Assembly (NCBI GenBank): GCA_029882215.1
Contig: JAOULC010000004.1
Coordinates: 61,701 to 125,700 of the forward strand
Source of the DNA: Gammaproteobacteria bacterium
GTDB lineage: Bacteria > Pseudomonadota > Gammaproteobacteria > SZUA-229
Direction of reading: 5' to 3'
DNA: 64,000 bases
In this document: positions 1-64,000 of the stretch, one piece after another
How positions within the stretch are numbered: the stretch's first letter is position 1
Layout of the letters: every line of letters starts with the position of its first letter
The notes under the pieces: generated by a model
What the model was told of the DNA's origin: nothing
Seen by the model: only the letters and a program-made list of their open reading frames with translations
Databases searched by the model: none
Position numbers and translations under genes: made by a program

Positions 1-1231
1 TATAGCGTTTACGCGCATCATCTGTACCAGCCGTGAGTTTGTTCATCAGCACCAGTAATGCGATATCAACATGATCACCATGCTCCTGCCATTTGTTGTC
101 AATTAATTCGAGACGCGCTTCATTGGCAAGGACACCGCCCGCCAGTAATAACATTAAACTTTCCGGGTCATATACGCCGTTGTCATCGCGCGTGATATTA
201 CCATGCATATTCAGGCCTTCACCACTGACCGAATAGGCGCTGCCATCAGCCAGCATAATACGTCGAATAGTCAGTTCATTAAACGTCAGTGTGCCGGTTT
301 TATCTGAGGCGATAAAAGTACAAGAACCTAATGACTCAACGGCAACAAGCTTGCGAATAATGACGCCGACAGCTGCCATTCTTTTCATGCCGATAGCTAG
401 AGCGATGGTGATAGCCACCGGCAAACCTTCAGGAATCGCAGAAACAGCCAGCGCAACACCTAGCAGAAAGACGGTTGAAAGATCATCACCACGGGCTGCG
501 GTAACGATAAATATTAATGTAATTAGAATGAGCATGGCCCAGCTAATACGTGTGGTGAAACCCTGAATGCGCAGAACCAAGGGAGGCCTGGTATCTGCAT
601 CACTGCTAACATCCTGTGCAATCTTGCCTATTTCAGTCTTGATTCCTGTTGCAATCACTTCACCATGTGCACGGCCTCGCAGCACAATAGTGCCTGCGTA
701 AGCAAGATCAAGTCTGTCACCGGCAGGCATATCATCATGCCCTGTAAATTGTGCATCTTTGTCGGTTGCAAGAGACTCGCCCGTCAGCATAGACTCATCC
801 ACTTCCAGCTCCATCGTCCTTAACAGTTTGATGTCGGCAGGAATTTTGTCGCCTGAAACCAGCAGTGCAATATCACCGGGAACAATGTCTGCAGCATTGA
901 TAATGCACTGCTCTCCATCACGGATAACCGTGGCCTGATGCGGGACCATTTTTTCCAGTCCGGATGCTGATTTTTGTGCAGCGTATTCCTGAAAAGTTCC
1001 GATAGCAGCATTTAGAAACAGCACGCAGAGTATAAAAATGCCGTTGAGATTTTGCCCAAGCAGTAATGAGAGCACAACTGCGGCTAACAGTACGTAAATA
1101 AACGGGCTTTTAAACTGACGTAAAAATATTAAAGATAAGTCTGCCCGCTCAGGCTCTGGCAGACAGTTTGGGCCAAATTTAAACAGGCGCTGTTTTGCCT
1201 GTGCATGACTTAATCCGGATGGTGTTATCAT
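1..1231 (-). CDS. P-type cation-transporting ATPase (P2-type, Ca2+/Mg2+-ATPase-like), N-terminal ~410 aa; 3' end outside window
   Basis: Minus-strand frame from ATG at 1231 is open to window edge; translation contains TGES actuator motif and DKTGTLT aspartyl-phosphate motif plus N-terminal TM helices. Confidence 0.85.
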   Translation of the reverse strand, partial: MITPSGLSHAQAKQRLFKFGPNCLPEPERADLSLIFLRQFKSPFIYVLLAAVVLSLLLGQNLNGIFILCVLFLNAAIGTFQEYAAQKSASGLEKMVPHQATVIRDGEQCIINAADIVPGDIALLVSGDKIPADIKLLRTMELEVDESMLTGESLATDKDAQFTGHDDMPAGDRLDLAYAGTIVLRGRAHGEVIATGIKTEIGKIAQDVSSDADTRPPLVLRIQGFTTRISWAMLILITLIFIVTAARGDDLSTVFLLGVALAVSAIPEGLPVAITIALAIGMKRMAAVGVIIRKLVAVESLGSCTFIASDKTGTLTFNELTIRRIMLADGSAYSVSGEGLNMHGNITRDDNGVYDPESLMLLLAGGVLANEARLELIDNKWQEHGDHVDIALLVLMNKLTAGTDDARKRY

Positions 1232-1316
1232 CGGCTGCTCGGTCAGTACGAGAAACTAAAACATATTGACTTCAATATACTACAGTCTGCCGGGATTACG
1301 CAGCGCTGAATGTTTT

Positions 1317-2864
1317 CTAGCCCTGCATCTGTGTTGCCAGCTGCATAATTTCCTGCCGGTGTGTTACTGGCTTAAGCGCCAATAACTGTTTCATTAAGTC
1401 TCTGGCTTTATTTGCAGCTTCAAGGTGATACCAAAGCAGTTCAATTTCAAGAAGCCTGCAATGAACAGCATCAAATTCACCGTTATAACGACTATTCGCA
1501 TTATTAATCAGGCAATATGCCAGCTCATACTTTTGTAGCTTTATGGCTGACTGAGTTAATAATATCAACTCACCCGCCTGAGCAAGTACAAAATCTTTAG
1601 AAACCAGCTGACACTTTTCAGCATAACTCACAGCTGCAGAAAAACGCTGCGTATTTAATAATAAATAAATAACCAGACGCCCCACACATAAAAATGCCCG
1701 GCTGGGTTGCCACTGACTCATACGGTCAAAAAGCTCTTCATAAATTTCCACACTTCCCTGTTTATACTCAAAATCATCAAGCAATAATACAACAGCATCA
1801 CTGTCTCTTTCGGTTTGCACATAAGTATAGAGCTTACTTAAATGTGCCTCGCATTCACGCTCCGCGTTTTTGCTCCTTATCCTGTCATCAAACTGTTGTT
1901 TACCGCCAATATAACTGGCATCGAAGGTGTTTATATTACGACTATAGCGCCTGTAATTTATTTCTTCTTTTAATTCATCTTTGATATCCTGTCGTCTTTC
2001 CTTAAACCATAGCTTACCCAGAAAGTACCCGGTTATGCCGCCACTGACATGGGCAATAAGATTTACTCCTCCATTATTGCCGTCATTCAAAAGATCCCAG
2101 CTGTCCCAGCCTATATACCATAGCGCCAGAATCCAGGCCGGTATATAAACAGTTTTCAGAAAAGTAAAAAACCAGACAAACACCCTGATTTTAGCCTCTG
2201 GCATAAGATAAGCAGCGAGCCCGATCATGCCGCTAACAACTCCCGACAGACCCAGCGTAGGAACAGGATGGGTTCCGATGCTGATCAGTGAATAAGTAAT
2301 ATGTGTGCTAAAGGCAATAAGCAGTAAAGCTTTAATAAATTTCCAGCTATTGCTGATTAAGATTTCAAGCGCCGGAGTAAAGGCAAAGAAAAACAGCAGA
2401 TTAAAAAAAATATGCCCTAAGTCACCATGCGCCAGTGACGAAGTTATCATTTTTAACGGGTTCCATGAATCAGGATAATACATGATCGACTTATTAAGGC
2501 CACTGATCAGATCTTCTGAAAAAATCAGATAATGCTTTTCAATAAACTTAACAGTCATTCCCGTTGATCCAGAGTATAAGAGATTATCGCTAATAAACTG
2601 CTGCAGGTCCCAGTCATCCCGCAGGTAAACATGGATATCAGTGAGGATTTCTACGCATTCACGGCGACCATTTAACGGGCTTTCATTTAATCCCGGACTG
2701 TTTGCTTCAGAAAGAGACTGACAATACAGAGTTGCTGCCTGTAAAATCGTGCTGTTATTTTGATATTGCAGAAAAAAAATAACACTGCAAATTATCATTA
2801 CCGCGTAGGTAACGACCGGCAGTTTATTTAGCTTGAGCTCAGTACTATAAGGAATAAAAAACAT
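1317..2864 (-). CDS. Rhomboid-family intramembrane serine protease with extra N-terminal and long C-terminal helical (TPR-like) domain
   Basis: 515-aa ORF; rhomboid catalytic signatures GLSGVVSGMIG (GxSG) and AHVSGGITGYFLG (His helix); multiple TM helices; GGAG RBS 6 nt upstream of ATG. Confidence 0.7.
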   Translation of the reverse strand: MFFIPYSTELKLNKLPVVTYAVMIICSVIFFLQYQNNSTILQAATLYCQSLSEANSPGLNESPLNGRRECVEILTDIHVYLRDDWDLQQFISDNLLYSGSTGMTVKFIEKHYLIFSEDLISGLNKSIMYYPDSWNPLKMITSSLAHGDLGHIFFNLLFFFAFTPALEILISNSWKFIKALLLIAFSTHITYSLISIGTHPVPTLGLSGVVSGMIGLAAYLMPEAKIRVFVWFFTFLKTVYIPAWILALWYIGWDSWDLLNDGNNGGVNLIAHVSGGITGYFLGKLWFKERRQDIKDELKEEINYRRYSRNINTFDASYIGGKQQFDDRIRSKNAERECEAHLSKLYTYVQTERDSDAVVLLLDDFEYKQGSVEIYEELFDRMSQWQPSRAFLCVGRLVIYLLLNTQRFSAAVSYAEKCQLVSKDFVLAQAGELILLTQSAIKLQKYELAYCLINNANSRYNGEFDAVHCRLLEIELLWYHLEAANKARDLMKQLLALKPVTHRQEIMQLATQMQG

Positions 2865-3289
2865 ATCGCTCCGTGCTATGTTTATTGTTGCTATTTATTG
2901 TTATTGTGGCTTTATCTTATTCCATATCTCCACAGTATAAAAGCCATACGGGTATTTTAAAAAGTAAGTTTTTATACATTGTCGTAGCTAATCAGAGAGC
3001 GATTATTTGAAAAGCATACAATAACCATTCAAATATGAGCAGTATAAATAAAAAAGATAACAAAAACAGAGGGAAAACTGTTCAAAAAAACTCGGATAAC
3101 AAGTACCTGAGTTATTTATCTGGCTACGAAAGAGCAAGTAGCCACTTTTAACCGCTAGTGATATATACATGCAGCCGATAATAATGGACAGACGCTGATA
3201 TTTTATTTTTTAATTAGTACTCAGGCACAATGACAAACAACTCATACATGTATTGGTTACAAAATCAGGCATCCCTGCCAGCAACATCA

Positions 3290-4126
3290 CTACCAGCCGA
3301 ACATCATATTATCGACTAATAAATTTTGTCCATCATACTCATTTTTAGAGGCAACTATGAATTTCTGTGTTTGTTTACTGAAACGATTCAGAAGGTTATG
3401 TGCCGCCTGACTGCCCTTTTCACTCAGTAAAAATTGTGTTATTTCAGCTTGTTTTTCTGCACTAATTCGCGCACTAATGGTAATCCCCTGATTAGTCAGC
3501 ACCTGACTCTTAGCAATGACTTTTAAGCTGCTTCGTGCCTGTTGTTCCATATTGTTTTTGAAAAAGCTCTCTCTGAAAACAGCGGCATCACATTTTCCTG
3601 CTTTAAATGCAGCATATACTTTATTAAAGCCGTCTTTAATGGCGATGAACTTTGGTTGCTGCACCTGATTAGGAAACATAGAATAAACAGACAATGTACC
3701 AAGGTGTGGTGATGGTAATACGCAGATTTTACGTGATATTAAATCTTCTTTTGTATTAATTATCGAGTTGTCATTTTTTGTCACCAGAACAAAAGCTAAA
3801 TCACCGGGCAATCTGACCAATGGATTTGCATCAGTCTTATTAAAACGCCATGCAACAAAGTGCGGACCATCAAATACGAAATCATATTTACCTGATTTCA
3901 AAAACTTCTTGTACATTGACCAGTTACCAGGATGCACATACTTTACCTCTGCACCCATAATCCTGCTCAGTTCTGCAGTGAGTGATCCATAAGTTTTTAT
4001 GCCGTCTTCAGCACTCTCTCTGGGTGGTGCCGTGAAGTAGTATTCTGCTGCTGCTGTATTAATGCTTAAAACAGTCAGCACTGCGCTGCAAAATAACGAT
4101 TTCAATAGTTTGTTTGATTTATTCAT
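3290..4126 (-). CDS. Periplasmic PhnD-like (phosphonate-binding-type, PBP2) substrate-binding protein, paralog A; no transporter partner genes
   Basis: 278 aa, N-terminal signal peptide ending AAAEYYF; sequence pattern matches phosphonate-bd/PhnD-like family (Y..L...L....G..V..V......F.K.G.YDFVF.GPHFV.WR, GKCDAAVF); ~60% identical to ORF 5150..5989. Confidence 0.7.
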   Translation of the reverse strand: MNKSNKLLKSLFCSAVLTVLSINTAAAEYYFTAPPRESAEDGIKTYGSLTAELSRIMGAEVKYVHPGNWSMYKKFLKSGKYDFVFDGPHFVAWRFNKTDANPLVRLPGDLAFVLVTKNDNSIINTKEDLISRKICVLPSPHLGTLSVYSMFPNQVQQPKFIAIKDGFNKVYAAFKAGKCDAAVFRESFFKNNMEQQARSSLKVIAKSQVLTNQGITISARISAEKQAEITQFLLSEKGSQAAHNLLNRFSKQTQKFIVASKNEYDGQNLLVDNMMFGW

Positions 4127-4157
4127 TTAATTTTACCGGGTGTCAGAAACAAAGCAG

Positions 4158-4185
4158 GCTCTAACTCATCCGATAAGTATGAACT
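4158..4185 (-). promoter_or_regulatory. Conserved 28-nt upstream box (identical copy at 6022..6049) ~30 nt 5' of the paralog A start, followed by ATATTACC-N4-GGTAATAT palindrome (4192..4211)
   Basis: Exact 28/28 identity GCTCTAACTCATCCGATAAGTATGAACT (plus strand) in both upstream regions although flanking non-coding DNA has diverged; adjacent 8-bp-arm perfect inverted repeat. Confidence 0.55.
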
Positions 4186-4559
4186 TACCTTATATTACCA
4201 TACGGTAATATTATAAATTACTTACATTAAATCAGGTCATCTGCTGTGTATAAAAGCTAATAGGCAAAAAACTTCAAATATCAGGCAAAACTGTCTGGTT
4301 AATTTTTAAAGCGGTTTATAACAGTGAATCAACTTATATAATCATGAAATTAAAAAATAATCTGCTTGATTAGACAATAGAGATAATAAGCATTATTTTA
4401 TACTCACGGATAGAGCATCTCATTAATATCATGGTTAAATTAATGCCATCATATATTGTAAATATTCACAACTCGGCTGTGTCATTAACGCTCTAACAAT
4501 AAAAAATGCTATAGTTTATTTTAATTTAGATACATAAAAGCAATCACTAAGGAGATTGT

Positions 4560-4982
4560 ATGGCGGCAGTAAAAGAAATGTCCTGGCTAGGTATAGGCAT
4601 CAGGTTTTTAATCGCCTGGATTATCGTTTTCTCAAGTTATAACCCCAGTGGTTACTCATTTGTCAGCTGGGTACTTAATACTGAATCCGGCAATATTGTC
4701 TTTAAAGTCTTTATTGGTGTTACGCTTATCATTGGCTGGGCCATATATATTCGCGCAACCAGACGGTCATTGGGGATGATTGGAATTGTACTGGCCTTTG
4801 CTTTCTTTGCCGCATTACTTTGGTTATTAATCGACCTGAACATAATACCTGCAAATACAGCGAGCGCAGTTACTTATATCGTACTTTTTATTATTGGCTG
4901 CTTGCTTGCAACCGGCATGTGCTGGTCTCATATTCGTCGTCGGATTAGCGGTCAACTGGATGTTGATGAGATTGAGAGTTAA
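4560..4982 (+). CDS. Small integral membrane protein (4 predicted TM helices), function unknown
   Basis: 140-aa ORF with strong AAGGAG Shine-Dalgarno 8 nt upstream; four hydrophobic segments; sits between the two PhnD-like paralogs on opposite strand. Confidence 0.65.
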   Translation: MAAVKEMSWLGIGIRFLIAWIIVFSSYNPSGYSFVSWVLNTESGNIVFKVFIGVTLIIGWAIYIRATRRSLGMIGIVLAFAFFAALLWLLIDLNIIPANTASAVTYIVLFIIGCLLATGMCWSHIRRRISGQLDVDEIES

Positions 4983-5149
4983 ACTTCAGTTTTGAATTGT
5001 GTGAGTTCAATACACCTAATTAAAATAGTGAGCTCACCTATTCTTCGTAAAGCCAAGCCCGTCGAATAAAAGCGGGCAACCTGTTGGCCGTGTTCCCGGG
5101 CTATACACAAAGCAACAACAGTGTCACTGCCAGCCGCTCTACAATTGTT

Positions 5150-5989
5150 TTACCAGCCGAAAATCATATTATCGACCAACAGGTTCTGACCATCATATTC
5201 ATTTTTACTGGTGTAAATAAACTTTTTATTTTTCTTACTAAAGCGTTTTAACAAATTATCAGCTGCTTCACTGCCTTCTTTGCTCACCAGAAACTCTGCA
5301 ATTTTTTTCTGTTTATCTGCACTAACACGCTTACTGATTGTTATGCCCTGATTAGTCATGGTCGGGCTCGTAGCGAGCACTTTTAAAGCTTCACGTGCAT
5401 TGTCGTCCATGTTGTGCTTATAAAAACTCTCTCTGAAAACAGCCGCATCGCACTTACCTGCTTTAAAGCTCGCATATACCTTTTTAAAGCCGCCACCGGC
5501 ACTGGCAACAAATTTTGGCTGCTGCACCTGATTGGGAAACATGGAATAAATAGCCAGCGTTCCCAGATGAGGTGATGGTATCACACAGATTTTACGGGAA
5601 ATTAAATCTTCTTTTGTTTTAATCATATTGTTGTCTTTGGCTGCAACCAGAACAAAAGAAATATCACCCGGAAGGCGGACCAAAGGATCAACATCGGTAT
5701 TATTAAATCGCCAGGATACAAAGTGCGGCCCATCAAAAACAAAGTCGTAGTCTCCCGATTTCACAAACTTTTTATAAGTTGGCCAGTTTTTTGGATGCAC
5801 ATACTTCACTTCTGAGCCCATTATTTGGCTTAGTTTAGCAACCAATGGGCCATAGGTTTCAAGCCCTTTTGCAGCACTTTCTCGTGGCGGTGCTGTGAAA
5901 AGGTATTCTGCTGTCGCAGAGCTGATGAATAACACTGAAATAAGTGCACTAGAAGATAGCAAATTAATGAATTTGTTAATTTTTACCAT
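5150..5989 (-). CDS. Periplasmic PhnD-like substrate-binding protein, paralog B
   Basis: 279 aa with signal peptide (ATAEYLF); colinear with and ~60% identical to 3290..4126; same family signatures. Confidence 0.7.
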   Translation of the reverse strand: MVKINKFINLLSSSALISVLFISSATAEYLFTAPPRESAAKGLETYGPLVAKLSQIMGSEVKYVHPKNWPTYKKFVKSGDYDFVFDGPHFVSWRFNNTDVDPLVRLPGDISFVLVAAKDNNMIKTKEDLISRKICVIPSPHLGTLAIYSMFPNQVQQPKFVASAGGGFKKVYASFKAGKCDAAVFRESFYKHNMDDNAREALKVLATSPTMTNQGITISKRVSADKQKKIAEFLVSKEGSEAADNLLKRFSKKNKKFIYTSKNEYDGQNLLVDNMIFGW

Positions 5990-6021
5990 AATTCTTACCG
6001 ATGAGAATAATTATAAAGACT

Positions 6022-6049
6022 GCTCTAACTCATCCGATAAGTATGAACT
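6022..6049 (-). promoter_or_regulatory. Second copy of conserved 28-nt upstream box, followed by ATATTA ... TAATAT inverted repeat (6050..6085) enclosing CTGCTTAAATTAGCAG hairpin
   Basis: Identical 28-mer to 4158..4185 at equivalent distance (~32 nt) from the paralog B start codon. Confidence 0.55.
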
Positions 6050-6360
6050 ATATTAACTACTGCTTAAATTAGCAGGCAATAATATCACCTTTAGTTAAAA
6101 AAAGAGTTCATTTGGTAGCGCATTTTCTACACTTCATCGCGTATTCGACCGAACTGTAATTAGTGAGTGACAAAATTTGATCGAACATCTTGTTTACTAT
6201 TTTAACTCTACTGGCGCCTGCTAGTGCAAGCTATAGCGGAGACCGAATAGCCTAAATATTATAAGGTTTTAATTATTAGTGCTGTTAAAAAATAGAGATG
6301 TGATAATTGATAAGCGGCTAAAAAACAAACAGGAATTATCATAATAAAACCCGGAGCATC

Positions 6361-7197
6361 TCACTTATTTTTATATTTTCTTTTTGAATTTTTTTTACTG
6401 ATCGGGGTTGTTTTAGATTTGAATACCCTTCTTGACTTGCTTTTTTTAGCTGCTGGTTTGTCGGTTGTTTTTTTGGAATTGACAAGTGATTTATCAATTT
6501 CAGCCATTTCGTCTCTGGTCAGGTTTCTCCACTCCCCTGTTTTCAGCTTACCTAAGTGTACATTCATTATTCGTACACGCTTTAGCTTTGTCACCTCATA
6601 ACCCAGATATTCACACATCCTCCGAATCTGACGGTTAAGGCCTTCTGTAAGGATTATTTTAAAGACAAAACGACTTTGAATAGTCACTTTACAGCGCTTA
6701 GTCACGGTATCCAGAACAGGCACCCCCTGAGACATGAGTTCAACAAAGCGCTCTGTTAGTGGTTTGTTAACCGTAACAATGTACTCTTTATCATGGTCAT
6801 TACCTGCACGCAGAATCTTGTTAACGATGTCACCGTCGCTGGTGAGAAAAATCAAACCCTCTGAGGGCTTATCCAGCCGGCCAACAGGAAAAATTCGTTC
6901 GCGGTGTCCGATAGCATCGATGATATTACCGGCAATATTACGCTCTGTTGTACAGGTAATACCGACAGGTTTGTTATAGGCAATATAAATACGGTCTGAT
7001 TTATTAACCGCACTGGGCTTTATGCGCTTGCCATCTGCGATGACAATATCTATATCTGAAACTTTACTGCCCAATTCTGGCAGCTTACCATTAATTGTCA
7101 CTCTCTTTTGCTCTATAAGCTTATCCGCCTCGCGACGAGAACAAAAACCAGAGTCACTAATAAATTTATTTAGACGAATGCCGCTATCTGTATTCAA
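6361..7197 (-). CDS. rluF: 23S rRNA pseudouridine synthase RluF (S4 domain + RsuA/RluB/RluF catalytic domain, Lys-rich C-tail)
   Basis: 278 aa; near-colinear match to E. coli RluF (SVRLNKYISESG.CSRREAD, PVGRLDKDSEGLIFLT, NRQIRRMCE); basic C-terminal tail. Confidence 0.9.
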   Translation of the reverse strand: MNTDSGIRLNKFISDSGFCSRREADKLIEQKRVTINGKLPELGSKVSDIDIVIADGKRIKPSAVNKSDRIYIAYNKPVGITCTTERNIAGNIIDAIGHRERIFPVGRLDKPSEGLIFLTSDGDIVNKILRAGNDHDKEYIVTVNKPLTERFVELMSQGVPVLDTVTKRCKVTIQSRFVFKIILTEGLNRQIRRMCEYLGYEVTKLKRVRIMNVHLGKLKTGEWRNLTRDEMAEIDKSLVNSKKTTDKPAAKKSKSRRVFKSKTTPISKKNSKRKYKNK

Positions 7198-7304
7198 AGT
7201 ATATTACGCACTATAAAAATACTAGGGTATCATAAAAAACGTTCGGTTTAGTACTCTATACTATTTATACAGCAGCAGAAGCCCTGACACAGAATAAAGT
7301 CTTT

Positions 7305-10178
7305 TTATATACCCAGTTTCTGACTGATGCTTGCTAATAATTCTTTTGCATTGATTGGTTTTGTAACATAATCATCAAAACCGGCCGCCAGCCCCCTGTC
7401 AATATCTTTCTGCATAGCATTTGCACTCAATGCAACGACAACAATATCGCGGGTTTCCTTATGCTGTTTTAAATGTCTAAGCACATCAAACCCGTTCATT
7501 CCGGGCAGATTAATATCAAGCAGTATCAGGTCTGGCCGGTGCTCGATTGCAAGCTCTAATCCTAAGAACGGCTCATGCGCACTCCACATATGAATAGAGG
7601 GCTGGTGTGACAATAATAATTGCACTAATCTCAAATTAGTCGGGTTATCTTCAATATAAAGGACGTTATATTTTTTTCCCGGATCAGAATCATTATCCAT
7701 CTTTGTATCTCCATTTGATAGCGGCAACATCGGATAATATTGTGCCGGTTTCGACTTAGCATGATCTTCTGATGAATCACCGGCAGGTAATATAAACCAG
7801 AAAGTACTGCCGATACCCGGCTGACTATCCACACCAATTTTACCTTGCATTAATTCAATGAGGTTTTTAGTAATAACTAGACCTATTCCGGTGCCTTCTA
7901 TTTCAGACTGTTCAGCACCTAAGCGATTAAAAGGTTTAAATAACTGTACCTGCTGTTCATTTGTTAAACCAGCACCGCTATCAATAATACTGACGCGAGT
8001 ATAATCACAATCAGTCGTATCATAAGTAATGACAATAGAACCGTTCTCACTATTATATTTGACCGCATTACTCAGGAGATTTAAAAGCACCTGCTTCACT
8101 CTGGTACGATCACCCTTGACGATACTTCGCTGACATAATAATTCACTAACCGCTATGGCCGTGTCATTACGTTTAATAAAAATTGTCAGACCATGTTTTT
8201 CAGCTAAAGGTGTAATTAATTTAAGTGCTTCTTCTATCAGCTCTTCAAGTGAGATAGGTTCGATTGATAACTCTATCCGGCCTGATTCTATTTTAGTAAG
8301 GTCAAGTATTTCATTAATCAGTGCTAAAAGATGCTCGCCGCCCTTTTGTATTTCGTTAACGTACTCAGTCTGTACAGAACTTAAATCATCGCCATTTAAT
8401 TCCAGTAACTGACTAAAACCTATAATCGCATTAAGCGGTGTACGCAGCTCATGACTCATGCTGGACAGAAACTGGGATTTGGCATGATTAGCATTTTCTG
8501 CCTCATCACGTGCATCCAGCAGTGCCTTTTTGGCTAACTCCCTGGAAGTAATGTCGCGCAAAACACCAACGTAACCTGACCGTACATCCCCCTGCATTGG
8601 TGTTACATTCAGTTCCATCGGAAAAGAACTGCCGTCTTTTCGGCATCCCTTAAGATCTCTTGTTCGATGGATAATCCGGGGTTCATTCAATGCTGAATTT
8701 TTAGTGTACTCTTCATGCTCATCTCTCTCATCCTGATGAAGCAAGATTGATACATTTTTGCCGATAACTTCTTCAGATGTATAATTAAATATCTTTTCAG
8801 CTGCCGGGTTAAAGCCATCGATAATGCCGTGATCATCGATGGTAACAATGGCATCTGCAATGGCTTTGAAAACGGTTCTCTGTTGTGCTTCACTTTGCTC
8901 AAGAGAGCGGGTTCTTTCTGCAACCTGTGCTTCTAAATTATCGTTTAGATCACGCAGGTTTTTTTGCGAACTGTCAACCTGCTGAATCATACTTTCAAAT
9001 GAGCGCGCCAGTACTCCCACTTCATCATTCAAATACAGCGGCAAACTTTCCAGTGAGCTTTTATTATGCGAGTAATCATCGACTGCTGACGTCATTTGTT
9101 TTATAGGACGGGTAACACGCACAGATACAAGTATTGCAATACCAGTGGCTATAAAAGCCAGAATAAGACCCCATATTGCCATATCGTTAAGTACAGCTGA
9201 CTGACTGGCAACAATATCACCAAAAGCCTGACTCATGGTCACCGAGATATATCGCTCGGGTCGTAAAGGATCGAACAGAATTTTTGAAAATACTATAGCG
9301 TAGTCACTTTTGCTTTCATCAGGTTTGAGTACATGGTGCATTTTTTTATTTTCTGGCAGAAACAGCTTAGCAAGACGGGGAATATCTTCCTGTATACGAT
9401 AACGTTTACCCAGATCAAAACCATAGGTTTTACTTTTATCAGGATGCAGTAAATAACCACCCTGATCGTTTGTTATATAAATATTTCGTCCGGTTTTCTC
9501 AATCTCATTATGAATCTTTTGTAACTCTTCACCAATTTCAGTAGTAATCAGAACAATTCCGGCTACAGCGCCCGTTCTGTTATCATATACTGGTGTCGAA
9601 GTCCGCATAACCTGACGGTGAGGCTGGCTAACTTTTCCATATTCGCGGTTAAGGTTTATTTCCGATAAATATACAGCACCACTTTCTAATTTCATTGCTT
9701 CAATAAAATAACGTCTTTTTTTCTTACTTTGTAATCGTTCATCACTCATTGCCGCTATTTTTTTAGTTTCAAAATTGCGCTCAACGACAATTAACTCCTG
9801 GCCATTTTTATCGATAAACCGAAGTGTAAGGTAGGATTTTTTACTATTTATTACCGTTGTAAAAATTGACTCCAGACGTAATTTCCACTGCGTAAATGTT
9901 GACTGACCTATCGCATCATAATTATTCGAACTTTTAGCCCGGATAATACCCTGAATCGGCGGTGTTTCAGATAAAATCAATACCTCTGCATACAGATCCT
10001 CAATTTTACTTTGTAGCCGGTTCCCGGTATTTTGAATCTCGGCTTCAATCGCGCTGAAGGTATTTTCTACTAATATATTAGAAATTTTAGTATAGAAAAG
10101 ACCGCCGATAACACTACTGGTCAGCAATACAACCAGCACTGTACTTAAGCTAAACTTATGAACAATCGATAACTTCAT
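7305..10178 (-). CDS. Hybrid sensor histidine kinase: TM - large periplasmic Cache-like domain - TM - HAMP - PAS - HisKA - HATPase_c - C-terminal REC
   Basis: 957 aa; H-box [15 protein letters not shown]-boxes GTGIGL, receiver with LILLDINLPGMNG; two TM segments flanking ~300-aa periplasmic region. Confidence 0.9.
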   Translation of the reverse strand: MKLSIVHKFSLSTVLVVLLTSSVIGGLFYTKISNILVENTFSAIEAEIQNTGNRLQSKIEDLYAEVLILSETPPIQGIIRAKSSNNYDAIGQSTFTQWKLRLESIFTTVINSKKSYLTLRFIDKNGQELIVVERNFETKKIAAMSDERLQSKKKRRYFIEAMKLESGAVYLSEINLNREYGKVSQPHRQVMRTSTPVYDNRTGAVAGIVLITTEIGEELQKIHNEIEKTGRNIYITNDQGGYLLHPDKSKTYGFDLGKRYRIQEDIPRLAKLFLPENKKMHHVLKPDESKSDYAIVFSKILFDPLRPERYISVTMSQAFGDIVASQSAVLNDMAIWGLILAFIATGIAILVSVRVTRPIKQMTSAVDDYSHNKSSLESLPLYLNDEVGVLARSFESMIQQVDSSQKNLRDLNDNLEAQVAERTRSLEQSEAQQRTVFKAIADAIVTIDDHGIIDGFNPAAEKIFNYTSEEVIGKNVSILLHQDERDEHEEYTKNSALNEPRIIHRTRDLKGCRKDGSSFPMELNVTPMQGDVRSGYVGVLRDITSRELAKKALLDARDEAENANHAKSQFLSSMSHELRTPLNAIIGFSQLLELNGDDLSSVQTEYVNEIQKGGEHLLALINEILDLTKIESGRIELSIEPISLEELIEEALKLITPLAEKHGLTIFIKRNDTAIAVSELLCQRSIVKGDRTRVKQVLLNLLSNAVKYNSENGSIVITYDTTDCDYTRVSIIDSGAGLTNEQQVQLFKPFNRLGAEQSEIEGTGIGLVITKNLIELMQGKIGVDSQPGIGSTFWFILPAGDSSEDHAKSKPAQYYPMLPLSNGDTKMDNDSDPGKKYNVLYIEDNPTNLRLVQLLLSHQPSIHMWSAHEPFLGLELAIEHRPDLILLDINLPGMNGFDVLRHLKQHKETRDIVVVALSANAMQKDIDRGLAAGFDDYVTKPINAKELLASISQKLGI

Positions 10179-10223
10179 AGGTTTTTGTCCGTTACCACTA
10201 CAGCCCGGCAGACCTGTTCAGAA

Positions 10224-11123
10224 TTATTCTGCATAAGCCTCCACTTTCAGTTTTTTCATTAGTGTATTGACAACACTATAGTTGTGCGCCGGCACCCAGC
10301 CAATGTATTTACCCGCTTTTGCAGCCAGGGTCTCAGGTTCCAGCGACAGGAGTATTTGCTGTATCTGCTGTTGCAGTTTTTGCGGAACGTTTCGCATTGC
10401 GGCAAAGCTCCACTCTGGGTACAGCTCTGTACTAAGAAAAAAAGGAAAGCTCTCTATATCTTTATTATTAAGAATACGAAAATATCTGAGATCAATTTCA
10501 CCGGTTGACTCCATATTTTCAAGCGTATCAGTTCGCACTACACCTACATCGGCTATACTATCCCTGACTGCCCGGACAACTTCCTGATGGGTTCTTGACT
10601 TACTAAACAATAATTTACGGGCGTCTTTGTACGGATCAAAATCATTTTTAAGCATCTCATACCACGCCATGCGCCAGCCACCAAATGCTGACTCTGATAC
10701 CGCCATCAGAACTTTGTCTTTAAAGTCTGATATTTTAATAATATTTTCATTACGCACATGGGTAAAGATCACCGATCCAAACTGATCCTGAGCTGTATTC
10801 GCGCGTTTATTGTTTAACGTAACCAATGCAGTTGCTCCGTATAATTGGTCTATTTCAACAAAAGATGACGGGTTAGTTAATACAAAATCAAACTCATGCT
10901 GACCTGCCAGTTTTGTTAATTCCTCCAGTTTTAATACAGGCATAAGGAAGAATCTATGCTCTGGGAATTGTGCATTCAGCACATTGACTGTTTGCTGCCA
11001 CTGTTGCTTGGCCTTTTCAATGCCATGATGTGCCCTGACAGCAATCCGGTATTCTTTAGCCAGCAAGCCCTGAGACAGAAATATGCACATCATTATCATA
11101 AGGGCTTTAATTGCTGGTCTCAT
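10224..11123 (-). CDS. Periplasmic PhnD-like substrate-binding protein, predicted co-sensor, co-transcribed upstream of hybrid kinase 7305..10178
   Basis: 299 aa with signal peptide; PhnD/phosphonate-bd family pattern (YRIAV..., SESAFGGW, DVGVVRTD); 45-nt gap to downstream kinase on same strand. Confidence 0.75.
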   Translation of the reverse strand: MRPAIKALMIMMCIFLSQGLLAKEYRIAVRAHHGIEKAKQQWQQTVNVLNAQFPEHRFFLMPVLKLEELTKLAGQHEFDFVLTNPSSFVEIDQLYGATALVTLNNKRANTAQDQFGSVIFTHVRNENIIKISDFKDKVLMAVSESAFGGWRMAWYEMLKNDFDPYKDARKLLFSKSRTHQEVVRAVRDSIADVGVVRTDTLENMESTGEIDLRYFRILNNKDIESFPFFLSTELYPEWSFAAMRNVPQKLQQQIQQILLSLEPETLAAKAGKYIGWVPAHNYSVVNTLMKKLKVEAYAE

Positions 11124-11369
11124 TACTGATCTCGGTGATTATTGCTTTAAAAGAGATGCCGTTAAATATAAATATTTACTAGTATTGATTCATAGTTTAG
11201 TACAAGTATCCGGTCTTTTCTGTCGTCGATATAAATATAGTAATATTATGATATACCTGTTCTTTAACTATCACTACTGTATAAGTAGCGCATAGCAGGC
11301 TCCTTAAGTTTTTGATTTATTTGACTAATTAAACGCTTCTGTGCAGGACTAATAAGAGCACTGCACGGC

Positions 11370-11843
11370 TTAAGGTGATTCATACCACTCAAGCATGCCT
11401 GATCCTGGCTTCAGGTCCTTCCATTGTTCAATATCAAAGCTGATACAACAAAGACCCGCTGTATTAAAAGTAAGCGTTTCACCCGTCAGGCTATTGGCTA
11501 ATTCAGACCAGGTAGGTTCATGACCTACCAGCATAACAACCTTGTCGTTTTCACTGAGGTGCTTGAATAATTCAAACAGCACGTTAACTGTGGTGTTATA
11601 AAGTGCATCTGTAACGGTACTGTCACACTCCCACTGCCCTGCCATCATTGCCAGATTCATGGTTTCAACAGCCCGGCTGGCTGATGAACAGACCACCAGA
11701 TCCGGGTGAATGTCTTTTTCATTAAGCAATTCGCCCATGAATTTTGCCTGCTGTATACCATGTTTGGTCAGGGTTCTTTCATGGTCACTGGGAGCATCCA
11801 TTCCGGACTTTGCATGACGAAAAATTAAAAGTGTGTGTGACAT
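11370..11843 (-). CDS. sixA: Phosphohistidine phosphatase SixA (histidine phosphatase superfamily)
   Basis: 157 aa; RHG motif (LIFRHAKS), catalytic His in LVGHEP; size and pattern typical of SixA. Confidence 0.8.
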   Translation of the reverse strand: MSHTLLIFRHAKSGMDAPSDHERTLTKHGIQQAKFMGELLNEKDIHPDLVVCSSASRAVETMNLAMMAGQWECDSTVTDALYNTTVNVLFELFKHLSENDKVVMLVGHEPTWSELANSLTGETLTFNTAGLCCISFDIEQWKDLKPGSGMLEWYESP

Positions 11844-12006
11844 ATACAGTTGCCTTGTTTTGTTCTTGAAATAAAATTACCAGTTTTAATTTACGTTTTA
11901 CTAGCTCACCTTCAGTCAGATATTCCTCGTCGTAACGGTTATTAGACTGGTTGTTAATAATACCGGCCTTCATCAGTTGATGCTGATTGATGACGCTATC
12001 TCGTTT

Positions 12007-12600
12007 TTAAAGTACCTGACAGGCTTCATCAAAAGTAAGTCGCGGCAGTCTGCCATACAGTTTGCTGTCATCGCCGTAACCAATCGCACAGATAAAATTA
12101 CACTTTACTTTTCCGTCAGGGAAAAATTCGTTATTTAATTTATCATAATCAAGTCCGGACATAGGACCGCAATCCAGCCCCAGACTTCTAACCGCCAGCA
12201 TAAAATACGCCGCCTGAAGCGAACTGTTTCTGAAAGCATTTTCTTCAATTTTCTTCTCATTACCAATGAACCATGAACGGGCATCATCATGCGGGAATAA
12301 CTGCGGCAGTTTTTCATAAAATTCCATATCCATGGCAATAATAGCAACCGCGGGTGCCGACATAGACTTTTCAACATTGCCTGCTGCTAGACAAGCCTTC
12401 AGCCGCAGTTTAGCTGCATCTGACTGTACAAACACGAATCTTGCAGGGCAGGAATTGGCGCTGGTCGGGCCCATTTTCATCAGCTCATATATTTGTTCTA
12501 TGATGCCGTCCGGCAAGGACTTATCCTGCCAGCCATTATGGCTTCTGGCCGATAAAAACAAGGTATCTAATGCTGTCTGATCTAATTTTTTAACCGTCAT
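12007..12600 (-). CDS. Nitroreductase-family protein, RutE/YdjA-like (putative malonic semialdehyde reductase)
   Basis: 197 aa; colinear similarity to E. coli RutE (ARTHNGW, MKWGPTSANCSPAR, FRNSS.QAAY, GPMSG, IGYGD.SKLY.RLPRL.FEEAC). Confidence 0.8.
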   Translation of the reverse strand: MTVKKLDQTALDTLFLSARSHNGWQDKSLPDGIIEQIYELMKMGPTSANSCPARFVFVQSDAAKLRLKACLAAGNVEKSMSAPAVAIIAMDMEFYEKLPQLFPHDDARSWFIGNEKKIEENAFRNSSLQAAYFMLAVRSLGLDCGPMSGLDYDKLNNEFFPDGKVKCNFICAIGYGDDSKLYGRLPRLTFDEACQVL

Positions 12601-12623
12601 TGTGTATTCTCTTTATATATTAA

Positions 12624-14447
12624 TTATTCTGTATGAAAACTATCATATATTAATTGTGCTAATGCCTTACTAATACCCGGTGTTTTAGCCAGATCTTCTA
12701 CACCCGCTTTGCTGACCGCCTGCAAGCCACCGAAGTGTTTTAGTATCGACTGACGCCTTTTAGCACCCATACCCGGTATCTGCTCCAGCTGCGATGTGGT
12801 TCTGGATTTTTGCCGCTTCGCACGGTGACCGGTGATTGCAAAGCGATGCGCTTCATCACGCACATGCAAAATTAAATTCAGAGCCATGGACTGCTGCCCG
12901 GGGTAAAGTTCCGTGCCATCGGTCATGACCAGCTTTTCAAGTCCGGCTTTTCTGCCCTCACCTTTGGCCACACCAATTAACAACACGTCTTCTATTTCCA
13001 GCTGATTCATTACTTCGATCGCCTGTGATAGCTGACCTTTACCACCGTCTATAAACAATATATCCGGTTTTTTGCCTTCGCTTTTTCGGATTTTTGCGTA
13101 ACGCCTTTTCAGTGCCTGTTTCATTGCCGCATAATCATCACCAGGCTCTATGCCTTCAATATTAAAACGACGATAATCGGTTTTTAACGGCCCTTCAGGT
13201 GTAAACACAACACAGGAAGCCACGGTGGCTTCGCCCATCGTATGGCTGATATCAAAACACTCTAATCTTGCGGGCATATGATCAAGGTGTAATAACGCCT
13301 GTAGTGCATCAAACCGTTTAATCATTCCTGCTGCGGAGTTAACCCGCGTGAGCAGCGCCTTTTGCGCATTCTGTCTGGCATTATCCAGCCAGTGCCTTCG
13401 GTCACTGCGCACCGAACTGGAAAGCATCACTTTCTTACCGCGTTTATCAGACAGCACCTCGGCAATGAGCTCATGGTCCGGCAGACTTTCACTTAGAATT
13501 ATTTCAGCCGGAATGTCGTTATTAAGATAATACTGCGGTAAAAAGGCATTTAATATATCAGCCTCCTGCATACTCTCAGGCAGCTTTGGAAAGAAACTTT
13601 TGGTACCAAGACTCTGACCATTTCTGATAAAAAATATTTCTACACAGGCGTGACCGGCATGTGTCGCACAGGCAATGACATCAATATCGCCGCCGGAGCC
13701 AGTCATGTACTGGCCTTCAATAACACTTTGTAAATAACTAATCTGATCTCTGAACTCAGCGGCTTTTTCAAACTGCAACAATGTAGCAGCCTGCTCCATC
13801 TGTGCGACCAGATCCTGAACCACTTTCTGGCTTTTACCTTCAAGAAACTGTGTGACATGTAAGATATCATTTGCATAATTATGCTGGCTAATGCTTTTAA
13901 CGCACGGTGCGGTACAGCGTTTAATTTGATATTGCAGACAGGGCCTGCTGCGATTTTTAAAATAGCTATCATCACACTGGCGAATGCGGAAGACTTTTTG
14001 TATCAGGTTCAGTGTTTCCCTGACGGCTCCGGCATTCGGATAAGGACCGAAATAGCGACCTTTTTTTCGTTTGGTGCCGCGGTGAAGCCTGAGCATCGGG
14101 TAATCGTCCTCCGTTGACAAAAACAAAAACGGATAACTTTTATCATCGCGTAAAAGAATGTTATATCGCGGCAGAAACTCTTTAATTAAATTACTTTCAA
14201 GAATTAATGCCTCACCTTCCGTATGTGTGATGGTTGTTTCAATGTTTATAATCTGTGAGACCAGCGACTGTGTTTTAGCACTTAAACCGGTATTTCTGAA
14301 ATAGCTGGACAGCCTTTTCTTGAGATCTTTCGCTTTACCAACGTATATTATCTCATTTTTTTCATTATACATCCGGTATACACCCGGCAATGAGCTGCAG
14401 TTTTTAAGATAATTTTTTGCATCGAAGGTTTGTGGTTTATCAGTCAT
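12624..14447 (-). CDS. uvrC: Excinuclease ABC subunit C (UvrC)
   Basis: 607 aa; N-terminal GIY-YIG (GVYRMY...IYVGKAKDLKKRLSSYF), UvrBC-interaction, RNaseH-like and C-terminal HhH regions; adjacent to uvrY as in enterobacteria. Confidence 0.95.
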   Translation of the reverse strand: MTDKPQTFDAKNYLKNCSSLPGVYRMYNEKNEIIYVGKAKDLKKRLSSYFRNTGLSAKTQSLVSQIINIETTITHTEGEALILESNLIKEFLPRYNILLRDDKSYPFLFLSTEDDYPMLRLHRGTKRKKGRYFGPYPNAGAVRETLNLIQKVFRIRQCDDSYFKNRSRPCLQYQIKRCTAPCVKSISQHNYANDILHVTQFLEGKSQKVVQDLVAQMEQAATLLQFEKAAEFRDQISYLQSVIEGQYMTGSGGDIDVIACATHAGHACVEIFFIRNGQSLGTKSFFPKLPESMQEADILNAFLPQYYLNNDIPAEIILSESLPDHELIAEVLSDKRGKKVMLSSSVRSDRRHWLDNARQNAQKALLTRVNSAAGMIKRFDALQALLHLDHMPARLECFDISHTMGEATVASCVVFTPEGPLKTDYRRFNIEGIEPGDDYAAMKQALKRRYAKIRKSEGKKPDILFIDGGKGQLSQAIEVMNQLEIEDVLLIGVAKGEGRKAGLEKLVMTDGTELYPGQQSMALNLILHVRDEAHRFAITGHRAKRQKSRTTSQLEQIPGMGAKRRQSILKHFGGLQAVSKAGVEDLAKTPGISKALAQLIYDSFHTE

Positions 14448-14613
14448 AACTAAGTTTTTCTAAACCGGATAATAGTGTGTCGATTGTTTTTACTGGCGCC
14501 GTTTAAAAAGCGCAGCACAGGAGAAGTAGTTAACTGAATTCAAACAGAGATGCCGATTTTAGCCCGGCATTTAACAGCCCAGTGACAGATCACTAGCCTG
14601 TAGAAAACATGCG

Positions 14614-15279
14614 TTAGTTGTTGATATGTTCTTCAATATCATCATCCAGAATACCGTGCTGGATAGCCAGCCTCATCATTTCAACATCGTTCGTTACTCC
14701 CAGCTTCTCATGCAGTCGTTTACGGTAGGTACTGACCGTCTTCGGGCTGAGGTTTAACTTATCTGAAATAGTCGATGTACGCTGGCCCTGACTGATCATC
14801 AGCAGTACCTGCAGCTCTCGCTGCGACAAGGTGTCAATCGGCGAGTCATTGCCCGGCAGCATGGATAAGGCCAGCTGCTGTGCAATACTGGGAGCGATGT
14901 ACTTCAGTCCTTTTGAAACTTTATGTATCGCATCCACCATCTCCTGTACTTCGCAGCCCTTGGTTAAATAACCAACAGCACCGGCTTCAAGTAATCGTTT
15001 AGGCAATGGCCCGTCACTATGGACAGTAATGATAATGATTTTAGTATTGGGGCAGATAGTCTGTAAACGATGAGTGGCTTCAAAGCCACCGATTCCGGGC
15101 ATGTTGATATCCATCAGGATGACATCAGGGGGATCTATCCGGCATTTTTCCAGACACTCTTCACCACTGCTAACATCAGAAACGACCTCGATACCCAGCT
15201 GATTTTGCAATAAGCTTTTGATGCCAAATCTAACCAGATCATGATCATCTACCAACATAACACGAATAGCCATCAACAC
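14614..15279 (-). CDS. uvrY: Response regulator UvrY/GacA (REC + LuxR-type HTH)
   Basis: 221 aa; MLVDDHDLVRFG receiver start, D54 region ILMDINMPG, C-terminal LuxR HTH; conserved uvrY-uvrC synteny. Confidence 0.9.
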   Translation of the reverse strand: MLMAIRVMLVDDHDLVRFGIKSLLQNQLGIEVVSDVSSGEECLEKCRIDPPDVILMDINMPGIGGFEATHRLQTICPNTKIIIITVHSDGPLPKRLLEAGAVGYLTKGCEVQEMVDAIHKVSKGLKYIAPSIAQQLALSMLPGNDSPIDTLSQRELQVLLMISQGQRTSTISDKLNLSPKTVSTYRKRLHEKLGVTNDVEMMRLAIQHGILDDDIEEHINN

Positions 15280-15363
15280 CTCTAATTATACTTTTAGTTA
15301 AAACTATCTATGTAAGTATTTCAAATATAAACCATTAAGCCTTAAAAAGACATCTCAGCCAGT

Positions 15364-15834
15364 CTACCAGTTCTTATATGGGTGTTTTATTAAATTCACA
15401 TTATAGTATCGCGGATCCTCACTGACTTCCTCAGCCAGCCACTCAGGTCGCTCAAAACTCTCGCTTTCACAGCTCAGCTCAATTTCGGCAACGATCAGGC
15501 CCTCGTTCTCTGCAAAGAACTCATCAATCTCCCAGACATGTTCCTCAACAGCAATACGGTGACGGGTTTTATGTACTTGTGGCTGCCGGCACAGTTTATC
15601 AAGCATCTCCAGCGCATCGCTTAACGGAATGTCATATTCATATTCCAGCCGTGTAATACCAATCGTTGCACTTTTAATATTAATATTGGCACGCTCACCT
15701 TCAACTCTGACTCGTACAGACGAGGTATCCAGCGGTGCCAGATAGCCCTGGCGAATAAGCGTTGATGATTGTACATATTCCCGCCAGTTGTTATTTTTTA
15801 ATAAAAACTTACGCTCAATTTCTAGCGCCACCAT
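15364..15834 (-). CDS. CYTH-domain protein (CyaB-like triphosphate tunnel metalloenzyme)
   Basis: 156 aa beginning EIERKFLL (ExExK motif) with downstream acidic strands typical of CYTH. Confidence 0.7.
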   Translation of the reverse strand: MVALEIERKFLLKNNNWREYVQSSTLIRQGYLAPLDTSSVRVRVEGERANINIKSATIGITRLEYEYDIPLSDALEMLDKLCRQPQVHKTRHRIAVEEHVWEIDEFFAENEGLIVAEIELSCESESFERPEWLAEEVSEDPRYYNVNLIKHPYKNW

Positions 15835-15921
15835 AACCCCCTACTAATTTACTTGCAGCAACCTACATAATATGTCAAAAGTAAGCTTTAATAACCCTTA
15901 TAATTAACCCTGAGCGCCACT

Positions 15922-17046
15922 ATGACGCAATACACCTGCGACTTTAACCTTAAAGACAATCTGATTCACCTCAACCATGCGGCAGTTGCTCCCTGGCCTG
16001 TACAAACCCAGCTGGCCGTGCAGGCATTTGCCGAAGAAAATGTCCGTCAAGGCTCCTTAAATTACCTGCAATGGCTTGAGCATGAAGCGAACTTAAGGCG
16101 ATTATTAAAAACGCTTATCAATGCTGATTCAACCGACGAAATTGCCCTGCTTAAAAGTACTTCAGAGGCACTATCCGTGGTCGCTTACGGACTCGACTGG
16201 CAAGCCGGTGATTCGGTGGTGATAGCCGCTGAAGAATTTCCTTCTAACCGTATTCTATGGCAGTCACTTGAGCAGTTTGGCGTTACGGTGAGGCAGGTGA
16301 GCTATCAGACAGATGATGATGCAGAGCAGCTTATGATTCATGCCTGTGATAAGACAACGCGTTTAATTTCAGTCAGTGCGGTGCAATATGCTTCTGGCAG
16401 ACGTACCGACCTGGAAAAAATCGGTCTTCATTGCGAACAAAATAATATTTTATTTTGTGTTGATGCGATTCAGCAACTCGGTGCATTAGACTTCGACGTG
16501 AATAAAGTGAAAGCTGATTTTGTAGCGGCAGACGGTCACAAATGGATGCTGGGCGCTGAAGGACTGGCATTGTTTTATTGCAGAAAAAAACACCTGACAA
16601 CACTAAAGCTGCATCAATACGGCTGGCACATGCTCGAAAATCCGCATGATTTTGATGCCACAGACTGCTCGCCTGCACAATCGGCACGGCGCTTTGAATG
16701 CGGCAGCCCGAACACGATGGGCATTATTGCACTCGAGCAAAGCCTGCTTCTGCTTGAGTCTGTTGGACTGGCAAACATCGAAAAAATTATTCTTGATAAT
16801 ACACGATTTTTAATTGAGCAATTTTCAAACAATCCAAACCTTGAAGTATTGAGTTCAACCGAACCGGCCAGATTATCAGCCATCGTAGTGGTCCGTCATA
16901 AACAAATGCCAAGCAGTGAATTATTTGATTACTTAAAACAACACCACGTCTTGTGTGCACCACGCGGTGGTGGCATTCGCTTTTCACCGCATTACTACAC
17001 GCCTCGCGACAAGCTTGAACAATTAGTTAAATTATTAGCTTTCTGA
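15922..17046 (+). CDS. Class V aminotransferase (PLP-dependent, cysteine desulfurase/epimerase-like)
   Basis: 374 aa; PLP lysine context DGHKWMLG, class-V fold pattern. Confidence 0.75.
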   Translation: MTQYTCDFNLKDNLIHLNHAAVAPWPVQTQLAVQAFAEENVRQGSLNYLQWLEHEANLRRLLKTLINADSTDEIALLKSTSEALSVVAYGLDWQAGDSVVIAAEEFPSNRILWQSLEQFGVTVRQVSYQTDDDAEQLMIHACDKTTRLISVSAVQYASGRRTDLEKIGLHCEQNNILFCVDAIQQLGALDFDVNKVKADFVAADGHKWMLGAEGLALFYCRKKHLTTLKLHQYGWHMLENPHDFDATDCSPAQSARRFECGSPNTMGIIALEQSLLLLESVGLANIEKIILDNTRFLIEQFSNNPNLEVLSSTEPARLSAIVVVRHKQMPSSELFDYLKQHHVLCAPRGGGIRFSPHYYTPRDKLEQLVKLLAF

Positions 17047-17084
17047 TGACGGATCGGTTTATGCACGGCATGGCTACACTCTTA

Positions 17085-19919
17085 TTAAAAAGCGCCGCCG
17101 ACTTTAAGGTAATAATATTCATCACCGGTTTCATCCAGTCCCTGTGCATAACCCAGACGGATTTGCGGTGTAAAATTATAAAAAAAATTAAGATCGATCA
17201 GCCACTCCACACCGACACTTTGCAACGGTTTTTTATCCTGACCATCAAACCAGCTAGCACCTGTTTCGGCAAACAGCCTGCCAGAGTGCTTCATAATACC
17301 TACAGGGGGTGCCATAATGCCTTTTTCAACATGCCGTAATGGAAAGCGCCACTCGATGGAAGCCAGCTGCAGATGATTACCCATTTGAGTATTATCAGCA
17401 TAGCCGCGCAATGCAAAGTGACGTTTATTAAATGTCGTGCGGGAATATTGGGGGTTAAGTAGTGTTACTGAATCCCAGTCACTCTCTAAGCCACCAATTG
17501 TGTAGGCTCGCATGTCAGGATCTGCACTGGCTGTTACGTATCTTAAGGCCAAGCTGTGGTGTGAACCAAGCCTGAAATATTCGCGCCAGTCGAGAGTGGT
17601 CGCTGTGCCTGAATAATCACTGCTGAATACATCACTACTCTCTGTTACCAGCAACACATCTCTGCCAGTTTCAGGGCTGTTACCTTTCATAAATGACTGT
17701 TTACTGTCATAAAAGATGCTGAACCCCAACAAATCATCACTTTGATCCAGAAAGCCGGTGACACCGCTGGCACGATAAACATCTGCTTCATGATTATCGA
17801 TCAGGCCCAAACTTAATCGCCAGCGACTTTTTAAGCTAGTGAACGGTAAAGAAAAACGTAATTGTGCCTGACGGTTGGTTCTGATGATATCTGTCAGCCC
17901 CGTTGAATGATTTGAGAAAAGGCTGTTTTCTCTGGCGACGACAAAGCCCAGCCAGTTATCATACTGATACAGTAAGGAGCCGGTCAGGTCAGACTGTTCA
18001 TAGCCGTAAGCCAGATTGAGCTGATAATAATGGTTGTCTAATGAATCATTTGAAGATGTTATAAAACCAATCTCACTGGCTTTATCCTGCAGCACCAGCC
18101 ATGGAAACCAGTATTTAGGGATAAGGTCCGGCCAGGGAGAATACTCCTTAAACGTGTATGTTAATGTGTCATCTGGCAAAGGCTCATTAAAACGAATGAG
18201 CCGCTTCACGGCTGGCTTTAACTGCGGTGGATGGCTTGCTTGCAGGTCCGTTGAATGAATCGTATAGCCGTCTCTTGCAAATAACTGATAATACAGGCGC
18301 TCATTATGCAGCACAGGAGAAAACGCACCGCTAACAACATTAGTCAGCGGCGTAAAAACAGCAGAATTAAATGGCTTAACATATATATTGTAAACACCGC
18401 TTATATCACTGCTAAATAAAACAGCAGACTGATCAGGCGTATATCGCGCCTGCATAAAATTGGCGTTATCTGCAACCAGCTGGCTCCAGTTTGATGATGT
18501 TAAGTCAAACTCATGGATTCCCCATTTTGTATTCAGCTCTTTTTTGCTAACCAGTAGCCTGCCTCTTTCATCAGACCAGTCGAGGCTACTGACAACATCA
18601 CCATATTGTCCGCTCCATAATGTTTTTATCAGTTGTGCATTTTGATCCAGTAAATCAATCTGCGGAACGGAAGCAACTGTCCTCGCTGCAAGCAAATGAC
18701 CGGTCTTTTTTACAACGGTAATGTTTTTATAGCGAGAGCACTTAGTCAGCTGCTCAAGCTGTTGTGTTACCAGACTGTAACGGTATAGATCATAGTAAAT
18801 ACTATATTCGTCGCAGAATTCCGGCTGTGAAATATAGATCAGATTATCTTCGCCAACACTAAAGTAACTGTCTCTGTTTAATTCAATTAATGCTGTCTTC
18901 TTTGTATTTTTCAGCAGCATTAATTGTGAAACAGTTTCATAGTTATCTTCGATATAAAGCATTGCTCCATCATCCATGAACTGGATAACCGATAATTGAT
19001 GCGGCTGATTAACAATAACAACATCCGGCTTGGATTTTACCGCTTCAAGTGCTGATATCTGTCCGCTAAAACGATGCGTAAGATAGAGTTTAAACTCGTC
19101 CCATAGCTGCGATATATCTTTGCCAAAAACACGTTTGCTGTTTGAGTTTATTGAAAATGGCACGATGTTATCACTGTAAAGCTGAATCATTTTATTAATG
19201 GATTCAATACCGTAGCGGTCTTTTAAAAACTGATAGAAAAAAACACCATACAGATAATGTCGCCCCAGTGGCTGACTATCAACCGGCAAGTTCACCGTCT
19301 CCACCGCCAGCAAGCCTTGCCTTATCTCTTCCCGCATCAGCATTTCAAAACCGCTGCTTTGTCCTCTGCCAATACCCTCATGGGTTTCATAATGCGTCGC
19401 CAGACCCTCAATAAGCCATTTTGGTTGCAGGATATTTGGAAACAGTAGAAGATAACGGCCAAACACTTTTCGCAGAGAAGACACCTTGCCGACAGATTTA
19501 TCCAGATGAAAAATATGTGTCAGCTCATGCTCAATCAATAATGTTAACCAGTCATCATAATCTTCAAGCTGGGCGGGTTTATCCGCCGGTGAAAGCTGCA
19601 ACACCATTCTGTTGAAGGGGTAAGGTGTAGCACTGCCATTTGCCCAATCCTGATCATCTGAAACAACAATGCTTATTTTATCTTTGGGTGTCCATGCCAG
19701 TTTTTGTTGCAGTTCAAGATAGAATTTTTCAGCAATAAATGCAGAGCGCTTTGCCTGAGCTCGGTATGCCTCAAGATAGTGAACATTAAAGTGTTCGCTA
19801 ACTAAGGTTTCCCAGTGAGCTGAAGGGTTCGCGGCTAATGCAGATGAGGTATTAAAAACAAAAAAGATTAATAGAAAACGCGTCATCCATAAGTACATAG
19901 TAATATTATATTTCCGCAA
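17085..19919 (-). CDS. Outer-membrane protein with N-terminal HExxH zinc-peptidase-like domain, central TolB-like beta-propeller, and C-terminal Omp85-type beta-barrel
   Basis: 944 aa; signal peptide (…SSALA); HELTH motif ~aa 130; PD40-like repeats (DWSDERGRLLV, YTPDQSAVLFSSDISGVYNIYV); C-terminal aromatic-terminal barrel signature …YYLKVGGAF. Confidence 0.6.
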   Translation of the reverse strand: MRKYNITMYLWMTRFLLIFFVFNTSSALAANPSAHWETLVSEHFNVHYLEAYRAQAKRSAFIAEKFYLELQQKLAWTPKDKISIVVSDDQDWANGSATPYPFNRMVLQLSPADKPAQLEDYDDWLTLLIEHELTHIFHLDKSVGKVSSLRKVFGRYLLLFPNILQPKWLIEGLATHYETHEGIGRGQSSGFEMLMREEIRQGLLAVETVNLPVDSQPLGRHYLYGVFFYQFLKDRYGIESINKMIQLYSDNIVPFSINSNSKRVFGKDISQLWDEFKLYLTHRFSGQISALEAVKSKPDVVIVNQPHQLSVIQFMDDGAMLYIEDNYETVSQLMLLKNTKKTALIELNRDSYFSVGEDNLIYISQPEFCDEYSIYYDLYRYSLVTQQLEQLTKCSRYKNITVVKKTGHLLAARTVASVPQIDLLDQNAQLIKTLWSGQYGDVVSSLDWSDERGRLLVSKKELNTKWGIHEFDLTSSNWSQLVADNANFMQARYTPDQSAVLFSSDISGVYNIYVKPFNSAVFTPLTNVVSGAFSPVLHNERLYYQLFARDGYTIHSTDLQASHPPQLKPAVKRLIRFNEPLPDDTLTYTFKEYSPWPDLIPKYWFPWLVLQDKASEIGFITSSNDSLDNHYYQLNLAYGYEQSDLTGSLLYQYDNWLGFVVARENSLFSNHSTGLTDIIRTNRQAQLRFSLPFTSLKSRWRLSLGLIDNHEADVYRASGVTGFLDQSDDLLGFSIFYDSKQSFMKGNSPETGRDVLLVTESSDVFSSDYSGTATTLDWREYFRLGSHHSLALRYVTASADPDMRAYTIGGLESDWDSVTLLNPQYSRTTFNKRHFALRGYADNTQMGNHLQLASIEWRFPLRHVEKGIMAPPVGIMKHSGRLFAETGASWFDGQDKKPLQSVGVEWLIDLNFFYNFTPQIRLGYAQGLDETGDEYYYLKVGGAF

Positions 19920-20087
19920 ACGTATACATGAAAGCCAGGTTTCTTATTATTAAAGTTTACTTGATCGGTGCTAAATAATCAGAAAAAGTTTAACAAATTC
20001 ATATTATTACAGCTAAACTTAAAGCAATGTTAGTGTTTCATATAAGGAACGGAATAACACTGACATTAGTCAAATAATGTATGGCCC

Positions 20088-21002
20088 ATGCTAAAGGATA
20101 TAGATTCATTGATAAACATTATCAATACACTTAAAAGCTACACATGGGATAAGCTGATACACAGTCTCACCCGGGATCGGGGTGAAGTAAATATTGGTTT
20201 ATCAAATTTTGATCGTCTGCGTTATGAAATCAGGCCCGGTGATGTATTGCTGGTTGAGGGCCGCACGCGTATTAGTAGCATCATTAAAACCGTCACCCAG
20301 TGTTGCTGGACCCATTCTGCTATTTATGTTGGCCGGCTGCATGATATAGAAAACCCTGCCATACGGGCACATATCAAACGCTTTTATAATGGCGACCCTG
20401 AAGAACAATTAATTATTGAGGCGATGATTGGTGAAGGCACCTTAGTTGATAACTTACGTAAATATCGGGGTGAAAACTTACGTATATGCCGGCCCAAAGG
20501 TATCACACATCAGGATGCTCAAAAGGTCATTAATTACGCCATCAAACGTCTGGGCAGCGATTATGATGTGCGCCAGATACTCGACTTATTACGCTTTTTA
20601 TTTCCCTACTCAATACTCCCCAGACGCTGGCGCTCCAGTTTATTTCAGCACCATGCAGGAGCCACCACCAAAACGGTTTGTTCGACAATGATGGCCGAAG
20701 CATTTGCCTCCGTTCACTTCCCTATTCTGCCGGTTTTGCAATATGATGAAGACCATAACCTTAAATTATATCGCCGCAATACCAAACTGATCACGCCGAG
20801 TGACTTTGACTATTCTCCCTACTTTGATGTTATTAAATACCCGATTTTCGACTTTGATGAACTGTCTGTCTACAAACAACTGCCTTGGAACAGTGAGGGC
20901 GTCATGTACAATGATGCTGATAAAATACAGGTGATTGATGGCTCAGGCAACGCTAATATTTTAAAAGCAATTCGTTCAGATATAACAGGCACAACTAATT
21001 GA
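20088..21002 (+). CDS. YiiX/YaeF-like permuted papain-fold (C92) enzyme
   Basis: 304 aa; His-before-Cys arrangement (CCWTHSAIYVG ... KTVCSTMMAEAF) typical of permuted NlpC/P60-like amidases. Confidence 0.5.
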   Translation: MLKDIDSLINIINTLKSYTWDKLIHSLTRDRGEVNIGLSNFDRLRYEIRPGDVLLVEGRTRISSIIKTVTQCCWTHSAIYVGRLHDIENPAIRAHIKRFYNGDPEEQLIIEAMIGEGTLVDNLRKYRGENLRICRPKGITHQDAQKVINYAIKRLGSDYDVRQILDLLRFLFPYSILPRRWRSSLFQHHAGATTKTVCSTMMAEAFASVHFPILPVLQYDEDHNLKLYRRNTKLITPSDFDYSPYFDVIKYPIFDFDELSVYKQLPWNSEGVMYNDADKIQVIDGSGNANILKAIRSDITGTTN

Positions 21003-21012
21003 GGATGTATAA

Positions 21013-23472
21013 ATGTTAAGCTGGTTAGTCATATTTTCACTGGTCATCGGGATTTCTGCATACTTCAGACTGTCGCTCGTTATCTGGAGCACACTGCTGG
21101 GAATCACACTATTTGTGTTTAGTTTTACAGCTCTGGCATCAATCGCGACGATTCTGATTCTGTGGACTCTTTATCTTATTATTGTCGTGCCATTAAATGT
21201 AAACACTTTCAGAATAAATAACATCAGCCAGCCGGTCAAAGAACTAATGGCCAAAGCACTGCCACCCGTCTCGCAGACCGAACAGGAAGCTCTCGATGCC
21301 GGCAGTGTCTGGTGGGAAGGTGAAATTTTCAGCGGCGTACCTGATTTCTCAAAACTCAATGATTTACCAAAGCCTAAATTAACAACTGAGGAAATTGACT
21401 TTCTTGAAGGCCCGGTCAATACACTGTGCACCATGATCGATGACTGGGAGATCACTCAAAACCAGTCTGACTTACCGCAGGAAATCTGGCAGTATATTAA
21501 AGACAATAAATTCATGGCCATGATTATCCCTAAAAAATACGGTGGTCTTGAGTTTTCAGCACTCGCACACTCTGAAGTTGTGATGAAAATTTCCAGCCGC
21601 AGTATTACAGCCGCGGTAACCGTTATGGTGCCAAACTCACTGGGGCCCGGAAAACTTTTATTACACTACGGTACAGATGCACAAAAAGAGCAATACCTGT
21701 ATGGCCTTGCCGACGGCACAGAAATTCCCTGCTTTGGTTTAACCGGGCCGGATGCCGGCAGTGATGCCGGTTCAATGCCGGACACCGGCGTTGTATGTTA
21801 TGGCAGTTTTGACGGCAAGGATAAGGTATTAGGTATCCGGTTGAACTGGGAAAAACGTTATATAACACTTGGCCCGGTCGCCACCATTATAGGACTGGCT
21901 TTTAAACTGTATGACCCGGACAGCCTGCTGGGTGATAAAGAAAATATCGGTATAACACTGGCATTAATTCGACCTGATACGCCCGGAGTTGAAATTGGTC
22001 ACCGCCACTTTCCATTAAATCAGCCCTTTATGAATGGTCCGAATCGCGGTAAAAATGTTTTCATTCCGCTGGAATGGGTGATTGGTGGTGAGCAATATAT
22101 TGGTAAGGGCTGGAAAATGTTAATGGAGTGTCTGGCAGACGGTCGTGCCATCTCTTTACCTGCGCTTGCGACCGGTGCCGGTAAACTGTGCAGTCGCAAC
22201 ACAGGCGCTTACTCCAGAATAAGAAAGCAGTTCAAAACGCCCATCGGCTACTTTGAAGGCGTTGAAGAGTCGCTTGCTATTATTGCCGGCCAGACCTATG
22301 CAATGAATGCCGCAAGAGAGCTAACTTTAGTCGGGCTGGATATGGGTGAGACGCCTTCTGTGGTATCCGCTATTGTGAAATATCAGCTGACAGAAAGAAT
22401 GCGTCTGGTAATTAATCATGCAATGGATGTACACGGCGGCCATGGCATCTGTATGGGCCCGTCTAATTATCTGGGACGAGTTTATCAGGCCATACCGATC
22501 AGCATTACCGTTGAAGGTGCCAATATATTAACCCGTAGTCTGATTGTATTTGGTCAGGGCGCGTTAAGAAGTCACCCCTACCTGTTAAAAGAAGTCAATG
22601 CAGTCAACGAACCCGATACTGACAAATCCATTCATGATTTTGATCAGGCCTTATTCGGTCATATCGGCTTTGTTGCCAGCAATCTGTTTCGTGCATTCTG
22701 GCTGGGATTAACCAATGCCCGTTTCATGCTGACACCGGGCAGTTCAAACACGGCTTATTATTACCGTCAGCTAAACCGCCTCAGTGCCTGTTTTGCAGTA
22801 ATGACCGATATGTCGCTCGCTGTGCTGGGTGGCGGATTAAAACGCAAAGAAAAGATTTCCGGGCGACTGGCTGATGCACTATCAAACTTATACATTTTAT
22901 CAGCACTTATTAAACACTTTGAAAATGATGGTGAAATAGCCGAGGATAAGCCTCTGTTTGAATGGGCCGCACAGGATTGCTTATATAACACCCAGCGCGC
23001 TCTGGACGGTGTGCTGGCTAACTTCCCTGTTTCTGTCCTCGGTAAAATATTACGATTAGTTATATTTCCCCGTGGAAAAGTATACACTGGTGCAAGTGAC
23101 CTGCTTAGTCATAAAACAGCCCGTTTACTATTATCAGACACAGCCGCACGCAAGCGCCTGACACGTGGCATTCATATTAATAATAATGCCGATGACAGAA
23201 CCGGGCGTATTGAAACAGCCTTTGAGAAAGTACTCAAAGCAAGTGATGCAGAAAGAAAACTAAAAGATGCTATGCATGTCGGTGTTTTAAAAAAACAACC
23301 CATAGAAAGCTTACTGCAACAGGCAGTGACATTAAACATTCTCAACGAAGCAGAAGTTTTACTGATTGATGAAGCCTACACCGCAACGAGAAATGCCATA
23401 ATGGTGGACGAGTTTTCATTTGATAAAGAAAATCATTTATGGAAATGGGAGAGTTTTAATGAGCAAAGATAA
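21013..23472 (+). CDS. fadE: Acyl-CoA dehydrogenase FadE
   Basis: 819 aa; colinear with E. coli FadE incl. N-terminal TM region, KEAIDAG..WWEG, PCFALTGPDAGSDAG, GANILTRS; GAGGA RBS. Confidence 0.95.
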   Translation: MLSWLVIFSLVIGISAYFRLSLVIWSTLLGITLFVFSFTALASIATILILWTLYLIIVVPLNVNTFRINNISQPVKELMAKALPPVSQTEQEALDAGSVWWEGEIFSGVPDFSKLNDLPKPKLTTEEIDFLEGPVNTLCTMIDDWEITQNQSDLPQEIWQYIKDNKFMAMIIPKKYGGLEFSALAHSEVVMKISSRSITAAVTVMVPNSLGPGKLLLHYGTDAQKEQYLYGLADGTEIPCFGLTGPDAGSDAGSMPDTGVVCYGSFDGKDKVLGIRLNWEKRYITLGPVATIIGLAFKLYDPDSLLGDKENIGITLALIRPDTPGVEIGHRHFPLNQPFMNGPNRGKNVFIPLEWVIGGEQYIGKGWKMLMECLADGRAISLPALATGAGKLCSRNTGAYSRIRKQFKTPIGYFEGVEESLAIIAGQTYAMNAARELTLVGLDMGETPSVVSAIVKYQLTERMRLVINHAMDVHGGHGICMGPSNYLGRVYQAIPISITVEGANILTRSLIVFGQGALRSHPYLLKEVNAVNEPDTDKSIHDFDQALFGHIGFVASNLFRAFWLGLTNARFMLTPGSSNTAYYYRQLNRLSACFAVMTDMSLAVLGGGLKRKEKISGRLADALSNLYILSALIKHFENDGEIAEDKPLFEWAAQDCLYNTQRALDGVLANFPVSVLGKILRLVIFPRGKVYTGASDLLSHKTARLLLSDTAARKRLTRGIHINNNADDRTGRIETAFEKVLKASDAERKLKDAMHVGVLKKQPIESLLQQAVTLNILNEAEVLLIDEAYTATRNAIMVDEFSFDKENHLWKWESFNEQR

Positions 23473-24751
23473 GACTGTTTATATCGTCGACGGCAGCCGT
23501 ACTCCCTACCTGAAAGCCAGGGGTAAACCGGGGAATTTTACCGCAGGTGATTTAGCCGTAGCTGCCGGAAAACCATTGCTAATGCGTCATCACTTTGCGC
23601 TTGAAGCCATTAGTGAAGTTATTTTAGGTTGCGTTATGCCGGGCGCAGATGAAGCCAATATTGGACGTGTCGCGGCATTGAAACTGGGCATTCCCGAATC
23701 TGTACCTGCCTGGACAGTGCAAAGAAACTGCGCATCCGGTATGCAGGCAGTAGACTGTGCATTCAGGAACATCCGCTCCGGCCTGTCTGACATAGTGCTG
23801 GCAGGTGGTGTCGAATCAATGAGCCATGCGCCGGTCTTGTATAACGATATGATGGTGAACTGGTTAAGCCATTTTATGATGAGCAAAACCGTCGCTCAAA
23901 AGCTCAAGACCATTACCCGGCTCCGGCCCTCACATTTCAAACCCGTTATCGCACTCATTAAAGGCCTGAGTGATCCGATTGTTGGTTTATCCATGGGACA
24001 AACAGCCGAGAACATTGCACAACGTTTTAATATCTCACGACAACAAATGGATGAATTTGCTGTTCAAAGTCACCAACGACTCGCTTTTGCAATTGATAAT
24101 CATCATCTGGATGAAGTGGAAACCATCTATGACAATCACGGTCACTTCTATGACCAGGATGATGGCCTGAGAAGAGATTCAAACGAGAAGGCACTGGCAA
24201 ACTTACGCCCGGTATTTGATAAAAAATTTGGCCTGGTAACTGCCGGTAACAGCGCTCAAATTACAGACGGTGCCTGCTGGATTTTGTTAGCCAGTGCCCA
24301 GGCCGTTAAAAAACATAAACTCCCCGTGCTGGCAAAGATCAGCGACAGTGAATGGGCCGGGCTTGATCCTGCCGTCATGGGAATGGGGCCTGCCCACGCC
24401 ATGGCACCGTTATTACAGCGTAATCAGCTGACTGTTAACGATGTTGATTACTGGGAAATAAATGAAGCATTTGCCGCTCAGGTACTCGGTTGCCGTGCCG
24501 CCTGGATGGATGAAGATTACTGTAAGCATCAGCTAGGTCTTGATTCAAGCCTCGGTGAAATCCCGGCAGACAAACTCAATGTTGACGGCGGTGGTGTCAG
24601 TCTCGGCCACCCGGTTGGCTCAAGCGGTGCACGTATCATATTACATTTAGCAAAAACACTTGAACGAAACAATGCTGCTAAAGGCATTGCCAGCCTTTGT
24701 ATCGGCGGTGGTCAAGGTGGTGCCATGCTCATTGAAAGGGAAGCAAACTAA
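23459..24751 (+). CDS. fadI: 3-ketoacyl-CoA thiolase FadI
   Basis: Thiolase motifs (NCASGMQAV, GHPVGSSGARI, CIGGGQGGAMLIE) and FadI-specific insertion; start placed at MSKDKTVYIVDG (ORF track gives upstream ATG 23420 overlapping fadE by 53 nt). Confidence 0.9.
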   Translation: MSKDKTVYIVDGSRTPYLKARGKPGNFTAGDLAVAAGKPLLMRHHFALEAISEVILGCVMPGADEANIGRVAALKLGIPESVPAWTVQRNCASGMQAVDCAFRNIRSGLSDIVLAGGVESMSHAPVLYNDMMVNWLSHFMMSKTVAQKLKTITRLRPSHFKPVIALIKGLSDPIVGLSMGQTAENIAQRFNISRQQMDEFAVQSHQRLAFAIDNHHLDEVETIYDNHGHFYDQDDGLRRDSNEKALANLRPVFDKKFGLVTAGNSAQITDGACWILLASAQAVKKHKLPVLAKISDSEWAGLDPAVMGMGPAHAMAPLLQRNQLTVNDVDYWEINEAFAAQVLGCRAAWMDEDYCKHQLGLDSSLGEIPADKLNVDGGGVSLGHPVGSSGARIILHLAKTLERNNAAKGIASLCIGGGQGGAMLIEREAN

Positions 24752-26763
24752 TGCAATACAATCACTGGTCAGTTCATACAGATGAAGAAAATATCTGCTG
24801 GTTGTTATTCGATCATAAAAAGGCATCAACCAATATCTTATCAACAGAAGCCCTGACTGAACTGAATGATATTCTTGATCATATTACTGATAACTGCAAA
24901 GCCATCATCTTTAAATCTTTAAAGAAAAACGGTTTTATTGCCGGTGCAAATATTAAAGAGTTTGTCGGCAGAGATTATGACGCGGCACTGGCTTTAATCA
25001 AGCTCGGCCACGAAGTAATGAATAAAATTGCAGCCATGAAATGCAATACCATCAGCCTAATTCATGGTTTTAGCATGGGCGGCGGAACAGAACTGGCATT
25101 AGCCTGTAAGTACATTATCTGTTCTGATGATGCCTCTACAAAACTGGCGCTACCTGAAGTAAAGCTAGGCATTCACCCGGGCTTTGGAGGCAGTTACCGC
25201 TGTATTAAGCGAATCGGACCGCTGGCTGCATTTGATATGATGCTAACCGGCAGAGCTATAAATACCCGGACTGCTAAAAAAACAGGTCTGGTTGATGAAG
25301 TCACCGCCCACCGACAACTGGAGCGGGCAGCTATTGCCTATGCCAGTAAAAAATATGTACAGCCAAAACCATCATTATTAAATCAGCTTCTTAATAACGC
25401 TTTAATACGCGGGTTTATTGCCAGCAGAATCCGTAAAAAAGTGGCGCACAAAGCGCCAAAAAAACACTATCCGGCTCCTTACAAACTGATCAGTCTGTGG
25501 CAACAATACTATGATTCGCCACAAAAAATGCTGACCATGGAAGCTCAATCTGTTGCTGAACTCGTCGCAGATAAAACTGCTCAAAATCTGGTCAGGGTAT
25601 ATTTTCTACAGGAGCAGTTAAAATCCGCCGCTGATAAAAAACTGTTCAAACCATCACATGTACACGTTATCGGTGGAGGTATTATGGGTGGTGATATTGC
25701 AGCATGGTGCGCACTAAAAGGTTTTCAGGTCAGTGTCCAGGATCAGGACCCTGCCATTCTTGCCAAAACCATCCAGCGTGCATACGGTTTATTTAAAAAA
25801 CGTCTGAAGTCAGAGCGTTTAACCCGTAACGCTATGGACAGATTAACCGCTGATCATAAGGGTTACGGGGTCGAACATGCCGATATTATTATCGAAGCCA
25901 TTTTTGAAAATTCAGATATCAAAAAAGAGCTTTATCAGCGCATTGAACCCCGCATGAAAAAGGATGCGATTCTGGTCACCAACACATCCAGCATTCCACT
26001 AGAAACGCTTTCTACCTGCCTTAAAAAACCAGGCAGACTGGTCGGTCTGCATTTCTTTAACCCGGTGGCTCTGATGCCACTGGTTGAGATTGTTCACGGT
26101 GAACAAAGTGATAAAAAAACATTAGCAAAAGTGTCTGCCTTTGCCTTACATATTGATAAACTACCTCTGGCTGTTAAAAGCAGCCCGGGTTTTTTGGTCA
26201 ACAGAATACTCATGCCTTATTTACTTGAAGCCGTTGTCATGTATGCAGAAGGTATTCCAGCTGAAGCCATTGACAAAGCGGCTTTAGATTTTGGTATGCC
26301 AATGGGGCCGATTGAACTGGCCGACACAGTGGGCCTGGATGTTTGTTTATCGGTTGCTCAAAACCTTTCTCAACGTTATGCCACAGCGGTACCGGCTCAG
26401 CTAGAACACATGGTGAAAACAGGCCACCTTGGTAAAAAGAACGGTAAAGGCTTCTATCCTTATAAAAATGGCAAGCCACAAAAAGATAAAACAGCCAGCT
26501 ACAAAAGCTGTGAGAATTTACAACAGCGCCTTATACTAATGCTGCTTAATGAAGCGACAGCCTGTTTACGAGATCAGGTTGTTGAAAATGCAGAGCTGCT
26601 CGATGCAGGTGTCATTTTTGGTACCGGTTTTGCTCCCTTTAGGGGCGGCCCCATTCAGTACATTCATGATACGGGGAAACAAGAACTGCAACACAGTATG
26701 GATAATTTACAGACTGTGTTTGGCGAACGATTTACCCAGGATAATGGCTGGAATCTTGTTTAA
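24751..26763 (+). CDS. fadJ: Fatty-acid oxidation complex alpha subunit FadJ (enoyl-CoA hydratase + 3-hydroxyacyl-CoA dehydrogenase)
   Basis: 670 aa; N-terminal crotonase fold, central NAD-binding GGGIMGGDIA, C-terminal 3HCDH domains; ATGA overlap with fadI. Confidence 0.9.
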   Translation: MQYNHWSVHTDEENICWLLFDHKKASTNILSTEALTELNDILDHITDNCKAIIFKSLKKNGFIAGANIKEFVGRDYDAALALIKLGHEVMNKIAAMKCNTISLIHGFSMGGGTELALACKYIICSDDASTKLALPEVKLGIHPGFGGSYRCIKRIGPLAAFDMMLTGRAINTRTAKKTGLVDEVTAHRQLERAAIAYASKKYVQPKPSLLNQLLNNALIRGFIASRIRKKVAHKAPKKHYPAPYKLISLWQQYYDSPQKMLTMEAQSVAELVADKTAQNLVRVYFLQEQLKSAADKKLFKPSHVHVIGGGIMGGDIAAWCALKGFQVSVQDQDPAILAKTIQRAYGLFKKRLKSERLTRNAMDRLTADHKGYGVEHADIIIEAIFENSDIKKELYQRIEPRMKKDAILVTNTSSIPLETLSTCLKKPGRLVGLHFFNPVALMPLVEIVHGEQSDKKTLAKVSAFALHIDKLPLAVKSSPGFLVNRILMPYLLEAVVMYAEGIPAEAIDKAALDFGMPMGPIELADTVGLDVCLSVAQNLSQRYATAVPAQLEHMVKTGHLGKKNGKGFYPYKNGKPQKDKTASYKSCENLQQRLILMLLNEATACLRDQVVENAELLDAGVIFGTGFAPFRGGPIQYIHDTGKQELQHSMDNLQTVFGERFTQDNGWNLV

Positions 26764-26796
26764 CTACATTCAAATCAATAAAAGAGCTTAAAGTAA

Positions 26797-27318
26797 ATGC
26801 CAAAAACAAGCCCCAACTACCACTATTATATTTACGGCAGTATCGTCACTATCGGTATCATTACCTGTTTGGCGACAATTTATACATCAGCCGAAAAAAT
26901 ACAGCACTTTGAACATAATACCAGCCGTATACATCGCTTGATTAGTCTATCAGAGGTTGAACTTGATACGCTTGATAACGAAGCCAATATCATAGAAAAC
27001 ACGCTAAAAAGTATTCAGGAACAAATAGAATCAAATCAAGAAGTCGATAAAAATGTCAAACTGGAGTTTTTTACCCTAAAGAAAAACATTGATGACCTGA
27101 GAACGGATATTGCTGAAAAACAAAAACTATTGATTTCGTTAAATCTGCTTAAAACCGATACACTCAGTCAGGTAAAAACTTTATTCTGGATAAACAGCTT
27201 CCTGTTAGTGTTCGGCACGCTGATGGTACTGGGTGGCTTATCGGCTCTTATCTTTAAACTCGAAATATTTCAGGACCGCAGAACTAAGAAAAGACTGAAA
27301 CAGCAACAGCCAAAGTAA
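26797..27318 (+). CDS. Hypothetical membrane protein: N-terminal TM, central coiled coil, C-terminal TM, basic tail
   Basis: 173-aa ORF 34 nt after fadJ; heptad-like EVELDTLDNEANIIENTLKSIQEQIESNQE region between two hydrophobic segments; weak RBS. Confidence 0.45.
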   Translation: MPKTSPNYHYYIYGSIVTIGIITCLATIYTSAEKIQHFEHNTSRIHRLISLSEVELDTLDNEANIIENTLKSIQEQIESNQEVDKNVKLEFFTLKKNIDDLRTDIAEKQKLLISLNLLKTDTLSQVKTLFWINSFLLVFGTLMVLGGLSALIFKLEIFQDRRTKKRLKQQQPK

Positions 27319-27423
27319 GCGATTAGCCTTGCTTAAAATCTGTCAAATTAAGATTTTTTAAAGATTCCTGGCCTCAATTTCGCTATAATCTGGCCCTATT
27401 TTGTATATATCAGCGGAATTAGC

Positions 27424-28893
27424 ATGAATTTTATTGAAACTCGCGGTAATGATGGTCAGCGTCCAGTTAAAGTTAGCTTTTCAGAAGCTATTCTGAATCC
27501 CATCTCATCTTATGGTGGCATCTACTCTCCAGAATCTATCCCCGAGTTAGGTACTGACTTTCTCAATAAACATATTAATTCAAGCTATAAAGTACTCGCC
27601 AAAGATATACTTACAGCTTTCGATATCGATATTGACGGCTCTGTGATTGATGAAGCACTCACCCTTTATGATAAGTTTGATGATAGCGACAACCCTGTTC
27701 CAGTGGTAAAAGTTAAAGATGATCTGTATGTTAGTGAACTATATCACGGCCCTACCCGCGCTTTTAAAGACATGGCACTGCAACCGTTTGGACTGGTGCT
27801 TTCGTCTCTTGCACAAAAAAGAAATGAAAATTACCTGATTCTGGCCGCCACTTCAGGTGATACAGGGCCTGCCGCATTAGAAACTTTTAAAAACCGTGCC
27901 AATGTAAAAGTAGTCTGCATGTACCCGGACGGTGGTACCTCTGATGTACAGCGCCTGCAAATGGTCACCGAAGATGCCGAAAATTTAAAAGTTCTGGGTG
28001 TCAATGGAGATTTTGATGACACACAAAATGCTCTGAAACGACTGCTGGGTTCGGCCGAGTTCAAACAGCGGCTAAAAGATAAAAATATCAACCTGTCAGC
28101 TGCCAACTCTGTAAACTTCGGGCGTATTATATTTCAGGTCATATATCACGTTCATTCCTACCTAGAACTGGTCAGACAAAAAGCCATTAAAATGGGTGAA
28201 AAAGTCTACCTGAATGTTCCCAGTGGTAACTTTGGTAATGCATTAGGCGGCTATTACGCCATGACAATGTGCCTTCCTGTTGAAAAGATTTTAATTGCCT
28301 CAAACAATAATAATATTTTAACGCAGCTGATTAATGAAGGCCGCTACGACCTGAGAGATATGGCGGTCACGCCGACGACTTCGCCAGCGATGGATATTCT
28401 AAAATCATCTAATATCGAAAGAGTATTATTTGATATGTTTGGTGCAGAGCGTACAAAAGAACTGATGCAACAGCTGGATACTGAACATCACTACCAGTTA
28501 ACAGCGGCAGAACTGGCGACCTTGCAAAATGTTTTTTCAGCTGATTTCTGTAATGATGACGAAGGTAAGCAGTATATTAAGGACTCTTTCGACAGCGGTT
28601 ATTTAATGGATCCGCATACCGCTACCTGCTTTAAAGCTTATGACACTTGTCGCGACAAGCCGCTAAAAACCATCGTCTACTCAACTGCTGAATGGACCAA
28701 GTTCTCTCCAGTTATTGCCAATGCATTAACCGGCGAAGTTGATGCTAAAGATCAAGATGCTTTAAAAGCCATTGCCACTAATGCGCGCATTGAAATACCG
28801 GCCATGATTAACGGCTTATTTGACAAAGAGATAACGCAGCAAACTATTATTGAGAAGAACCAGATCGAACAGGAAATTCTGAACTTCATCTGA
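27424..28893 (+). CDS. thrC: Threonine synthase (long form)
   Basis: 489 aa; PLP lysine FKDMALQPFG, threonine-synthase N-terminal domain; convergent with hom. Confidence 0.85.
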   Translation: MNFIETRGNDGQRPVKVSFSEAILNPISSYGGIYSPESIPELGTDFLNKHINSSYKVLAKDILTAFDIDIDGSVIDEALTLYDKFDDSDNPVPVVKVKDDLYVSELYHGPTRAFKDMALQPFGLVLSSLAQKRNENYLILAATSGDTGPAALETFKNRANVKVVCMYPDGGTSDVQRLQMVTEDAENLKVLGVNGDFDDTQNALKRLLGSAEFKQRLKDKNINLSAANSVNFGRIIFQVIYHVHSYLELVRQKAIKMGEKVYLNVPSGNFGNALGGYYAMTMCLPVEKILIASNNNNILTQLINEGRYDLRDMAVTPTTSPAMDILKSSNIERVLFDMFGAERTKELMQQLDTEHHYQLTAAELATLQNVFSADFCNDDEGKQYIKDSFDSGYLMDPHTATCFKAYDTCRDKPLKTIVYSTAEWTKFSPVIANALTGEVDAKDQDALKAIATNARIEIPAMINGLFDKEITQQTIIEKNQIEQEILNFI

Positions 28894-28904
28894 GGCTTTT
28901 AAAG

Positions 28905-28938
28905 CATCAAAAAAAATCCCGCCAGGCGGGATTTTTTT
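28905..28938. terminator. Bidirectional rho-independent terminator between convergent thrC and hom
   Basis: AAAAAA-TCCCGCC-A-GGCGGGA-TTTTTTT: GC stem flanked by A-run and T-run. Confidence 0.8.
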
Positions 28939-28961
28939 ATCTGATTTTTGAGAGATAAAAA

Positions 28962-30272
28962 TTATCCAAGATGCTCAACACGAATTCGTGTAACAGACTC
29001 AGAAATATTAGCCGCTTCAACTTTCGCCAGAGCCGCATTCATTCTTTTTTCCTGAACTTTTTGCGTCAACAAAATCAGTGATACTTTAGAGCCTTCAGTT
29101 TGGGGCTCTTTTTGAATAACAGCCTCAATACTGATTCCCTGCTCTGCAAAAATTCTCGCCACTTCTGCCAGTACCCCGGGGCGATCTTCAACATGCAGTC
29201 GCAGGTAATATGCTGTTTCAAAATCATCAGAAGTCAGCACATTAATATCAGCTTCCTGACCTGTCTGATAACCCAATGCGGCGACTTTATTTTCAACAGA
29301 AGATTCAAAAGTACGCGCGACATCAGCGATATCAGCCACAACCGCAGATGCAGTGGGTTCTGCACCAGCGCCGGCACCGTAATATAAAGTAGGACCGACA
29401 GCATCACCGTGAACAAGCACCGCGTTCATAACACCATCAACATTGGCGATCAAACGTTTGGCAGGTATTAACGTCGGATGAACACGCATCTCGATGCCCT
29501 TATCAGTGCGACGGGCAACGCCAAGATGCTTAATACGATAGCCTAACTCTTCAGCATAAGTAACATCTTCTGTTGTGACTTTACTGATACCCTCTGTAAA
29601 AGTTTTCTCGAACTGCAGCGGAATACCAAAAGCAATGGATGCAAGAATCGTCAGTTTGTGCGCTGCATCAATGCCTTCAACATCAAAAGTAGGATCAACT
29701 TCAGCATAACCTAACGCCTGTGCTTCTTTTAAGACATCATCAAAATCACGGCCTTTATCGCGCATTTCGGTAAGAATAAAGTTACCCGTACCGTTAATAA
29801 TACCTGCCAGCCACTCTATTTTATTACCCGCCAGACCTTCGCGCATGGCTTTGATAATAGGGATACCACCGGCCACAGCAGCTTCATAACAAACAGAAAC
29901 ACCTTTTTCATTAGCTGCCGCAAAAATTTCTTCACCATGCATTGCAATCAGTGCCTTATTGGCAGTCACTACATGCTTGCCATTTTCGATGGCTTTAAGT
30001 ACCAGCTCACGGGCCGGTGAATAGCCACCAATCAGTTCAACGACCACATCCACATCCGGGTCATTCACAACATCCCACGCATCTTCGCTTAACTTAACTG
30101 TCGTTTCAGCAGGAAAAATCGTCTGTTCGTTGATTTCACGAGCTGCAGCGCGAACAATCTCAATTGAACGTCCGACTCGACGTGTAATATCTTCTGCATT
30201 TCGCATCAAAACAGTTGCTGTGCCACCACCTACTGTGCCCAGCCCCATCAGGCCAACTCGTACTGATTTCAA
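28962..30272 (-). CDS. hom: Homoserine dehydrogenase with C-terminal ACT domain
   Basis: 436 aa; NAD-binding GLMGLGTVGGG, catalytic domain, ACT domain at C-terminus. Confidence 0.9.
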   Translation of the reverse strand: MKSVRVGLMGLGTVGGGTATVLMRNAEDITRRVGRSIEIVRAAAREINEQTIFPAETTVKLSEDAWDVVNDPDVDVVVELIGGYSPARELVLKAIENGKHVVTANKALIAMHGEEIFAAANEKGVSVCYEAAVAGGIPIIKAMREGLAGNKIEWLAGIINGTGNFILTEMRDKGRDFDDVLKEAQALGYAEVDPTFDVEGIDAAHKLTILASIAFGIPLQFEKTFTEGISKVTTEDVTYAEELGYRIKHLGVARRTDKGIEMRVHPTLIPAKRLIANVDGVMNAVLVHGDAVGPTLYYGAGAGAEPTASAVVADIADVARTFESSVENKVAALGYQTGQEADINVLTSDDFETAYYLRLHVEDRPGVLAEVARIFAEQGISIEAVIQKEPQTEGSKVSLILLTQKVQEKRMNAALAKVEAANISESVTRIRVEHLG

Positions 30273-30376
30273 AAAAATTCTCCTGTTGTTATTCTAAGAA
30301 ATCTGTCCATTGATAAAAACTGGACAGATATATGTTCAATGATTTGACAAAAGTACCAGGCTTTCTCTGTCACCGA

Positions 30377-31639
30377 TTACTCAGTGGTTAGCGTACCGTC
30401 TTTTTTAAACATCGCTTTCAAACCCCGTACTGCCTGACGGGTACGGTGCTCATTTTCGATCAAACTGAAACGCACATGATCATCGCCATATTCACCAAAA
30501 CCAATACCCGGTGAAACAGCCACGCCGGCCTCCAGTAATAACTTTTTGGCAAACTCTAATGAGCCCATTTCGCGATACGCTTGTGGGATTTTAGCCCAGA
30601 CAAACATGGTCGCTTTTGGTTTAGTCACTTCCCAGCCGATATTGTTTAAGCCATCACACAAAACATCACGACGGTCCTGATACATCATGCGGATTTCTTC
30701 CACACAGTCCTGCGGCCCTTCTAATGCGGCGATAGCGGCAATCTGAATCGGCGTAAACATACCATAATCCAGGTATGATTTGATTCTGGCCAGTGCTGAA
30801 ACCAGTGTTTCATTTCCCACCATAAAACCCACACGCCAGCCCGGCATGCTATAGGTTTTGGACAGCGAGTAAAACTCCACCGCCACCTCTTTAGCGCCTT
30901 CAACCTCAAGAATAGACACCGGCTTGTTATCATCAAACATGATTTCAGCATAGGCAATATCCTGAACCACCCAGATTTCGTGCTCACGGGCGATAGCAAC
31001 CACTTTTTTATAAAACTCTATATCAACAATTTCACTGGTAGGATTACCCGGGAAGTTTAATACCAACATTTTTGGCTTAGGCCATGAGTTTTTGATGGCA
31101 TTTTCAAGTTCCGAGAAAAAATCAACATCTTCTCTTAACGGCACGTGTCGAATATCTGCACCTGCAATTACAAAGCCATAAGGATGGATCGGATAGGCCG
31201 GATTGGGAACCAGCACGGCATCACCGGGACCAACGGTTGCCATGGCCAGGTGTGCAAGGCCTTCTTTGGAACCAATCGTGACAATGGCTTCTTTTTCCGG
31301 GTCCAGATCAACATTAAAGCGTCGCTTGTAATAATTACAAATCGCCTGACGTAAACGGGGTATACCACGTGACACTGAATAACGGTGTGTATCACCCCGT
31401 TGTGTGGCCTCGATTAGCTTATCAACAATGTGTTGAGGTGTCGGCTGATCAGGATTTCCCATACCAAAATCAATAATATCCTCACCCCGGGCTCGCGCAG
31501 ATGCCTTTAATTCATTAACGATATTAAAAACATAAGGAGGTAGTCGTTTTATTCGGGGAAATTCGTTTATCACGTAGGAAGCTCTATTATTAAGGTGTTT
31601 AAAAATGGCAAAGTTACTGGCGAAATGACGCAGTGTCAA
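30377..31639 (-). CDS. PLP-dependent aminotransferase class I (AlaC-like)
   Basis: 420 aa; [10 protein letters not shown]...[14 protein letters not shown]-terminus as in AlaC; SxSKxxxMxGxRxG PLP-Lys region; true start may be downstream of annotated ATG. Confidence 0.8.
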
Positions 31640-31814
31640 TCCTAGAACAAGAATATTATCTAATTCTTATCATTATCTTCATTCAGGCTGCAAATTGTAC
31701 TGTTTTGCTGACTAAAACACACTGGATTTATCAAATTTGTCACCATAAAATGGCCAATTAAAGTTAACTTTAAGGGTAGAACAAGATGAACAATCACCTG
31801 GGTATCCATCAATC

Positions 31815-32198
31815 ATGAATTTTAGCCAGGACACTGATGAATCAGGCACTCAAATTCACTCCTATACTGATGATTATTTCGTCATTAATCAGTCAAAATA
31901 CGATAATCATAGTCAGATACATCATAGTGGCTTTGTTCAGCCCTGGCTCCCTGGCAAGATCAGTCAGCTGAGCTTAGATGATTTCAAGGCATTACTATCC
32001 TTTAAACCTGATGTGATTATTTTGGGTACAGGTAATAAACTCAAGTTCCCAAATAATGAATTAAGGCGGGAGTTGAGCCGGTTGAATATCGGTCTGGAAG
32101 TCATGGACACAGGTGCAGCATGCCGTACCTACAACATACTTTTATCTGAAGGCAGAAATGTTGCAGCAGCGATACTGCTGCTAAAAACTGAAGTATAG
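31815..32198 (+). CDS. Mth938-like/DUF498 domain protein
   Basis: 127 aa; pattern DVIILGTGNKLKFP...GLEVMDTGAACRTYNIL typical of this family. Confidence 0.55.
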   Translation: MNFSQDTDESGTQIHSYTDDYFVINQSKYDNHSQIHHSGFVQPWLPGKISQLSLDDFKALLSFKPDVIILGTGNKLKFPNNELRRELSRLNIGLEVMDTGAACRTYNILLSEGRNVAAAILLLKTEV

Positions 32199-32220
32199 GG
32201 CCACGCTTTATTTCTAAACA

Positions 32221-32250
32221 AAAAAATGGGGCTTACGCCCCATTCCCCGT
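32221..32250 (-). terminator. Rho-independent terminator of rpoS
   Basis: Minus-strand AATGGGGCGTAAGCCCCATTTTTTT immediately after rpoS stop. Confidence 0.8.
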
Positions 32251-32286
32251 CACCAAGTCTGCCGATAAAATGGCAAATTTATATTG

Positions 32287-33303
32287 TTAATCCTGTAACA
32301 ATAGTTCTTCTGAAAATCCCTGACTTTCAAGGATTTTACGCATACGTTTTAAAGCATCCATCTGAATCTGGCGCACACGTTCACGTGTCACACCCAGTTC
32401 TTTACCGACGTTTTCAAGGGTTTGTCGTTCAAAACCACCAAGGCCAAAACGACGCACAATGACTTCCCGCTGTTTAACATCTAATTGATCAAGCCACATC
32501 GCTAAATTTGCAAAAACATCTTCATCCTGCAACAACAACGATGGCTCAGGATTGTTATCGTCTGCAATAACTTCTAATAACGGCCGGTCATTTTCTTTAC
32601 CAACAGGAATATCCACAGAACCAACCCGGTCACGCAGCCCCAGCATCTTTTCAACAACGGCCGCAGGCTTATCACAATGTGCCGCAATTTCATCAATGCT
32701 TGGCTCGTGATCTAAGGACTGCTGTAAATGACGCGAAGCACGCAAATAGACATTCATTTCTTTAATAACATGAATAGGCAAACGAATAGTACGGGTTTGA
32801 TTCATTAATGCCCGTTCGATTGTCTGTCGAATCCACCATGTAGCATAAGTCGAAAAGCGAAAGCCTCTTTCAGGATCAAATTTTTCAACAGCGCGTATCA
32901 AACCCAAATTGCCTTCTTCAATAAGATCTAGTAAAGCAAGACCGCGATTCATATAACGCCGGGAAATTTTAACCACCAAACGTAAGTTACACTCAATCAT
33001 TTTAGCTCTGGAAATTTTATCGCCCTTAAGTGCTTTACGCGAGTAATGGACTTCCTCTTCGGCAGTTAGTAAAGGTGATCGTTCGATTTCCTTGAGGTAT
33101 ATTCTGGTTGCATCGAGTTCAGCTCGAGACTCTGTGACTTTAACAGCATCTTTTTTGATATCTTCAACTTTTTCATCATCATCGTCTTGAACCATGATCA
33201 TGTCGAGAGGAAGAGTGACATCATCCAATGCTGGTGTCACAAGAACAGTATCGTCCTGTTCAATATCTAACTTTTTAGCAGCAACTGTCATATTCATATC
33301 CAT
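32287..33303 (-). CDS. rpoS: RNA polymerase sigma factor RpoS (sigma-38)
   Basis: 338 aa; near-identical regions 2-4 to E. coli RpoS ([42 protein letters not shown]); downstream of nlpD. Confidence 0.95.
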
Positions 33304-33454
33304 TTCCCTTACTATTTACCGGCTTTATACAAGCTCAGACTTGTTGATTTACTGTCTTTAAAAATCGAAAACAGTTATTCAATCTGAAAATAAATACTCC
33401 ACTGATAAGCGATATGAGAAGACTCAAATATACTTATGCAAGCAGGTAATTAAC

Positions 33455-34348
33455 TTAGGGTAAATATAACAAGGGATTAACGGGTTTACCGTCTTTTCGG
33501 ATCTCGAAGTGTAAAAGGTTTGTTACATTTGCGTTTTTCCCGATAATTGCTATCGTTTGGTCCTTATTTACGCGCGTTCCTTCTTTTACAAGCAGCTTTT
33601 TATTATAAGCATAGGCGCTTAAGAAAAGTTCATTATGCTTGATGATGATCAGTTTTCCATAACTGATGAGTCCGGATCCACTGTAGACAACCACGCCACT
33701 ATTTGCGGCACGAACTTGCTCACCCGGTCTTCCTTTAATATCAATTCCCTTACGGTCATGATTATTGCTGGCAAAGGTACTGACAACCTTTCCTTTGACA
33801 GGCCAGGACCATTTTGCAGTATCACTCGATGATTTATTTTTTTTATAGCTCTCTTTGTTAGCAGTTTGTGAAATAACAGAAGTATTAGATTTTTTTTGGT
33901 TATATATCGGTACAGATTTAACAGTTCTAGTGGTCTGTTTGCTCGCCGGTACTGGCTGTGATTTATCAAGCGGTGGTGGCGGAATTGTTAATGCCTGAGA
34001 ATAATCCAGACTGTGGACTGGTTGTTCTTCTTGTGTTTGCTCTGGTTCAGATAAAAGAGCTTGGCTATTACCACCAAATAAATATTCTTTGTCCTCTGGT
34101 TCAATAACAGGCTGCCTCATCATCAGCCGCTGGCCGGGTGAAATCAGATAAGGGTCAGTAATCTTATTCCATTTAGCAATATCCCTGAAATCCAGCTCAT
34201 ATCGCCAGGCGATTGAATATAAAGTATCACCGTTTTGTACCGTATATTTCGAAGCATCCCAGGATGAACCACTATCCGGAAACCTCACCGGGTTACAAGC
34301 GGTCAGAAAAAAACTTAAGAGCAGATATATGAGAAAGTGTTCTTTCAT
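33455..34348 (-). CDS. nlpD: Lipoprotein NlpD (LysM + M23 peptidase domain)
   Basis: 297 aa; lipobox LTAC, LysM (YTVQNGDTLYSIAWRY), C-terminal M23 fold; conserved pcm-nlpD-rpoS context. Confidence 0.9.
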   Translation of the reverse strand: MKEHFLIYLLLSFFLTACNPVRFPDSGSSWDASKYTVQNGDTLYSIAWRYELDFRDIAKWNKITDPYLISPGQRLMMRQPVIEPEDKEYLFGGNSQALLSEPEQTQEEQPVHSLDYSQALTIPPPPLDKSQPVPASKQTTRTVKSVPIYNQKKSNTSVISQTANKESYKKNKSSSDTAKWSWPVKGKVVSTFASNNHDRKGIDIKGRPGEQVRAANSGVVVYSGSGLISYGKLIIIKHNELFLSAYAYNKKLLVKEGTRVNKDQTIAIIGKNANVTNLLHFEIRKDGKPVNPLLYLP

Positions 34349-34351
34349 TAG

Positions 34352-34927
34352 TTACTTTTTAATAAAAAAATAAATGATAAGCACAACAACGATCATTAAC
34401 CAGCCAATCCATTCAATATACTTCTTAATGGTCGGCTCCATCTTTGGCCCTGCCCAGGCCATTAATAAAGCAACCATAAAGAAGTGCGCACTGCGCCCAA
34501 GTAATGCGGCCAGAATAAATGGCAGCAGCGCCATGTTTAACGCACCGGCTGAGAGTGTAAATAGTTTAAAGGGTATAGGTGAAAAACCGGCGATGATAAC
34601 AGCCCAAAAACCCCATTCAGTAAACCAGGCAACAGCGGTATGATACTTATCAATATAGCCCACAGTCACCAGCAAGGGCTCAACCATGTCCATAGCAAAT
34701 GCGCCTATAAAATACCCCAGCACACCACCCCCTACAGATGTCAGGGTAGCAATAATAGCCAGTCGAACCGCCCGATCAGGTTTAGCCATTGCCATGGGTG
34801 CCAGCATCATTGCGGTTGGCACAGGGAAAAAGATCGACTCAATAAAGCTGACAAATGCCAGGTATCGCTCTGCATGCCTGTGGGCTGCCCACTGCATCGT
34901 TGTATTGTAGAGGCCTTGAAAAATCAT
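34352..34927 (-). CDS. YqaA-like (DedA-superfamily) inner membrane protein
   Basis: 191 aa polytopic membrane protein with ESIFFPVP motif region resembling YqaA. Confidence 0.6.
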   Translation of the reverse strand: MIFQGLYNTTMQWAAHRHAERYLAFVSFIESIFFPVPTAMMLAPMAMAKPDRAVRLAIIATLTSVGGGVLGYFIGAFAMDMVEPLLVTVGYIDKYHTAVAWFTEWGFWAVIIAGFSPIPFKLFTLSAGALNMALLPFILAALLGRSAHFFMVALLMAWAGPKMEPTIKKYIEWIGWLMIVVVLIIYFFIKK

Positions 34928-35605
34928 TTATCGCTTAGCTCCGTCTAACATCGGTACAAAGAAAACATCTTCATGTTTATTACGAATAAACTCATCACCT
35001 TGTCTTTTAATAATAAGTAAACTTTGGTTACTTTCCTGCGAACCCACCGGTATCACCAGAACACCACCGTCAGCTAACTGCGCCAGCAACGCGGCAGGCA
35101 CCTCAGCAGGTGCGGCAGTGACGATGATCGCGGGGTACTGTGCATATTCTTCCCAGCCCCAGCTACCGTCGGTATGTTTTAGACTAATATTATTATAATC
35201 TAACTGACTAAAGCGAACTCTGGCCTGATCGGTCAATGCCGCTACCCGCTCAACTGAATAAACCTGTTTGACTAAATGCGATAAAACAGCGGCCTGATAA
35301 CCTGAGCCTGTACCGACCTCAAGTACTTTATCCGGAATCCCTGCAGACAGTAATAGCTCGGTCATTCTGGCAACAATATAAGGCTGGGAAATCGTAACAC
35401 CATGACCGATAGGTAAAGATGAATCCTCATAGGCCCGGTGTGATAGCGCCTCATCTAAAAACAGGTGGCGTGGTGTCGTACGCATCACTTCCAGCACCGT
35501 TTCGTTGCTGATTCCCTTTTCTTTTAGCCGTTCGATTAAACGGTTACGGGTGCGCTGCGAGGTCATACCTATGCCTTCGACGGCCGCCTTCGAGGTTTTT
35601 AACAT
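34928..35605 (-). CDS. pcm: Protein-L-isoaspartate O-methyltransferase
   Basis: SAM-MTase motifs ([13 protein letters not shown]), [19 protein letters not shown] as in E. coli Pcm; start may be internal Met (MTSQRT). Confidence 0.9.
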
Positions 35606-36348
35606 AGCTCAAGCCAGCTGGCTAAATCTTGCATACTGTCATAACGAGTCAAGTCAATTTGTAACGGTGTCACCGAAATATAACCTGAACGAACCGCATT
35701 AAAATCGGTGCCTTCGCCCGCATCCTGTTCAGGCCCCGGCGGCCCCACCCAATAAATATCAATACCACGGGGATCTTTATCAACAATGACATCTTCTGCT
35801 TTATGTCGGTTACCTAAGCGTGTGGCCTTAAAGCCTTTTATTTCATCCCAGGGTAAATCAGGAACATTCACATTAAGAATAGTATCGTGGTTCAAAGGGT
35901 TCTTTTGTAATGATTCGACCAGTTTAACCACCGCGATACCGGCAGACTCAAAATATTGCGGATTAAAAGCTCCCATTGAAACAGCAATCGCCGGTAATCC
36001 CAGAAAGCGCCCTTCGGTGGCAGCAGCCACCGTGCCGGAATAAAGCACATCATCACCCATATTTGGGCCGTCATTAATTCCCGAGATAACCATATCCGGT
36101 TGTTTATCTCTTAGCAGGCCGGTAATCGCCAGATGCACACAGTCGCTGGGGGTGCCATCAACAGATTTAAAGCCATTCGGGTTATTGGTAACACGCAAAG
36201 GCCGAGTTAATGTCAGAGAATGACTGGAGGCGCTACGGTTTCGATCGGGTGCGACAACCACTACATCTGCCACTTTTTCAAGTGCATGCGCCAGAGCATG
36301 GATTCCCGGCGCTAAATAACCATCATCGTTACTGATTAAAATTTGCAC
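35599..36348 (-). CDS. surE: 5'/3'-nucleotidase SurE (start assigned to GTG; ORF-track ATG at 36453 would overlap divergent smrB)
   Basis: Conserved SurE N-terminus [11 protein letters not shown] begins at GTG 36348 giving ~250 aa typical length; longer ORF adds 35 non-conserved residues. Confidence 0.75.
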
Positions 36349-36433
36349 AATATTATTATTCGACCTGCTAAAAACTCTATAGTAATGTATTGAGGTCTTA
36401 ACATCACCCATATTTTTATTATTAGCGGCCCAA

Positions 36434-36970
36434 ATGACAACAAAAAAAACCAAAGATAATAATGACTTGCAGCTCTTTCATGAGGAAATGCAGGATGTAA
36501 GACCACTGATCAATGATCGCGTCACACACGCGCCCAAAAAAAAGCCTTTAAATAAGCGGCCATCTGCCGAATCTGCCCAGGCCGTTAGCGAAAATATATT
36601 CTCAACCAGCAACGTCACCGACTGTGACGTCATCCTAAGATTTGAACGCCCGGGCTTACAAAAGCCGTTATTAAAAACATTCCGGCAGGGCAAAATGCCC
36701 ATAGAAGCCTCGCTTGATTTACATGGCTACACCAGTGAGCAGGCACGCACGGCAATGATAGAATTTATGCGCTTAGTCCAGAGAGAACAATTAAGAGTTG
36801 TCTGCATTGTGCATGGAAAAGGTTTTGGCTCGAACAGTAAGCAGCCGGTTATTAAGCCTCTGATCAACAAGTGGCTACAAGAATTGAATGAAGTGCTCGC
36901 GTTTAGTTCAGCCCAGCCCAAAGATGGCGGCACAGGTGCCGTTTATGTCTTACTCAGAAAAGACAAGTAA
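36434..36970 (+). CDS. smrB: Smr-domain ribosome rescue endonuclease SmrB-like
   Basis: 178 aa; C-terminal Smr domain ([11 protein letters not shown]...VVCIVHGKG). Confidence 0.75.
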
Positions 36971-37110
36971 CTTTCAGCAGGCAGTGACCGCCATGCAGAC
37001 ACATTTAATCTGTCGCTAACTCAGCGCGTTTTCCACATGACAAACATGATAATATGACCTTTAACTATTGATAGACTGTCAGCATTATTATTTCATCACG
37101 AGTAGCCATT

Positions 37111-37578
37111 ATGATTAGCCCAGGTCAAACAGCACCCTCCTTCAGCATCGCCGATCAAGACGGCCAGCTTGTGTCATTATCTGATTTCCGCAATAAAAAA
37201 AATGTCGTACTTTATTTTTACCCTAAAGATGATACCTCCGGCTGCACCCTGGAAGCCAGCCAGTTCACCGCATTAAAAGAGCAGTTCGATAAAGCAGACA
37301 CGGTGATTCTTGGTGTTAGTAAAGACGATCAAAGCAGCCACTGCAATTTTATAAAAAAGTTTGATCTTAACGTGTCGCTGTTAGCCGATACCGAAGGCAC
37401 GCTTTGTGAAAGCTATGATGTATGGCAGGAAAAAGGCACAGCAGAGGCACCAAAAATGGGCATCGTCCGCTCAACATTCATTATTGATAAATCAGGCATC
37501 ATCCGGTCAGCCCTTTATAAGGTCAGTGCAGATGGCCATGCTCAGGAAATTCTTGATTTTATAAATAAGACTCTATAG
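37111..37578 (+). CDS. bcp: Thiol peroxidase Bcp (peroxiredoxin Q)
   Basis: 155 aa; peroxidatic Cys in YFYPKDDTSGCTLEA. Confidence 0.9.
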   Translation: MISPGQTAPSFSIADQDGQLVSLSDFRNKKNVVLYFYPKDDTSGCTLEASQFTALKEQFDKADTVILGVSKDDQSSHCNFIKKFDLNVSLLADTEGTLCESYDVWQEKGTAEAPKMGIVRSTFIIDKSGIIRSALYKVSADGHAQEILDFINKTL

Positions 37579-37620
37579 AACGATTTCGTCATGCTATGTT
37601 AATTAAAACAGGTTAATAAC

Positions 37621-38748
37621 ATGGAATTATCCACTTGTGACAGCCTGACAAAAATCCCCGCTGACTCATGGAATGAATTAGCGGGAGATACTAATCCATT
37701 TATACAGCACGATTTTCTGCTAGCCTTAGAACAACACAGCTGCCTGCACCCGTACGGCTGGCACCCGATGTTTCTTTTAATAAAAGAAGGTGAGAAACTG
37801 CTCGGCGCTGCCCCGGCTTATATTAAAACCAACTCCTATGGTGAATTTGTTTTCGACTGGTCATGGGCAGATGCATACCAGCAGGCCGGCAAACCGTATT
37901 ATCCGAAAATGGTGATTGCTATACCTTTCACTCCGGCAAACACTGCTAAATTTTTAGTACACCCGGATGCCGACACTCAGCTAATCATCGGTAAACTCAC
38001 AGAGTTTAGCCTGTACGTAGCAAAGGAATATAAACTATCCAGTATTCATAATCTGTTTATTTCAGAAGACATTACTAAGCAGCAAACACAGTCTGGTTTT
38101 TTCCAGCGAATTGATTGTCAGTTTCACTGGAAAAATAATCACTACACTGACTTCGATCATTTCCTCTCAGCATTAAAGCCTAAAAAGCGTAAGAACATCA
38201 GACAGGAAAGAAGAAAAGTAATGAATTCTTCTATCAAAATACAGCGCATAAATGGCACTGATCTTACTGACGATCAGTGGCTAAAACTCTATGATTTTTA
38301 CCGTATTACGTTTATGAAAAAATCAGGCTCCCCTACCCTGACACTCGAATTCTTCAAGGCCATCAAACATAAAATACTGGCCATCATTGCGGCCACTAGT
38401 GATGAAATGGTGGCCGGTGCCATTTGTATTATCGGCAAAGAAACATTGTATGGCCGGCACTGGGGCTGTTTTGAAGATTATGATGGCCTGCATTTTGAAG
38501 CCTGCTACTATCAGGGTATTGAATACTGTATCGAACACAAACTATCGGGCTTTGAACCCGGTGCTCAGGGTGAGCATAAAATATCACGTGGTTTTTTACC
38601 GACCATCACATGGTCAAGCCACTGGGTTGCCGATGAACAATTCCGCCAAATCATAACTACTCATTGTGCACGTGAAAGACAATACATGCAGCAACACTAT
38701 CAGGAATTATTAGAAAAAACACCGTACAGTATTGTTAATCAAGCCTAA
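37621..38748 (+). CDS. GNAT-family N-acetyltransferase (FemAB-like/DUF482 type)
   Basis: 375 aa with N-terminal WNEL...NPFIQHDFL.ALE.S pattern typical of this family. Confidence 0.5.
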   Translation: MELSTCDSLTKIPADSWNELAGDTNPFIQHDFLLALEQHSCLHPYGWHPMFLLIKEGEKLLGAAPAYIKTNSYGEFVFDWSWADAYQQAGKPYYPKMVIAIPFTPANTAKFLVHPDADTQLIIGKLTEFSLYVAKEYKLSSIHNLFISEDITKQQTQSGFFQRIDCQFHWKNNHYTDFDHFLSALKPKKRKNIRQERRKVMNSSIKIQRINGTDLTDDQWLKLYDFYRITFMKKSGSPTLTLEFFKAIKHKILAIIAATSDEMVAGAICIIGKETLYGRHWGCFEDYDGLHFEACYYQGIEYCIEHKLSGFEPGAQGEHKISRGFLPTITWSSHWVADEQFRQIITTHCARERQYMQQHYQELLEKTPYSIVNQA

Positions 38749-38847
38749 AACGTTAACATAGGTTCTGTACCAAAAATAAAGGAAGACATTTTTTTTCATT
38801 AACAGCTAAGATAACGCTCAGCATATTTTGCTAAAGGATTTAACACT

Positions 38848-39350
38848 ATGGCTACTAAACTTCCCAGCTGGTTCAGATACAGTTTATCCGTTTTATTACT
38901 ACTGGCTGCCAGCAATTACTGTTTAGCATATAAAGATGTCATACCCCGTTACGCACTGATCATCGGTAATGCCGACTATCAATTCTCGCCATTAAAAAAC
39001 CCGCTCAATGATGCCAACGATATCGCAGGCACTTTAAAATTACTGAGGTATCAGGTGACTCTGGGCTTTGATCAGAAACCGGAGCAATTAAGAAACACAG
39101 TAGATAGCTTTTACAGTAGAATCAAAGAGAATAAAGCGGTCAGTTTGTTTATTATGCCGGTCATGCCATTCAGGCTGATAACGTGAACTATTTAATACCG
39201 GTTAACGCTGGCATCAGTAGTTTTGATCTGTTAAGAACACGTGCATTTTCTACCAATCAATTACTGCAGTCACTCAAAAAATCAGCCAGCAAACAAAACA
39301 TCATTATTCTCGACGTCTGCAGAAACGGCACCTATACGTCATATTTCTAA
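38848..39350 (+). pseudogene. Secreted caspase-like (peptidase C14) gene disrupted by -1 frameshift at a T-run (~39148..39151) and C-terminally decayed
   Basis: Signal peptide + YALIIGNADY... in frame 1 to 39186; frame 2 continues VYYAGHAIQ...ILDVCRN (catalytic His/Cys dyad) to stop at 39350; further frame-switching caspase-like debris to ~39430. Confidence 0.65.
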
Positions 39351-39977
39351 ATCAGAAACAGCAGAAGCCTTATTTAAGAAAATACGCAGAGATGTACTGG
39401 CCGCCACAAATAACCGGCAAACACCGTGAGAACATTCCTCACTGATCGAAACCTTTTACGTTACCCCCCGGCAAATGAAGAAACCCCGGATGTCATCAGC
39501 TTTTAGAAGATACTGATAACACCGAGCAGCAACATCGTTGAACGTTCACTGATATTTTTAAACTCAATTTGTCCGTAACCATATTGTTTAACGACTGAAC
39601 GTAAAGTGATTGAGTGCACACTGTATTAGTAATTAATAATATTATGTTTTATAAATAAATTAGAGTAAATAAAATTGTGCCTTTTTTAAAGCACTGCTAA
39701 GGCCAGCGCTATCTCTATGTAATTACTTGAAAAACATGTGCAATATCAATGAGAGAAAATATATTTTTTTTATAAAAGTATTCTATACTCTTGATAACCT
39801 AGGAAATCTATCAAGAATTATGCTGATTTTTTCTAGGACAGAGAATAATTACAGAAAAAAGAAACGGCGTGATCTTAATTTTTCAGATATTTACAACAGT
39901 CCTAATCTTTATTCAAAAATTATCGATGATTTATATAGTGTATTTGATCACATTAGATTTAAGTACAAGGAGCAGAT

Positions 39978-40940
39978 ATGAGCAGCAAGCATTGTGATTC
40001 TTCGGTGAGACTCAACCTAAGCATGACTTTTTCGATTTTATTTTTTCTTATGGTTCTTGTGTCTATAACGGCATGTGATCAATCCTCGCAGTCGCAGTCC
40101 TCACAAACTCCTCAGTATGGTGACAGTTCGACTCTGGATAGCAAACCTGTCTATCGTTTCGCCATTCACCCACTGCATAATCCTCGTAAGTTAACAGAGG
40201 TCTATCAACCGCTCATTAACCAGCTTAACGCGAAAATTCCCAGCGTGCACTTCCAGGTTGAAGCATCTCGTGATTACCAGGCTTATGAAATGAAATTTCG
40301 CGCCCGTGAAGCGGAATTTTTATTACCTAACCCGTGGCAAACGCTTGAGGCCATAAAAGTAGGCTATTCCGTCATTGCCATGGCCGGTAACGCCGAAGAT
40401 TTTAAAGGCATTTTCGTTGTACGCAATGATAGTGGTATCAAAGTACCGACTGACCTAAAAGGTAAAAAGGTGAGTTGTCCTTCTCCCACCGCACTGGCAG
40501 CCTGTATTATGCCACATCAATATTTACACAATCATGGCGTGAACGTGCAAGCCGATATCGAAAAGTTGTATGTTGGTTCTCAGGAGTCATCCATAATGAA
40601 TACTGCTTTGGGCAGTGTTGCCGCTGGTGCAACCTGGCCACCTCCATGGCGTGCCTTTCAAAAAGACCACCCGGAAGATGCCGCCAAGCTTAAGGTGATA
40701 TGGGAAACACCGCATCTGCTCAATAACTCGGTAATGGTGCGTAAAGATGTACCTGCAAATATACGCGATCAGGTTAAACAGATACTCCACGATTTACATA
40801 AAACCCCTGCAGGTCAGGAGCTTCTAAACGGAATGGAAACAGCACGTTTTCATCCGGCGGATGACGGAACCTATGACAAGGTTCGTCAGTTCGTTGCACG
40901 TTTTGAAAAAGAAGTTCGACCAGTAGAGGTTAAAAAATAA
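39978..40940 (+). CDS. PhnD-like periplasmic lipoprotein (substrate-binding, predicted ligand-sensing partner of downstream kinase)
   Basis: 320 aa; lipobox ITAC; strong PhnD-family pattern (YRFAIHP, SCPSPTALAACIMP, LKVIWETP); stop overlaps kinase start (ATAATGG). Confidence 0.8.
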   Translation: MSSKHCDSSVRLNLSMTFSILFFLMVLVSITACDQSSQSQSSQTPQYGDSSTLDSKPVYRFAIHPLHNPRKLTEVYQPLINQLNAKIPSVHFQVEASRDYQAYEMKFRAREAEFLLPNPWQTLEAIKVGYSVIAMAGNAEDFKGIFVVRNDSGIKVPTDLKGKKVSCPSPTALAACIMPHQYLHNHGVNVQADIEKLYVGSQESSIMNTALGSVAAGATWPPPWRAFQKDHPEDAAKLKVIWETPHLLNNSVMVRKDVPANIRDQVKQILHDLHKTPAGQELLNGMETARFHPADDGTYDKVRQFVARFEKEVRPVEVKK

Positions 40941-43900
40941 TGGGAAAAGCGTTAACGTATTTTTTTTCTGGAAACCTGCGTCGTCGATTGTTGTTTAGTG
41001 TAGCCGCAATACACGCTGTGATGATGAGTGTTTTTATCTGGGATCTGACAGAGCGCCAGCAGGATATGATCCTCAGCCAGCAGACCCGGTTAGCGACGGC
41101 CCTGGCGCAAAGTGTTGCAACTTCTACCGCTATTTGGTTGCAGGCACGCGACGTTGCCGGACTACAGGAAATTATAGAATCCCAAAAACGATATCCAGAA
41201 TTGAGTTTTGGTATGGTCGTTACGGCTGATGGCGAAATTCTCGCGCATACGGATCAATCACTTCGAGGTCGTTACTTAACTGACCTGCCTGCAAGGCCAG
41301 AGCAACATCTCTTTCGTCAGGATGAGAGCCTGGTCGATGTCGCTACGCCTGCACTGGTTGCAGGACAACATGTCGGATGGGTGCGCATTGGTGTCGGCAA
41401 AGGCGTCACCCATAGCGAATTAGCCGCGCTCACGCGTGACGGCGTGTTCTATACCTTGTTTGCGATACTGGTTGGTTCGTTACTGGCCGCTTTACTGGCC
41501 CGACAAATGACACGTCGACTCAATATTATTCAGTCGACAGCAGACGCTGTGCAGGCCGGGGAGTCAGGGAGGCGCGCGAATGTAGCCGGTGATGACGAGG
41601 CAGCTATTCTTGCTCGCCAATTTAATCGCATGCTGGATACGCTGGAAGAACGCGAGCAAGAGCTGGAACAACATCGAAGCCATCTTGAGGAAACAGTCGC
41701 TGAACGTACCACAGACCTGGCAAGTAAAAATAAACTGTTCGAATCCATCAGTAGGATGCAGGCACAATTTATTCGTGAGCAGGACCCGCAGGAATTGTTC
41801 AGTTGCATCGTACAGGAGTTTGCCGCACTGACTGATAGTGAAATGGGCTTTGTCGGTGATATTCATCGCCACGAGGATGGATATAACTACCTGAAAGATT
41901 ATTCCTTCTTTAACGTACCTCAGGATGAAGCGTCGCAGCATTTTTATGAAAAACACAAAGCCACCGGCTTTATGTTCCGGCAGGATCAGCACCCCAACTT
42001 GTTTAACCAGGTCATTACGGATCGCACAGTGATTATTGCCAATGCGCCGGCGCGCGGCTCACACTCTACCGGTCTTCCTGATGGTCATCCGCCGTTACAA
42101 AATTTCCTTGGTATCCCCGTCTTTTATGGCGAACGCCTTGTGGGTGAGATCGGCCTGGCCAATCGAACAGGTGGCTACAACCGGGCTGTGGTTGATATGC
42201 TCAAACCGGTAATTGATGCCTGTGGTCGTATCATCGTCGCTCGTTGGGATCAATCGGCACGTGAGGAAGCTGAAGCGGCAGCCATCGAAGCACAGAAAAC
42301 GGCCGAGTCGGCAAATGAAGCGAAGAGCATGTTCCTGGCGAATATGAGCCATGAATTACGTACCCCACTTAATGCCATTCTTGGCATGTTGTATTTAGCG
42401 CTACGCAATGATTTGCCGGATGCGCTACGTAACCAGTTAAGTAAGGCGCGGTCATCTGCACACTCCTTATTAAGTATCATCAATGACATTCTTGATCTCT
42501 CCAAGATTGAAGCTGGCAAGCTTGAGATCGAAAAAATCGAGTTTGGTCTTGATGGTGTGTTGGAGCGCGTGACGGATATTGTCGCGGGGCAGGCGGCGGA
42601 CAAAAATATCGAGTTCCTGATTCGCTATGATAACGAGATACCGTGCACCCTGGTTGGTGACCCACTTCGACTGGGGCAGGTGTTAATCAATCTTTGTGGT
42701 AATGCGGTAAAGTTCACCGAAGTAGGCCAGGTAGAATTATCCTTTCATGCAGATGAAGTTACCGATACTACGCTCACCGCACGCATTTGTGTCATGGATA
42801 GTGGTCTTGGAATGTCCACTGATTTACAAGCACAGCTATTTGAAAAATTTGTTCAGGCAGATCAAAGTAGTACTCGTCGCTTCGGTGGCACCGGACTCGG
42901 ACTGGCAATTTCCAGGATGCTGGTGGAGATGATGGGCGGTCGTATCTGGGTTGAACATTCTGAACCCGGATCGGGAACCACGTTCTGTCTGTCCCTGCCG
43001 CTGGGTATTGCCTCTCAAGCACGGCGGAGTCATCGTGAAGATGTAGTAAAACGAGTCGGACACATGCTCAAGGGTAAGCGTGTACTGGTGGTGGACGATA
43101 ATGAAGTGTCGCTCGAAATATTAGCGGAAATGATGCGTGATTTTCAGTTTGAAGTTGATGTTGAGCCTAGCGGCGCAGCAGCACTGGCTAGAGTAGAAAT
43201 CGCTGGAGATGGTTATTATGATGTGGTGTTGACCGACTGGTCCATGCCGGGTATGAATGGCGATGAGGTCGTTCGCAAACTGCGCCGAAATGCAACGATG
43301 ACCTCGCTTCCCAAATTCATTATCGTTACCGCTTACGGGCGCGAAGACGTGCTCGAGGATGCTGAACGAGCTGGTGCGGACGGTTTTCTGGTTAAGCCCG
43401 TTTCACCTTCGGCACTGCTCGATACGACACTTGAGGTGTTGGGTCGTGAACGATTATGGGACACCACGTCAGAACCTGTTAGTTTACGAAAAACCAGTAA
43501 AGGATATAACTTTTCAGGGATGCGTTTACTGCTAGTAGAAGATAATGAAATCAACCGCGAGTTTGCAGGCATATTGTTACGCAGCGAGGATATTGAAGTC
43601 GATGAGGCAATCAATGGCCTTGAAGCCATCAGCCGTGTACAGGAAAAGACATATGATGGTGTACTGATGGACGTGCAGATGCCGGTAATGGATGGTTTAG
43701 AAGCGACACGCCAGATTCGTGCACTGGCTAACAACCCCGGACAAGAATACTTTGCCAGTTTACCTATTATCGCCATGACAGCACTCGCCATGGAGAAAGA
43801 TATCGAGAGAACCCGTGATGCAGGAATGAATGATCATGTCACTAAGCCTGTTGAGCCAGAGCAGTTAATGGCGACTCTTGCCAAATGGGTTAAACACAAA

Positions 43901-44545
43901 GAACAGAAAAGAAGTATTTCACAGACTTTTGAGCCACCAGAGGATATGAAAGCGCTAATTAATCTCGATGTAAAAGGTGGTATTCATCGCATTGGCGGTA
44001 ATGCTAATGCCTATCGGAAACAATTGAAACGCTTCAGCAAAAACTATGCTGATTGCACCACGGAATTGCAACGTTTTATTGATAAAGAAGGCACGCAGCA
44101 GGCCGAGGGTTACTGCCATGCACTTAAAGGTGTTACCGGTAATATTGGGGCAAAAAAGCTTCATGAAAAAGTAACAGAGCTTGATGATTTACTCAAACAG
44201 AATCAGATTCCAGAGAAGACAGCCTTAAATGAAATGGAGGTTTTACTACAAGCTGTACTCAGTGATATTGAAAGTTTATTAGAAACCTCAGATACCTCAA
44301 TGTCAGTCGACTGTGAGCCTCTGAAGGCGATAGAATTACATAACCTTCTGCAGAAATTACTAAATGCTCTGGAAACCGATCTGGGAGCTGTCGAAACATT
44401 AGTTATTAAGCTTCAGCACGGCCTGACTGACAGCGACCAAAAGGCCGCAATAGAAGCAATAGCGCGTCAGATTGACTGCTTTGACACAGATACCGCTATT
44501 GATTTAATTAACCAATTTCAGTCTGAATTAAACATTACAAATTAA
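40940..44545 (+). CDS. Hybrid sensor histidine kinase: TM - small periplasmic domain - TM - HAMP - GAF - HisKA - HATPase_c - REC - REC - Hpt
   Basis: 1201 aa; [16 protein letters not shown]-box; [18 protein letters not shown]; two receiver domains ([13 protein letters not shown]; [12 protein letters not shown]); C-terminal Hpt ([12 protein letters not shown]). Confidence 0.9.
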
Positions 44546-44553
44546 GGTTTTTT

Positions 44554-47406
44554 ATGTCCGAGTTTACTCAGTATAGGCCCAATGTTCTTATTGTTGACGA
44601 TGTGCCGGAAAATCTACATACGTTGATGAATGTGTTGCGCGATAAATATGTCATCACGGCAGCCACTAGTGGTACGAAGGCGTTGGAAATCGCACGACGC
44701 GTACCACATCCGGACTTAATTCTGCTGGATATAAAAATGCCTGATATGGATGGATATACTGTACTGGATCATCTAAGGAGTGATCCATCTACATCCGAAA
44801 TCCCGGTTGTATTTATCACTTCAATGGGCGACAACGACGACATCGGGCGCGGGCTACGATTGGGTGTTGTCGATTATATCGTTAAACCGGTGGACCCTGA
44901 AATGTTACTTCTCAGGGTGCGCACCCAGCTTGAATTACAGAGTGCACAGAAACAGCCTAGCTCACGCGGCCTGTTCAAAAATTTTGATTCTGGTGAAAAG
45001 CCTACATTATTACTTGTCGATGATGTACCTGAAAACTTGCATGAATTAGTAGAGGCCTTAAAAGCTGATTACCAGATTCGGGTGGCTTCCAATGGTGCTA
45101 AAGCGCTGGAACTGGTTCAAGGAAATACACCACCGGATTTAATATTACTCGATGTAGTTATGCCTGGTATGGATGGTTATGAAGTATGTCGTCGTGTTAA
45201 AGAAACGCCGATGGGATATTCCATTCCGATTATCTTTGTAACGGTAGCCGATGAAGTTGAACAAAAAGTAAGTGGATTTCGTATAGGAGCTGCTGATTAC
45301 ATTACAAAGCCCTACGATATCGATGAAGTTCGTGCGCGTGTTCGAACTCATCTTGAACTGGCCCGACTGCGTTTTTTTCTGGAGAGTCTGGTTGCACAAC
45401 GCACGGAGCAGTTGCGTAGTAGCGAAGAAAAGTACCGTACTATTGCAGAGTTCACTTATGACTGGGAATACTGGATTTCCCCAACGGGTAAACTACGCCA
45501 TGTCTCACCTTCCTGTGAGCGGGTCACTGGCTATAAAGCACAGGAATTCATCGAAGATAATGACCTGATGTTAAAAATTGTACATCCAGATGATCAAAGC
45601 ACTATGCAAACATGTTTTAGCAAAATAGAACCGGGTAATGTGCTAGCTACAGGGGTCGAGTTCCGTGTCATCACTAAATCCAAAGAGCTCCGCTGGTTAG
45701 AAAATAGATCTCAGCCTGTCGACAATGCAGAAGGTGCTTTTTTGGGACTTCGTGGCAGTGTTCGTGATATTACAGAACGCAAGCTCTCAGAAATTGCGCT
45801 GCGTGAAAGCGAGAATCGTTTGCATGACATCACAGAAAATGTCGACGCCTATATTTTCCTCAAAGATCTCGACGGTAAATACCAGTTTGCGAATCGGGCA
45901 CTGCGTGATTTGTGGGGCGCCGAATCATCTGAGATCATCGGTTATGGAGACGAAAAGTTTTTCGACTCAGATACTGTTGCTCAGATACAGCAAGTCGATC
46001 AAGATGTATTAGAACAAGGTGTAACCTTACGTTTTGAAGAGACAAACCGCTTTTCCAAAAATGGAAAAGAAGCTACATTTCTTACTACGAAGATGCCTCT
46101 ACGACACGAAGATGGCAGTATCTACGCGCTATGCGGCCTTGCTACTGATATCTCCGAGCGTAAGCGCCTGGAAGAAGAGCTGGAAGAGCGTGTCAAACAG
46201 CGCACGGCTGAGCTTCAACAGGCTAATGCCGATCTTAGCAGAGCACGCGATGCTGCTGAAGCGGCGACACAAGCAAAAAGTGCATTCCTGGCCAATATGA
46301 GTCATGAAATTCGTACGCCTCTTACTGCAATTACTGGCACAGCCTATTTAATTCGTCGTTCTGGTGTTAACCCGAGGCAGGAGGAGCAACTGGATGTGAT
46401 TGACAGTGCCAGTCAGCATCTGTTGGAGACAATCAATTCTGTCCTGGATATTTCAAAGATTGAAGCAGGTAAACTGGAAATTGACAAGAAACAGGTCGAT
46501 ATTGAAATCATTATAAACAATGTAGTATCTATTCTTTCAGCGTCGGCTGATAAAAAAGGACTTAAGTTATATGTTGAGCCTGTTCCAGAAAATCTACAGC
46601 TCATTGGTGATGTAACCAGACTACAGCAGGCGTTGATGAATTTTGTAAGTAATGCCGTGAAGTTCACGGCATCAGGTACTGTCACTGTGCGTACCATTCT
46701 CGAGAAGGATGCAGAATCTGATGTATTATTGTGCTTTGAGGTTGAAGATACAGGAATCGGTATAGCTGCTGATGTTGCTGAGCGTTTGTTCAATTCTTTC
46801 GAGCAGGCGGATAACTCCATGACTCGTAAATTTGGTGGAACAGGTCTTGGTCTTGCAATAACAAGAAAGCTTGCTAAATTAATGGGGGGGGATGCGGGTG
46901 TTATTAGTACACTTGATGTAGGCAGCACATTCTGGTTTACAGCTAAGCTCAAAAAAGGAGAGTTCATTGTTGATGATTCGGATAATGAAAAGATTAAATC
47001 TGCTGATGTGATTCTGGAACGTGATTATCGCGGTGTTCGTATTTTATTAGCAGACGATGAACCCATGAATCGTTCGCTTATACAGGACATTTTGTCCGGG
47101 AGTGAGCCCGTTTTTGATATGGCAGAAAACGGTGCTATTGCAATTGAACTGGTGCGAAATAATCAATATGATCTGATTTTTATGGACATGCAGATGCCGG
47201 AAATTAATGGATTAGAAGCAACTGAGATCATTCGCTCGCTGCCAAACGGTGCTAATACACCTATCATTGCGTTGACCGGAAACGCTTTTTCAGAAGACAG
47301 ATCACGTTGTTATGATGCCGGTATGAATGATTTTCTTACCAAACCGTTTAATATTCCTCAGTTGTTTGAAATAACATTAAAATGGCTATTAACTTCAGGA
47401 AAGTGA
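44554..47406 (+). CDS. Hybrid histidine kinase/response regulator: REC - REC - PAS - PAS - HisKA - HATPase_c - REC
   Basis: 950 aa; two N-terminal receivers ([13 protein letters not shown]; [13 protein letters not shown]), PAS repeats, H-box [33 protein letters not shown]-terminal receiver ([13 protein letters not shown]). Confidence 0.9.
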
Positions 47407-47649
47407 TAGCGAATCGAAACACATTATTAAGAAGATGCGTTAAAAGAAAGTTTAAATAACTAAATAGAGATTTATTTTATTTGTGTTTAAGATTGCATTT
47501 TTCTCAATACAATCTCACATTATATAATATCTTTTAATGTGAGAGATTGAGTAGTCTTTGATTCTACTTCTACGTATTAAATTTTAATAATATTTTTGGT
47601 AATTCCCTGTATGAAGTTACCGTTTTAAGTGACACTCTAAATTAGAGTT

Positions 47650-47990
47650 TTCGCCTTTTTTGTGGACAGCCAGATACTCACAAGAAGCCGGGGCATTCAG
47701 CGAGTCATGCGGGGTTTCTTCTTTGTATTCTCTGATCCGGTTTTCGTTAGCTCTCTGACTTCATTCAGGATTTTAAATACATAACTGTTCGGAATATCAT
47801 CACAGTATGTTCGGTTAAAGCGCTGAGCAAAAATCAAACAGGACACACTGAACCTCCCCCCCCGGTTTAACGGACACTTTTAATCAGAGACTAAAGTCTC
47901 TGTGTTAGGGCACATTTTTTGGGTGACGTTTCTTATGTGAGTAAGAAAGGTCACTCGCTGTTGCCCGGCTACCGATGTCTTTGACATAGG
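47650..47990 (-). mobile_element. Possible degraded transposase/IS remnant (two short ORF fragments) in AT-rich spacer
   Basis: Minus-strand fragments MSKTSVAGQQRVTFLTHIRNVTQKMCPNTETLVSD* and ...NRIREYKEETPHDSLNAPASCEYLAV...; the latter resembles the conserved C-terminal end of DDE (rve) transposases (…Y.YNEERPHS.LGY.TP.EY); no intact IRs seen. Confidence 0.3.
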
Positions 47991-48111
47991 ATTCTCCCAA
48001 AAAATCTACTGAGATAAAACTAAAGATATCAGGACATTAAATATTACTTCATTCACCTTGTTTTTGTAGATCCCCCGTAACAACAAAATCACTCTATAAT
48101 TGTCACTTAAC

Positions 48112-50079
48112 CTAACTCAAGCGCTGCTGATCCGTCAGCCAGTAAAAATGATACGGTGGTATCACCAGCTGATCTTTAAATAATGCCGGTTTATCACCGG
48201 ACACCAGGTCACTGATATGGCCGTGTGATAACACCGCTTTTATATAAGGATTATTCAGATCAAGGTATTGCGGGTTTGCATCAAAGTTAACCACCACTAA
48301 TACCCCGCCTGCCGAACGGGTCAGGTTAAAGCGCGAATAAACAAACAGGTGTGGGTTATCCACGTGGATTAATTCACGGTTGTTAAAATCTGCAAACGCA
48401 GGTATGCCCTTTCGTACCGCGATCATTTTTTTAATGGCATTAAATATATGGTGTTGCGTCGTGCCGGACTGATGCCTGAGCTCTGCTTTATCCCAGTCGA
48501 AATCCGGGCGGTGAGCCCAGCGGGTATCATGAGCTTTGTTTTCATCATTTAGAAAGTTACAATCGTTTAGCGTTCCCAGTTCATCTCCGTAATACAGCAA
48601 GGGGATTCCGCCGAATGACAGGATCAGACTGTGCAGCAACAGTATATGCTGCATAGCATTATTTATTCGGTCTGGGTTTTCTGATTCCAGCGCTGTTTCC
48701 AGACCAACCAGAGATGCCAGCGAGCCTGAAATGCGTGCATCACCGGTTTTAAGATTATGGCCAAAAGGAAAACCTCTGGCATCCGAGTCACTGAAATTAC
48801 CGGTGTAGTAGTCGATGAGAAATTTGCGGTGATTGACCGGTTCATAGTTCACTGCGCGAATATCGGTATCATCAAAACCCAGTCCAATATCATCGTGGCA
48901 GCGCACATAGTTTAACCAGGTTGCCCGCTCCAGTTTATCCGGCAGACTTCTCAGCCCCTGATAAAGTAGTCTGGCATTTTTGGTGGCCACAGCATCCCAC
49001 AGCAGAGCCATTAAGGTGGCATTGTAGGCTATTTCACATTCCTTAGCATTGATCGCGTCTTCACCAAAATATTTAATGATTTCCACCGGTGCCACAATGG
49101 CTTCTGCAATAAACAGCACACCCGGTGCTGTAACCTGACAGCAGTCTTTCATTAACTGTAATATCAGGTGAGCTTCACGTTCATTCTGGCAGGCACTGCC
49201 GATTTTTTTCCATAAGAACGCCACGGCATCCAGGCGGATAATATCTGCGCCCTGATTAGCCCAGAACAAAATAATGTCGAGCATTTCAATGAATACGGCC
49301 GGATTACTGTAATTAAGATCCCACTGGTAATCATTAAATACCGTCATCACCCATTTATTCATTTCTGCATCCCAGGTGAAATTACCGGGAGCTGTTTCCG
49401 GGAATATTTCCGGCATGGTCTCTTCAAACATGTCGGGGATTTCACGATTATCAAACAGGTAGTAATAATCCTGGTATTTTTTTTCACCAAGGCGCGCACG
49501 CTTTGCCCAGTCATGCTCATTGGATGTGTGGTTAACCACAACATCCATGGTCAGTAAAATATCACGCTTCTTCAGTGACTCACTCAGTTCGTGTAAATCA
49601 TCATTCGTGCCGATGCGCTCATCTACCCGGCGGAAATCACTGATTGCATAGCCACCGTCACTTTTACCTTCAGGGCACTGAAGTATGGGCATGATATGAA
49701 TCATATTCACACCCAGCTCCTGAAAATAAGAAAGCCTTTCGTTAAGCCCTGATAAGTTATTTGCAAAACCGTCTGTATATAAGGCCATGCCTACCCATTT
49801 CTGGCTGAGAAACCAGTTATGGTCTTTTTCACGCTCTATGTCCTTTGTTTTAAGTTTTTTAGAGCGCTCCATATACTGCTTGGCCATGGTTTCAACCAGG
49901 CGCAGGGCTTGTTCTTCAAAATCATCACGATCGCCATATAACAGATGAAACAAAGAATAAATGGCGTAGAAGTTTGCACCGAGACGGGTATAAAAATGCC
50001 GTAATTCATGTTTCTTTATTTCCGGCTTTAACTTGATCAGTATTTCATTAAGTAAAGAATGTGAGACCTGTTCGTACAT
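48112..50079 (-). CDS. ams: Amylosucrase (GH13 sucrose glucosyltransferase)
   Basis: 655 aa; colinear with Neisseria amylosucrase (PYFQELG, CPEGKSDGGYA, NHTSNEHDWA, WDLNYSNP, IRLDAVAFLWK, GDELGTLND). Confidence 0.85.
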   Translation of the reverse strand: MYEQVSHSLLNEILIKLKPEIKKHELRHFYTRLGANFYAIYSLFHLLYGDRDDFEEQALRLVETMAKQYMERSKKLKTKDIEREKDHNWFLSQKWVGMALYTDGFANNLSGLNERLSYFQELGVNMIHIMPILQCPEGKSDGGYAISDFRRVDERIGTNDDLHELSESLKKRDILLTMDVVVNHTSNEHDWAKRARLGEKKYQDYYYLFDNREIPDMFEETMPEIFPETAPGNFTWDAEMNKWVMTVFNDYQWDLNYSNPAVFIEMLDIILFWANQGADIIRLDAVAFLWKKIGSACQNEREAHLILQLMKDCCQVTAPGVLFIAEAIVAPVEIIKYFGEDAINAKECEIAYNATLMALLWDAVATKNARLLYQGLRSLPDKLERATWLNYVRCHDDIGLGFDDTDIRAVNYEPVNHRKFLIDYYTGNFSDSDARGFPFGHNLKTGDARISGSLASLVGLETALESENPDRINNAMQHILLLHSLILSFGGIPLLYYGDELGTLNDCNFLNDENKAHDTRWAHRPDFDWDKAELRHQSGTTQHHIFNAIKKMIAVRKGIPAFADFNNRELIHVDNPHLFVYSRFNLTRSAGGVLVVVNFDANPQYLDLNNPYIKAVLSHGHISDLVSGDKPALFKDQLVIPPYHFYWLTDQQRLS

Positions 50080-50146
50080 TGTAATTTACATCGTAATTAT
50101 ATTGGTGCTTGCAGACAGATTAAATAAACTGACTCACCACCAACTA

Positions 50147-51028
50147 TTACAAGCTCCAGTTTTCAATAAAAGGGGTGTAAAAATTTTTATCCAGTGTAGT
50201 TGCTCCATGCAACCCGACCACAGCACTGGCGAATTGCTGAGCCCGTTTTATTGTATCGTTTAATGACCAGTCGTTATGCAAGCCTAATAATAGTACGCTG
50301 CTAAATGCATCACCGGCGCCAACGGTATCAATAACATTAATCGTTTTTTCCGGCTGAACCGATAGCAGATCATTTTCACTGATAACAACTGCACCGGCAG
50401 AACCTTTTGTTACGATTATCAAATTAAGGGCATACTGTGATAATAAAAAGCGCGCTCTGGATTCGCTGTCTTTTTCATCGGGAACCAGCTGCAACAGTTC
50501 TTCATCATTTATTTTTAACCAGTTCGCCCCCTTTATAACAGCGTTTATCAGCGACAAGTTCCACCATGGCGGGCGCAGATTAACATCAACAAAAACAGAC
50601 TCGGAACACCTGTTTTTTACCTCAGCAAGGCAGTTTGCCGAAACCGCTTTTCTCAATGCCAGCGAGCCATGATACAACATACTGTAATCATCAATCTCCA
50701 GTAGCTGACGTGAATTAATAAAATCCCAGGCACTGTTTTCAATAATATTGTAAGCAGGATTACCCTGATCAAAATTAACCGTCACCACCCCGGTTGGATG
50801 AACGGTATCAACCTGCAAGCCATCCGTATCCATACCCCAGTTGAGCATGGCTGATTGTATCTCAGCCCCCATTGCATCATCTCCAATGCGCGAGATCAGT
50901 AATGGGTTTAAGCCAAATGCCTGAGTGTGCCAGGCAACATTAAACGGGGCGCCGCCTAATACACGTGAATCATCAGGAAAACAGTCAAATAAAACCTCAC
51001 CAAAGATAACCAGCCGTGAATCACTCAT
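50147..51028 (-). CDS. Fructokinase (PfkB-family carbohydrate kinase)
   Basis: 293 aa; N-terminal GG motif, C-terminal DTVGAGDAF anion-hole motif; 4-nt overlap with upstream spp. Confidence 0.85.
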   Translation of the reverse strand: MSDSRLVIFGEVLFDCFPDDSRVLGGAPFNVAWHTQAFGLNPLLISRIGDDAMGAEIQSAMLNWGMDTDGLQVDTVHPTGVVTVNFDQGNPAYNIIENSAWDFINSRQLLEIDDYSMLYHGSLALRKAVSANCLAEVKNRCSESVFVDVNLRPPWWNLSLINAVIKGANWLKINDEELLQLVPDEKDSESRARFLLSQYALNLIIVTKGSAGAVVISENDLLSVQPEKTINVIDTVGAGDAFSSVLLLGLHNDWSLNDTIKRAQQFASAVVGLHGATTLDKNFYTPFIENWSL

Positions 51029-51909
51029 GCAGCACCCTGTAACCAGTCTTTAAAATGTGGCAGATAGTGAATAACACCTTCCACTATACCGGCGCTGTAA
51101 TTTCCATTCATATCCATGAAGTTTCCCTGTGCAAGATACAGCTGCCCTTGCAGATTATTTGCCTGTGCTGCCTTTAATACTTGCTGACGAACTTCAGTGT
51201 CAGCATTAGCAACCAGCACCGACTGTACAGGGCTGCTCAGCACGCAGACATCATTACCACTGTCACCGGCGAACACAGTTTCTGTGTATTCGTAATCAAG
51301 TTTTTTCATTAAATATTCAATCGCCTGACGTTTACCCGCACTGGCCGGCAGAATATCGAGCAGCCCGGTGTTAATTAACTCATCAATACTCCAGATAATA
51401 TTAGCTGCAATACCCTGTTGCTGCAGGCGCAGATTTATTTTTTTTATAACTGACTGATGATCTGTATTTAATGCCACGTAGTAACTGAACTTATGAATAT
51501 TTTGTTTACTGGCCTCCTGAAGCTTTATCTCACTAATATCAAGTAGACTGTCGTGTAGTTCAGCTGCAGTTTGCTGCTGCCAGTCGTCACTTATCTTTTT
51601 CTCCCAGTCTGTCATTGACTGCCAGCCAGTACTGTTAAGCTGATAGATTGATGAACCCACATCCGCAATCACAAAATCTGCCTGTGGCAGGTCATACTCC
51701 TCTATCGCCTGCTCGACCAGTTGCCGATGGCGTCCTGTCACATAGGCCAGTATGATATCGGGATGTGCCGTCAGTTTTTTAAAATATTCTCTGGCATGAT
51801 CCGATTCTGGCTGAGGCCCGTTAGGTATTAATGTGCGGTCAAGGTCTGTACACAGTAATAAACGCGTCGCTTTTGTTGCTTCATTATTTTCGGCTAACGG
51901 TTTATTCAT
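51025..51909 (-). CDS. spp: Sucrose-phosphate phosphatase (HAD-IIB)
   Basis: HAD motif I LLCTDLDRTLI, motif IV GDSGNDV; start assigned to MNKPLAEN (ORF-track ATG 51939 would overlap sps by 37 nt). Confidence 0.75.
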   Translation of the reverse strand: MNKPLAENNEATKATRLLLCTDLDRTLIPNGPQPESDHAREYFKKLTAHPDIILAYVTGRHRQLVEQAIEEYDLPQADFVIADVGSSIYQLNSTGWQSMTDWEKKISDDWQQQTAAELHDSLLDISEIKLQEASKQNIHKFSYYVALNTDHQSVIKKINLRLQQQGIAANIIWSIDELINTGLLDILPASAGKRQAIEYLMKKLDYEYTETVFAGDSGNDVCVLSSPVQSVLVANADTEVRQQVLKAAQANNLQGQLYLAQGNFMDMNGNYSAGIVEGVIHYLPHFKDWLQGAA

Positions 51910-54076
51910 CGGGCACCCGGCAGCTGTCAAAAAAATCATAATGCTCTATGGCTTCGAGGATGCCGGCAGCGTAAGGATATTTAGAATAAAAAACACTATC
52001 GAGTTCGAGTAACTCAGTCAGTTCTTCGTTATGACGGTTAGCCACTATCACGGCCAGTGTATTGCCTCTGATCATGTCTTCGTCCGCCCCCGAACCACCT
52101 GCAACCAGAATATGATCGAGCGGAATATCCCATTGCTCGGCATACCAGCGTAACGCCAGACCTTTTGATGCCCTGACCGGAACAATATCCAGAAACTGTC
52201 CGAAAGAAAGCACACTGTTCACCGTTTGCTCGTGACGCAGTAAAAGCTTTCTGATCTCATCTATAGAGGGCGCTTTTTCAGCGTCATAGTAGTAACTTAT
52301 TTTATAGCGACTTTGTTCGCTTTTATGTTGCAGACTAAGTCCCGGCATATCTTTCAAAAGCGCACGTACTTTACTAGGTCGCCATAAATAATCGATATGA
52401 TCATCCCAGGCAGTATCCCGGGTCAGATTTTGTCCGTAATAAATTTCAGTCCCCAGACTGGTAACCAGTGCATCGGGTAACGGAATTTTATTGGCTTTGA
52501 TCAGTTTTAAGGCGGAGTCCAGACGTCGTCCGGTTGCGATACCAAAACTACTGCAGCGCGCATTATCTTTTATTATCTGACTAAAGGCCGGTATATCAGC
52601 AGGCTCACCCAGTAAACTCTGATCCAGATCAGAAAAAATAGCACGATTGCGGTAAAGCCGGGAGCGACGCTGCAGCTTCATACGCACAACCGCTTCTGTT
52701 TTATCAATCACCGGTTTGATTACTTTCAGATAACTTTCAGCATGGCCCTTCCATGAATAATAATTATTCACGCCCTGAATACCACTGCCGGCCATTTTTT
52801 CCCACTGCTTTTTATCACTCAATGCAAGTAGCAGCTGCTGAATAATTTGTTGATGATCTAAGGGATCGATCAGATATCCATTTTTACAATTGGAGATGAT
52901 ATCAACAGGACCGCCATCTTCAGTTGCAATGATTGGTAAGCCACAGGCAGCCGCTTCTATTAAAGTCAGGCCAAACGGTTCAGTCAGCGCCGGATTAATA
53001 AACACGCCGCCTGATAATGCTGCCAGCCGGTAAATCACCGAAATATCAGTGGCTAAATGGTGCTTTGGGTATGCGACTTTACCATAAAGATCATACTGAT
53101 CAATGCTTAGCAGCAGGCTGGTCAGCACTTCCTGTGCGCCCGCTTCGAGGTCACGAATATCATCACGGTTACCGGCAATAATCACCAGATTAGCAAGCTG
53201 TTGTAAATCCTCAGACTGACCATAGGCTTCTATCAGCGTGACGATATTTTTTCTCTGATCCGGTCGTGAAATTGCCAGTATCATAGGCTTGTCAGGATTA
53301 ATCAGAAAGCGGTCAATTTGACGGGATATTTCACTTTGTTTTTCAGATCTGTCCGGCGGATGAAACTGTGTCAGGTCTGTACCCGGTGGCACCACGCGCA
53401 TTTTATTTGGCTGATAGAAATCATATAATTCGTATTGCTCTTCAATCTCCTGATTGGTGCTGGTTACTATTCTGTCAGCAACACCCAGTGTAACTTCTTC
53501 TGCTTCTATCCTGCGTGACATACAGTAACGTTTTTCTATCTCGGCACTTTTTACTCCGCTTGCAAGTAATCTTTGTCGCTTACTGCGACCCAGTGAATGA
53601 CCGGTATGTACCAGCGGCACGCTTAACTGATGAGATAAAAGTGTGCCGACATAGCCTGCATCGGCATAATGACTGTGAATAACATCCGGCGTCAGATCAT
53701 GCTGATGTAAATAAGCTAAAAGATTATCTGAGAAAATATCAAGGTGATCCCAAAGCTGTTCTTTGGGTAAGTAAAGCTGATCTGCACAGTCAATTCGTAC
53801 AATACTGACTTTATCACTCAGCTTTTCAGTATGCCGGGCATAATCAGAACTGACTGTTTTATCGACCAGACGACGTGTTACCAGATCGACCCGTGCAACC
53901 TCTGGCTGCTCACCAAGCGCACGAGCCAGTTCAATAACATACTTGGTCTGACCACCTGTGTCAGCATCGCAACCCAGTTCCAGATCATGACCACGGATAA
54001 GACCATGAATACTGATAAGCAGAAAATGAAGACCGTCTTGTTTTTTCCGGTTATTTTTTTTTATGACTAATGACAC
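51902..54076 (-). CDS. sps: Sucrose-phosphate synthase (GT4 glycosyltransferase + C-terminal SPP-like HAD domain)
   Basis: 724 aa; N-terminal GT-B with HGLIRGHDLELGCDADTGGQTKYV typical of SPS, E..GLP..AT..GGP motif, C-terminal HAD-like domain. Confidence 0.85.
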   Translation of the reverse strand: MSLVIKKNNRKKQDGLHFLLISIHGLIRGHDLELGCDADTGGQTKYVIELARALGEQPEVARVDLVTRRLVDKTVSSDYARHTEKLSDKVSIVRIDCADQLYLPKEQLWDHLDIFSDNLLAYLHQHDLTPDVIHSHYADAGYVGTLLSHQLSVPLVHTGHSLGRSKRQRLLASGVKSAEIEKRYCMSRRIEAEEVTLGVADRIVTSTNQEIEEQYELYDFYQPNKMRVVPPGTDLTQFHPPDRSEKQSEISRQIDRFLINPDKPMILAISRPDQRKNIVTLIEAYGQSEDLQQLANLVIIAGNRDDIRDLEAGAQEVLTSLLLSIDQYDLYGKVAYPKHHLATDISVIYRLAALSGGVFINPALTEPFGLTLIEAAACGLPIIATEDGGPVDIISNCKNGYLIDPLDHQQIIQQLLLALSDKKQWEKMAGSGIQGVNNYYSWKGHAESYLKVIKPVIDKTEAVVRMKLQRRSRLYRNRAIFSDLDQSLLGEPADIPAFSQIIKDNARCSSFGIATGRRLDSALKLIKANKIPLPDALVTSLGTEIYYGQNLTRDTAWDDHIDYLWRPSKVRALLKDMPGLSLQHKSEQSRYKISYYYDAEKAPSIDEIRKLLLRHEQTVNSVLSFGQFLDIVPVRASKGLALRWYAEQWDIPLDHILVAGGSGADEDMIRGNTLAVIVANRHNEELTELLELDSVFYSKYPYAAGILEAIEHYDFFDSCRVPDE

Positions 54077-54130
54077 TACTCAATAATCCCTTGTAAGAAA
54101 AACAATAAATCAGGCAATCGGTACAAATTA

Positions 54131-54162
54131 TTAAAAAAAGCTCTGATATCTTCGACTCAGAG
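54131..54162 (-). terminator. Rho-independent terminator of glgP (stem includes stop codon)
   Basis: Minus strand CTCTGA-GTCGAAGATA-TCAGAG followed by CTTTTTTT. Confidence 0.7.
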
Positions 54163-56625
54163 TTTCCAGATCTCCTCATTGTATTCATGCATGGTTCTGT
54201 CTGTTGAAAAATGCCCGCTGCAGGCCGTATTGTTGATGCTCATTTTTAACCACCCTGTCTCGTCACGATAAGCCTGTGAAACTTTTTCCTGCGCGTCAAT
54301 ATAACTTCTGAAATCAGCCAGGGTTAACCACGGGTCGTTTTTATTTTTTAATGAGAAGATAATATCATCAAAAATTCCTGACTCAAATGAGTTGAAATGA
54401 CCACACTCTAACAGATGCATGACCCGTTTTAAATCTTCATCGTTACTAATGTATTTATCAGGCTCGTAATTTTGTTTTAAATGACTCACTTCATCCGCCT
54501 TTAAACCAAACAAAAAGAAATTATCTTCACCGACGGCTTCCAGTATTTCTATATTGGCACCGTCATAAGTACCAACGGTGACTGCACCGTTCATCATGAA
54601 CTTCATATTACCGGTGCCGGATGCTTCTTTACCTGCCGTTGATATTTGTTCAGACAGATCGGTTCCGGGGCAGATAATTTCCATCTTAGACACCCCATAA
54701 TTCGGGATAAATGCCAGTTTTAACTGATCGCCCACTTCAGGATCATTATTAATGACTTCAGCGACATTATTTATCAGTTTGATTATTGATTTGGCTATGC
54801 GGTAACCGGGAGCCGCTTTTCCGCCAATAAGTACACATCGATTGGTCCAGTTTTTTCTATCACCATTTTTAATTCTGGCATATAGGTGAATAACGTGTAA
54901 CACGTTCAATAACTGGCGTTTATACTCATGTATTCTTTTAACCTGTACATCAAAAAGCGAAGTGGTATTAAAATCAACTCCACATTCATCTTTAATTAAG
55001 TCAGCCAGCCTGCGTTTATTTTCCTGTTTTACCCGCTGCCAGTTTTGTCTGAACTCAATATCTTCACTATATTTACCCAGCTGACTGATCTGTGCCAGAT
55101 CACCTATCCAGTCATCGCCTATTTTCTCTGAGATCAGACTGCTCATCAGCGGATTGGAATGTGCTATCCATCGACGGGGAGTTACCCCGTTAGTTTTGTT
55201 ATTAAATTTCTCAGGCCATAGCTCATAAAAATCCTTAAATAAACCTTCTGTGAGTAACTGTGAATGCAATGCCGCAACGCCGTTAACTGAAAAGCTGCCA
55301 ACTATGGCAAGATAGGCCATGCGAACTGATTTAACATCACCCTCTTCAATAATTGACATTCTAATTTGCTTATCCGTATCACCCGGCCAGCGGGTCGACA
55401 CCTCGGAGAGGAATCTGGCATTTATTTCATAAATAATTTGCAACAATCTTGGTAAGAGTTTTTCAAATAAATGCACCGGCCATTTTTCCAGTGCTTCAGG
55501 CAGCAATGTGTGATTGGTATAGGCCATGGTCTGACTGGTGATTTCCCACGCCTGCTCCCATGACATATATTTTGTATCTATTAACAGCCGCATTAACTCT
55601 GCAACCGCAATGGTAGGATGCGTATCGTTCATCTGAAAAACATTTTGTTGTGAAAACTCACTGAAGTCATTACCGTGCTCGGTGCTCCACATGCGAAGCA
55701 CATCCTGCAGACTGGCTGATGCCAGAAAGTATTGTTGTTTAAGGCGTAATTCCTTGCCGTTTTCACTGGCATCATTCGGATACAGAACCATGCTGATATG
55801 TTCTGCATTATTTTTAGCTTCTACTGCCTCCGAGTAACTGCCGGCATTAAAGTCATCAAGACTAAATACATTGGTCGGGCTGGCACTCCATAAGCGCAGT
55901 GTATTAACTGTTTTGTTTTTATAACCGGATATAGGAACATCATACGGTATTGCCAGAATATCAGCTGTACCAATCCAGACAACATGCGGCTTACGGTTAT
56001 GATTGGTCACTGTTTCAACACGGCCGCCAAATTTTATAACCTGGGTGAACTCGGCCCGCTCAAGCTCCCATGGATTTCCGTCTCTTAACCAGTGATCAGG
56101 TTCTTCTACCTGAAATCCGTTTGTTATTTTTTGCCTAAACATGCCATATTCATAGCGAATCCCATAACCTATAACGGGTAGTTTAAGACTGGCACAGCTG
56201 TCCATAAAACAGGCCGCCAGTCTGCCAAGACCGCCATTACCAAGTCCTGCATCATGTTCTTCTGTAATAATTTCTTCAAGCTTGAGAGCGAACTTATTCA
56301 TCGCATCTTTAACTTCTGAATTAATGTCGAGATTAAGAATATGGTTACCCAGTGATCGACCTATTAAAAATTCCAGTGACATGTAATAGGCTTTACGAAC
56401 ACCTTTTTGTTCGTAAAGCTCCCAGGTATTACGCCAGTCCGACATAATATGGTCACGCAAGGTTAATGAAAGCGCCTCATATAAATAATAAGGTACACAA
56501 TCAACAAAGCGCCCCAGATGCAGAGTAAGGTATCGCTCAAAATCCTTGGCTATGGATTCGCTGTCTTTTGGCAATACATCCATTTTCGGAATTTTTGTCT
56601 CGCACAGTGGTTTTTTATTCGACAT
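54157..56625 (-). CDS. glgP: Glycogen/maltodextrin phosphorylase
   Basis: 822 aa; PLP site EASGTGNMKFMMNGA. Confidence 0.95.
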   Translation of the reverse strand: MSNKKPLCETKIPKMDVLPKDSESIAKDFERYLTLHLGRFVDCVPYYLYEALSLTLRDHIMSDWRNTWELYEQKGVRKAYYMSLEFLIGRSLGNHILNLDINSEVKDAMNKFALKLEEIITEEHDAGLGNGGLGRLAACFMDSCASLKLPVIGYGIRYEYGMFRQKITNGFQVEEPDHWLRDGNPWELERAEFTQVIKFGGRVETVTNHNRKPHVVWIGTADILAIPYDVPISGYKNKTVNTLRLWSASPTNVFSLDDFNAGSYSEAVEAKNNAEHISMVLYPNDASENGKELRLKQQYFLASASLQDVLRMWSTEHGNDFSEFSQQNVFQMNDTHPTIAVAELMRLLIDTKYMSWEQAWEITSQTMAYTNHTLLPEALEKWPVHLFEKLLPRLLQIIYEINARFLSEVSTRWPGDTDKQIRMSIIEEGDVKSVRMAYLAIVGSFSVNGVAALHSQLLTEGLFKDFYELWPEKFNNKTNGVTPRRWIAHSNPLMSSLISEKIGDDWIGDLAQISQLGKYSEDIEFRQNWQRVKQENKRRLADLIKDECGVDFNTTSLFDVQVKRIHEYKRQLLNVLHVIHLYARIKNGDRKNWTNRCVLIGGKAAPGYRIAKSIIKLINNVAEVINNDPEVGDQLKLAFIPNYGVSKMEIICPGTDLSEQISTAGKEASGTGNMKFMMNGAVTVGTYDGANIEILEAVGEDNFFLFGLKADEVSHLKQNYEPDKYISNDEDLKRVMHLLECGHFNSFESGIFDDIIFSLKNKNDPWLTLADFRSYIDAQEKVSQAYRDETGWLKMSINNTACSGHFSTDRTMHEYNEEIWKL

Positions 56626-56629
56626 ATGA

Positions 56630-58120
56630 TTACCTCTGGTATAAGACCATTAATTTTAAAATTTTTTCAGTAACATCCGGCTTAAGTTGCTGCCAGTCAA
56701 AGCGCCAGCTCCAGTTACCACCGATGGTGCCCGGTGTATTCATGCGGGCGGATGAATCCAGCATTAATAAATCCTGCATCGGTAATATACAAAGATAAGA
56801 TACCGATGACATGGCCTGCCGTATGAGTGACCAGACATCCTGCTCTGCTGTCTCGTTTTGTACATTAAGATATTCGTTAAAATATTTTTTATTATAATTT
56901 TCTGTATTTCTGACCCAGCCAAGTGTTGTATCGTTATCATGGGTACCGGTATAAACAAGATCGTTTGCGCATTGCTGATGAGGCAGGTGAGGATTTTTAT
57001 TATTGCCGTCAAATGCAAACTGTAAAACTTTCATACCAGGCAGATTAAATGATTTTTTTAGCTCTATCACATCATCGGTGATCACACCTAAATCTTCTGC
57101 CACCAGCGGTAAGTGATCGAAAGTGCTGAATAAAGCTGTTAATAATTCTTTGCCTGGTACATTTATCCAGCTGCCATTCATGGCTGTTTCGTCTTCACAA
57201 GGTATTTGCCAGCAGGCCTGTAAGCCGCGAAAATGATCAATACGAATCATATCAAACAGCTCTAACTGAGTTTTAAAGCACGCTTTCCACCAGCTAAAGT
57301 CTGTTGACTGCATATAATCCCAGTTGTATAAAGGATTTCCCCAGCGCTGGCCAGTAGCTGAAAAAGCATCAGGGGGAACACCGGCAACAAATTCCATATT
57401 GCCATCATCATCCATTAAAAAATTTTCTCTCTGTGCCCAGACTTCAGCACTGTCTCTGGCAACAAATATCGGTATATCGCCGAATAACTCTATCTCATGT
57501 TGCTTAGCATACTCACGAAGTTCACGCCATTGAGTAAAAAATACAAATTGCTCAAAGATAATTTGCTGTATATCCGCTTTAAGTTTTTTTTCTGCATTAG
57601 CCAGTGTTTTAGTATCGCGGTGCCGCTCCTTTGCAGGCCAGTCATACCAGGGTTTGTTCTGGTATTGTTTTTTTAAAGCCATAAACAATGCATAATCATC
57701 CAGCCAGTGTTTATGATCTTGGCAGAAGCCGCCTAGTTTACGTTTCCATTCGGTATTTTCTGACTGGTAAAAATTTTCAGCCGCACTCTGCAAACAGGCT
57801 AACCGGTAGCTTTCATCCTGCTCTGAAATATTAATGTTTTTTCTTTCCAGCCAGTGCCGGTCTTGCAGCCAGTCAAGGCTGATCAGTAGAGGGTTACCGG
57901 CATGTGATGACAGGCACTGGTAGGGCGATTTGTCATCATGTGTAGGACCCAGCGGCAGCATTTGCCAGACTTTAAATCCACTAGATTGCAAAAATTCAAT
58001 ATAGCGATAAGCCTGATGACCAATATCGCCGCTGCTTAATTTTCCCGGCAGCGATGTCGGATGCAAAAGCACTCCGGCTTTTCGTTTTTTACTGACAATG
58101 CTGGCCGCATTATTACTCAT
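56630..58120 (-). CDS. malQ: 4-alpha-glucanotransferase (amylomaltase, GH77)
   Basis: 496 aa; GVLLHPTSLPG N-terminus and GH77 catalytic regions. Confidence 0.9.
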   Translation of the reverse strand: MSNNAASIVSKKRKAGVLLHPTSLPGKLSSGDIGHQAYRYIEFLQSSGFKVWQMLPLGPTHDDKSPYQCLSSHAGNPLLISLDWLQDRHWLERKNINISEQDESYRLACLQSAAENFYQSENTEWKRKLGGFCQDHKHWLDDYALFMALKKQYQNKPWYDWPAKERHRDTKTLANAEKKLKADIQQIIFEQFVFFTQWRELREYAKQHEIELFGDIPIFVARDSAEVWAQRENFLMDDDGNMEFVAGVPPDAFSATGQRWGNPLYNWDYMQSTDFSWWKACFKTQLELFDMIRIDHFRGLQACWQIPCEDETAMNGSWINVPGKELLTALFSTFDHLPLVAEDLGVITDDVIELKKSFNLPGMKVLQFAFDGNNKNPHLPHQQCANDLVYTGTHDNDTTLGWVRNTENYNKKYFNEYLNVQNETAEQDVWSLIRQAMSSVSYLCILPMQDLLMLDSSARMNTPGTIGGNWSWRFDWQQLKPDVTEKILKLMVLYQR

Positions 58121-59826
58121 CAGTGATGCTGCCCGGGTAACATGGTTCCGCCCATGGCTGGCTCACCTGAACCAAATGAGAATGCTTTGGTAATATATTC
58201 CGGCGTTTCGACTTTTAATATCTGGTACAGATTACTCAAGTGCATACGAAACTGCTCATCAAAAGCCGCAACCGATTCGGCAGAGTTATACTCGCCGAAC
58301 CACCAGAACCAGTCTGAACTTTCACAGGTAGCCAGCTGCATTTCTGCGGCCTTCAGCACATCGGCTGACAAGTGACCCTGTGTTAGTGCCTTGTCATAAA
58401 CTTTTTTTGCATCGACCAGCATATCCCAGGCACGATTTTTATCTTTTTCACCGATCCAGGTTGAAAACGTACCGTAAACCCAGCTTCCAGCCACAACTTC
58501 ACTGAGTGATTGTTTATTGCTTTGCATTTTCAGATAGTCACTGAAAGTGGTGAGTTTTATACCGTCATGCTGTGCAAGTTTTTCGTACAAGGCACTGATA
58601 AAGTGATAGCCATTTTGCGGGTAGTATTCCCAGGCATTTTCCCCGTCCAGGATGATGGATATAATGGCATCAGGTTTATCACGGCAACTGTCTGCAATTG
58701 TTTCAATATTATGTAACAGGTTAGCAACCGCATCGTCTGCATGCCAGTCAGAGTATTTAAATCCTATCAAATCGGATAAACCATCATCCCTGAAAAAACA
58801 GGCCGTGGCTGTATCACGATACTGATAGGCCTGATGTATACAGTTGCCAGCTGAAATTTCCGACTTATTAAGAGAGTTTTGTAACACACTTCCGCCACTG
58901 GCGATCCATTTAATACCCATTTCAGATATCAGTTCAATGGTTTCTGCACTGATGCTGCCTTCAGATGGCCAGCAGCCTGCTGGCATCACATCAAAGTAAT
59001 GTTTAAAAACTTCGATACCTTTTTGCATATGCCAGTGACTTCTTTCACTGCCACCCGGGTACTGATTTGCCAGTGGCAGTTCAACACCCGGCATGGCCTG
59101 TGCAGCAGAACTGATATCAAGCAGCAGCGGTACAATCGGGTGTGCATAAGGCGTCATCGACAGTTCTATGCGACCGGCGTGTGCCAGTTGTTTGTAACGG
59201 TCGATTATTCCGCTGATCAGTTCATTAATAACCTGTACTAATATATGCCGGTCATGCACCGTAAAGTGACGGCCTTTTTTCATTAAATTTTTAATGCGTG
59301 AATCGTTAAGGCGAACCGTTTCAGCCATCCAGGCCAGGTGATACCAGACCAGTATGTCGGTAAAAAACTGCTCTGAGTAATAGTTTATTATTTCCGGCTT
59401 TTCGACGGCTTCTTCTGCCATATCAGTGAGCATACTGAAAATCGAAAAACGATCAATTAAGCGCTCTTTATTGGCTCGCAAGCAGGCCTTTATAATGTGC
59501 TGTCGCTTTTCATGGTCCAGCGATAACACAGGATCAGCGAGTGCGGCTAACAGAGGGTCCCTTAATGCTTTACCGTGATTGTGATAATCATTGAGTTGTT
59601 GTGCGTAATCATCAATTTGCTCAAGCAATACCGGCGCAAAGTTAATCACTGCACGTGCATCCGCATTGTTTTCCAGGTGCGCGGCCATATCCACATAGTC
59701 TTTTATGGTATGCAGGTAGGTCCATGGCAGATGATATTCGCCGTTGCGCAAATCACGATATTCCGGCTGATGCATATGCCAATAGAGCACGACATTTATT
59801 GCTGGCTTATGCGCTTCACCTGACAT
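58120..59826 (-). CDS. Glycoside hydrolase family 57 protein (alpha-glucan amylase/branching-type)
   Basis: 568 aa; GH57 signature [10 protein letters not shown] near N-terminus; embedded in glycogen gene cluster. Confidence 0.75.
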
Positions 59827-61099
59827 AATGCACCTCCTGCCCCAGCATTTCCGGTGTAACTAAAACCACACCGTTTGGCGATATATAAAACCTTTTTGCA
59901 TCTTCTTCGGCATCATGGCCGATAACGGTGCCGTCAGGAATATCACAGCCTTTATCAATAACCGCATGAAAAATTTTACAGTTTTTACCAATGATCACGT
60001 CCGGTAAAATCACCGACGAATCCACTTTCGAATAATTATCGACAGTGACATTAGAAAAAAGCAGTGAATGACGAACCAGTGCACCTGAAATAATGCAACC
60101 ACCCGATACCATCGAGTCGACCGCCATGCCTCTTCTGTCACCGTCATCGAAAATAAATTTGGCCGGTGGCAGCTGTTCCTGATGGGTCCATATTGGCCAC
60201 TCATCATCGTATAAATTAAGTTCCGGTGTTATACCAATCAGCTCAAGGTTTGCCTCCCAGAAAGCATCTACCGTACCCACGTCTCGCCAGTAGGCTTGTA
60301 TATTGCTATTGGCCGTCGTAAAGGGATAGGCATGGACATGATAATTTTTTATTGCATAGGGAATCACATCCTTGCCAAAATCATGACTGGAATTTAGCGA
60401 ATCGGCATCACGTATTAACAGCTCAAATAACAAGTCGGTATTAAAGATATAGATTCCCATTGAGCACAGGGCATGATCCGTGCTGCCACTCATCGCTTGC
60501 GGCTGGCTTGGTTTTTCAACAAAACTGCGTATTCGATTATTGTCATCGACCTCCATCACGCCAAATGCCGAGGCTTTTTCCAGCGGAACTTCAATACAGC
60601 CCACCGAAACGTCAGCATTCGATTCAGCATGCTTTGCCAGCATCGGCCCATAATCCATTTTATAGATGTGATCGCCTGCCAGAATCAGCACATAATCGGG
60701 TGAATGTGAACGTATAATATCGAGGTTCTGATAAATAGAATCTGCCGTGCCGGTATACCAGGACGACTCAATCCGTTGCTGAGCCGGCAATAACTCTACA
60801 AACTCACCAAACTCACTGCGCAAATGTCCCCAGCTCTTTGCCACATGCAGCATCAATGAGTGAGATTTGTATTGTGTGAGCACACCAATTCGACGAATAC
60901 CCGAATTGATACAGTTTGATAAAGGAAAATCGATAATACGAAACTTACCGCCAAAAGGCACGGCTGGCTTGGCTCGCCACTTAGTTAACTGCTTAAGTCG
61001 TTCGCCACGACCACCGGCCATAATTAATGCCAGCGTATTTCGCGTCAGGTTACTGACAAAGCGTGCTGATTTTTCTGTCTTCATCCGTGTCATACTCAT
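59816..61099 (-). CDS. glgC: Glucose-1-phosphate adenylyltransferase
   Basis: 427 aa; [29 protein letters not shown] motifs; left-handed beta-helix C-terminus. Confidence 0.95.
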
Positions 61100-61463
61100 T
61101 TTTATCGTGCTGTTAACAATCCAGTAAAAAGTATGCGCTTTACTTTAAAGGAGTACTATTACAATAAAGCTGTTGCAATAAGTAAGCCATGATAAAAATA
61201 GTTGTTTTCTGTCCGGAAACCGCTAAAGAACACCAGCGATGCTATTAATTTGTGCAGAAAATGCTATTTAAAGAATCCACATGCCTTAATTGAGTGCATA
61301 CTATTCCCTGCCAAAATATATACCCGGCCCTGTTAAATAGCTATAGCATATAACCATATGCTTTCTTTGATAAGATCAACTCTGTGCACAATACTTGCTT
61401 AGATTTAATGAACGATATACTTTATAAGTCCCAATAAAAATATACCATGGGTGTAACTGCACG

Positions 61464-63674
61464 ATGACGCTAAAAGAAACACAGGCAAAGGACAGTTTCA
61501 TCTCGATTCCGGCCAGCATTAAGAATGAACTGAATAAAATCGGTCAGGCCATACATCATGCACCTTTTTCTGTATTGGGCAACCAGACGGCCTATGCTGA
61601 TGACTTTATCATTTTCTATTCCCCGTACACTCGTCTGCTAACACTGACTGAAAAGCACCTGCCAACACAGCGCATTGAAGACAGTGATTTTTTTATCTGT
61701 AGCGAGCTTCAGGACATTGGTCAGCATCCTTTAATCAACCGCACAGACACTGATAATAATACCTCCTCGCTCCACGACCCTTACAGTTTTACACCTCAGC
61801 TCAGTGACTATGATTTGAATTTATTTTCAGCCGGTAAACACCTGCATGTATATAATATTCTGGGTGCACACTCTAAAGTTATCGACAATATTGCCGGGGT
61901 CTTATTTGCTGTCTGGGCTCCTAATGCATCACGCGTCAGTGTTATTGGCGAATTTAATCACTGGGATGGCCGTCTTCACCCGATGCGTTCACGCGGTGTC
62001 AGTGGTGTCTGGGAATTATTTATTCCCGCCATACAAAATGAAACATTATATAAGTTTGAAATAAAAAACCGCGACAGTGGCAATATTTTTGCAAAATCTG
62101 ATCCTTATGCCCGGCAACTGGAGTTTCGCCCGCGCACCGCTTCCGTTGTCAAAAACACCCTTGCTTTTCAATGGCAGGATAAACACTGGATGAATGCCAG
62201 AGAAAAATATGACTGGCTGCACCAGCCCTTATCCATTTATGAGTGTCATCTGGGTTCATGGCAGCGCGACGAGCACGGTAATTTCCTGAATTACCGGGAG
62301 CTGGCTCACCGACTGGTTGATTATATAAAAGAAACAGGCTTTACTCATATCGAACTGTTACCGGTCACAGAGCACCCGCTGGACGCCTCATGGGGCTATC
62401 AGACCACCGGCTACTTTGCCCCCACAAGGCGTTTTGGTATGGCCGATGATTTTCGCTACTTTGTTGATTATTGCCATCAGCATGACATCGGAGTATTGCT
62501 GGACTGGGTACCCGCACACTTTCCTAAAGACCCGCACGGGCTTGCCTGTTTTGATGGCACCACACTGTATGAACATGAAGACCCGCGGCGCGGTGAACAC
62601 CGTGACTGGGGAACATTAATCTATAATTATGGCCGACAGGAAGTCAAAAATTTCCTGATTTCAAGTGCTGTATTCTGGTTAGAGGAATACCATATTGATG
62701 GCTTGCGCGTTGATGCCGTGGCATCGATGTTATATCTGGATTATTCACGCGAAGATCATGACTGGATTCCTAACCAGCACGGTGGCAATGAAAACTTTGA
62801 AGCCATTGAGTTTATGCGTGAGTTAAACACAGTCACCCATGCCAGATTTCCCGGCACGATGATCATGGCGGAGGAGTCAACCGCATGGCCACAAGTGACC
62901 CGCCCTGCCGATATTGGCGGTCTTGGTTACAGCATGAAATGGAACATGGGCTGGATGCACGACAGCCTGAACTACATGGCTAATGATCCGGTACACCGTC
63001 ACTATCACCATCATCAGTTAACCTTTGGCTTATTGTATTTATTCAGTGAAAATTTTATTTTGCCTTTTTCGCACGATGAAGTGGTACACGGAAAAAGTTC
63101 ACTATTGCATAAAATGCCGGGCGATGAATGGCAGCGCTTTGCAAACCTGCGTTTATTGTATACCTATATGTTCACTTATCCGGGCAAGAAGCTGCTGTTT
63201 ATGGGCTGCGAATTTGCTCAGGGTGATGAATGGGACCATGATAAAGCACTCGACTGGTATGTCTTACAATACCCGCTTCATGCCGGCATTAAAAAACTGA
63301 CGACTGATCTTAACCAGCTGTATAAACAATACCTGCCATTACACCAATATGATTTCGATGCCAAAGGATTTGACTGGATAGACTGCAACGACACCGACCA
63401 GTCTGTACTTTCCTATATCAGAAGGAGTGACGACGATAGCATCATCATTGTGCTTAACTTCACTCCGGTGATCCGTGACAATTACCGCATTGGTGCCCCC
63501 GAAAATGGTGACTATGAAATCATATTCAACTCAGATTCCGAGTACTATAGTGGCAGTAATGCCGGCAGCCACTCGAAAATTTCAAGTGAAGCGGTTGCGT
63601 GGATGAATCAACCTGCATCATTAACACTCAGCCTGCCTCCGCTGGCAGGACTGATACTAAAGAAAAAACCATGA
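61464..63674 (+). CDS. glgB: 1,4-alpha-glucan branching enzyme
   Basis: 736 aa; GH13 branching enzyme regions ([24 protein letters not shown]-set N-domain). Confidence 0.95.
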
Positions 63675-64000
63675 ACATTTTGTATATCAGTAGTGAAGCA
63701 TTCCCGCTCATTAAAACCGGTGGCTTAGGTGATGTTGCCGGCAGTTTACCAAACGCATTATTAAAAAAGCTGCATGATGTACGGCTATTATTACCGGCCT
63801 ACCCCGAAGTACTTAACAAAATCACAAAAAACAAAGTGATTGCCACAACCGCCTATTATGGTCTGCCGGCGAGTATTATTGAAACCCGCTTACCCGGTAG
63901 CAAACTCATTGTCTGGCTGCTGGATTGCCCCGCTGTTTTTAATCGTCCCGGCGGCCCCTATACCGACCATCACGGTAATGCATGGGATGATAACGCGCTG
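63671..64000 (+). CDS. glgA: Glycogen synthase, N-terminal 110 aa (truncated by window end)
   Basis: ATGA overlap with glgB; [28 protein letters not shown]-terminus with KTGGL motif. Confidence 0.9.

Follow-up and report, generated by a model that had tools for sequence, protein, structure and literature searches.

PhnD-fold binding proteins without linked transporters in sulfur-oxidiser-type Gammaproteobacteria: possible periplasmic receptors

Introduction

The binding protein PhnD holds phosph(on)ate in a cage formed by Tyr47, Tyr93, Ser127-Thr128-Ser129 and His157 (E. coli mature numbering; PMC5908839, PMC5700983). The same PF12974 fold is used by the sensors AioX and ArrX (PMC5908839) and by BstB, a sterol carrier of Methylococcus capsulatus (PMC10942540). 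AioX, ArrX and ArxX are sensors of arsenic oxyanions, the genes of AioX and ArrX belong to a conserved X-S-R cluster, and the pocket of AioX consists of Tyr88, Cys106, Tyr131, Ser161, Ser163, His192 and Asp210 (PMC5908839). BstB is always encoded together with bstA (RND), with bstC and with the genes for sterol synthesis (PMC10942540), and XAC2383 of Xanthomonas citri is, according to a title cited in PMC12271599, the periplasmic receptor of the diguanylate cyclase XAC2382. Over-represented orphan solute receptors are also a subject of references cited in PMC8050422, which deal with the Bug/TTT proteins of Bordetella and with AdpC.

Here we describe two genes for PF12974 proteins, SBP1 and SBP2, which flank a small membrane protein gene in a gammaproteobacterial window of 64 kb (the whole stretch of DNA that was analysed). 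A sequence-only reading had pointed out this arrangement, and the three open reading frames lie exactly where it had placed them, so that the observation itself is real (Table 1).

Table 1. Features of the SBP1-SBP2 locus, in window coordinates.
Feature	Position	Strand	Description	Basis
SBP1	3290..4126	-	278 aa, secreted, PF12974 fold	ORF, Pfam, BLASTP
Conserved 28-nt element, copy 1 (AGTTCATACTTATCGGATGAGTTAGAGC)	4158..4185	-	~35 nt upstream of SBP1 start codon	
Shine-Dalgarno sequence AAGGAG of the DUF6524 gene	4549..4554	+	5 nt before ATG at 4560	read from sequence
DUF6524 protein	4560..4982	+	four-helix inner-membrane protein, 140 aa	PF20134
Terminator-like hairpin	5111..5131	-	19 nt past SBP2 stop codon	consensus scan only
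SBP2	5150..5989	-	279 aa, secreted, PF12974 fold, SBP1 paralog	ORF, Pfam, BLASTP
Conserved 28-nt element, copy 2	6022..6049	-	~35 nt upstream of SBP2 start codon	

Results

Two secreted paralogs in a separate branch of PF12974

Both proteins matched the Phosphonate-bd family PF12974 over its full length (profile positions 1-242) with 96 bits each against a cut-off of 27 (E 3e-27, Pfam scan), and both have the two-lobe class II periplasmic binding-protein structure. Their N-termini carry a basic n-region and a hydrophobic core followed by AAA-EY or ATA-EY, which reads as a Sec-type signal. The description of the pair as secreted paralogs therefore holds, with the correction that a BLASTP comparison gave 70% identity and 85% similarity instead of the roughly 60% identity assumed earlier. 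SBP1 is the faster-evolving paralog; its S48 and D165 stand in place of the P and G of the family. Purifying selection on both copies is strong: the dN/dS ratio is 0.10 for the two paralogs compared with each other and lies between 0.04 and 0.10 in comparisons with orthologues, at dS values of 1.2 or more. SBP2 is 84.6% identical to its orthologue on contig L012 of a near relative (see below), and the pair is best read as a lineage-specific tandem duplication of one gene. Tandem pairs were also found in three other genomes, where nothing lies in between.

At 50% identity (E <= 1e-30) the clade around SBP1 and SBP2 falls into 251 clusters, nearly all of them single-domain proteins of 265-340 aa, and is best explained as a distinct, uncharacterised branch of PF12974, that is, of the PhnD fold. 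Its members are Sec-exported, about 275 aa long and only 37% identical, and the alignment nevertheless contains 27 invariant positions. Signatures of the clade are an invariant N-terminal APPRE, a DGPHF..WR motif, two conserved cysteines (C135 and C179), which probably form a disulfide, and a cleft with an NQ pair; R36, E37, D86, H89, R94, R185, N212 and Q213 are invariant. The chains end exactly in a hydrophobic-aromatic-Gly-Trp sequence, the GW being invariant as well. A genome scan yielded 232 confirmed loci, and the best 80 of these 232 all belong to Gammaproteobacteria of the sulfur-oxidiser type (Thiohalophilus, Thioalkalispiraceae, Thiohalomonadales, Ectothiorhodospiraceae and Chromatiales), with Thiohalophilus thiocyanatoxydans as a cultured carrier. 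The copies are stand-alone genes, often several per genome or MAG.

Two other PF12974 proteins in the window are operon partners of hybrid histidine kinases. One of them, SBP3, is the partner of the kinase nearest to SBP1 and SBP2 (7305-10178). The window's other hybrid kinase lies at 40940-44545, and a further PF12974 protein, SBP4 (39978-40940), fits the AioX/ArrX type far better than SBP1 and SBP2 do. We rejected both as additional copies of the clade: SBP3 aligned to SBP1 in BLASTP with an E value of 6.9 and SBP4 gave only a remote match to the family profile (hhalign, 19% identity). Because the similarity is insignificant or remote, SBP3 and SBP4 are regarded as separate branches of PF12974.

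The predicted ligand pocket differs from PhnD and AioX

The designation of SBP1 and SBP2 as phosphonate/phosphite-binding proteins turned out to be correct for the fold and doubtful for the ligand. The two proteins reached 26.6 and 24.6 bits with TIGR03431 (PhnD), about a tenth of the cut-off of 261.1, and 27.6 and 27.5 bits with TIGR01098, about a quarter of the cut-off of 112.05. An hhalign alignment of the family profile with E. coli PhnD (probability 92.8%), which is a profile alignment at about 18% identity and not a comparison of coordinates, places W69, a variable position (109), L142, G143, T144 and F167 at Y47, Y93, S127, T128, S129 and H157 of PhnD, respectively. SBP1 and SBP2 thus resemble PhnD, PtxB and HtxB in Pfam family and in their two-lobe class II fold, whereas the Ser-Thr-Ser, Tyr and His oxyanion cage of PhnD (PDB 3P7I) appears to be absent. 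The HtxB ligand contacts W52 and N205/D206 correspond to the invariant W69 and N212/Q213 (PMC5700983).

A similar picture emerges for the arsenic sensors. Using the equivalences via PhnD given in PMC5908839 together with the hhalign alignment, the AioX pocket positions would be occupied in SBP1 and SBP2 by W69, G87 (C106 in AioX), a variable residue, L142, T144, F167 and R185 (D210 in AioX). AioX and ArrX keep the Tyr/Ser-x-Ser/His pocket, in AioX with the additional Cys106, while SBP1 and SBP2 appear to lack it. Between SBP1 and SBP2 the predicted pocket does not differ except for G165D, beside F167, in SBP1. Given these positions and the 70% identity, there is no visible divergence in ligand specificity between the two copies, in disagreement with the earlier view of divergently evolved paralogs.

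No ABC transporter genes beside the SBP genes

No open reading frame of the 64-kb window combines Walker A with LSGG, and a Pfam scan of 27 of its ORFs gave no hit to an ABC transporter family; together, the motif and Pfam tests cover permeases in part. An ABC ATPase motif within three genes of the SBP was found in none of 76 related loci, and the motif occurred at all in a single one of their 862 flank ORFs. Six further neighbourhoods with Pfam labels contain no ABC gene beside the SBP, the nearest ABC ATPases being about 7.5 kb off at the locus edges. In total, the inspection covered the 64-kb window here and some 13 kb at each related locus. This bears out the statement of the sequence-only reading that no ABC ATPase is encoded nearby, and the 76 related loci gave no sign of a phnCDE-type operon either, which would have spoken for ordinary transport. 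As the proteins are truly orphan in the window and in the related loci, and as AioX, ArrX, XAC2383 and BstB set precedents within the same fold, it is reasonable to suppose that they do something other than supply a transporter of their own.

The immediate neighbours of the clade genes are functionally heterogeneous. GGDEF genes account for 2 of 111 immediate neighbours and none lies next to SBP1 or SBP2, the 25 most frequent neighbour families include no histidine-kinase family, and RND or TatT-like genes do not recur among the clustered flank genes. The sole recurrent immediate neighbour (29 of 76 loci) encodes a divergently transcribed protein of 566 aa, which has no match in Pfam, NCBIfam or PDB and no homologue in the window. 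It is located in a conserved stretch of the core genome (tatC, DsbH-like, rpoD, dnaG) and cannot be distinguished from inherited synteny.

The intervening gene encodes an independent DUF6524 protein

The 140-aa protein belongs to DUF6524 (PF20134; E 3.7e-46; 156.6 bits with the cut-off at 27; match to positions 2-130 of the 131 in the profile), a family for which we found no paper in the literature. Its description as a four-helix membrane protein with a good ribosome-binding site on the plus strand is consistent with hydropathy, which indicates four hydrophobic helices, and with an AF2 model placing helices at 9-25, 46-71, 73-92 and 101-130 at a pLDDT of only 65. There are 287 homologues, many of them 70-90% identical. 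A DUF6524 gene was found within 8 kb of none of the best 80 genome loci of the SBP family, and two DUF6524 loci of relatives with 73-79% identity lie in unrelated contexts without an SBP neighbour. Outside the window the trio occurs in one near relative only (sample SRR25639990), in which the contigs L007 and L012 join via the shared upstream element. The proposal that two SBPs and a small membrane partner constitute a conserved unit is not borne out by these neighbourhoods: the trio is a chance local gene order without functional unity, and DUF6524 is an independent gene and a bystander between the SBPs.

A conserved element upstream of both SBP genes

A 26-nt core of the 28-nt element is identical in all four gene copies from two genomes despite saturated synonymous sites. 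The 28-mer folds into a 4+6 bp hairpin (-5.8 kcal/mol) and is a candidate leader hairpin or operator, as far as can be judged from its sequence. Leader RNA folding gave non-significant z-scores of -0.8 to -1.9, and the four identical copies offer no covariation. An Rfam search of positions 2800-11500 (E <= 1) identified no known RNA family, leader included. In JGI metagenome contigs a 22-mer of the element had no hits. An 18-mer had 15 hits, which we attribute to chance or to an unrelated locus because none adjoins an SBP homologue. The element was also compared by eye with sigma-E, sigma-54, sigma-28, Pho-box and Fur-box sites, all of which fit poorly. Sites in a sigma-70 scan did not outnumber those in shuffled sequence, and no site was convincingly placed. 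Upstream of 79 family genes, Pho-box matches were as frequent as in shuffled sequence and a k-mer analysis found enrichment of AT-rich words only. That the SBP genes are monocistronic, as suggested before, is plausible, as each has its own upstream element and SBP2 is followed by a terminator-like hairpin.

Discussion

We tentatively assume, with a probability of roughly 40%, that SBP1 and SBP2 are tandem-duplicated periplasmic ligand receptors which signal and do not transport. Each of them would close around a small periplasmic ligand, presumably not an oxyanion of the phosph(on)ate type, given that W69, L142, F167, R185, N212 and Q213 line the cleft. By analogy with AioX, ArrX and XAC2383, the protein could then signal to a membrane protein whose gene lies at another place in the genome, and no cargo would be delivered to a dedicated ABC permease. 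The identical upstream element and the shared predicted pocket positions suggest that both copies are probably co-regulated and respond to one ligand or to two closely similar ones.

The closest known structures, XAC2383 (PDB 5UB3-5UB7), ArrX, BstB (PDB 7T1M) and AioX, are all non-transport proteins. Moreover, a transmembrane Hanks-type Ser/Thr kinase carries one member of the clade (P0295) as its extracytoplasmic C-terminal domain, and the same intact open reading frame is present in two independent metagenomes. The use of SBP3 and SBP4 as partners of hybrid kinases in the same window also speaks for a receptor role. The fusion is a single lineage, and the 120 closest relatives of its domain are all free-standing, which limits its weight for the receptor reading. 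Also against a receptor role, signalling genes are not enriched next to the clade genes, and the SBP genes do not adjoin a sensor kinase or cyclase, unlike those of AioX, ArrX, XAC2383, TorT and LuxP. The kinase and regulator cluster of AioX and ArrX is absent at SBP1 and SBP2, and XAC2383, with which they share 10-12% identity, is paired with XAC2382 while SBP1 and SBP2 stand alone; this receptor-cyclase pair is reportedly the subject of a paper by Teixeira et al. (2018, J Biol Chem 293:10767).

Transport in trans is unlikely and is the first alternative to be weighed: the proteins could feed an ABC (PhnCE-like) or another permease encoded elsewhere, in the manner of Bug/TTT or of surplus SBPs. 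Fold and Pfam family are those of SBPs of ABC transporters, and the extent of the inspected DNA leaves room for a distant ABC, TRAP or TTT permease. Multi-copy orphan SBP families with few shared permeases are known from work cited in PMC8050422. Like the clade, Bug/TTT binding proteins are encoded many times over in one genome, by stand-alone paralogous genes with no membrane component next to them, but they belong to another fold family (TctC, PF03401) and another transporter class, so the analogy is one of genome organisation only. On the other hand, if transport were ancestral, one would not normally expect a whole clade, with 250 or more clusters, to show no ATPase linkage in any of 76 loci, and neither phnC/phnE (or ptx/htx) genes nor a Pho-box signal accompany the clade as they do PhnD, PtxB and HtxB systems. 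The loss of the canonical oxyanion-binding residues, the non-transport character of the closest structures and the kinase fusion also argue against this possibility.

It is very unlikely that SBP1 and SBP2 act as BstB-like carriers or chaperones, which would move a hydrophobic or amphipathic molecule between the membranes without ATP-driven import. Identity to BstB is about 14-15% and the bst context is absent here, as no RND (BstA-like), BstC-like or lipid-synthesis genes recur nearby. The structural likeness may reflect the partly open conformation of BstB (PMC10942540), and with R36, E37, D86, H89, R94, R185, N212 and Q213 as invariant charged and polar residues in the cleft region, the ligand would rather have a polar or anionic group.

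Cyclohexadienyl dehydratase and THI5 are enzymes built on a binding-protein fold. An enzymatic role of SBP1 and SBP2, possibly on a sulfur-cycle or other periplasmic substrate, is even harder to credit, although such a role would account for the many invariant residues of catalytic type (R36, E37, D86, H89, R94, N212, Q213 and two Cys) at 37% identity and for the independence from transporters in carriers of mainly sulfur-oxidiser lineages, and weak sequence hits point to the AncCDT/cyclohexadienyl dehydratase lineage. Against it, metabolic genes do not recur in the surroundings, the proteins that match best in structure are binders and not enzymes, a fusion as extracellular domain of a kinase suits a sensor better, and a structural disulfide is the simpler account of the two cysteines. 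Finally, a module in which the four-helix protein serves both SBPs as docking partner or transducer has a next to negligible chance and is largely refuted already by the gene-neighbourhood data, since its retention in the single close relative and the strong ribosome-binding site and high conservation of DUF6524 are outweighed by the absence of DUF6524 from the 80 SBP loci, the unrelated contexts of its relatives, the empty spacing of other tandem pairs, its opposite strand with own signals and the different distribution of the two families.

Returning to the receptor reading, a farther-reaching version of it seems clearly unlikely in its entirety. The clade would then be a class of its own, made up of free periplasmic receptors that only sulfur-oxidising Gammaproteobacteria possess, with a non-phosphorus ligand, possibly a small molecule related to the sulfur cycle or to redox state. 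Once the ligand is bound, the free GW tail would dock on a membrane signalling or PDZ-type partner encoded elsewhere, several paralogs would converge on one transducer, and the perfectly conserved 28-nt leader hairpin would provide post-transcriptional control of both copies in this lineage.

The clade is not a new kind of system. It extends the list of PhnD-fold proteins that have been re-used for sensing or carrying as opposed to ABC import. The cultured T. thiocyanatoxydans, the invariant GW, the natural kinase fusion and the conserved leader element offer experimental handles. Proteins of this type are publicly annotated as 'phosphate/phosphite/phosphonate ABC transporter substrate-binding protein'. 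This label is probably wrong for the clade, and such mislabelling would inflate estimates of the potential for phosphonate or phosphite uptake in metagenomes of sulfur-oxidising Gammaproteobacteria.

Tandem SBP genes in a locus without recognisable ABC transporter genes

SBP1 and SBP2 are encoded on the same strand with the DUF6524 gene between them on the opposite strand, and all three ORFs lie exactly where the sequence-only reading had placed them. The PhnD-type fold was confirmed by profile comparison, as PF12974 (Phosphonate-bd) covers both proteins end to end (E 3e-27, Pfam), and the assumed secretion agrees with Sec-type signals, read from the sequence, that end AAA/EY or ATA/EY. The paralogs share 70% identity and 85% similarity, which is closer than the identity of about 60% estimated earlier. 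Purifying selection on both is strong (dN/dS 0.04-0.10), with saturation at synonymous sites in the SBP comparisons (dS 1.2-3.6). As anticipated, ABC genes are missing nearby: a motif scan found Walker A together with LSGG in no ORF of the 64-kb window, and none of the 27 window ORFs scanned against Pfam matched an ABC transporter family. SBP1 is followed directly, on its own strand, by a gene for a rhomboid-domain protein; the two are neighbours in the close relative as well, and the long C-terminal extension of the protein matches no Pfam family. For a 944-aa ORF elsewhere in the window, Pfam gave no match at E <= 1e-4.

Coordinates of the features discussed (window positions unless a related contig, L-number, is named)
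Feature	Position	Strand	Description
Rhomboid-domain protein	1317-2864	-	515 aa
SBP1	3290-4126	-	ORF, 278 aa
Upstream element, SBP1	4158-4185	-	AGTTCATACTTATCGGATGAGTTAGAGC, 28 nt, ~35 nt before start codon
DUF6524 ORF	4560-4982	+	140 aa, PF20134 at E 3.7e-46
SBP2	5150-5989	-	ORF, 279 aa
Upstream element, SBP2	6022-6049	-	as for SBP1
Hybrid histidine kinase	7305-10178	-	Cache-type sensor, HAMP, PAS, HisKA, HATPase, REC
SBP3	10224-11123	-	PF12974; resembles TtrS tetrathionate-sensor domain (NF040750), E 4e-40
Histidine-phosphatase-superfamily protein (His_Phos_1)	11370-11843	-	157 aa; just upstream of SBP3
uvrC	12624-14447	-	
Response regulator	14614-15279	-	REC + GerE/LuxR type; beside uvrC
ORF	17085-19919	-	944 aa
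SBP4	39978-40940	+	PF12974, E 4.6e-50; ArrX/HtxB-like, E ~1e-9
Hybrid kinase	40940-44545	+	sCache-HAMP-GAF, two receiver domains; SBP4 abuts its start
PAS hybrid kinase	44554-47406	+	three receiver-domain matches; follows the preceding kinase
Rhomboid-domain protein in relative	L007:1329-2903		
Upstream element in relative	L012:1-32, L012:1990-2020, L007:1-26		
P0295 (kinase fusion)	L112:5579-7627, L113:6001-8049		682 aa
566-aa protein, examples	L061:5849-7549	-	
	L095:4097-5953	+	

A profile built from 45 members of the PF12974 branch containing both proteins retrieved 251 clusters at 50% identity (E <= 1e-30), almost all of them single-domain proteins of 265-340 aa, and a scan of GTDB species representatives yielded 232 confirmed loci. 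The best 80 of the 232 all belong to Gammaproteobacteria of sulfur-oxidiser lineages (Thiohalophilus, Thioalkalispiraceae, Thiohalomonadales, Ectothiorhodospiraceae, Chromatiales) and include the cultured carrier T. thiocyanatoxydans DSM 16326; Acidiferrobacteraceae occur among the relatives of a divergent clade member. Several MAGs carry two or three clade copies on different contigs.

Flank ORFs were called, clustered and screened for recurrent neighbours at 76 loci (862 ORFs). An ABC ATPase-like ORF was found within three genes of the SBP at none of the 76 loci, which upholds the earlier view of orphan binding proteins, and the ATPase motif occurred in 1 of the 862 flank ORFs. The 111 immediate neighbours scanned against Pfam matched 120 different families, each in at most three loci. 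What the loci have in common is an orphan binding-protein gene of a distinct clade, with no transporter linkage. The only recurrent neighbours are a divergently transcribed 566-aa protein (29 of 76 loci; seen among loci L026-L095), which has no Pfam, NCBIfam or PDB match, and after it a secreted DsbH/DUF255 thioredoxin-like protein (30 loci). As the same stretch carries tatC, rpoD and dnaG, their recurrence is explained by core-genome synteny of one order, and a functional link to the SBP cannot be separated from inherited synteny. The window encodes no homologues of the two proteins.

The predicted pocket differs from that of PhnD

The two proteins reach 26.6 and 24.6 bits with TIGR03431, the NCBIfam model of PhnD, whose cut-off is 261, and about 27.5 bits with the broader TIGR01098 (cut-off 112). 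The phosphonate cage of E. coli PhnD consists of Y47, Y93, S127-T128-S129 and H157 (mature numbering; PMC5908839, PMC5700983). In a coordinate-free hhalign alignment with the family profile (probability 92.8%), Y47 corresponds to the invariant W69, Y93 to the variable position 109, S127 to the invariant L142, T128 to G/S143, S129 to T/A144 and H157 to F/M167. A separate alignment equates W69 and N212-Q213 with W52, the ligand-capping residue, and N205-D206 of HtxB (PMC5700983). The conserved cleft positions point to a ligand, and the oxyanion (phosph(on)ate) cage is predicted to be absent from the clade. Pho boxes are not enriched upstream of 79 family genes. Of the earlier PhnD/phosphonate-type assignment the PF12974 fold stands, whereas the phosphonate type is contradicted by both model scores and the replaced cage residues. 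The scores below threshold, the loss of binding residues and the missing transporter genes make the public name of SBP1 (P0001, NCBI MDH5423929.1; 'phosphate/phosphite/phosphonate ABC transporter substrate-binding protein') look like an over-annotation, probably of the whole clade.

The family is marked by an APPRE motif that is invariant and immediately follows the first strand, by DGPHF..WR, R185 and N212-Q213, and by exactly two cysteines in the mature part (C135 and C179, a probable disulfide; 115 of 118 members). In addition, the chain ends exactly in [ILVM][FWY]GW-COOH in 110 of the 120 members of the family alignment (residues 275-278 in SBP1, 276-279 in SBP2). The AF2 model leaves the last four residues disordered, with a pLDDT below 50 compared to 92.3 overall. 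Placed strictly at the end of the chain, the aromatic motif could serve as a recognition signal or as a docking site for a partner, such as a PDZ-type domain.

Outside the two proteins, 61 positions of the mature chain reach 80% conservation or more in the family; SBP1 and SBP2 disagree at only 3 of them and share every pocket-equivalent residue. SBP1 is the more divergent in all pairwise comparisons, is the most divergent of four copies in two genomes and has, alone among 45 aligned members, Asp at the near-invariant G165 (codon 165, window 3634-3636), a neighbour of F167, the equivalent of PhnD His157. With the pocket identical and few conserved positions changed, SBP1 appears at most mildly diverged, and nothing points to a major change of specificity.

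Structural relatives and a possible role in sensing

A Foldseek search against the PDB returned ArrX, PtxB, HtxB, BstB, XAC2383, AioX and PhnD, all at E < 1e-13. Ranked by match value, the four best are PhnD-fold proteins not serving ABC transporters, namely XAC2383, a receptor paired with a diguanylate cyclase (match value 21.6), the arsenate sensor ArrX (19.7), the sterol binder BstB (18.3) and the arsenite sensor AioX (16.5); the ranking may partly reflect the conformation of the model. The ABC-linked binding proteins PhnD1, GpxB, PtxB and HtxB (about 16) and PA3383 (14.2) follow.

Among the 150 best library matches was P0295, in which a Hanks-type Ser/Thr kinase and one transmembrane segment precede a C-terminal clade domain (E 2e-66) that keeps the APPRE, DGPHF..WR, C..C and NQ motifs. 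Two independent JGI metagenomes contain the ORF in the same intact form. No second kinase fusion was found, P0295 represents a single lineage, and the 120 nearest relatives of the fused domain are free-standing. As a Rosetta-stone hint, the fusion implies that the clade domain could act as an extracytoplasmic sensor.

The window holds two further PF12974 genes, which belong to other branches: SBP3 is not significantly similar to SBP1, and the match of SBP4 to the family profile is remote (19% identity). SBP3 lies 45 nt upstream of the Cache-type hybrid histidine kinase in an operon and looks like its partner in a split binding-protein/kinase sensor pair; the His_Phos_1 protein is SixA-like by our reading. 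SBP4 and the following hybrid kinases have a predicted AioX/AioS-type sensor architecture. Since both genes stand in operons with hybrid histidine kinases, this organism would use the fold for signalling, which is context for SBP1 and SBP2 and not proof.

We tentatively propose, with a probability of about 0.4, that SBP1 and SBP2 bind a non-phosphorus small ligand and signal its presence to a membrane signalling protein whose gene lies elsewhere; the contact might be made by the invariant C-terminal GW tail. Transport binding proteins acting in trans are a less likely reading, the orphan state of the clade weighing against them. BstB-like carriers of a hydrophobic ligand seem improbable, and enzymes on a binding-protein fold somewhat more so, the best structural matches being binders.

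DUF6524 is independent of the SBP pair

The DUF6524 product has the four hydrophobic helices attributed to it from the sequence, and AAGGAG precedes its ATG by 5 nt, as described before. The layout of the window recurs in the closest relative (Logan sample SRR25639990): on L007 the rhomboid gene follows an SBP1 orthologue (79% identical), and on L012 a DUF6524 gene (91%) and an SBP2 orthologue (85%) converge; the two contigs join because both end at the same repeated upstream element. Beyond this relative the proposed unit of binding proteins and a small membrane partner is no longer seen. DUF6524 is absent near six SBP homologues (43-60% identity), whose neighbourhoods are unrelated, no SBP lies near two DUF6524 homologues (73-79% identity), and among the best 80 of the 232 family loci (<=8 kb flank) a tblastn search with DUF6524 gave no match. 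Three other genomes have tandem SBP pairs (53-75% identical) too, and in these the two genes are immediate neighbours separated by 89-272 nt. Given this mutual absence, DUF6524 is a highly conserved, independent gene, unrelated to the SBP pair and located between its copies by chance in this lineage, and a three-gene module is highly improbable despite the shared layout in one relative.

Many DUF6524 homologues at 70-90% identity are present in metagenomes, with the invariant motifs YNPxxxS, RATxxSLG and WSHxRRxxxGQxDVD, and their neighbours in relatives include sulfur-oxidation genes (FCSD, DsrC). We found no literature on DUF6524, and its structure model is of low confidence only.

A conserved element upstream of both SBP genes

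The element preceding both SBP genes has the same 26-nt core in each of the four gene copies (two genomes) despite the saturated synonymous divergence of the coding sequences, which argues that it is under selection. Most simply, the two paralogs would be co-regulated. The element alone folds into a hairpin of 4 + 6 bp with a CGG triloop (-5.8 kcal/mol), two G.U pairs of which would be mismatches in a DNA palindrome; in longer leaders CUUAUCGG of the element can pair with CCGGUAAG just before the start codon, with z-scores that are not significant. Rfam contains no match, and scans of JGI metagenome contigs did not find the element beside SBP genes elsewhere. Its GGAUG core is reminiscent of CsrA/RsmA sites, and we regard the element as a candidate for either an operator or a structured leader RNA, the latter perhaps a CsrA-type site. 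The uvrC-adjacent site of the GerE/LuxR-type response regulator is the classical position of UvrY/GacA; with such an identity, the organism would be expected to have post-transcriptional control of the Gac/Csr type, which, if present, would be relevant to the CsrA idea.

Conclusion

SBP1 and SBP2 are a tandem duplicate of a stand-alone, secreted and strongly constrained PhnD-fold protein. The practical value of this finding lies mainly in annotation. Non-transport uses of the binding-protein fold are already known, and the SBP clade would be a further variant of them.

Follow-up and report, generated by a model that had tools for sequence, protein, structure and literature searches.

Probable use of the PhnD/PtxB-type periplasmic fold outside transport at three loci of a gammaproteobacterial metagenomic contig

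The PhnD/PtxB-type periplasmic fold is likely used outside transport at three separate loci of the window, by which we mean the whole 64 kb stretch of DNA that was analysed, part of a 170 kb metagenomic contig. As shown in Table 1, two of the encoded binding proteins (P3 and P4) belong to sensor-kinase operons, and the other two (P1 and P2) form an orphan pair. Judging from gene order and sequence conservation, P3 and P4 almost certainly act as ligand-sensing partners of the kinases whose genes directly follow theirs. A sensing role of P1/P2 would be just one of several possibilities.

Table 1. Positions of the binding-protein genes, their kinase genes and the short upstream elements in the window.
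Feature	Positions	Strand	Basis
P1, orphan PF12974 protein, stands alone without an operon partner	3290..4126	-	PF12974, 96.0 bits
28-nt element upstream of P1	4158..4185	-	28/28 bases identical to the P2 element
P2, old paralog of P1	5150..5989	-	71% amino-acid identity to P1; PF12974, 96.0 bits
28-nt element upstream of P2	6022..6049	-	28/28 bases identical to the P1 element
Transmembrane hybrid kinase: double-Cache-like HK_sensor_dom_bact, HAMP, PAS, HisKA, HATPase, receiver	7305..10178	-	Pfam
P3, free-standing PF12974 protein similar to the TtrS sensor domain, putative co-sensor of the next kinase	10224..11123	-	PF12974, 107.5 bits
P4, PF12974 binding protein of lipoprotein type, putative co-sensor of the next kinase	39978..40940	+	PF12974, 170.7 bits
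Transmembrane hybrid kinase: sCache_3_2 periplasmic domain, HAMP, GAF, HisKA, HATPase, two receivers, Hpt	40940..44545	+	Pfam
Cytoplasmic hybrid kinase: two receivers, two PAS, kinase core, receiver; third gene of the P4 operon	44554..47406	+	Pfam

Four PF12974 proteins without adjacent transporter genes

The first-pass annotation had described four PhnD-like proteins that lack adjacent ABC components, and both observations were borne out. All four open reading frames lie exactly at the positions in Table 1, and a Pfam search assigned them to PF12974 (Phosphonate-bd), not to unrelated families, with 96-171 bits against a whole-protein gathering cut-off of 27 bits. Each covers nearly the whole length of the 242-position model. 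No ABC ATPase or permease domain was detected by Pfam in any window ORF of at least 100 aa, all of which were scanned. Moreover, six-frame tblastn searches with PhnC and the N-terminus of PhnE from E. coli found nothing in the 64 kb at E ≤ 1, and the same PhnC query recovered the ZnuC-like ATPase of the control locus L010. By both methods, phnC and phnE were absent beside P1-P4 within the window. In related genomes, the nearest ABC ATPase was at least 1.3 kb away from P1-type genes (80 loci) and at least 1.5 kb away from P3-type genes (79 loci).

P1-P4 share one Pfam family and one type II binding-protein fold with PhnD, PtxB and HtxB, and the AlphaFold models of P1 and P3 matched PtxB, HtxB, ArrX, PhnD and AioX with a Foldseek probability of 1.00. 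PhnD, PtxB and HtxB, however, serve phosphonate, phosphite and hypophosphite ABC importers. The PhnD equivalog model TIGR03431 gave 26.6, 24.6, 31.3 and 77.0 bits for P1, P2, P3 and P4, respectively, all below its curated cut-off of 261.1 bits. The ligand residues of PhnD, reportedly described by Alicea et al. in 2011, are Y47, Y93, S127, T128, S129, H157, E177 and D205, and these positions (E. coli mature numbering) were checked on the sequence. Of the eight, P4 keeps only Y47 (as Y100), with Y93 replaced by F142, H157 by Q202, E177 by P222, D205 by N250, and S-T-S by T/A/L. P1 keeps at most an aromatic residue at Y47 (W69), with H157 replaced by F, D205 by Q213, and S-T-S by L-G-T. The profile alignment of P3 with E. 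coli PhnD had a probability of 2% and yielded no alignment. By these comparisons none of the four proteins qualifies as PhnD, the ligand residues not being conserved where they can be aligned (P3 is not alignable), and their lack of conservation makes a phosphonate an improbable ligand.

The automatic annotation of these genes reads 'phosphate/phosphite/phosphonate ABC transporter substrate-binding protein', a label that is probably wrong for each of the four. We consider it quite unlikely that P1-P4 are ordinary transport binding proteins, with the genes for their membrane components, ABC or other, lying in another part of the genome. PF12974 is named after binding proteins of ABC transport, the best solved-structure matches of P4 are transport proteins, and binding-protein genes located apart from their transporter genes have been documented (PMC9602780). 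But an adjacent ABC ATPase is absent from the window as well as from the P1-type and P3-type loci above, and a kinase stands in its place in all P4-type contexts (5/5). Furthermore, the PhnD equivalog scores of 25-77 bits are far from 261, the PhnD ligand residues are not conserved in P1 and P4, and the relatives of P3 are mostly fused to signalling proteins.

The first-pass annotation had also proposed that the lineage expanded this fold, which was not supported. P1, P3 and P4 share a pairwise identity of only 17-22% and are recognizable as kin only at the profile level. Each has relatives of 40-69% identity in other genera, some in other orders, far beyond this organism. Sequence comparison thus indicates that the four proteins are three anciently diverged subfamilies, not one expansion. 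The sole true duplication is that of P1 and P2, which is old and saturated at synonymous sites (pS 0.70, dS ~2). That a single binding-protein gene was recently amplified in this lineage into a family of sensors would agree with four PF12974 genes inside 38 kb and with the true paralogs P1 and P2, 1.9 kb apart. We nevertheless regard it as hardly credible, given the low identities, the wide spread of relatives and the age of the P1/P2 duplication itself, and for P1 versus P3 versus P4 a single recent amplification is already refuted.

A typical proteobacterial genome carries a handful of PF12974 genes. With such a number, about 0.05 would be expected among the ~48 genes of the window, so three independent loci (P1/P2 counted once) would be very unlikely to occur by chance unless the genome is rich in these genes. 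Housekeeping genes (uvrC, fatty-acid oxidation genes and rpoS-nlpD-pcm-surE) lie between the three loci, which are therefore no functional island, and their closeness (<40 kb) has no evident functional meaning.

Binding proteins in sensor-kinase operons

Two of the proteins had been described as fused in operons to hybrid kinases and all of them as extracytoplasmic sensing modules. The operons with kinases are present, but the genes are adjacent, not fused: the stop codon of P4 overlaps the start codon of the kinase gene (TAATG), and 45 nt separate the stop codon of P3 from the start of its kinase gene. The sensing role is supported for P3 and P4, which are exported and paired with kinases across distant genomes, and the relatives of P3 are themselves sensor domains. 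This support does not extend to P1/P2, whose 80 related loci lack a constant signalling neighbour. The export signals of all four proteins were read directly off the sequences, without a predictor.

The P4 gene is preceded by an AAGGAG ribosome-binding site ahead of its ATG, and the protein has an ITAC lipobox whose cysteine (Cys33) is invariant in 26 homologs. In the kinase encoded after it, two hydrophobic segments flank residues ~35-168, and only 8 nt separate the stop codon of this gene from the third gene of the operon. P4 has 3,927 homologs at E ≤ 1e-10, with those from Methylomonas, Thiobacillus and others being 60-69% identical. A P4-type gene followed by an sCache_3_2 hybrid kinase gene was found in all five independent genomic contexts, namely the window, Methylomonas sp. 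LL1, a Thiobacillus MAG, a 'Candidatus Thio...' MAG and a further metagenomic contig. In their cytoplasmic part these kinases vary (GAF or PAS), and the sensor domain of the window kinase is homologous to those following the P4 homologs in Methylomonas and Thiobacillus (145-174 bits). At locus L178, a receiver-PAS-kinase gene similar to the third gene also follows the P4-type pair. In profile searches of solved structures, P4 matched best to PhnD1, PtxB and HtxB; ArrX was among the matches (E = 1.8e-9), and AioX was not recovered at E ≤ 1e-3.

P3 has a signal peptide ending in ..GLLA/KEY, and the hydrophobic segments of its kinase lie at about residues 9-29 and 333-353. The top NCBIfam match of P3 was positions 3-263 of the 555 positions of the TtrS model NF040750, with 138 bits compared to a cut-off of 750, so P3 is not a TtrS, and its kinase is a separate gene. 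The AlphaFold model of P3 (pLDDT 83) matched PtxB, HtxB and ArrX with TM scores of 0.65-0.80, and among solved structures no match to P3 was obtained by single-sequence or profile search. The next gene encodes a kinase with a homologous periplasmic domain in 35 of the 40 free-standing P3 relatives with a visible downstream gene; the kinase is absent in the other 5. Apart from the 35, two relatives (L107 and L109) precede a gene for a small protein that carries the chemoreceptor signalling domain MCPsignal, which Pfam confirmed at L107 and which is inferred at the near-twin locus L109. A second P3-type operon from the same sample, at L010, had a tetranucleotide correlation of 0.90, compared to 0.97-0.98 for contigs of the same genome. 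The SixA-like gene beside P3 was not conserved in related loci.

To compare the two partners, the sequence identities of 25 P3-type pairs were correlated. The identity between binding proteins followed that between the periplasmic domains of the kinases (r = 0.81, reached by 0 of 999 permutations), compared to r = 0.22 for the catalytic cores of the same 25 kinases. The farther relatives of P3 (41-48% identity) form the N-terminal part of kinases or of GGDEF proteins. Among the best 150 representatives from 1.84 billion proteins, 90 contain a kinase core and 17 contain GGDEF/EAL domains, that is, at least 107 of these nearest relatives are fused N-terminal sensor domains as in TtrS, and only 13 are proteins of 400 aa or less. 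The comparison made here indicates that P3 descended from fused sensor domains.

We propose that P3 and P4 would each bind a small ligand in the periplasm, where P3 is predicted to be soluble and P4 to be membrane-tethered as a lipoprotein. P4 would then dock on the sCache_3_2 domain and P3 on the double-Cache-like domain of the adjoining kinase. Docking may alter the autophosphorylation of the kinase and feed a multistep phosphorelay, which in the case of P4 would take in the second, cytoplasmic hybrid kinase of the same operon. Gene adjacency and co-variation also fit simple co-inheritance. Moreover, both kinases have complete Cache domains that could bind ligands alone, so P3 and P4 might only modulate the sensor without being the sensor.

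The orphan pair P1 and P2

P1 and P2 carry export signals, and the signal peptide of P1 ends in ..TAAA/EY. Their dN/dS of 0.10 indicates that purifying selection maintains both copies. The P1 family is marked by APPRE, DGPHF..WR, two invariant cysteines, TNQG and a C-terminal FGW. Across 38 sequences 28 columns are invariant, and many of these fall within APPRE, DGPH, LPSPxLG and TNQG, and three of these four invariant segments align with ligand-contacting segments of PhnD. The AlphaFold model of P1 (pLDDT 91.8) matched ArrX, the top structural match, as well as PtxB and HtxB. A single-sequence search of solved structures gave only a marginal match, and a profile search did better. Members of the family come from genomes labelled as sulfur-oxidiser lineages, where they are often present in several copies or tandem arrays.

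No kinase, GGDEF, chemoreceptor or transporter gene was a constant neighbour of P1-type genes across the 80 related loci, and a same-strand signalling gene adjoined only 1 of 83 family members. P1/P2 accordingly show no conserved kinase pairing. Clustering of ~500 neighbours from 77 P1-type loci gave two recurrent families: a cytoplasmic protein of ~566 aa without a Pfam match, divergently transcribed (35 loci), and a DsbH-like thioredoxin protein (31 loci). Both are missing from the window and therefore look like clade-specific synteny, not a needed partner. The window neighbours of P1/P2 (DUF6524, a rhomboid protein and a pseudouridine synthase) were not conserved in related loci.

The 28-nt elements upstream of P1 and P2 are the only two copies in the window, where 0 would be expected by chance, and the DNA around them is not alignable. 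No copy was found ahead of P1-type genes from other genomes. An RNA element was rejected, because Rfam gave no match and the fold was no better than that of shuffled sequence.

The most likely role of P1/P2 would be to bind one defined ligand, polar or anionic, and either to pass it on to a partner encoded elsewhere or to signal to that partner that it is present. Instead of sensors, they might be periplasmic carriers or chaperones of a non-nutrient molecule, such as a lipid or sulfur intermediate, with a non-ABC partner. The precedent is BstB, the sterol carrier of Methylococcus capsulatus, which belongs to PF12974, functions with no ABC transporter and has no signalling role (PMC10942540). 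BstB is structurally similar to the models of both P1 and P3, and its structure 7t1m matched the P1 model about as well as the top match ArrX (TM 0.68/0.73). The near absence of adjoining signalling genes and the multiple copies in genomes labelled as sulfur oxidisers point the same way. However, BstB was not matched by the P1 family profile at E ≤ 0.01, and P1/P2, like the P1-type loci, are without neighbours resembling bstA (RND) or bstC. Furthermore, the invariant residues R36, E37, H89, R94, N212 and Q213 are polar or charged, so a small polar ligand suits P1 better than a sterol. We therefore regard the carrier role as rather unlikely.

A bolder interpretation, to which we give only a small share of our confidence, combines two claims: that the P3 type is an undescribed architecture, and that P1/P2 are founders of a new family of orphan periplasmic receptors. 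For P3, a TtrS-type domain would have been freed as a periplasmic protein working with a kinase that keeps its own double-Cache domain, giving a two-input sensor, perhaps for sulfur oxyanions (thiosulfate, tetrathionate). The P1/P2 type would be found in genomes labelled as sulfur-oxidising Gammaproteobacteria and relatives, would be characterized by the invariant cysteine pair, the FGW tail at the C-terminus and a 28-nt control element of its own, and would have a partner that is neither an ABC transporter nor an adjacent kinase.

Relation to known binding-protein-dependent sensors

The mislabelling of such proteins as transport components would cause phosphonate use in environmental genomes to be overestimated. 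The pair of P4 and an sCache_3_2 kinase is very widespread, cultured Methylomonas included, and no experimental study of it was found in the literature, which makes its ligand a tractable question. In the P3 family one sensor domain exists both fused to kinases and free-standing, which offers a clean system for studying the communication between a periplasmic binding domain and a kinase.

The closest known counterparts of the P4 operon are AioX/AioS, ArxX and ArrX, in which the gene of a free PF12974 protein likewise comes directly before that of a transmembrane kinase whose periplasmic domain is single-Cache-like, without an ABC transporter. AioX/AioS combines a PF12974 binding protein with a kinase that has an sCache-like sensor (PMC5908839, PMC8050422), and in the AioX family the binding protein itself is the ligand sensor, for arsenic oxyanions (PMC5908839; PMC8050422, Table 1). 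The conserved pocket of AioX consists of Tyr88, Cys106, Tyr131, Ser161, Ser163, His192 and Asp210 (PMC5908839). P4, however, lies outside the AioX subfamily, with the transport-type PhnD1 and PtxB scoring higher in the P4 profile search, and differs from AioX, ArxX and ArrX in being a lipoprotein. Compared to AioS, the P4 kinase is of the hybrid type, contains GAF, two receivers and Hpt, and is followed by a second kinase. A Pfam scan of the window found no sigma-54 activator or AioR-type regulator and no aio, arx or arr (arsenite oxidase/arsenate reductase) genes near P4.

For P3, the sensor kinases TtrS and ThsS (tetrathionate and thiosulfate) contain a PhnD-like periplasmic sensor domain fused to the kinase (PMC5408782). 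P3 resembles TtrS in that its top curated match is the sensor part of TtrS and most of its nearest relatives form the N-terminal domain of a kinase, an architecture reported in PMC5408782. Unlike in TtrS, P3 is a separate polypeptide, and its partner kinase has a double-Cache-like domain where TtrS has the PhnD-like domain. No ttr or phs (tetrathionate/thiosulfate reductase) genes were detected in the window by Pfam. LuxP/LuxQ, TorT/TorS, ChvE/VirA and CBP/ChiS are binding-protein-dependent kinase systems with PAS- or Cache-like periplasmic domains (PMC8050422). P3 and its kinase share with them the proposed logic of a free periplasmic protein docking on a kinase with a double-Cache-like or other periplasmic domain, but LuxP, TorT, ChvE and CBP are members of different Pfam families (among them Peripla_BP_4 and SBP_bac_5). 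No pair of a PF12974 protein and a double-Cache kinase was found described in the literature searched. AioX/AioS and TtrS already demonstrate the principle, so the current understanding is not overturned, and P3 and P4 are most likely new instances of an established mechanism.

The four PF12974 genes and their relationships

The Pfam scan, which took in every window ORF of at least 100 aa, placed all four PhnD-like ORFs reported by the first-pass annotation (P1-P4) in PF12974 (Phosphonate-bd), with scores far above the cut-off of 27 bits and the model covered almost end to end. The window belongs to a 170 kb metagenomic contig, which NCBI labels as a gammaproteobacterial MAG. Its other genes encode a P-type ATPase, a rhomboid protein, a pseudouridine synthase, UvrC with a UvrY-like regulator, fatty-acid oxidation and threonine-pathway enzymes and an rpoS-nlpD-pcm-surE block. 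They also include a sucrose cluster (amylosucrase-like protein, fructokinase, sucrose-phosphate phosphatase, and sucrose-phosphate synthase) followed by glycogen genes (phosphorylase, 4-alpha-glucanotransferase, GH57, glgC, and glgB), and a 944 aa ORF with no Pfam match and only faint TolB-propeller similarity. No ABC ATPase or permease was found among the scanned ORFs, and six-frame tblastn of the window with E. coli PhnC and the PhnE N-terminus gave zero matches at E<=1, while the PhnC query found the ABC ATPase of a control locus. The absence of ABC components beside the four genes was thus borne out.

Coordinates of the features discussed (window positions, unless locus L096 is named)
Feature	Position	Strand	Remark
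P1	3290-4126	minus	PF12974, 96 bits
P2	5150-5989	minus	PF12974, 96 bits
P3	10224-11123	minus	PF12974, 107.5 bits
P4	39978-40940	plus	PF12974, 170.7 bits
28-nt block upstream of P1	4158-4185	minus	AGTTCATACTTATCGGATGAGTTAGAGC
28-nt block upstream of P2	6022-6049	minus	identical to the block of P1
SixA-like phosphatase gene	11370-11843	minus	His_Phos_1, 157 aa
944 aa ORF	17085-19919	minus	no Pfam match
Region of the 112 aa ORF	38848-39977		Peptidase_C14, first 67 positions
Sucrose and glycogen genes	48112-63674
P1-type neighbour, L096	4995-6701	minus	example locus
P1-type neighbour, L096	3037-4980	plus	example locus

P1 and P2 shared 71% identity, whereas P1 was only 18-20% identical to P3 and P4. 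Profile-profile comparison joined the three families with a probability of 95-96%, at only 17-22% identity, and each has many relatives elsewhere. P4 had 3,927 relatives at E<=1e-10, and those at 60-69% identity came from Methylomonas, Thiobacillus, Chromatiales, and Hydrogenophilaceae. Indexed searches returned 283 relatives of P3, almost all from uncultured Gammaproteobacteria, and 145 of P1; a further count of the P1 family gave 227 matches in species-representative genomes, labeled as Thiohalophilus, Thioalkalispiraceae, Ectothiorhodospiraceae, Chromatiales, and Thiohalomonadales. The synonymous sites of P1 and P2 were saturated (pS 0.70, dS ~2) and dN/dS was 0.10; both copies are therefore functional and their duplication is old. 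These results speak against the lineage-specific expansion that had been proposed for the four proteins.

An identical 28-nt block lies ~32 nt before the start codons of P1 and P2, the remaining upstream DNA of the two genes is unalignable, and their synonymous sites are saturated. The block matched no Rfam family, showed no significant RNA fold, and no copy turned up upstream of P1-family members in other genomes. Both copies probably serve as a binding site for one regulator.

P3 and P4 beside sensor kinases

P3 carries a signal peptide and is followed after 45 nt by the gene of a 957 aa hybrid kinase with a periplasmic region of ~300 aa (HK_sensor_dom_bact, double-Cache-like), HAMP, PAS, a kinase core, and a receiver. 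The metagenome scan yielded 79 P3-related loci. Among the 40 with a free-standing P3 relative of at least 47% identity and a visible downstream gene, 35 had a kinase with a periplasmic domain homologous to that of the window directly after it. In two more, L107 and L109, the next gene encodes a small protein of ~400 aa; that of L107, the only one scanned, has an MCPsignal chemoreceptor signaling domain, and the L109 gene is its near-twin. Relatives at 41-48% identity are not free-standing; they form the N-terminal domains of kinases or, once, of a GGDEF protein.

Among curated models, P3 matched best to the sensor part of TtrS, the tetrathionate kinase (NF040750 positions 3-263, 138 bits). When 1.84 billion representative proteins were searched exhaustively, 3,800 matched; the best 150 of these comprised 90 proteins with a kinase core, 17 with GGDEF/EAL, and 30 other long proteins, and only 13 were 400 aa or shorter. 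By this composition, P3 is a separately encoded form of a domain found mostly as the integral sensor of signaling proteins. In 25 complete pairs, the identity of the binding proteins followed that of the kinase periplasmic domains with r=0.81, a value reached by 0 of 999 permutations, while the correlation with the catalytic core of the same kinases was only r=0.22. This pattern does not prove physical contact, but it agrees with the joint evolution of binding protein and periplasmic domain as a unit, with the cytoplasmic modules being exchanged.

Several further features were seen around P3 and its relatives. A gene for a SixA-like phosphohistidine phosphatase, on the same strand as P3, lies 246 nt upstream; this neighbor is not conserved at P3-type genes elsewhere. 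Two related metagenomic genomes (L008 and L107) pack several PF12974 signaling modules into 5-15 kb, and in both a receiver-HD-GYP gene lies just upstream of a P3-type gene. L008 has two P3-type genes, and in L107 a pair of PF12974 protein and kinase adjoins the P3-type gene, which is followed by the small MCPsignal-domain gene and by STAS and SpoIIE-type genes. Five giant proteins of 1,900-3,300 aa (P0361, P0363, P0365, P0366, and P0368) hold four to eight P3-like stretches, with eight in the largest; no kinase or GGDEF domain was detected in them with the queries used.

A good ribosome-binding site precedes the P4 gene, whose product carries a lipobox (..VSITAC) at its N-terminus. Since the lipobox cysteine is invariant across 26 homologs, we take the family, on sequence grounds alone, to be lipoproteins. 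In the sequence TAATG, the stop codon of P4 and the start codon of the following gene overlap. This second gene encodes a hybrid kinase of 1201 aa, in which two membrane segments enclose an sCache_3_2 domain; HAMP, GAF, HisKA, HATPase, two receiver domains, and Hpt come after it. A cytoplasmic hybrid kinase (two receivers, two PAS, kinase core, and receiver) begins 8 nt further on. Five independent contexts were examined: Methylomonas sp. LL1, two MAGs (Thiobacillus and 'Candidatus Thio...'), a 1 Mb metagenomic contig, and the window itself. Every one has a P4-type gene directly 5' of an sCache_3_2 hybrid kinase. The kinase sensor domains of Methylomonas and Thiobacillus, the two compared, were homologous to that of the window (145-174 bits), and the cytoplasmic modules differed. 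Three of the four contexts outside the window also have a receiver-HD-GYP gene adjoining the pair; it is upstream in Methylomonas and L181 and downstream in Thiobacillus.

Upstream of P4, a 112 aa ORF matches just the first 67 positions of the caspase-like Peptidase_C14 and for this reason is probably a truncated gene. It is separated from P4 by ~790 nt of AT-rich non-coding DNA.

The P1 family and its neighbors

The P1 family is sharply marked by APPRE, DGPHF..WR, LPSPxLG, TNQG, two invariant cysteines, and a C-terminal FGW. The confident AlphaFold model of P1 (pLDDT 91.8) matched the structures of ArrX, PtxB, HtxB, XAC2383, PhnD, AioX, and the sterol carrier BstB. The APPRE segment belongs to the loop that follows the first strand. 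Polar or charged residues make up the conserved positions. DGPH, LPSPxLG, and TNQG align with ligand-contacting segments of PhnD, which suggests that the family binds one defined ligand. The invariant C135 and C179 are on or beside neighboring predicted strands and may form a disulfide. The ..FGW that closes the family alignment (A2) falls in a low-confidence tail of the model (residues 265-278 of P1) and might act in docking or sorting.

P1-type genes occur in two or three copies in several genomes, and five of 80 loci contain tandem arrays. Across these 80 loci there was no constant transporter or signaling partner, and the nearest ABC ATPase was never closer than 1.3 kb. A same-strand signaling gene lay within 150 nt of only one of 83 P1-type genes. 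In Thiohalophilus thiocyanatoxydans DSM 16326, a cultured organism, a P1-family gene adjoins one for a GGDEF protein (locus L080). The only recurrent neighbors were a cytoplasmic protein of ~566 aa without a Pfam match, transcribed divergently from the P1-type gene (35 of 77 loci), and, beyond it, a DsbH/DUF255 thioredoxin-like protein (31 of 77; loci L027-L096). Neither is present in the window.

Ligands and comparison with known systems

The four proteins scored 25-77 bits against the PhnD equivalog model, compared with a cut-off of 261. When the eight ligand residues of E. coli PhnD were mapped onto the family profiles, P4 retained only Tyr47 and P1 had no more than an aromatic residue there. 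P3 gave no alignment at all with E. coli PhnD, although its predicted fold is the same. Phosphonate is an unlikely ligand for any of them.

The proposed role in extracytoplasmic sensing is well supported for P3 and P4 by their conserved kinase pairing; it is unproven for P1 and P2, which have no constant signaling neighbor. PF12974 also includes a sterol carrier without an ABC partner (PMC10942540). In AioX/AioS and its Arx and Arr relatives, a free-standing PF12974 protein is known to signal through a kinase whose sensor is single-Cache-like (PMC5908839; PMC8050422). TtrS and ThsS are known examples of kinases in which a PhnD-like sensor is fused, and 838 such kinases were counted in UniProt in 2017 (PMC5408782). 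Our literature search found no published description of a PF12974 protein paired with a double-Cache kinase. The systems of P1-P4 are uncharacterised members of an already known kind. The P4 operon shares the architecture of AioX/AioS, but P4 lies outside the AioX subfamily. P3 is a TtrS-type domain made as a separate protein and combined with a double-Cache kinase, an arrangement alike in logic to LuxP/LuxQ.

Follow-up and report, generated by a model that had tools for sequence, protein, structure and literature searches.

In bacteria, several described systems place the control of a gene in its leader or at its promoter. The rpoS leader is opened in an 'anti-antisense' manner by DsrA, RprA or ArcZ, and some leaders are activated by the binding of CsrA. 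In the cspA family, the 'cold box' and the 'upstream box' are conserved 5'-UTR boxes common to paralogues. The sites recognized by CsrA/RsmA present a GGA in the loop of a short hairpin, and genes repressed by CsrA normally carry a second GGA at the Shine-Dalgarno (SD) sequence. At the level of promoter recognition, sigma-28 (FliA) follows the consensus TAAAGTTT-N11-GCCGATAA (PMC2859248, PMC12784957).

Here, we describe a 28-nt box that precedes each of two paralogous genes in a 64-kb stretch of DNA, hereafter the window, from a gammaproteobacterium that has not been cultured and is represented solely by a metagenome-assembled genome (MAG). We compare the box with each of these systems and weigh the readings that its sequence, position and conservation allow.

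A 28-nt box upstream of two paralogous binding-protein genes

The two genes lie on the minus strand. SBP_A (3290..4126) encodes a PhnD-like periplasmic substrate-binding protein of 278 aa (PF12974, E = 3e-27), and SBP_B (5150..5989) encodes its paralogue, likewise a PF12974 PhnD-like protein (279 aa), which is 70% identical to SBP_A at the protein level; the search for the closest solved structure returned only a marginal match. There is no regulator gene next to either copy of the box, and a gene for a GacA/UvrY-like regulator is present elsewhere in the window (14614-15279). In the genome of this lineage, other members of the PhnD-like family are paired with hybrid sensor kinases.

On the plus strand the box reads GCTCTAACTCATCCGATAAGTATGAACT and occurs exactly twice, at 4158-4185 (copy A) and at 6022-6049 (copy B). 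Both are exact matches, which confirms the 28/28 identity given for these positions in the initial annotation of this DNA, and the minus-strand reading, which is the strand of both genes, is AGTTCATACTTATCGGATGAGTTAGAGC. The distance from the edge of the box to the start codon was measured as 31 nt for copy A and 32 nt for copy B, close to the approximately 30 nt that had been estimated. When the 64-kb window was searched with up to three mismatches, no further match was found (0 expected by chance, and none in 100 shuffles); the concern that the box might recur at many unrelated positions, as a generic repeat would, was answered, for the window, by two occurrences only, both of them in front of the paralogues. 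When the two paralogous loci were aligned globally, the box was the longest exact run at 28 nt, the runner-up runs measured 17 nt and fell inside the coding sequences, and the non-coding flanks were essentially unalignable, with the coding DNA of the two paralogues being ~70-77% identical. It is therefore correct, as the initial annotation had stated, that the surrounding non-coding DNA has diverged and that the box is better conserved than the coding sequences, a point that the 27 nt frozen in a second species reinforce.

That second species was found through the encoded proteins. Among 5.8 billion proteins, only two SBP homologues were closer than ~60%, P0002 (79%) and P0003 (74%), and both derive from one Logan assembly, SRR25639990, which represents a related uncultured species. 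Both orthologous SBP genes in this assembly are preceded by the same 27 nt, so that four copies of the box could be compared. The invariant 27-nt core, which reads GTTCATACTTATCGGATGAGTTAGAGC on the minus strand and corresponds to 4158-4184 in copy A, was identical in all four copies; the 28th base of the box is A in three of them and G in one. Copy A is identical to its counterpart in the orthologous locus, and the orthologous copy of copy B is located at the 3' end of L024. In the SRR25639990 contigs the gene order is the same, SBP_B-like, DUF6524, box, SBP_A-like and rhomboid. The short-read contigs of this assembly end exactly at the box, which is what a repeat of at least k-1 bases would lead one to expect, and the upstream flank of the B-orthologue was recovered via the neighbouring rluF gene.

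Among the four copies, the flanking intergenic DNA is ~55-70% identical, carries many indels and has reached saturation with substitutions; protein identity is 70-79%. The distance between the box and the ATG is 30-32 nt in all four copies, and the flank upstream of the box tolerates insertions of 6-27 nt among them. A same-species variant of the locus, L005, carries a SNP 3 nt outside the box and none within it; for another strain variant, P0122, no contig was retrieved. In the remainder of leader A (4127..4157, minus strand), we noted CTTT (4151-4154, reading AAAG on the plus strand) and the SD-like CCGGTAA (4133-4139 on the plus strand), and in the remainder of leader B (5990..6021, minus strand), CTTT (6015-6018 on the plus strand) and the SD-like TCGGTAA (5995-6001 on the plus strand). 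Both CTTT and CGGTA are kept in four of four leaders, and AAAG forms the sole conserved island in the stretch that separates the box from the SD-like motif.

Outside these two species, the box was absent upstream of the ~60%-identical SBP homologues (six loci: L003, L006, L007, L021, L022 and L023) and in 11 loci from GTDB species genomes; the best matches in the two sets had at least 11 mismatches out of 28. One sequence, TTATCGGAT in L011, was considered as a relative of the box and looked like a chance match. The central 21-mer of the box gave no exact match in GTDB species genomes or in JGI metagenomes, nor did a 26-mer in IMG/VR, so these exact scans, with zero hits, define no regulon. 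The covariance models of Rfam 15 returned nothing relevant either at E <= 10 over positions 2800-7400 or at the gathering score over the whole window. As judged by comparison of the four sequences, the copies are under strong purifying selection, and the box is a real, strongly selected element restricted to one lineage. Its presence at both paralogues and its conservation in a second species are most naturally read as a common role in cis-regulation, and we consider it very likely that the box is a shared cis-regulatory element.

The initial annotation had also coupled the box to an ATATTA/TAATAT inverted repeat, thought to follow immediately after each copy and to be part of the shared element. 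The coordinates of these repeats were accurate: ATATTACC-ATAC-GGTAATAT is found at 4192-4211 on the side of copy A, and on the side of copy B, ATATTA at 6050-6055 and TAATAT at 6080-6085 flank CTGCT/AGCAG at 6060-6075. However, the repeat of copy A begins 6 nt beyond the box rather than directly at its edge, and the repeat is not a conserved structure in the orthologues. In the orthologue of copy A, the 8-bp palindrome is present only in degenerate form and an unrelated hairpin is inserted there, and the B-orthologue is without 9 nt of the copy-B hairpin. What recurs is the TAATAT hexamer, separated from the box by 0, 1, 6 or 27 nt depending on the copy; the one that adjoins copy B is at 6050..6055 on the minus strand, and those of copy A and its orthologue are part of the extended -10 promoter described below.

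Predicted promoters and folding of the leader

An extended -10 promoter was predicted on the minus strand for each gene. That of SBP_A, TGGTAATAT at 4192..4200, has a predicted start near 4185 and doubles as one arm of the palindrome at 4192-4211; it is kept as TGTTAATAT in the orthologue, where the palindrome is not. That of SBP_B, TGATATTAT at 6079..6087, has a predicted start near 6072, and the orthologue retains it as TGGTATGAT, embedded in the block AGGTGnTATnATTGC. TGnTAnnAT motifs are present upstream of all four copies of the box and are conserved within each orthologous pair amid diverged sequence; the background frequency of this motif in the window is 100 per 128,000 positions, or 7.8e-4 per position. 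Depending on the copy, 6, 22, 27 or 29 nt separate the predicted -10 hexamer from the box. The transcription starts predicted from these motifs precede the 27-nt core by 1, 24, 22 and 16 nt. The leaders predicted in this way are ~59-83 nt long and include the box in every case. Because the distance to the ATG is fixed and the distance to the promoter is variable, an RNA element in the 5'-UTR fits the arrangement better than an operator in the DNA.

The predicted fold of the box itself depends on the strand. On the minus strand, a hairpin, GUUC..ACUUAU-CGG-AUGAGU..GAGC, spans exactly the invariant 27 nt, and this self-hairpin,.((((..((((((...))))))..)))), has a folding energy of -5.8 kcal/mol, of modest significance (p = 0.07), compared to -1.5 kcal/mol for the plus strand. 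The plus strand folds much worse because two of the hairpin pairs are G·U, which exist on the mRNA strand only. For the box alone, folding on the minus strand, which the initial annotation had proposed as a check for the transcript, is predicted to yield one hairpin over the invariant 27 nt.

In addition, the 5' half of the box can pair with the translation-initiation region of the same leader: CUUAUCGG is complementary to the SD-like CCGGUAAG and UUCAU to AUGAA. RNAalifold paired UUAUCGG with CCGGUAA in four of four leaders. The duplex between the box and the initiation region had a mean energy of -11.8 kcal/mol, compared to -6.9 +/- 1.7 kcal/mol for shuffled boxes (p = 0.012), and a comparison with random 28-mers from the window gave p = 0.025; the complementarity of the box to the SD and start region thus exceeds chance. 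In minimum-energy folds of the whole leader, the initiation region was sequestered clearly in three of the four and partly in the fourth. This sequestering fold is the predicted ground state, outperforming an enforced self-hairpin by 4.5-6.3 kcal/mol in all four leaders, and the z-scores of the whole-leader folds were modest (-1.5 to -2.6). RNAalifold detected no compensatory base pairs among the four leaders, in which the box never varies. The strength of the SD interaction of the SBP genes, -3.0 kcal/mol, is ordinary for the window and is for this reason not informative.

Our preferred reading, which we put forward tentatively, is that the box may be a cis-acting RNA element in the 5'-UTR of both SBP mRNAs, on the minus strand. 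The initial annotation had offered an operator or a 5'-UTR RNA element as options; the second of these is favored by the fixed distance to the ATG, the strand-specific hairpin and the complementarity to the ribosome-binding site (RBS), and the first is disfavored by the variable gap to the promoter. As a 5'-UTR element, the box would function as follows. Each SBP gene would be transcribed from its own extended -10 sigma-70 promoter, and since these promoters sit 6-29 nt upstream of the box, the box would be near the 5' end of the leader. It would then either fold on itself or pair, through its 5' half, with the translation-initiation region. The default state would be off, with the ribosome site sequestered and the translation of both paralogues held low, as the RBS-sequestering fold is the predicted ground state. 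Release would be brought about by a trans factor that captures the box or stabilises the self-hairpin; this could be an RNA-binding protein with sequence specificity or a small RNA that base-pairs.

What the comparison shows is the conservation, position, complementarity and strand asymmetry of the box, together with the predicted promoters; we infer that the box is transcribed, that it operates as a switch and that such a trans factor exists. Pure structural elements usually covary rather than freeze, and extra constraints must therefore be postulated. Self-pairing, pairing with the ribosome site and recognition by the factor would overlap on the same bases, which would explain why every base is frozen, and the complete invariance of the box points to a putative sequence-specific partner. 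With regard to a partner encoded close by, the remainder of the window contains no match of at least 10 nt to the box or to its reverse complement. In the RNA leader model, the fairly specific sigma-28 match on the plus strand, described in the following section, is treated as coincidental or secondary.

If the leader model is right, the box is a compact RNA control element of ~27 nt that is in no database, its leader of 59-83 nt is a small candidate switch, and two orphan PhnD-like binding proteins of an uncultured gammaproteobacterial lineage are co-regulated. The box would then help to establish at what times these orphan proteins are produced. Its biological reach is narrow, two species being known to carry it.

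Other readings of the box

Read on the plus strand, the box could be the core of a sigma-28 (FliA)-type promoter that fires away from the SBP genes; this is the main rival explanation, which we regard as possible but somewhat unlikely. This plus-strand reading was absent from the initial annotation. The -35 element, TAAAGnnn, would lie just outside the box and be followed by an 11-nt spacer and the -10 element TCCGATAA, with transcription beginning at the final bases of the box. Copy B together with the 8 nt before it reads TAAAGACT-GCTCTAACTCA-TCCGATAA on the plus strand, giving a sigma-28-like promoter at 6014..6040 (TAAAGACT-N11-TCCGATAA, start near 6048); the corresponding site of copy A is at 4150..4176 (CAAAGCAG-N11-TCCGATAA, start near 4184). 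The box thereby matches the FliA consensus with the exact 11-nt spacer. The -10 element, at 4169-4176 and 6033-6040, agrees with 7/8 positions of GCCGATAA, and the -35 element agrees at 6/8 positions in copy B, 7/8 in the A-orthologue, 6/8 in the B-orthologue and 4/8 in copy A, its AAAG being the conserved island noted above. By chance, the -10 part would be matched with a probability of 0.002 per position and the -35 part with one of 0.006, and the conserved block, spanning -26 to about +2, is promoter-sized. Using a position weight matrix (PWM) built from 50 ChIP-defined E. coli FliA sites (PMC4183435), we obtained 13.6 bits for copy B, 13.5 for the A-orthologue and 12.3 for the B-orthologue, which places these three copies at the 22nd-40th percentile of real E. 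coli sites (median 14.6 bits), and a weak 5.6 bits for copy A. Copy B, at the 40th percentile of validated sites, has the 11th best score of 128,000 window positions, and ~1.8 hits of at least 13.6 bits are expected per random 64 kb.

As a sigma-28 promoter, copy A would aim at DUF6524, 376 nt away, and copy B would read into DNA that is non-coding and antisense to rluF. Transcription from either copy would traverse the SBP promoters, and binding or transcription by E-sigma-28 would interfere with SBP expression or produce a non-coding RNA; both SBP genes would in this way be tied inversely to the motility programme. In E. coli, FliA sites that are antisense or intragenic and drive no gene are common (PMC4183435). 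The absence of a plus-strand gene downstream of copy B counts against the reading. DUF6524, however, has its own conserved extended -10, TGCTATAGT, at 4507-4515, the terminator-like site found after copy A (4280-4299) was not found in the orthologue, and there were no flagellar or fliA genes among the window ORFs scanned. The pattern of conservation is also inverted for a promoter, as the spacer and the start region are invariant and the -35 element is variable, whereas sigma-28 spacers have been reported as not conserved (PMC12784957). Copy A, besides scoring only 5.6 bits, has a C at position 1 of the -35 element, and C at this position cut the activity of the aer promoter about tenfold (PMC2859248). 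The first base of the -10 element is T, while it is G in 43/50 E. coli sites. Ten positions in the window outscore the box on the FliA PWM and none of them is conserved, and the match is significant only at ~5e-3 when the approximately ten motif families tried are allowed for.

A sigma-28 promoter and an RNA element may coexist, and a bifunctional 27-mer, with a hairpin on the mRNA strand that gates SBP translation and a sigma-28 promoter on the opposite strand, would owe the freezing of every base to this double use on two strands. We consider such an arrangement improbable. If it were the case, sigma-28 polymerase would collide or compete with the SBP promoters 6-30 bp away, and SBP synthesis would be wired inversely to the motility programme at two levels.

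Also quite unlikely, in our estimate, is that the box is a DNA operator through which a dimeric transcription factor, either a repressor or an activator, co-regulates both genes. The target of such a factor would be the imperfect dyad ACTTAT-CGG-ATGAGT, positioned at the transcription start or just beyond it. The dyad is indeed present in the box, the box is at or just after the predicted starts, and both species have this site in front of each paralogue. Further conserved blocks, e.g., CGATGAAGTGTAGA at 6126-6139, also lie upstream, and because of them protein-binding sites in the SBP upstream regions are plausible. However, the half-sites agree at only 8/12 positions over the full block, and the two T/C disagreements in the dyad correspond precisely to the G·U pairs of the RNA. 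The gap from the predicted -10 to the box differs in every copy, as given above, which would put the operator at about +16 to +50 of the predicted starts in three copies. In addition, 27 of 27 positions are frozen, though operators of such age normally tolerate some substitutions, and, as noted, no regulator gene adjoins either copy. Overall, the box does not show the combination of dyad symmetry with a fixed position relative to the promoter that is expected of a transcription-factor operator.

A box without a regulatory role is highly improbable. In that case, it would be a remnant of the duplication that gene conversion has kept identical, a generic repeat or the end of a mobile element, a lone CRISPR-like repeat or a piece of a small ORF. 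In favor of this view, paralogues can homogenise short tracts, contigs assembled from short reads of the related organism end at the box in the way that contigs end at repeats, a length of 28 nt is typical of CRISPR repeats, and a plus-strand ORF encoding ALTHPISMN spans both copies. Against it, gene conversion does not account for identity across species when their intergenic DNA is saturated with changes, the only two copies in 64 kb occupy the same place relative to the paralogues with no partial copies of at least 10 nt, the genome, metagenome and viral collections gave 0 hits, and there is neither a repeat array nor a match to a CRISPR-DR or other Rfam family. In the A-orthologue, an in-frame TAA terminates the ORF three codons ahead of the box, and no start codon follows.

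Several specific candidates were rejected. A dispersed repeat (REP, MITE or CRISPR array) was dismissed on the two copies in 64 kb with no tandem spacing. The leader peptide or small ORF ALTHPISMN was discarded because of the in-frame stop in the orthologue, and the invariant third positions of the box also argue against a coding constraint. When compared by eye with consensus sequences, the box matched a Pho box at 8/18 positions and the sigma-54 -24/-12 element at the GG and GC dinucleotides only, carried the sigma-E/ECF elements in the wrong order and showed no convincing match to IHF, DnaA, NtcA or GacA/RcsB-type boxes; with the type I-F CRISPR repeat, assessed in the same way, it shared only the GTTCA start and the central stem, and there was no array. 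A sigma-70 -10 element downstream of the box was not conserved among the four copies.

Comparison with described control elements

The resemblance to CsrA/RsmA hairpins lies in AUCGGAUGA, which puts a GGA atop a hairpin of 5-6 bp, and in the GacA/UvrY-like gene in the window. However, the loop of the box is CGG/UCGGA rather than ANGGA, and the single GGA is in the box, with none at the SD-like site, so the box was rejected as a CsrA/RsmA target. The likeness to FliA promoters comprises the 7/8 match at the -10 element, the exact 11-nt spacer, the TAAAG-like -35 element and scores within the validated range for three copies. Unlike FliA promoters, the box has an invariant spacer and start region, a variable -35 element, a poor copy A and a T as the first base of the -10 element, and as a FliA site it would be 'non-canonical', without an obvious gene served.

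As with the boxes of the cspA family, a short invariant block is found in the leaders of paralogues and the remaining leader has diverged, which implies a common control after initiation. The sequence, the gene family and the organism are unrelated to those of cspA, and nothing here supports autoregulation by the SBP, a periplasmic protein. With RBS-sequestering leaders of the rpoS type, the box shares an upstream segment that is complementary to the SD and start region, a predicted alternative local hairpin, a fixed distance to the start codon and a state that is predicted to be off by default. It differs from the rpoS leader in being much shorter, in showing no covariation and in matching no Rfam family. 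Of the readings considered, the most likely is that the box is a small regulatory hairpin in the leaders of both mRNAs, an ordinary kind of element (a putative RBS-sequestering leader or translational operator) that is restricted to one lineage and listed in no RNA database.

Leader elements upstream of the substrate-binding protein genes

Three contigs of the related organism's Logan assembly (SRR25639990) begin or terminate within the 28-nt box that lies upstream of SBP_A and SBP_B, the PhnD-like substrate-binding protein (SBP) genes (L001, 1-30; L002, 1-30 and 1990-2020; L024, 5253-5282). The two copies in this organism have at least 30 nt in common (the box plus AAAC), and the box is long enough to break short-read assemblies at the SBP_A and SBP_B orthologues. 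The box was absent from the leaders of three loci encoding SBP homologues of about 60% identity (L003, L006 and L023), which have a different conserved leader in common, AATRGGYTGWGGCRTTA...GCTAAGCCTTWTTT, upstream of the homologue genes (L003, 5930-5975; L006, 3915-3965; L023, about 310-350). Since this leader forms a hairpin and then a U-run approximately 35 nt 5' of the start codon, its sequence looks like that of a terminator or attenuator. Leader-based control may be general in the SBP family, with the devices differing.

PhnD-like SBPs and neighboring genes

Together with SBP_A and SBP_B, the window contains four PF12974 PhnD-like SBP genes, and both further copies adjoin large hybrid histidine kinases. 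One (10224-11123, minus strand) lies beside the kinase gene at 7305-10178 (minus strand), while the other (39978-40940, plus strand) is found with kinase genes at 40940-44545 and 44554-47406 (both plus strand). The SBP-kinase-rluF order is retained in the related species (L024). Because of this adjacency, and because no ABC-transporter permease or ATPase genes were found among the window ORFs scanned, the data suggest that the PhnD-like SBPs are sensor partners, not transport components. The window also carries an RpoS-like sigma factor gene (32287-33303) beside an nlpD-like LysM/M23 gene (33455-34348), both on the minus strand, and a large glycogen/sucrose-phosphate-synthase cluster (48112-63674).

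Plus-strand signals and conserved upstream blocks

The top E. coli-type sigma-28 matrix match in the window, GCAAGATTGATACATTTTTGCCGATAAC (8741-8768, plus strand; 20 bits, perfect -10), is located within the hybrid kinase gene at 7305-10178 and is antisense to it. The hairpin ATCAGGCAAAACTGTCTGGT, which precedes a T-rich tail, resembles a terminator (4280-4307, plus strand). The putative plus-strand start at box A is approximately 100 nt upstream of it, and the RNA so bounded would be about 120 nt long, but no such hairpin was found in the orthologous L002 region. DUF6524 (4560-4982) has a predicted extended -10 promoter of its own, TGCTATAGT (4507-4515, plus strand), about 50 nt upstream of the start codon; this promoter is retained in the related species.

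Two blocks upstream of the SBP genes are each kept in the corresponding orthologous region. In the copy-B upstream region, CGATGAAGTGTAGAnAATnnGCTAC (plus coordinates 6115-6139, read on the minus strand) is positioned some 50 to 25 nt 5' of the extended -10 predicted for SBP_B, and may act as a site for an activator or as a promoter-upstream element. In the copy-A upstream region, the block is GATTTAA-GTAAGTAAnTT (plus coordinates 4218-4236; minus strand GATTTAATGTAAGTAATTT). The TGTAAG within it is similar to a GacA/UvrY-type half-site, although the second half-site is poor. A gene for a GacA/UvrY-type response regulator (14614-15279) is present in the window, beside uvrC (12624-14447; both minus strand).

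Follow-up and report, generated by a model that had tools for sequence, protein, structure and literature searches.

The gene on the minus strand of the 64,000-nucleotide stretch of gammaproteobacterial DNA analysed here (the window) encodes a polypeptide in which a zinc-peptidase-like domain, a TolB-like propeller and an Omp85-type barrel follow one another (Table 1). By its sequence, the gene falls into the WD40-like Omp85 group (WD40-Omp85) of the Omp85/TpsB superfamily, a subfamily catalogued in 2014. We favour, with moderate confidence in the explanation as a whole, an outer-membrane-anchored zinc peptidase which faces the periplasm and is associated with its propeller. The structural annotation of the three domains, taken together, is very likely correct. 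The preliminary description had noted that this architecture was not that of a standard BamA or TamA. This was right, as no POTRA domain is present, but the novelty it implied failed because the subfamily had been listed in 2014.

BLASTP aligned residues 5-937 of the window protein with residues 1-933 of UniRef100_D5CSQ4 (P0149 in our homologue set; WP_013029888.1, 933 aa) from Sideroxydans lithotrophicus ES-1, at 29% identity (E 2e-120). D5CSQ4 was placed under 'WD40-like' Omp85 in Table S3 of Heinz & Lithgow (2014; PMC4104836), with Phyre matches to TamA, TolB and the M1 factor F3. For this subfamily the same table records aminopeptidase- or collagenase-like N-termini, and its PDB templates are 2w8b for TolB, 4k3b and 4c00 for the barrels, and 1z5h, 3qnf, 4kxd, 4fgm, 4ar1 and 4ar9 for the peptidases (PMC4104836). 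The PDB families matched by the three domains of the window protein are those of Table S3. The three-part plan is the same, the lengths are near (937 versus 933 aa), the templates are common and the partial Pfam patterns agree (PF01103, PF07676, PF00930, PF10647), and we saw no difference of kind between the window protein and the subfamily. Subfamilies without POTRA are kept in the Omp85 superfamily by their barrel domain (PMC4104836). The WD40-like subfamily was restated in 2024 as having 'divergent WD40 and peptidase domains' (PMC11358297), and papers of that year still term it uncharacterised; in the literature searched we found no functional or experimental study of a member. The 'Metallo' Omp85 subfamily (PMC4104836) was rejected as an identity, since it carries the PF00149 metallophosphoesterase fold and not a peptidase.

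The open reading frame extends from 17085 to 19919 on the minus strand and counts 944 codons from a TTG at 19919, with two further in-frame starts, ATG 19898 (937 aa) and ATG 19886 (933 aa). A single secreted polypeptide of 944 aa had been described earlier, with the strand unstated; the frame exists, but either ATG is a more plausible start than the TTG. The NCBI annotation of the metagenome-assembled genome (MAG) gives a protein of 933 aa (P0001, start 19886), 100% identical to the window protein. Residues are numbered throughout in the 937-aa form from ATG 19898. No clear Shine-Dalgarno sequence was visible, and a promoter/terminator scan gave no signal above shuffled expectation. At the N-terminus, MYLWMTRFLLIFFVFNTSSALA, which precedes ANP, looks like a Sec signal peptide, with predicted cleavage after ALA. 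Inspection revealed no lipobox Cys in it, and residues 1-20 had low pLDDT in an AF2 model that reached a pLDDT of 91.1 and a pTM of 0.90 at full length.

Table 1. Features of the gene and its predicted product; positions are those of the window, residues those of the 937-aa form.
Feature	Residues	Positions	Strand	Basis or remarks
CDS, peptidase-propeller-Omp85 protein		17085..19898	minus	937 aa from ATG 19898; stop 17085-17087
Putative Sec-type signal peptide, MYLWMTRFLLIFFVFNTSSALA	1-22	19833..19898	minus	read from sequence
Gluzincin (clan MA) zinc-metallopeptidase-like domain	29-286	19041..19814	minus	
DDQDWANG	81-88	19635..19658	minus	D81, D84 and N87 invariant in alignment A1
HELTHIFHLD, zinc-binding/catalytic motif		19500..19529	minus	H124, E125, H128, H131 and D133 invariant
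WLIEGLA, 'glutamate helix'		19398..19418	minus	alignments; E164 invariant, as is E171 further along the helix
Six-bladed TolB/PD40-like beta-propeller	293-550	18249..19022	minus	AF2 strand pattern, TolB/PD40 matches
Linker with conserved YSPW...P.WW motif	551-597	18108..18248	minus	alignment and model
16-strand Omp85-type outer-membrane beta-barrel	598-937	17088..18107	minus	AF2 model, Foldseek
ALRGY in loop L6	829-833	17400..17414	minus	counterpart of Omp85 (V/I)RG(Y/F)
FAETG in the strand after L6	876-880	17259..17273	minus	counterpart of Omp85 (F/G)xDxG
YYLKVGGAF, C-terminal strand with beta-signal type end		17088..17114	minus	sequence, homologue sets

The N-terminal domain is the best-conserved region of the whole protein in the homologue alignment. 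Its first subdomain is a beta-sheet and its second is helical, and when modelled separately the domain had a pLDDT of 88.5. About 0.03 HExxH motifs would be expected by chance in a protein of such sequence. HELTH occupies residues 124-128, and HExxH was present in all 120 homologues of the first set and all 121 full-length members of the second (241/241 in total). The distance from the second His (H128) to the WxxEGxA motif was 35 residues in 113 of the 117 second-set sequences having that motif, and E164 is predicted to be the third zinc ligand from the W-x-x-E-G-x-A motif of M1 and Peptidase_MA_2 and from the fold match. HExxH lies on the active-site helix and the downstream Glu on the next core helix of a thermolysin-like fold, as in clan MA(E) gluzincins, and the model indicates that the head has a genuine gluzincin peptidase fold with conserved HExxH and Glu. 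The HExxH peptidase-like head of the preliminary description was thus supported by the fold and the invariant residues, with E164 in WLIEGLA as an invariant candidate for the third ligand. The domain did not turn out to be a non-catalytic POTRA or other fold carrying HExxH by chance.

Sequence searches gave a fainter picture of this domain. Among 22 N-terminal fragments, weak matches to clan-MA Pfam families were obtained for BSP (11/22) and Peptidase_MA_2 (7/22, best E 1.9e-6). Pfam M1 (PF01433) matched one of 50 full-length members (0.0046) and one of the 22 fragments (0.045), and M9 one of the 22, the fragment matches being far below threshold. An HMM profile of the domain and a phmmer search with the full protein against PDB sequences found only TolB and no solved peptidase, the matches of the domain to a xyloglucanase and LIMP-2 being at chance level, so that the peptidase kinship is invisible to a sequence-only search of solved structures. 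The Pfam scan of the window protein alone likewise gave nothing above threshold (PF01103, Omp85, had no match), and what identifies the domain as a peptidase is therefore its fold, its motifs and the weak Pfam matches. Clan MA gluzincins (ERAP1, APN and tricorn factor F3 of M1, lugdulysin of M30, collagenase of M9) share 9-16% identity with the domain, and its gluzincin fold lies outside M1, M9 and M30. In M1 enzymes the spacing from His to Glu is 18 (HExxH-x18-E) whereas it is 35 in the window protein, which also differs from them in the absence of the N-terminal saddle and C-terminal helical domains, and the gluzincin HExxH is extended here to HExxHxxHxD. In M1 enzymes the GxMEN motif confers aminopeptidase action. 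DDQDWANG, about 36 residues upstream of HExxH, occupies what we take, from the motif spacing of M1 enzymes, to be the position of GxMEN. GxMEN (G-x-M-E-N) was found in none of the 241 homologues, which have DxxDxxNG in the corresponding stretch. Membership of family M1 was rejected on the lack of GxMEN, the wrong Glu spacing and the lack of flanking M1 domains.

Taken by itself, the window protein gave a weak propeller signal (NCBIfam TolB 1.5e-5; PDB TolB 0.0067). The family profile matched TolB at 4e-16, PD40 was found in 39 of 50 members and DPPIV_N matched the propeller region weakly in 23 of 50. TolB of the Tol-Pal system, which has a six-bladed PD40 propeller in common with the window protein, was the best match to this region in both sequence and fold. 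However, the N-terminal TolA-binding domain of TolB is absent; a peptidase fold precedes the propeller instead, and the propeller is covalently fused between peptidase and barrel. TolB as an identity was ruled out by this missing domain and by the score of the NCBIfam model TIGR02800, 24.1 bits against a cut-off of 343, with only the propeller blades 435-533 covered. The sole two cysteines of the protein, C362 (18813-18815) and C387 (18738-18740), sit in the propeller, are each 92% conserved and probably form a disulfide, to judge from their conservation; such a co-conserved pair fits an oxidising compartment. No POTRA domain was seen in the AF2 model. The 47-residue linker after the propeller has no beta-alpha-alpha-beta-beta unit and is not a POTRA, being too short and of the wrong secondary structure.

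For the C-terminal part, the DSSP string of the AF2 model contains 16 strands, and Foldseek matched the barrel to BamA 8xnb (4e-9), 4k3c, TamA 8us4 and FhaC 4ql0. The long loop L6 (residues 793-841) lies between strands 11 and 12, and within its ALRGY L830, R831 and G832 are invariant and Y833 is at least 90% conserved. The FAETG motif takes the form FxExG in the divergent gammaproteobacterial MAG clade of the window protein and FxDxG in the betaproteobacterial clade of Sideroxydans, a conservative D-to-E difference. The terminal residue was Phe in 114 and Tyr in 5 of the 121 members of the second set. The barrel fold of 16 strands, the RGY motif in L6 and the FxE/DxG motif are those by which the Omp85 superfamily is recognised. 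PF01103 reached 26.3 bits in homologue P0035 (cut-off 24) and was matched in 16 of 50 members at E<=1; by sequence, Omp85 membership at the level of PF01103 holds for the family and not for the window protein alone. The NCBIfam scan of the window protein alone also gave nothing above threshold. With BamA and TamA the window protein shares the 16-strand barrel, the L6 (V/I)RG(Y/F)-type and (F/G)xDxG-type motifs and an aromatic C-terminus. The difference is in the N-terminal part, which comprises five POTRA domains in BamA and three in TamA, whereas it is made of enzyme and propeller, with no POTRA, in the window protein. BamA as an identity was ruled out by this contrast of none against five and by the NCBIfam model NF058613, with 14 bits against a cut-off of 1050 and a match to the C-terminal 100 residues only. 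The remaining parts of the preliminary description have stood: a PD40/TolB-like middle is backed by the six-bladed model, the family profile and PD40 in homologues, and an Omp85-type barrel ending in YYLKVGGAF by PF01103 in homologues, the Foldseek matches to BamA, TamA and FhaC and the Omp85 motifs, the C-terminus being modelled as a beta-barrel.

A search at E<=1e-10 recovered the peptidase domain from about 2,600 clusters at 50% identity, almost all of whose sequences are about 930-1000 aa long. This near-constant length, together with the N-terminal domain being the best conserved, argues for selection on the whole fusion. Relatives were found in genomes of Gamma-, Beta- and Zetaproteobacteria, with Pleionea mediterranea DSM 25350 and Alcanivorax limicola among the culturable carriers, and the 2014 list of WD40-like Omp85 proteins adds other phyla (PMC4104836). 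In the window the neighbouring genes are uvrC and those for a LuxR-type response regulator, a CYTH protein, a class V aminotransferase and a C92 amidase, together with fadE, thiolase and fadB genes; these neighbours are conserved in the three closest genomes only. Clustering of the flanking ORFs of 80 loci placed ubiE-ubiJ-ubiB upstream in 16 and a UvrD-like helicase downstream in about 10, and revealed no conserved gene partner among them. This result spoke against a gene partner dedicated to the protein, whether TpsA-like substrate, Bam lipoprotein or TamB, and the idea was dropped.

In the model that we favour, the polypeptide would be exported by Sec and its C-terminal barrel seated in the outer membrane, where it would bear the propeller and the N-terminal gluzincin peptidase of ~260 residues. 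Zinc would be held by H124, H128 and E164, with E125 as the general base. Given the strict conservation of the site, the gluzincin fold, the probable propeller disulfide, the barrel motifs and the lack of POTRA, catalysis is what one should expect by default, and from the sequences we consider it likely that the peptidase is catalytically competent. Since GxMEN is lacking and the likeness to the M9 and M30 endopeptidases is equal, we rate the enzyme as no less likely to be an endopeptidase or oligopeptidase than an aminopeptidase. The propeller may limit or select the substrates entering the active site, as propellers control access to it in prolyl-oligopeptidase-type and tricorn peptidases; the prolyl oligopeptidase/DPP-IV family and tricorn protease are functional analogies only. 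The barrel would be chiefly a membrane anchor, although the conserved motifs of L6 and strand 13 could mean that it does more than that. It is rather probable that peptidase and propeller face the periplasm. A barrel with an even number of strands has its N-terminus on that side, and the N-terminal domains of studied Omp85 proteins are all periplasmic, that of PlpD included, whose enzyme domain was shown by experiment to be exclusively periplasmic (PMC11116518). Of the two placements that the preliminary description offered for a processing machine, surface-exposed or periplasm-facing, topology and the PlpD precedent favour the second. The substrates might then be peptides or unfolded polypeptides, cleaved on the periplasmic side of the outer membrane as part of envelope protein turnover or quality control, a role that we propose only tentatively. 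BepA, an M48 zinc protease with TPR that works with BAM, offers a functional analogy only, as a clan-MA protease at the site of outer-membrane assembly.

Three other explanations were weighed against this anchored periplasmic peptidase. By analogy with BAM and BepA, here combined in one polypeptide, outer-membrane proteins (OMPs) that have stalled or misfolded might be caught by their beta-signal at the seam of the barrel and passed to the tethered peptidase for degradation; we regard such a device as unlikely, since neither co-occurrence nor a neighbourhood link to bam or lpt genes appeared across the 80 loci. It is improbable, too, that the protein is an assembly factor, a 'BamA-BamB fusion' whose barrel works as insertase or translocase while the propeller and the peptidase-like domain serve for docking or as chaperone with little or no proteolysis. 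Heinz & Lithgow (2014; PMC4104836) proposed this in their main text, and the barrel does retain two motifs known from functional Omp85 proteins, the L6 RGY and the FxDxG-type one, with BamA as its best Foldseek match. However, the protein is without POTRA, a domain common to every characterised Omp85 insertase and translocase (PMC11116518), and its propeller is six-bladed and TolB-like, not of the eight-bladed BamB type. A catalytic set that includes the general-base Glu and is invariant in 241 sequences, within the best-conserved domain, is also hard to reconcile with a docking module.

The barrel might, lastly, export its own peptidase and propeller in a type V-like manner for digestion of extracellular proteins as nutrients or remodelling of the surface, which we likewise hold to be improbable. 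In its favour, some of the best structural matches, the M9 collagenases and the M30 enzymes, are endopeptidases that are secreted, and the subfamily list includes protein-degrading Bacteroidetes and myxobacteria. Translocation of this kind was raised for enzyme-bearing Omp85 proteins by analogy with PlpD (Heinz & Lithgow, PMC4104836), but the PlpD enzyme domain, once proposed to be displayed, was later found in the periplasm only (PMC11116518), and the window protein has neither a POTRA domain nor a TpsA-like partner. Display would also require the passage of about 520 residues, a disulfide-bearing propeller among them, through a barrel that conserves the pore-filling L6 motif, and many carriers are chemolithoautotrophs (Sideroxydans, Mariprofundus, Ghiorsea, sulfur oxidisers) with little need for extracellular proteolysis.

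To our knowledge, characterised Omp85 proteins all assemble or translocate proteins. Work on PlpD, a patatin-like Omp85 protein from Pseudomonas aeruginosa, showed in 2024 that an enzyme, too, can be borne by this scaffold in the periplasm (PMC11116518). PlpD likewise joins an Omp85 barrel to an N-terminal hydrolytic domain and, by analogy, is the best precedent for reuse of the scaffold to hold an enzyme, although it is a homodimeric patatin lipase with one POTRA and no propeller whereas the window protein has a zinc peptidase, a propeller and no POTRA. There is nothing unusual about the window gene within its family, which had already been catalogued, and its architecture is not new. The WD40-like Omp85 proteins are nonetheless a large subfamily, with the peptidase domain in thousands of clusters, and our analysis adds a residue-level picture of them: the HExxHxxHxD...WxxEGxA site, a gluzincin fold which is not that of M1, M9 or M30, a probable disulfide, the barrel motifs and the lack of POTRA. 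If the reading as a quality-control device for OMPs were true, the protein would be a single-polypeptide surveillance machine with BamA-like recognition and BepA-like degradation, and this would be the first proteolytic function in the Omp85 superfamily, in a family as widespread as its ~2,600 clusters indicate.

Structural modelling and family-wide comparison indicated that the protein combines three domains (see table). The open reading frame put forward in the preliminary description was confirmed as a single long frame (17085-19919; 944 codons counted from a TTG), with its strand now corrected to minus. An in-frame ATG at 19898 (937 aa, the form numbered here) or 19886 (933 aa) is a more plausible start than the TTG; NCBI annotates the 933-aa form as 'hypothetical protein' in a gammaproteobacterial MAG (P0001, 100% identical to our protein). 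The N-terminus (MYLWMTRFLLIFFVFNTSSALA/ANP) has the typical features of a Sec signal peptide and lacks a lipobox. There are only two cysteines, C362 (18813-18815, minus strand) and C387 (18738-18740, minus strand). Both belong to the propeller, and each is conserved at 92%, which suggests that they form a disulfide and is consistent with an extracytoplasmic protein.

When the protein was searched alone, Pfam returned nothing above threshold, and NCBIfam gave a weak TolB match (435-533, 1.5e-5) and a weak BamA match in the last 100 residues. Among 50 family members, PD40 was found in 39 and Omp85 (PF01103) in 16, the latter above the gathering score in homologue P0035; weak DPPIV_N matches fell on the propeller region in 23 of the 50, and TolB structures were matched by the family profile at 4e-16. 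The AlphaFold2 model, built from 106 sequences, reached a pLDDT of 91.1 and a pTM of 0.90. Searched whole against the PDB with Foldseek, it matched BamA (8xnb at 4e-9; also 5d0q, 9hiv and 4k3c), TamA (8us4), FhaC (4ql0) and TolB (7mx5, 1crz). Omp85 proteins such as BamA, TamA and FhaC carry an L6 (V/I)RG(Y/F) motif, an (F/G)xDxG motif and an aromatic terminus. Here, ALRGY lies in the long barrel loop (L830, R831 and G832 invariant), FAETG on the second strand after it (family members have either FxExG or FxDxG), and the C-terminal residue is Phe; these correspond to the three Omp85 features.

Coordinates of the protein's domains (residues) and of further genes (nucleotides)
Feature	Position	Strand	Remark
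Alpha/beta-plus-helical domain	29-286		AlphaFold2 model
Six-bladed propeller	293-550		AlphaFold2 model; 24 strands
Linker	between propeller and barrel		AlphaFold2 model; 47 residues, no POTRA-like unit
Barrel	598-937		AlphaFold2 model; 16 long strands
Long loop	793-841		AlphaFold2 model; between strands 11 and 12
C92 (YaeF/YiiX) amidase	20088-21002	+	permuted papain-like, 304 aa; divergent from the peptidase-propeller-Omp85 gene
PhnD-like 'Phosphonate-bd' periplasmic binding protein	3290-4126	-	
PhnD-like 'Phosphonate-bd' periplasmic binding protein	5150-5989	-	
PhnD-like 'Phosphonate-bd' periplasmic binding protein	10224-11123	-	
PhnD-like 'Phosphonate-bd' periplasmic binding protein	39978-40940	+	
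Large hybrid histidine kinase	7305-10178	-	
Large hybrid histidine kinase	40940-44545	+	
Further hybrid kinase	44554-47406	+	
Fused sucrose-phosphate synthase/sucrose-phosphate phosphatase	51902-54076	-	inside glycogen gene cluster, 48112-63674
Rhomboid-domain protein	1317-2864	-	515 aa; rhomboid protease domain at residues 137-288 only, no domain assigned to the rest
ubi genes, related locus L005	4305-5981		upstream of match at about 6001; also in loci L044 and L004

HExxH, expected by chance 0.03 times from the protein's own composition, occupied the same position in 120 of 120 homologues down to 33% identity and in all 121 full-length proteins of a second set (betaproteobacterial), 118 of which had the extended HExxHxxHxD. 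The N-terminal stretch of about 260 residues was the best conserved part of the protein, its invariant positions in two alignments (106 and 50 sequences) including H124, E125, H128, H131, D133, G147, R148, F153-P154-N155, W161, E164, G165, E171 and G177-R178-G179-Q180. A candidate for the third zinc ligand, which the earlier reading had left to be checked, is present: E164 in WLIEGLA, 35 residues past the second His. Of the 117 second-set sequences with a detected motif, 113 keep this spacing. Its context matches the signature of Pfam Peptidase_MA_2, and M1 enzymes carry the same context, WLNEGFA. Pfam matches of N-terminal fragments were confined to clan-MA peptidase families, with BSP in 11 of 22 (best 7.5e-6), Peptidase_MA_2 in 7 of 22 (1.9e-6), and DUF2268, M61, M48, M1 and M9 besides.

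The head matched ERAP1 (M1; score 15.4, 223 residues aligned), lugdulysin (M30; 14.8), puromycin-sensitive aminopeptidase (M1; 14.4), Grimontia collagenase (M9; 14.2), LTA4 hydrolase (M1; 13.7), tricorn factor F3 (M1; 13.4), an M61 peptidase (11.5), thermolysin (M4; 10.2) and BepA (M48; 7.6), and Foldseek concurred (ColH, IRAP, ColG, a Vibrio collagenase and lugdulysin). By these matches to clan-MA peptidases, the head is a catalytic domain of the gluzincin type rather than a POTRA or another fold with a fortuitous HExxH, and the C-terminal region is modelled as a barrel, as had been proposed. The head is not an M1 enzyme: GxMEN, the M1 exopeptidase motif about 36 residues upstream of HExxH, occurred in 0 of 241 homologues, the His-to-Glu spacing is 35 residues versus 18, and the flanking M1 domains are missing. 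A conserved DxxDxxNG stands at the M1 GxMEN spacing, about 36 residues upstream. Identity to any solved peptidase was 9-16%, and a sequence profile of the head matched no peptidase among solved structures; the head is best classed as a clan-MA family of its own.

The first protein search gave 387 homologues, nearly all of 920-1000 aa, and screening a single genome from each species gave at least 550 loci, with carriers including Sideroxydans, Gallionellaceae, Mariprofundus, Ghiorsea, Alcanivorax, Pleionea, Bermanella, Acidiferrobacterales, Thiotrichaceae and the Olavius Gamma-3 symbiont. The N-domain alone retrieved 4,712, 2,613 and 706 clusters (50% identity) at E<=1e-3, 1e-10 and 1e-30; 125 of 145 newly retrieved top matches were 850 aa or longer, so the fused form is the rule. 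Some 20 of these 145 representatives had only 250-580 aa (P0244, P0260, P0262, P0263, P0307 and similar); they are probably contig-edge fragments, or may be stand-alone peptidase(-propeller) forms.

The gene stands alone. A class V aminotransferase gene is convergent with it, fadE, thiolase and fadB genes follow the C92 amidase gene, and uvrC, a LuxR-type response regulator and a CYTH protein lie on the opposite flank; these neighbours, the C92 amidase included, are conserved no further than the three closest genomes. When the ORFs flanking 80 related loci were clustered, no dedicated partner was apparent. ubiE-ubiJ-ubiB lay directly upstream on the same strand in 16 of the 80 (median gap from ubiB 33 bp), an arrangement absent around the gene in the window, and a UvrD/Rep-like helicase lay downstream in about 10. 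Elsewhere in the window, two of the four PhnD-like genes are directly upstream of, and in the same orientation as, large hybrid histidine kinases, the second pair being followed by another hybrid kinase, which has three receiver domains; such pairs look like binding-protein-dependent sensor modules. The glycogen cluster also encodes an alpha-amylase-family enzyme, a glucan phosphorylase, a 4-alpha-glucanotransferase, a GH57 enzyme, glgC and glgB.

The architecture, taken as unusual in the preliminary description, was read correctly in its domains and lacks POTRA units, but it is already catalogued: WD40-like Omp85 (WD40-Omp85) is one of ten subfamilies of the Omp85/TpsB superfamily (Heinz and Lithgow, 2014; PMC4104836). 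Table S3 of that study has a 'best aminopeptidase hit' column for about 100 WD40-like UniProt entries, with Phyre confidences of about 99% for 1z5h (tricorn factor F3), 4kxd, 3qnf (ERAP1), 4fgm and 4ar1/4ar9 (collagenases), the same structural families as in our own, independent comparison. Among the listed entries is D5CSQ4, 'Surface antigen (D15)' of S. lithotrophicus ES-1 (Sideroxydans locus L079; P0149 = WP_013029888.1 = UniRef100_D5CSQ4); residues 5-937 of our protein align with its residues 1-933 (29% identity, E 2e-120), and this end-to-end alignment makes our protein a WD40-like Omp85 member. The 2014 paper's 'Metallo' subfamily is distinct from it, carrying PF00149 with a metallophosphoesterase fold.

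No residue of the complete catalytic set varies, the general-base Glu included, and the head is the most constrained part, from which we infer that the peptidase is active. An even-stranded barrel places the N-terminus in the periplasm, and to our knowledge the N-terminal domains of all studied Omp85 proteins are periplasmic. In PlpD, the sole precedent of an enzyme on an Omp85 barrel, the enzyme domain is experimentally periplasmic (PMC11116518). On these grounds, the soluble domains are probably periplasmic. The most likely role, proposed tentatively, is cleavage of peptides or unfolded polypeptides on the inner side of the outer membrane, where the propeller, as in other propeller-bearing peptidases, would probably restrict or select substrates. 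It is unlikely, though attractive by analogy, that the protein is a quality-control device capturing beta-signals. About as unlikely is an assembly factor without proteolysis, against which stand the invariant active site and the missing POTRA. A peptidase-propeller passenger displayed on the cell surface is hardly more probable, given the PlpD result, the missing POTRA, the conservation of the L6 plug motif and the way many of the carriers live.

WD40-like Omp85 proteins 'have not been well characterized' (PMC11116518); a 2024 summary mentions 'divergent WD40 and peptidase domains' (PMC11358297), nothing more on them is found in a BAM review of 2026, and our full-text literature search found no functional study of the subfamily. 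With its architecture already catalogued, our protein is therefore one more member of a known, uncharacterised subfamily, and it is the WD40-like Omp85 family as a whole that is a worthwhile experimental target.
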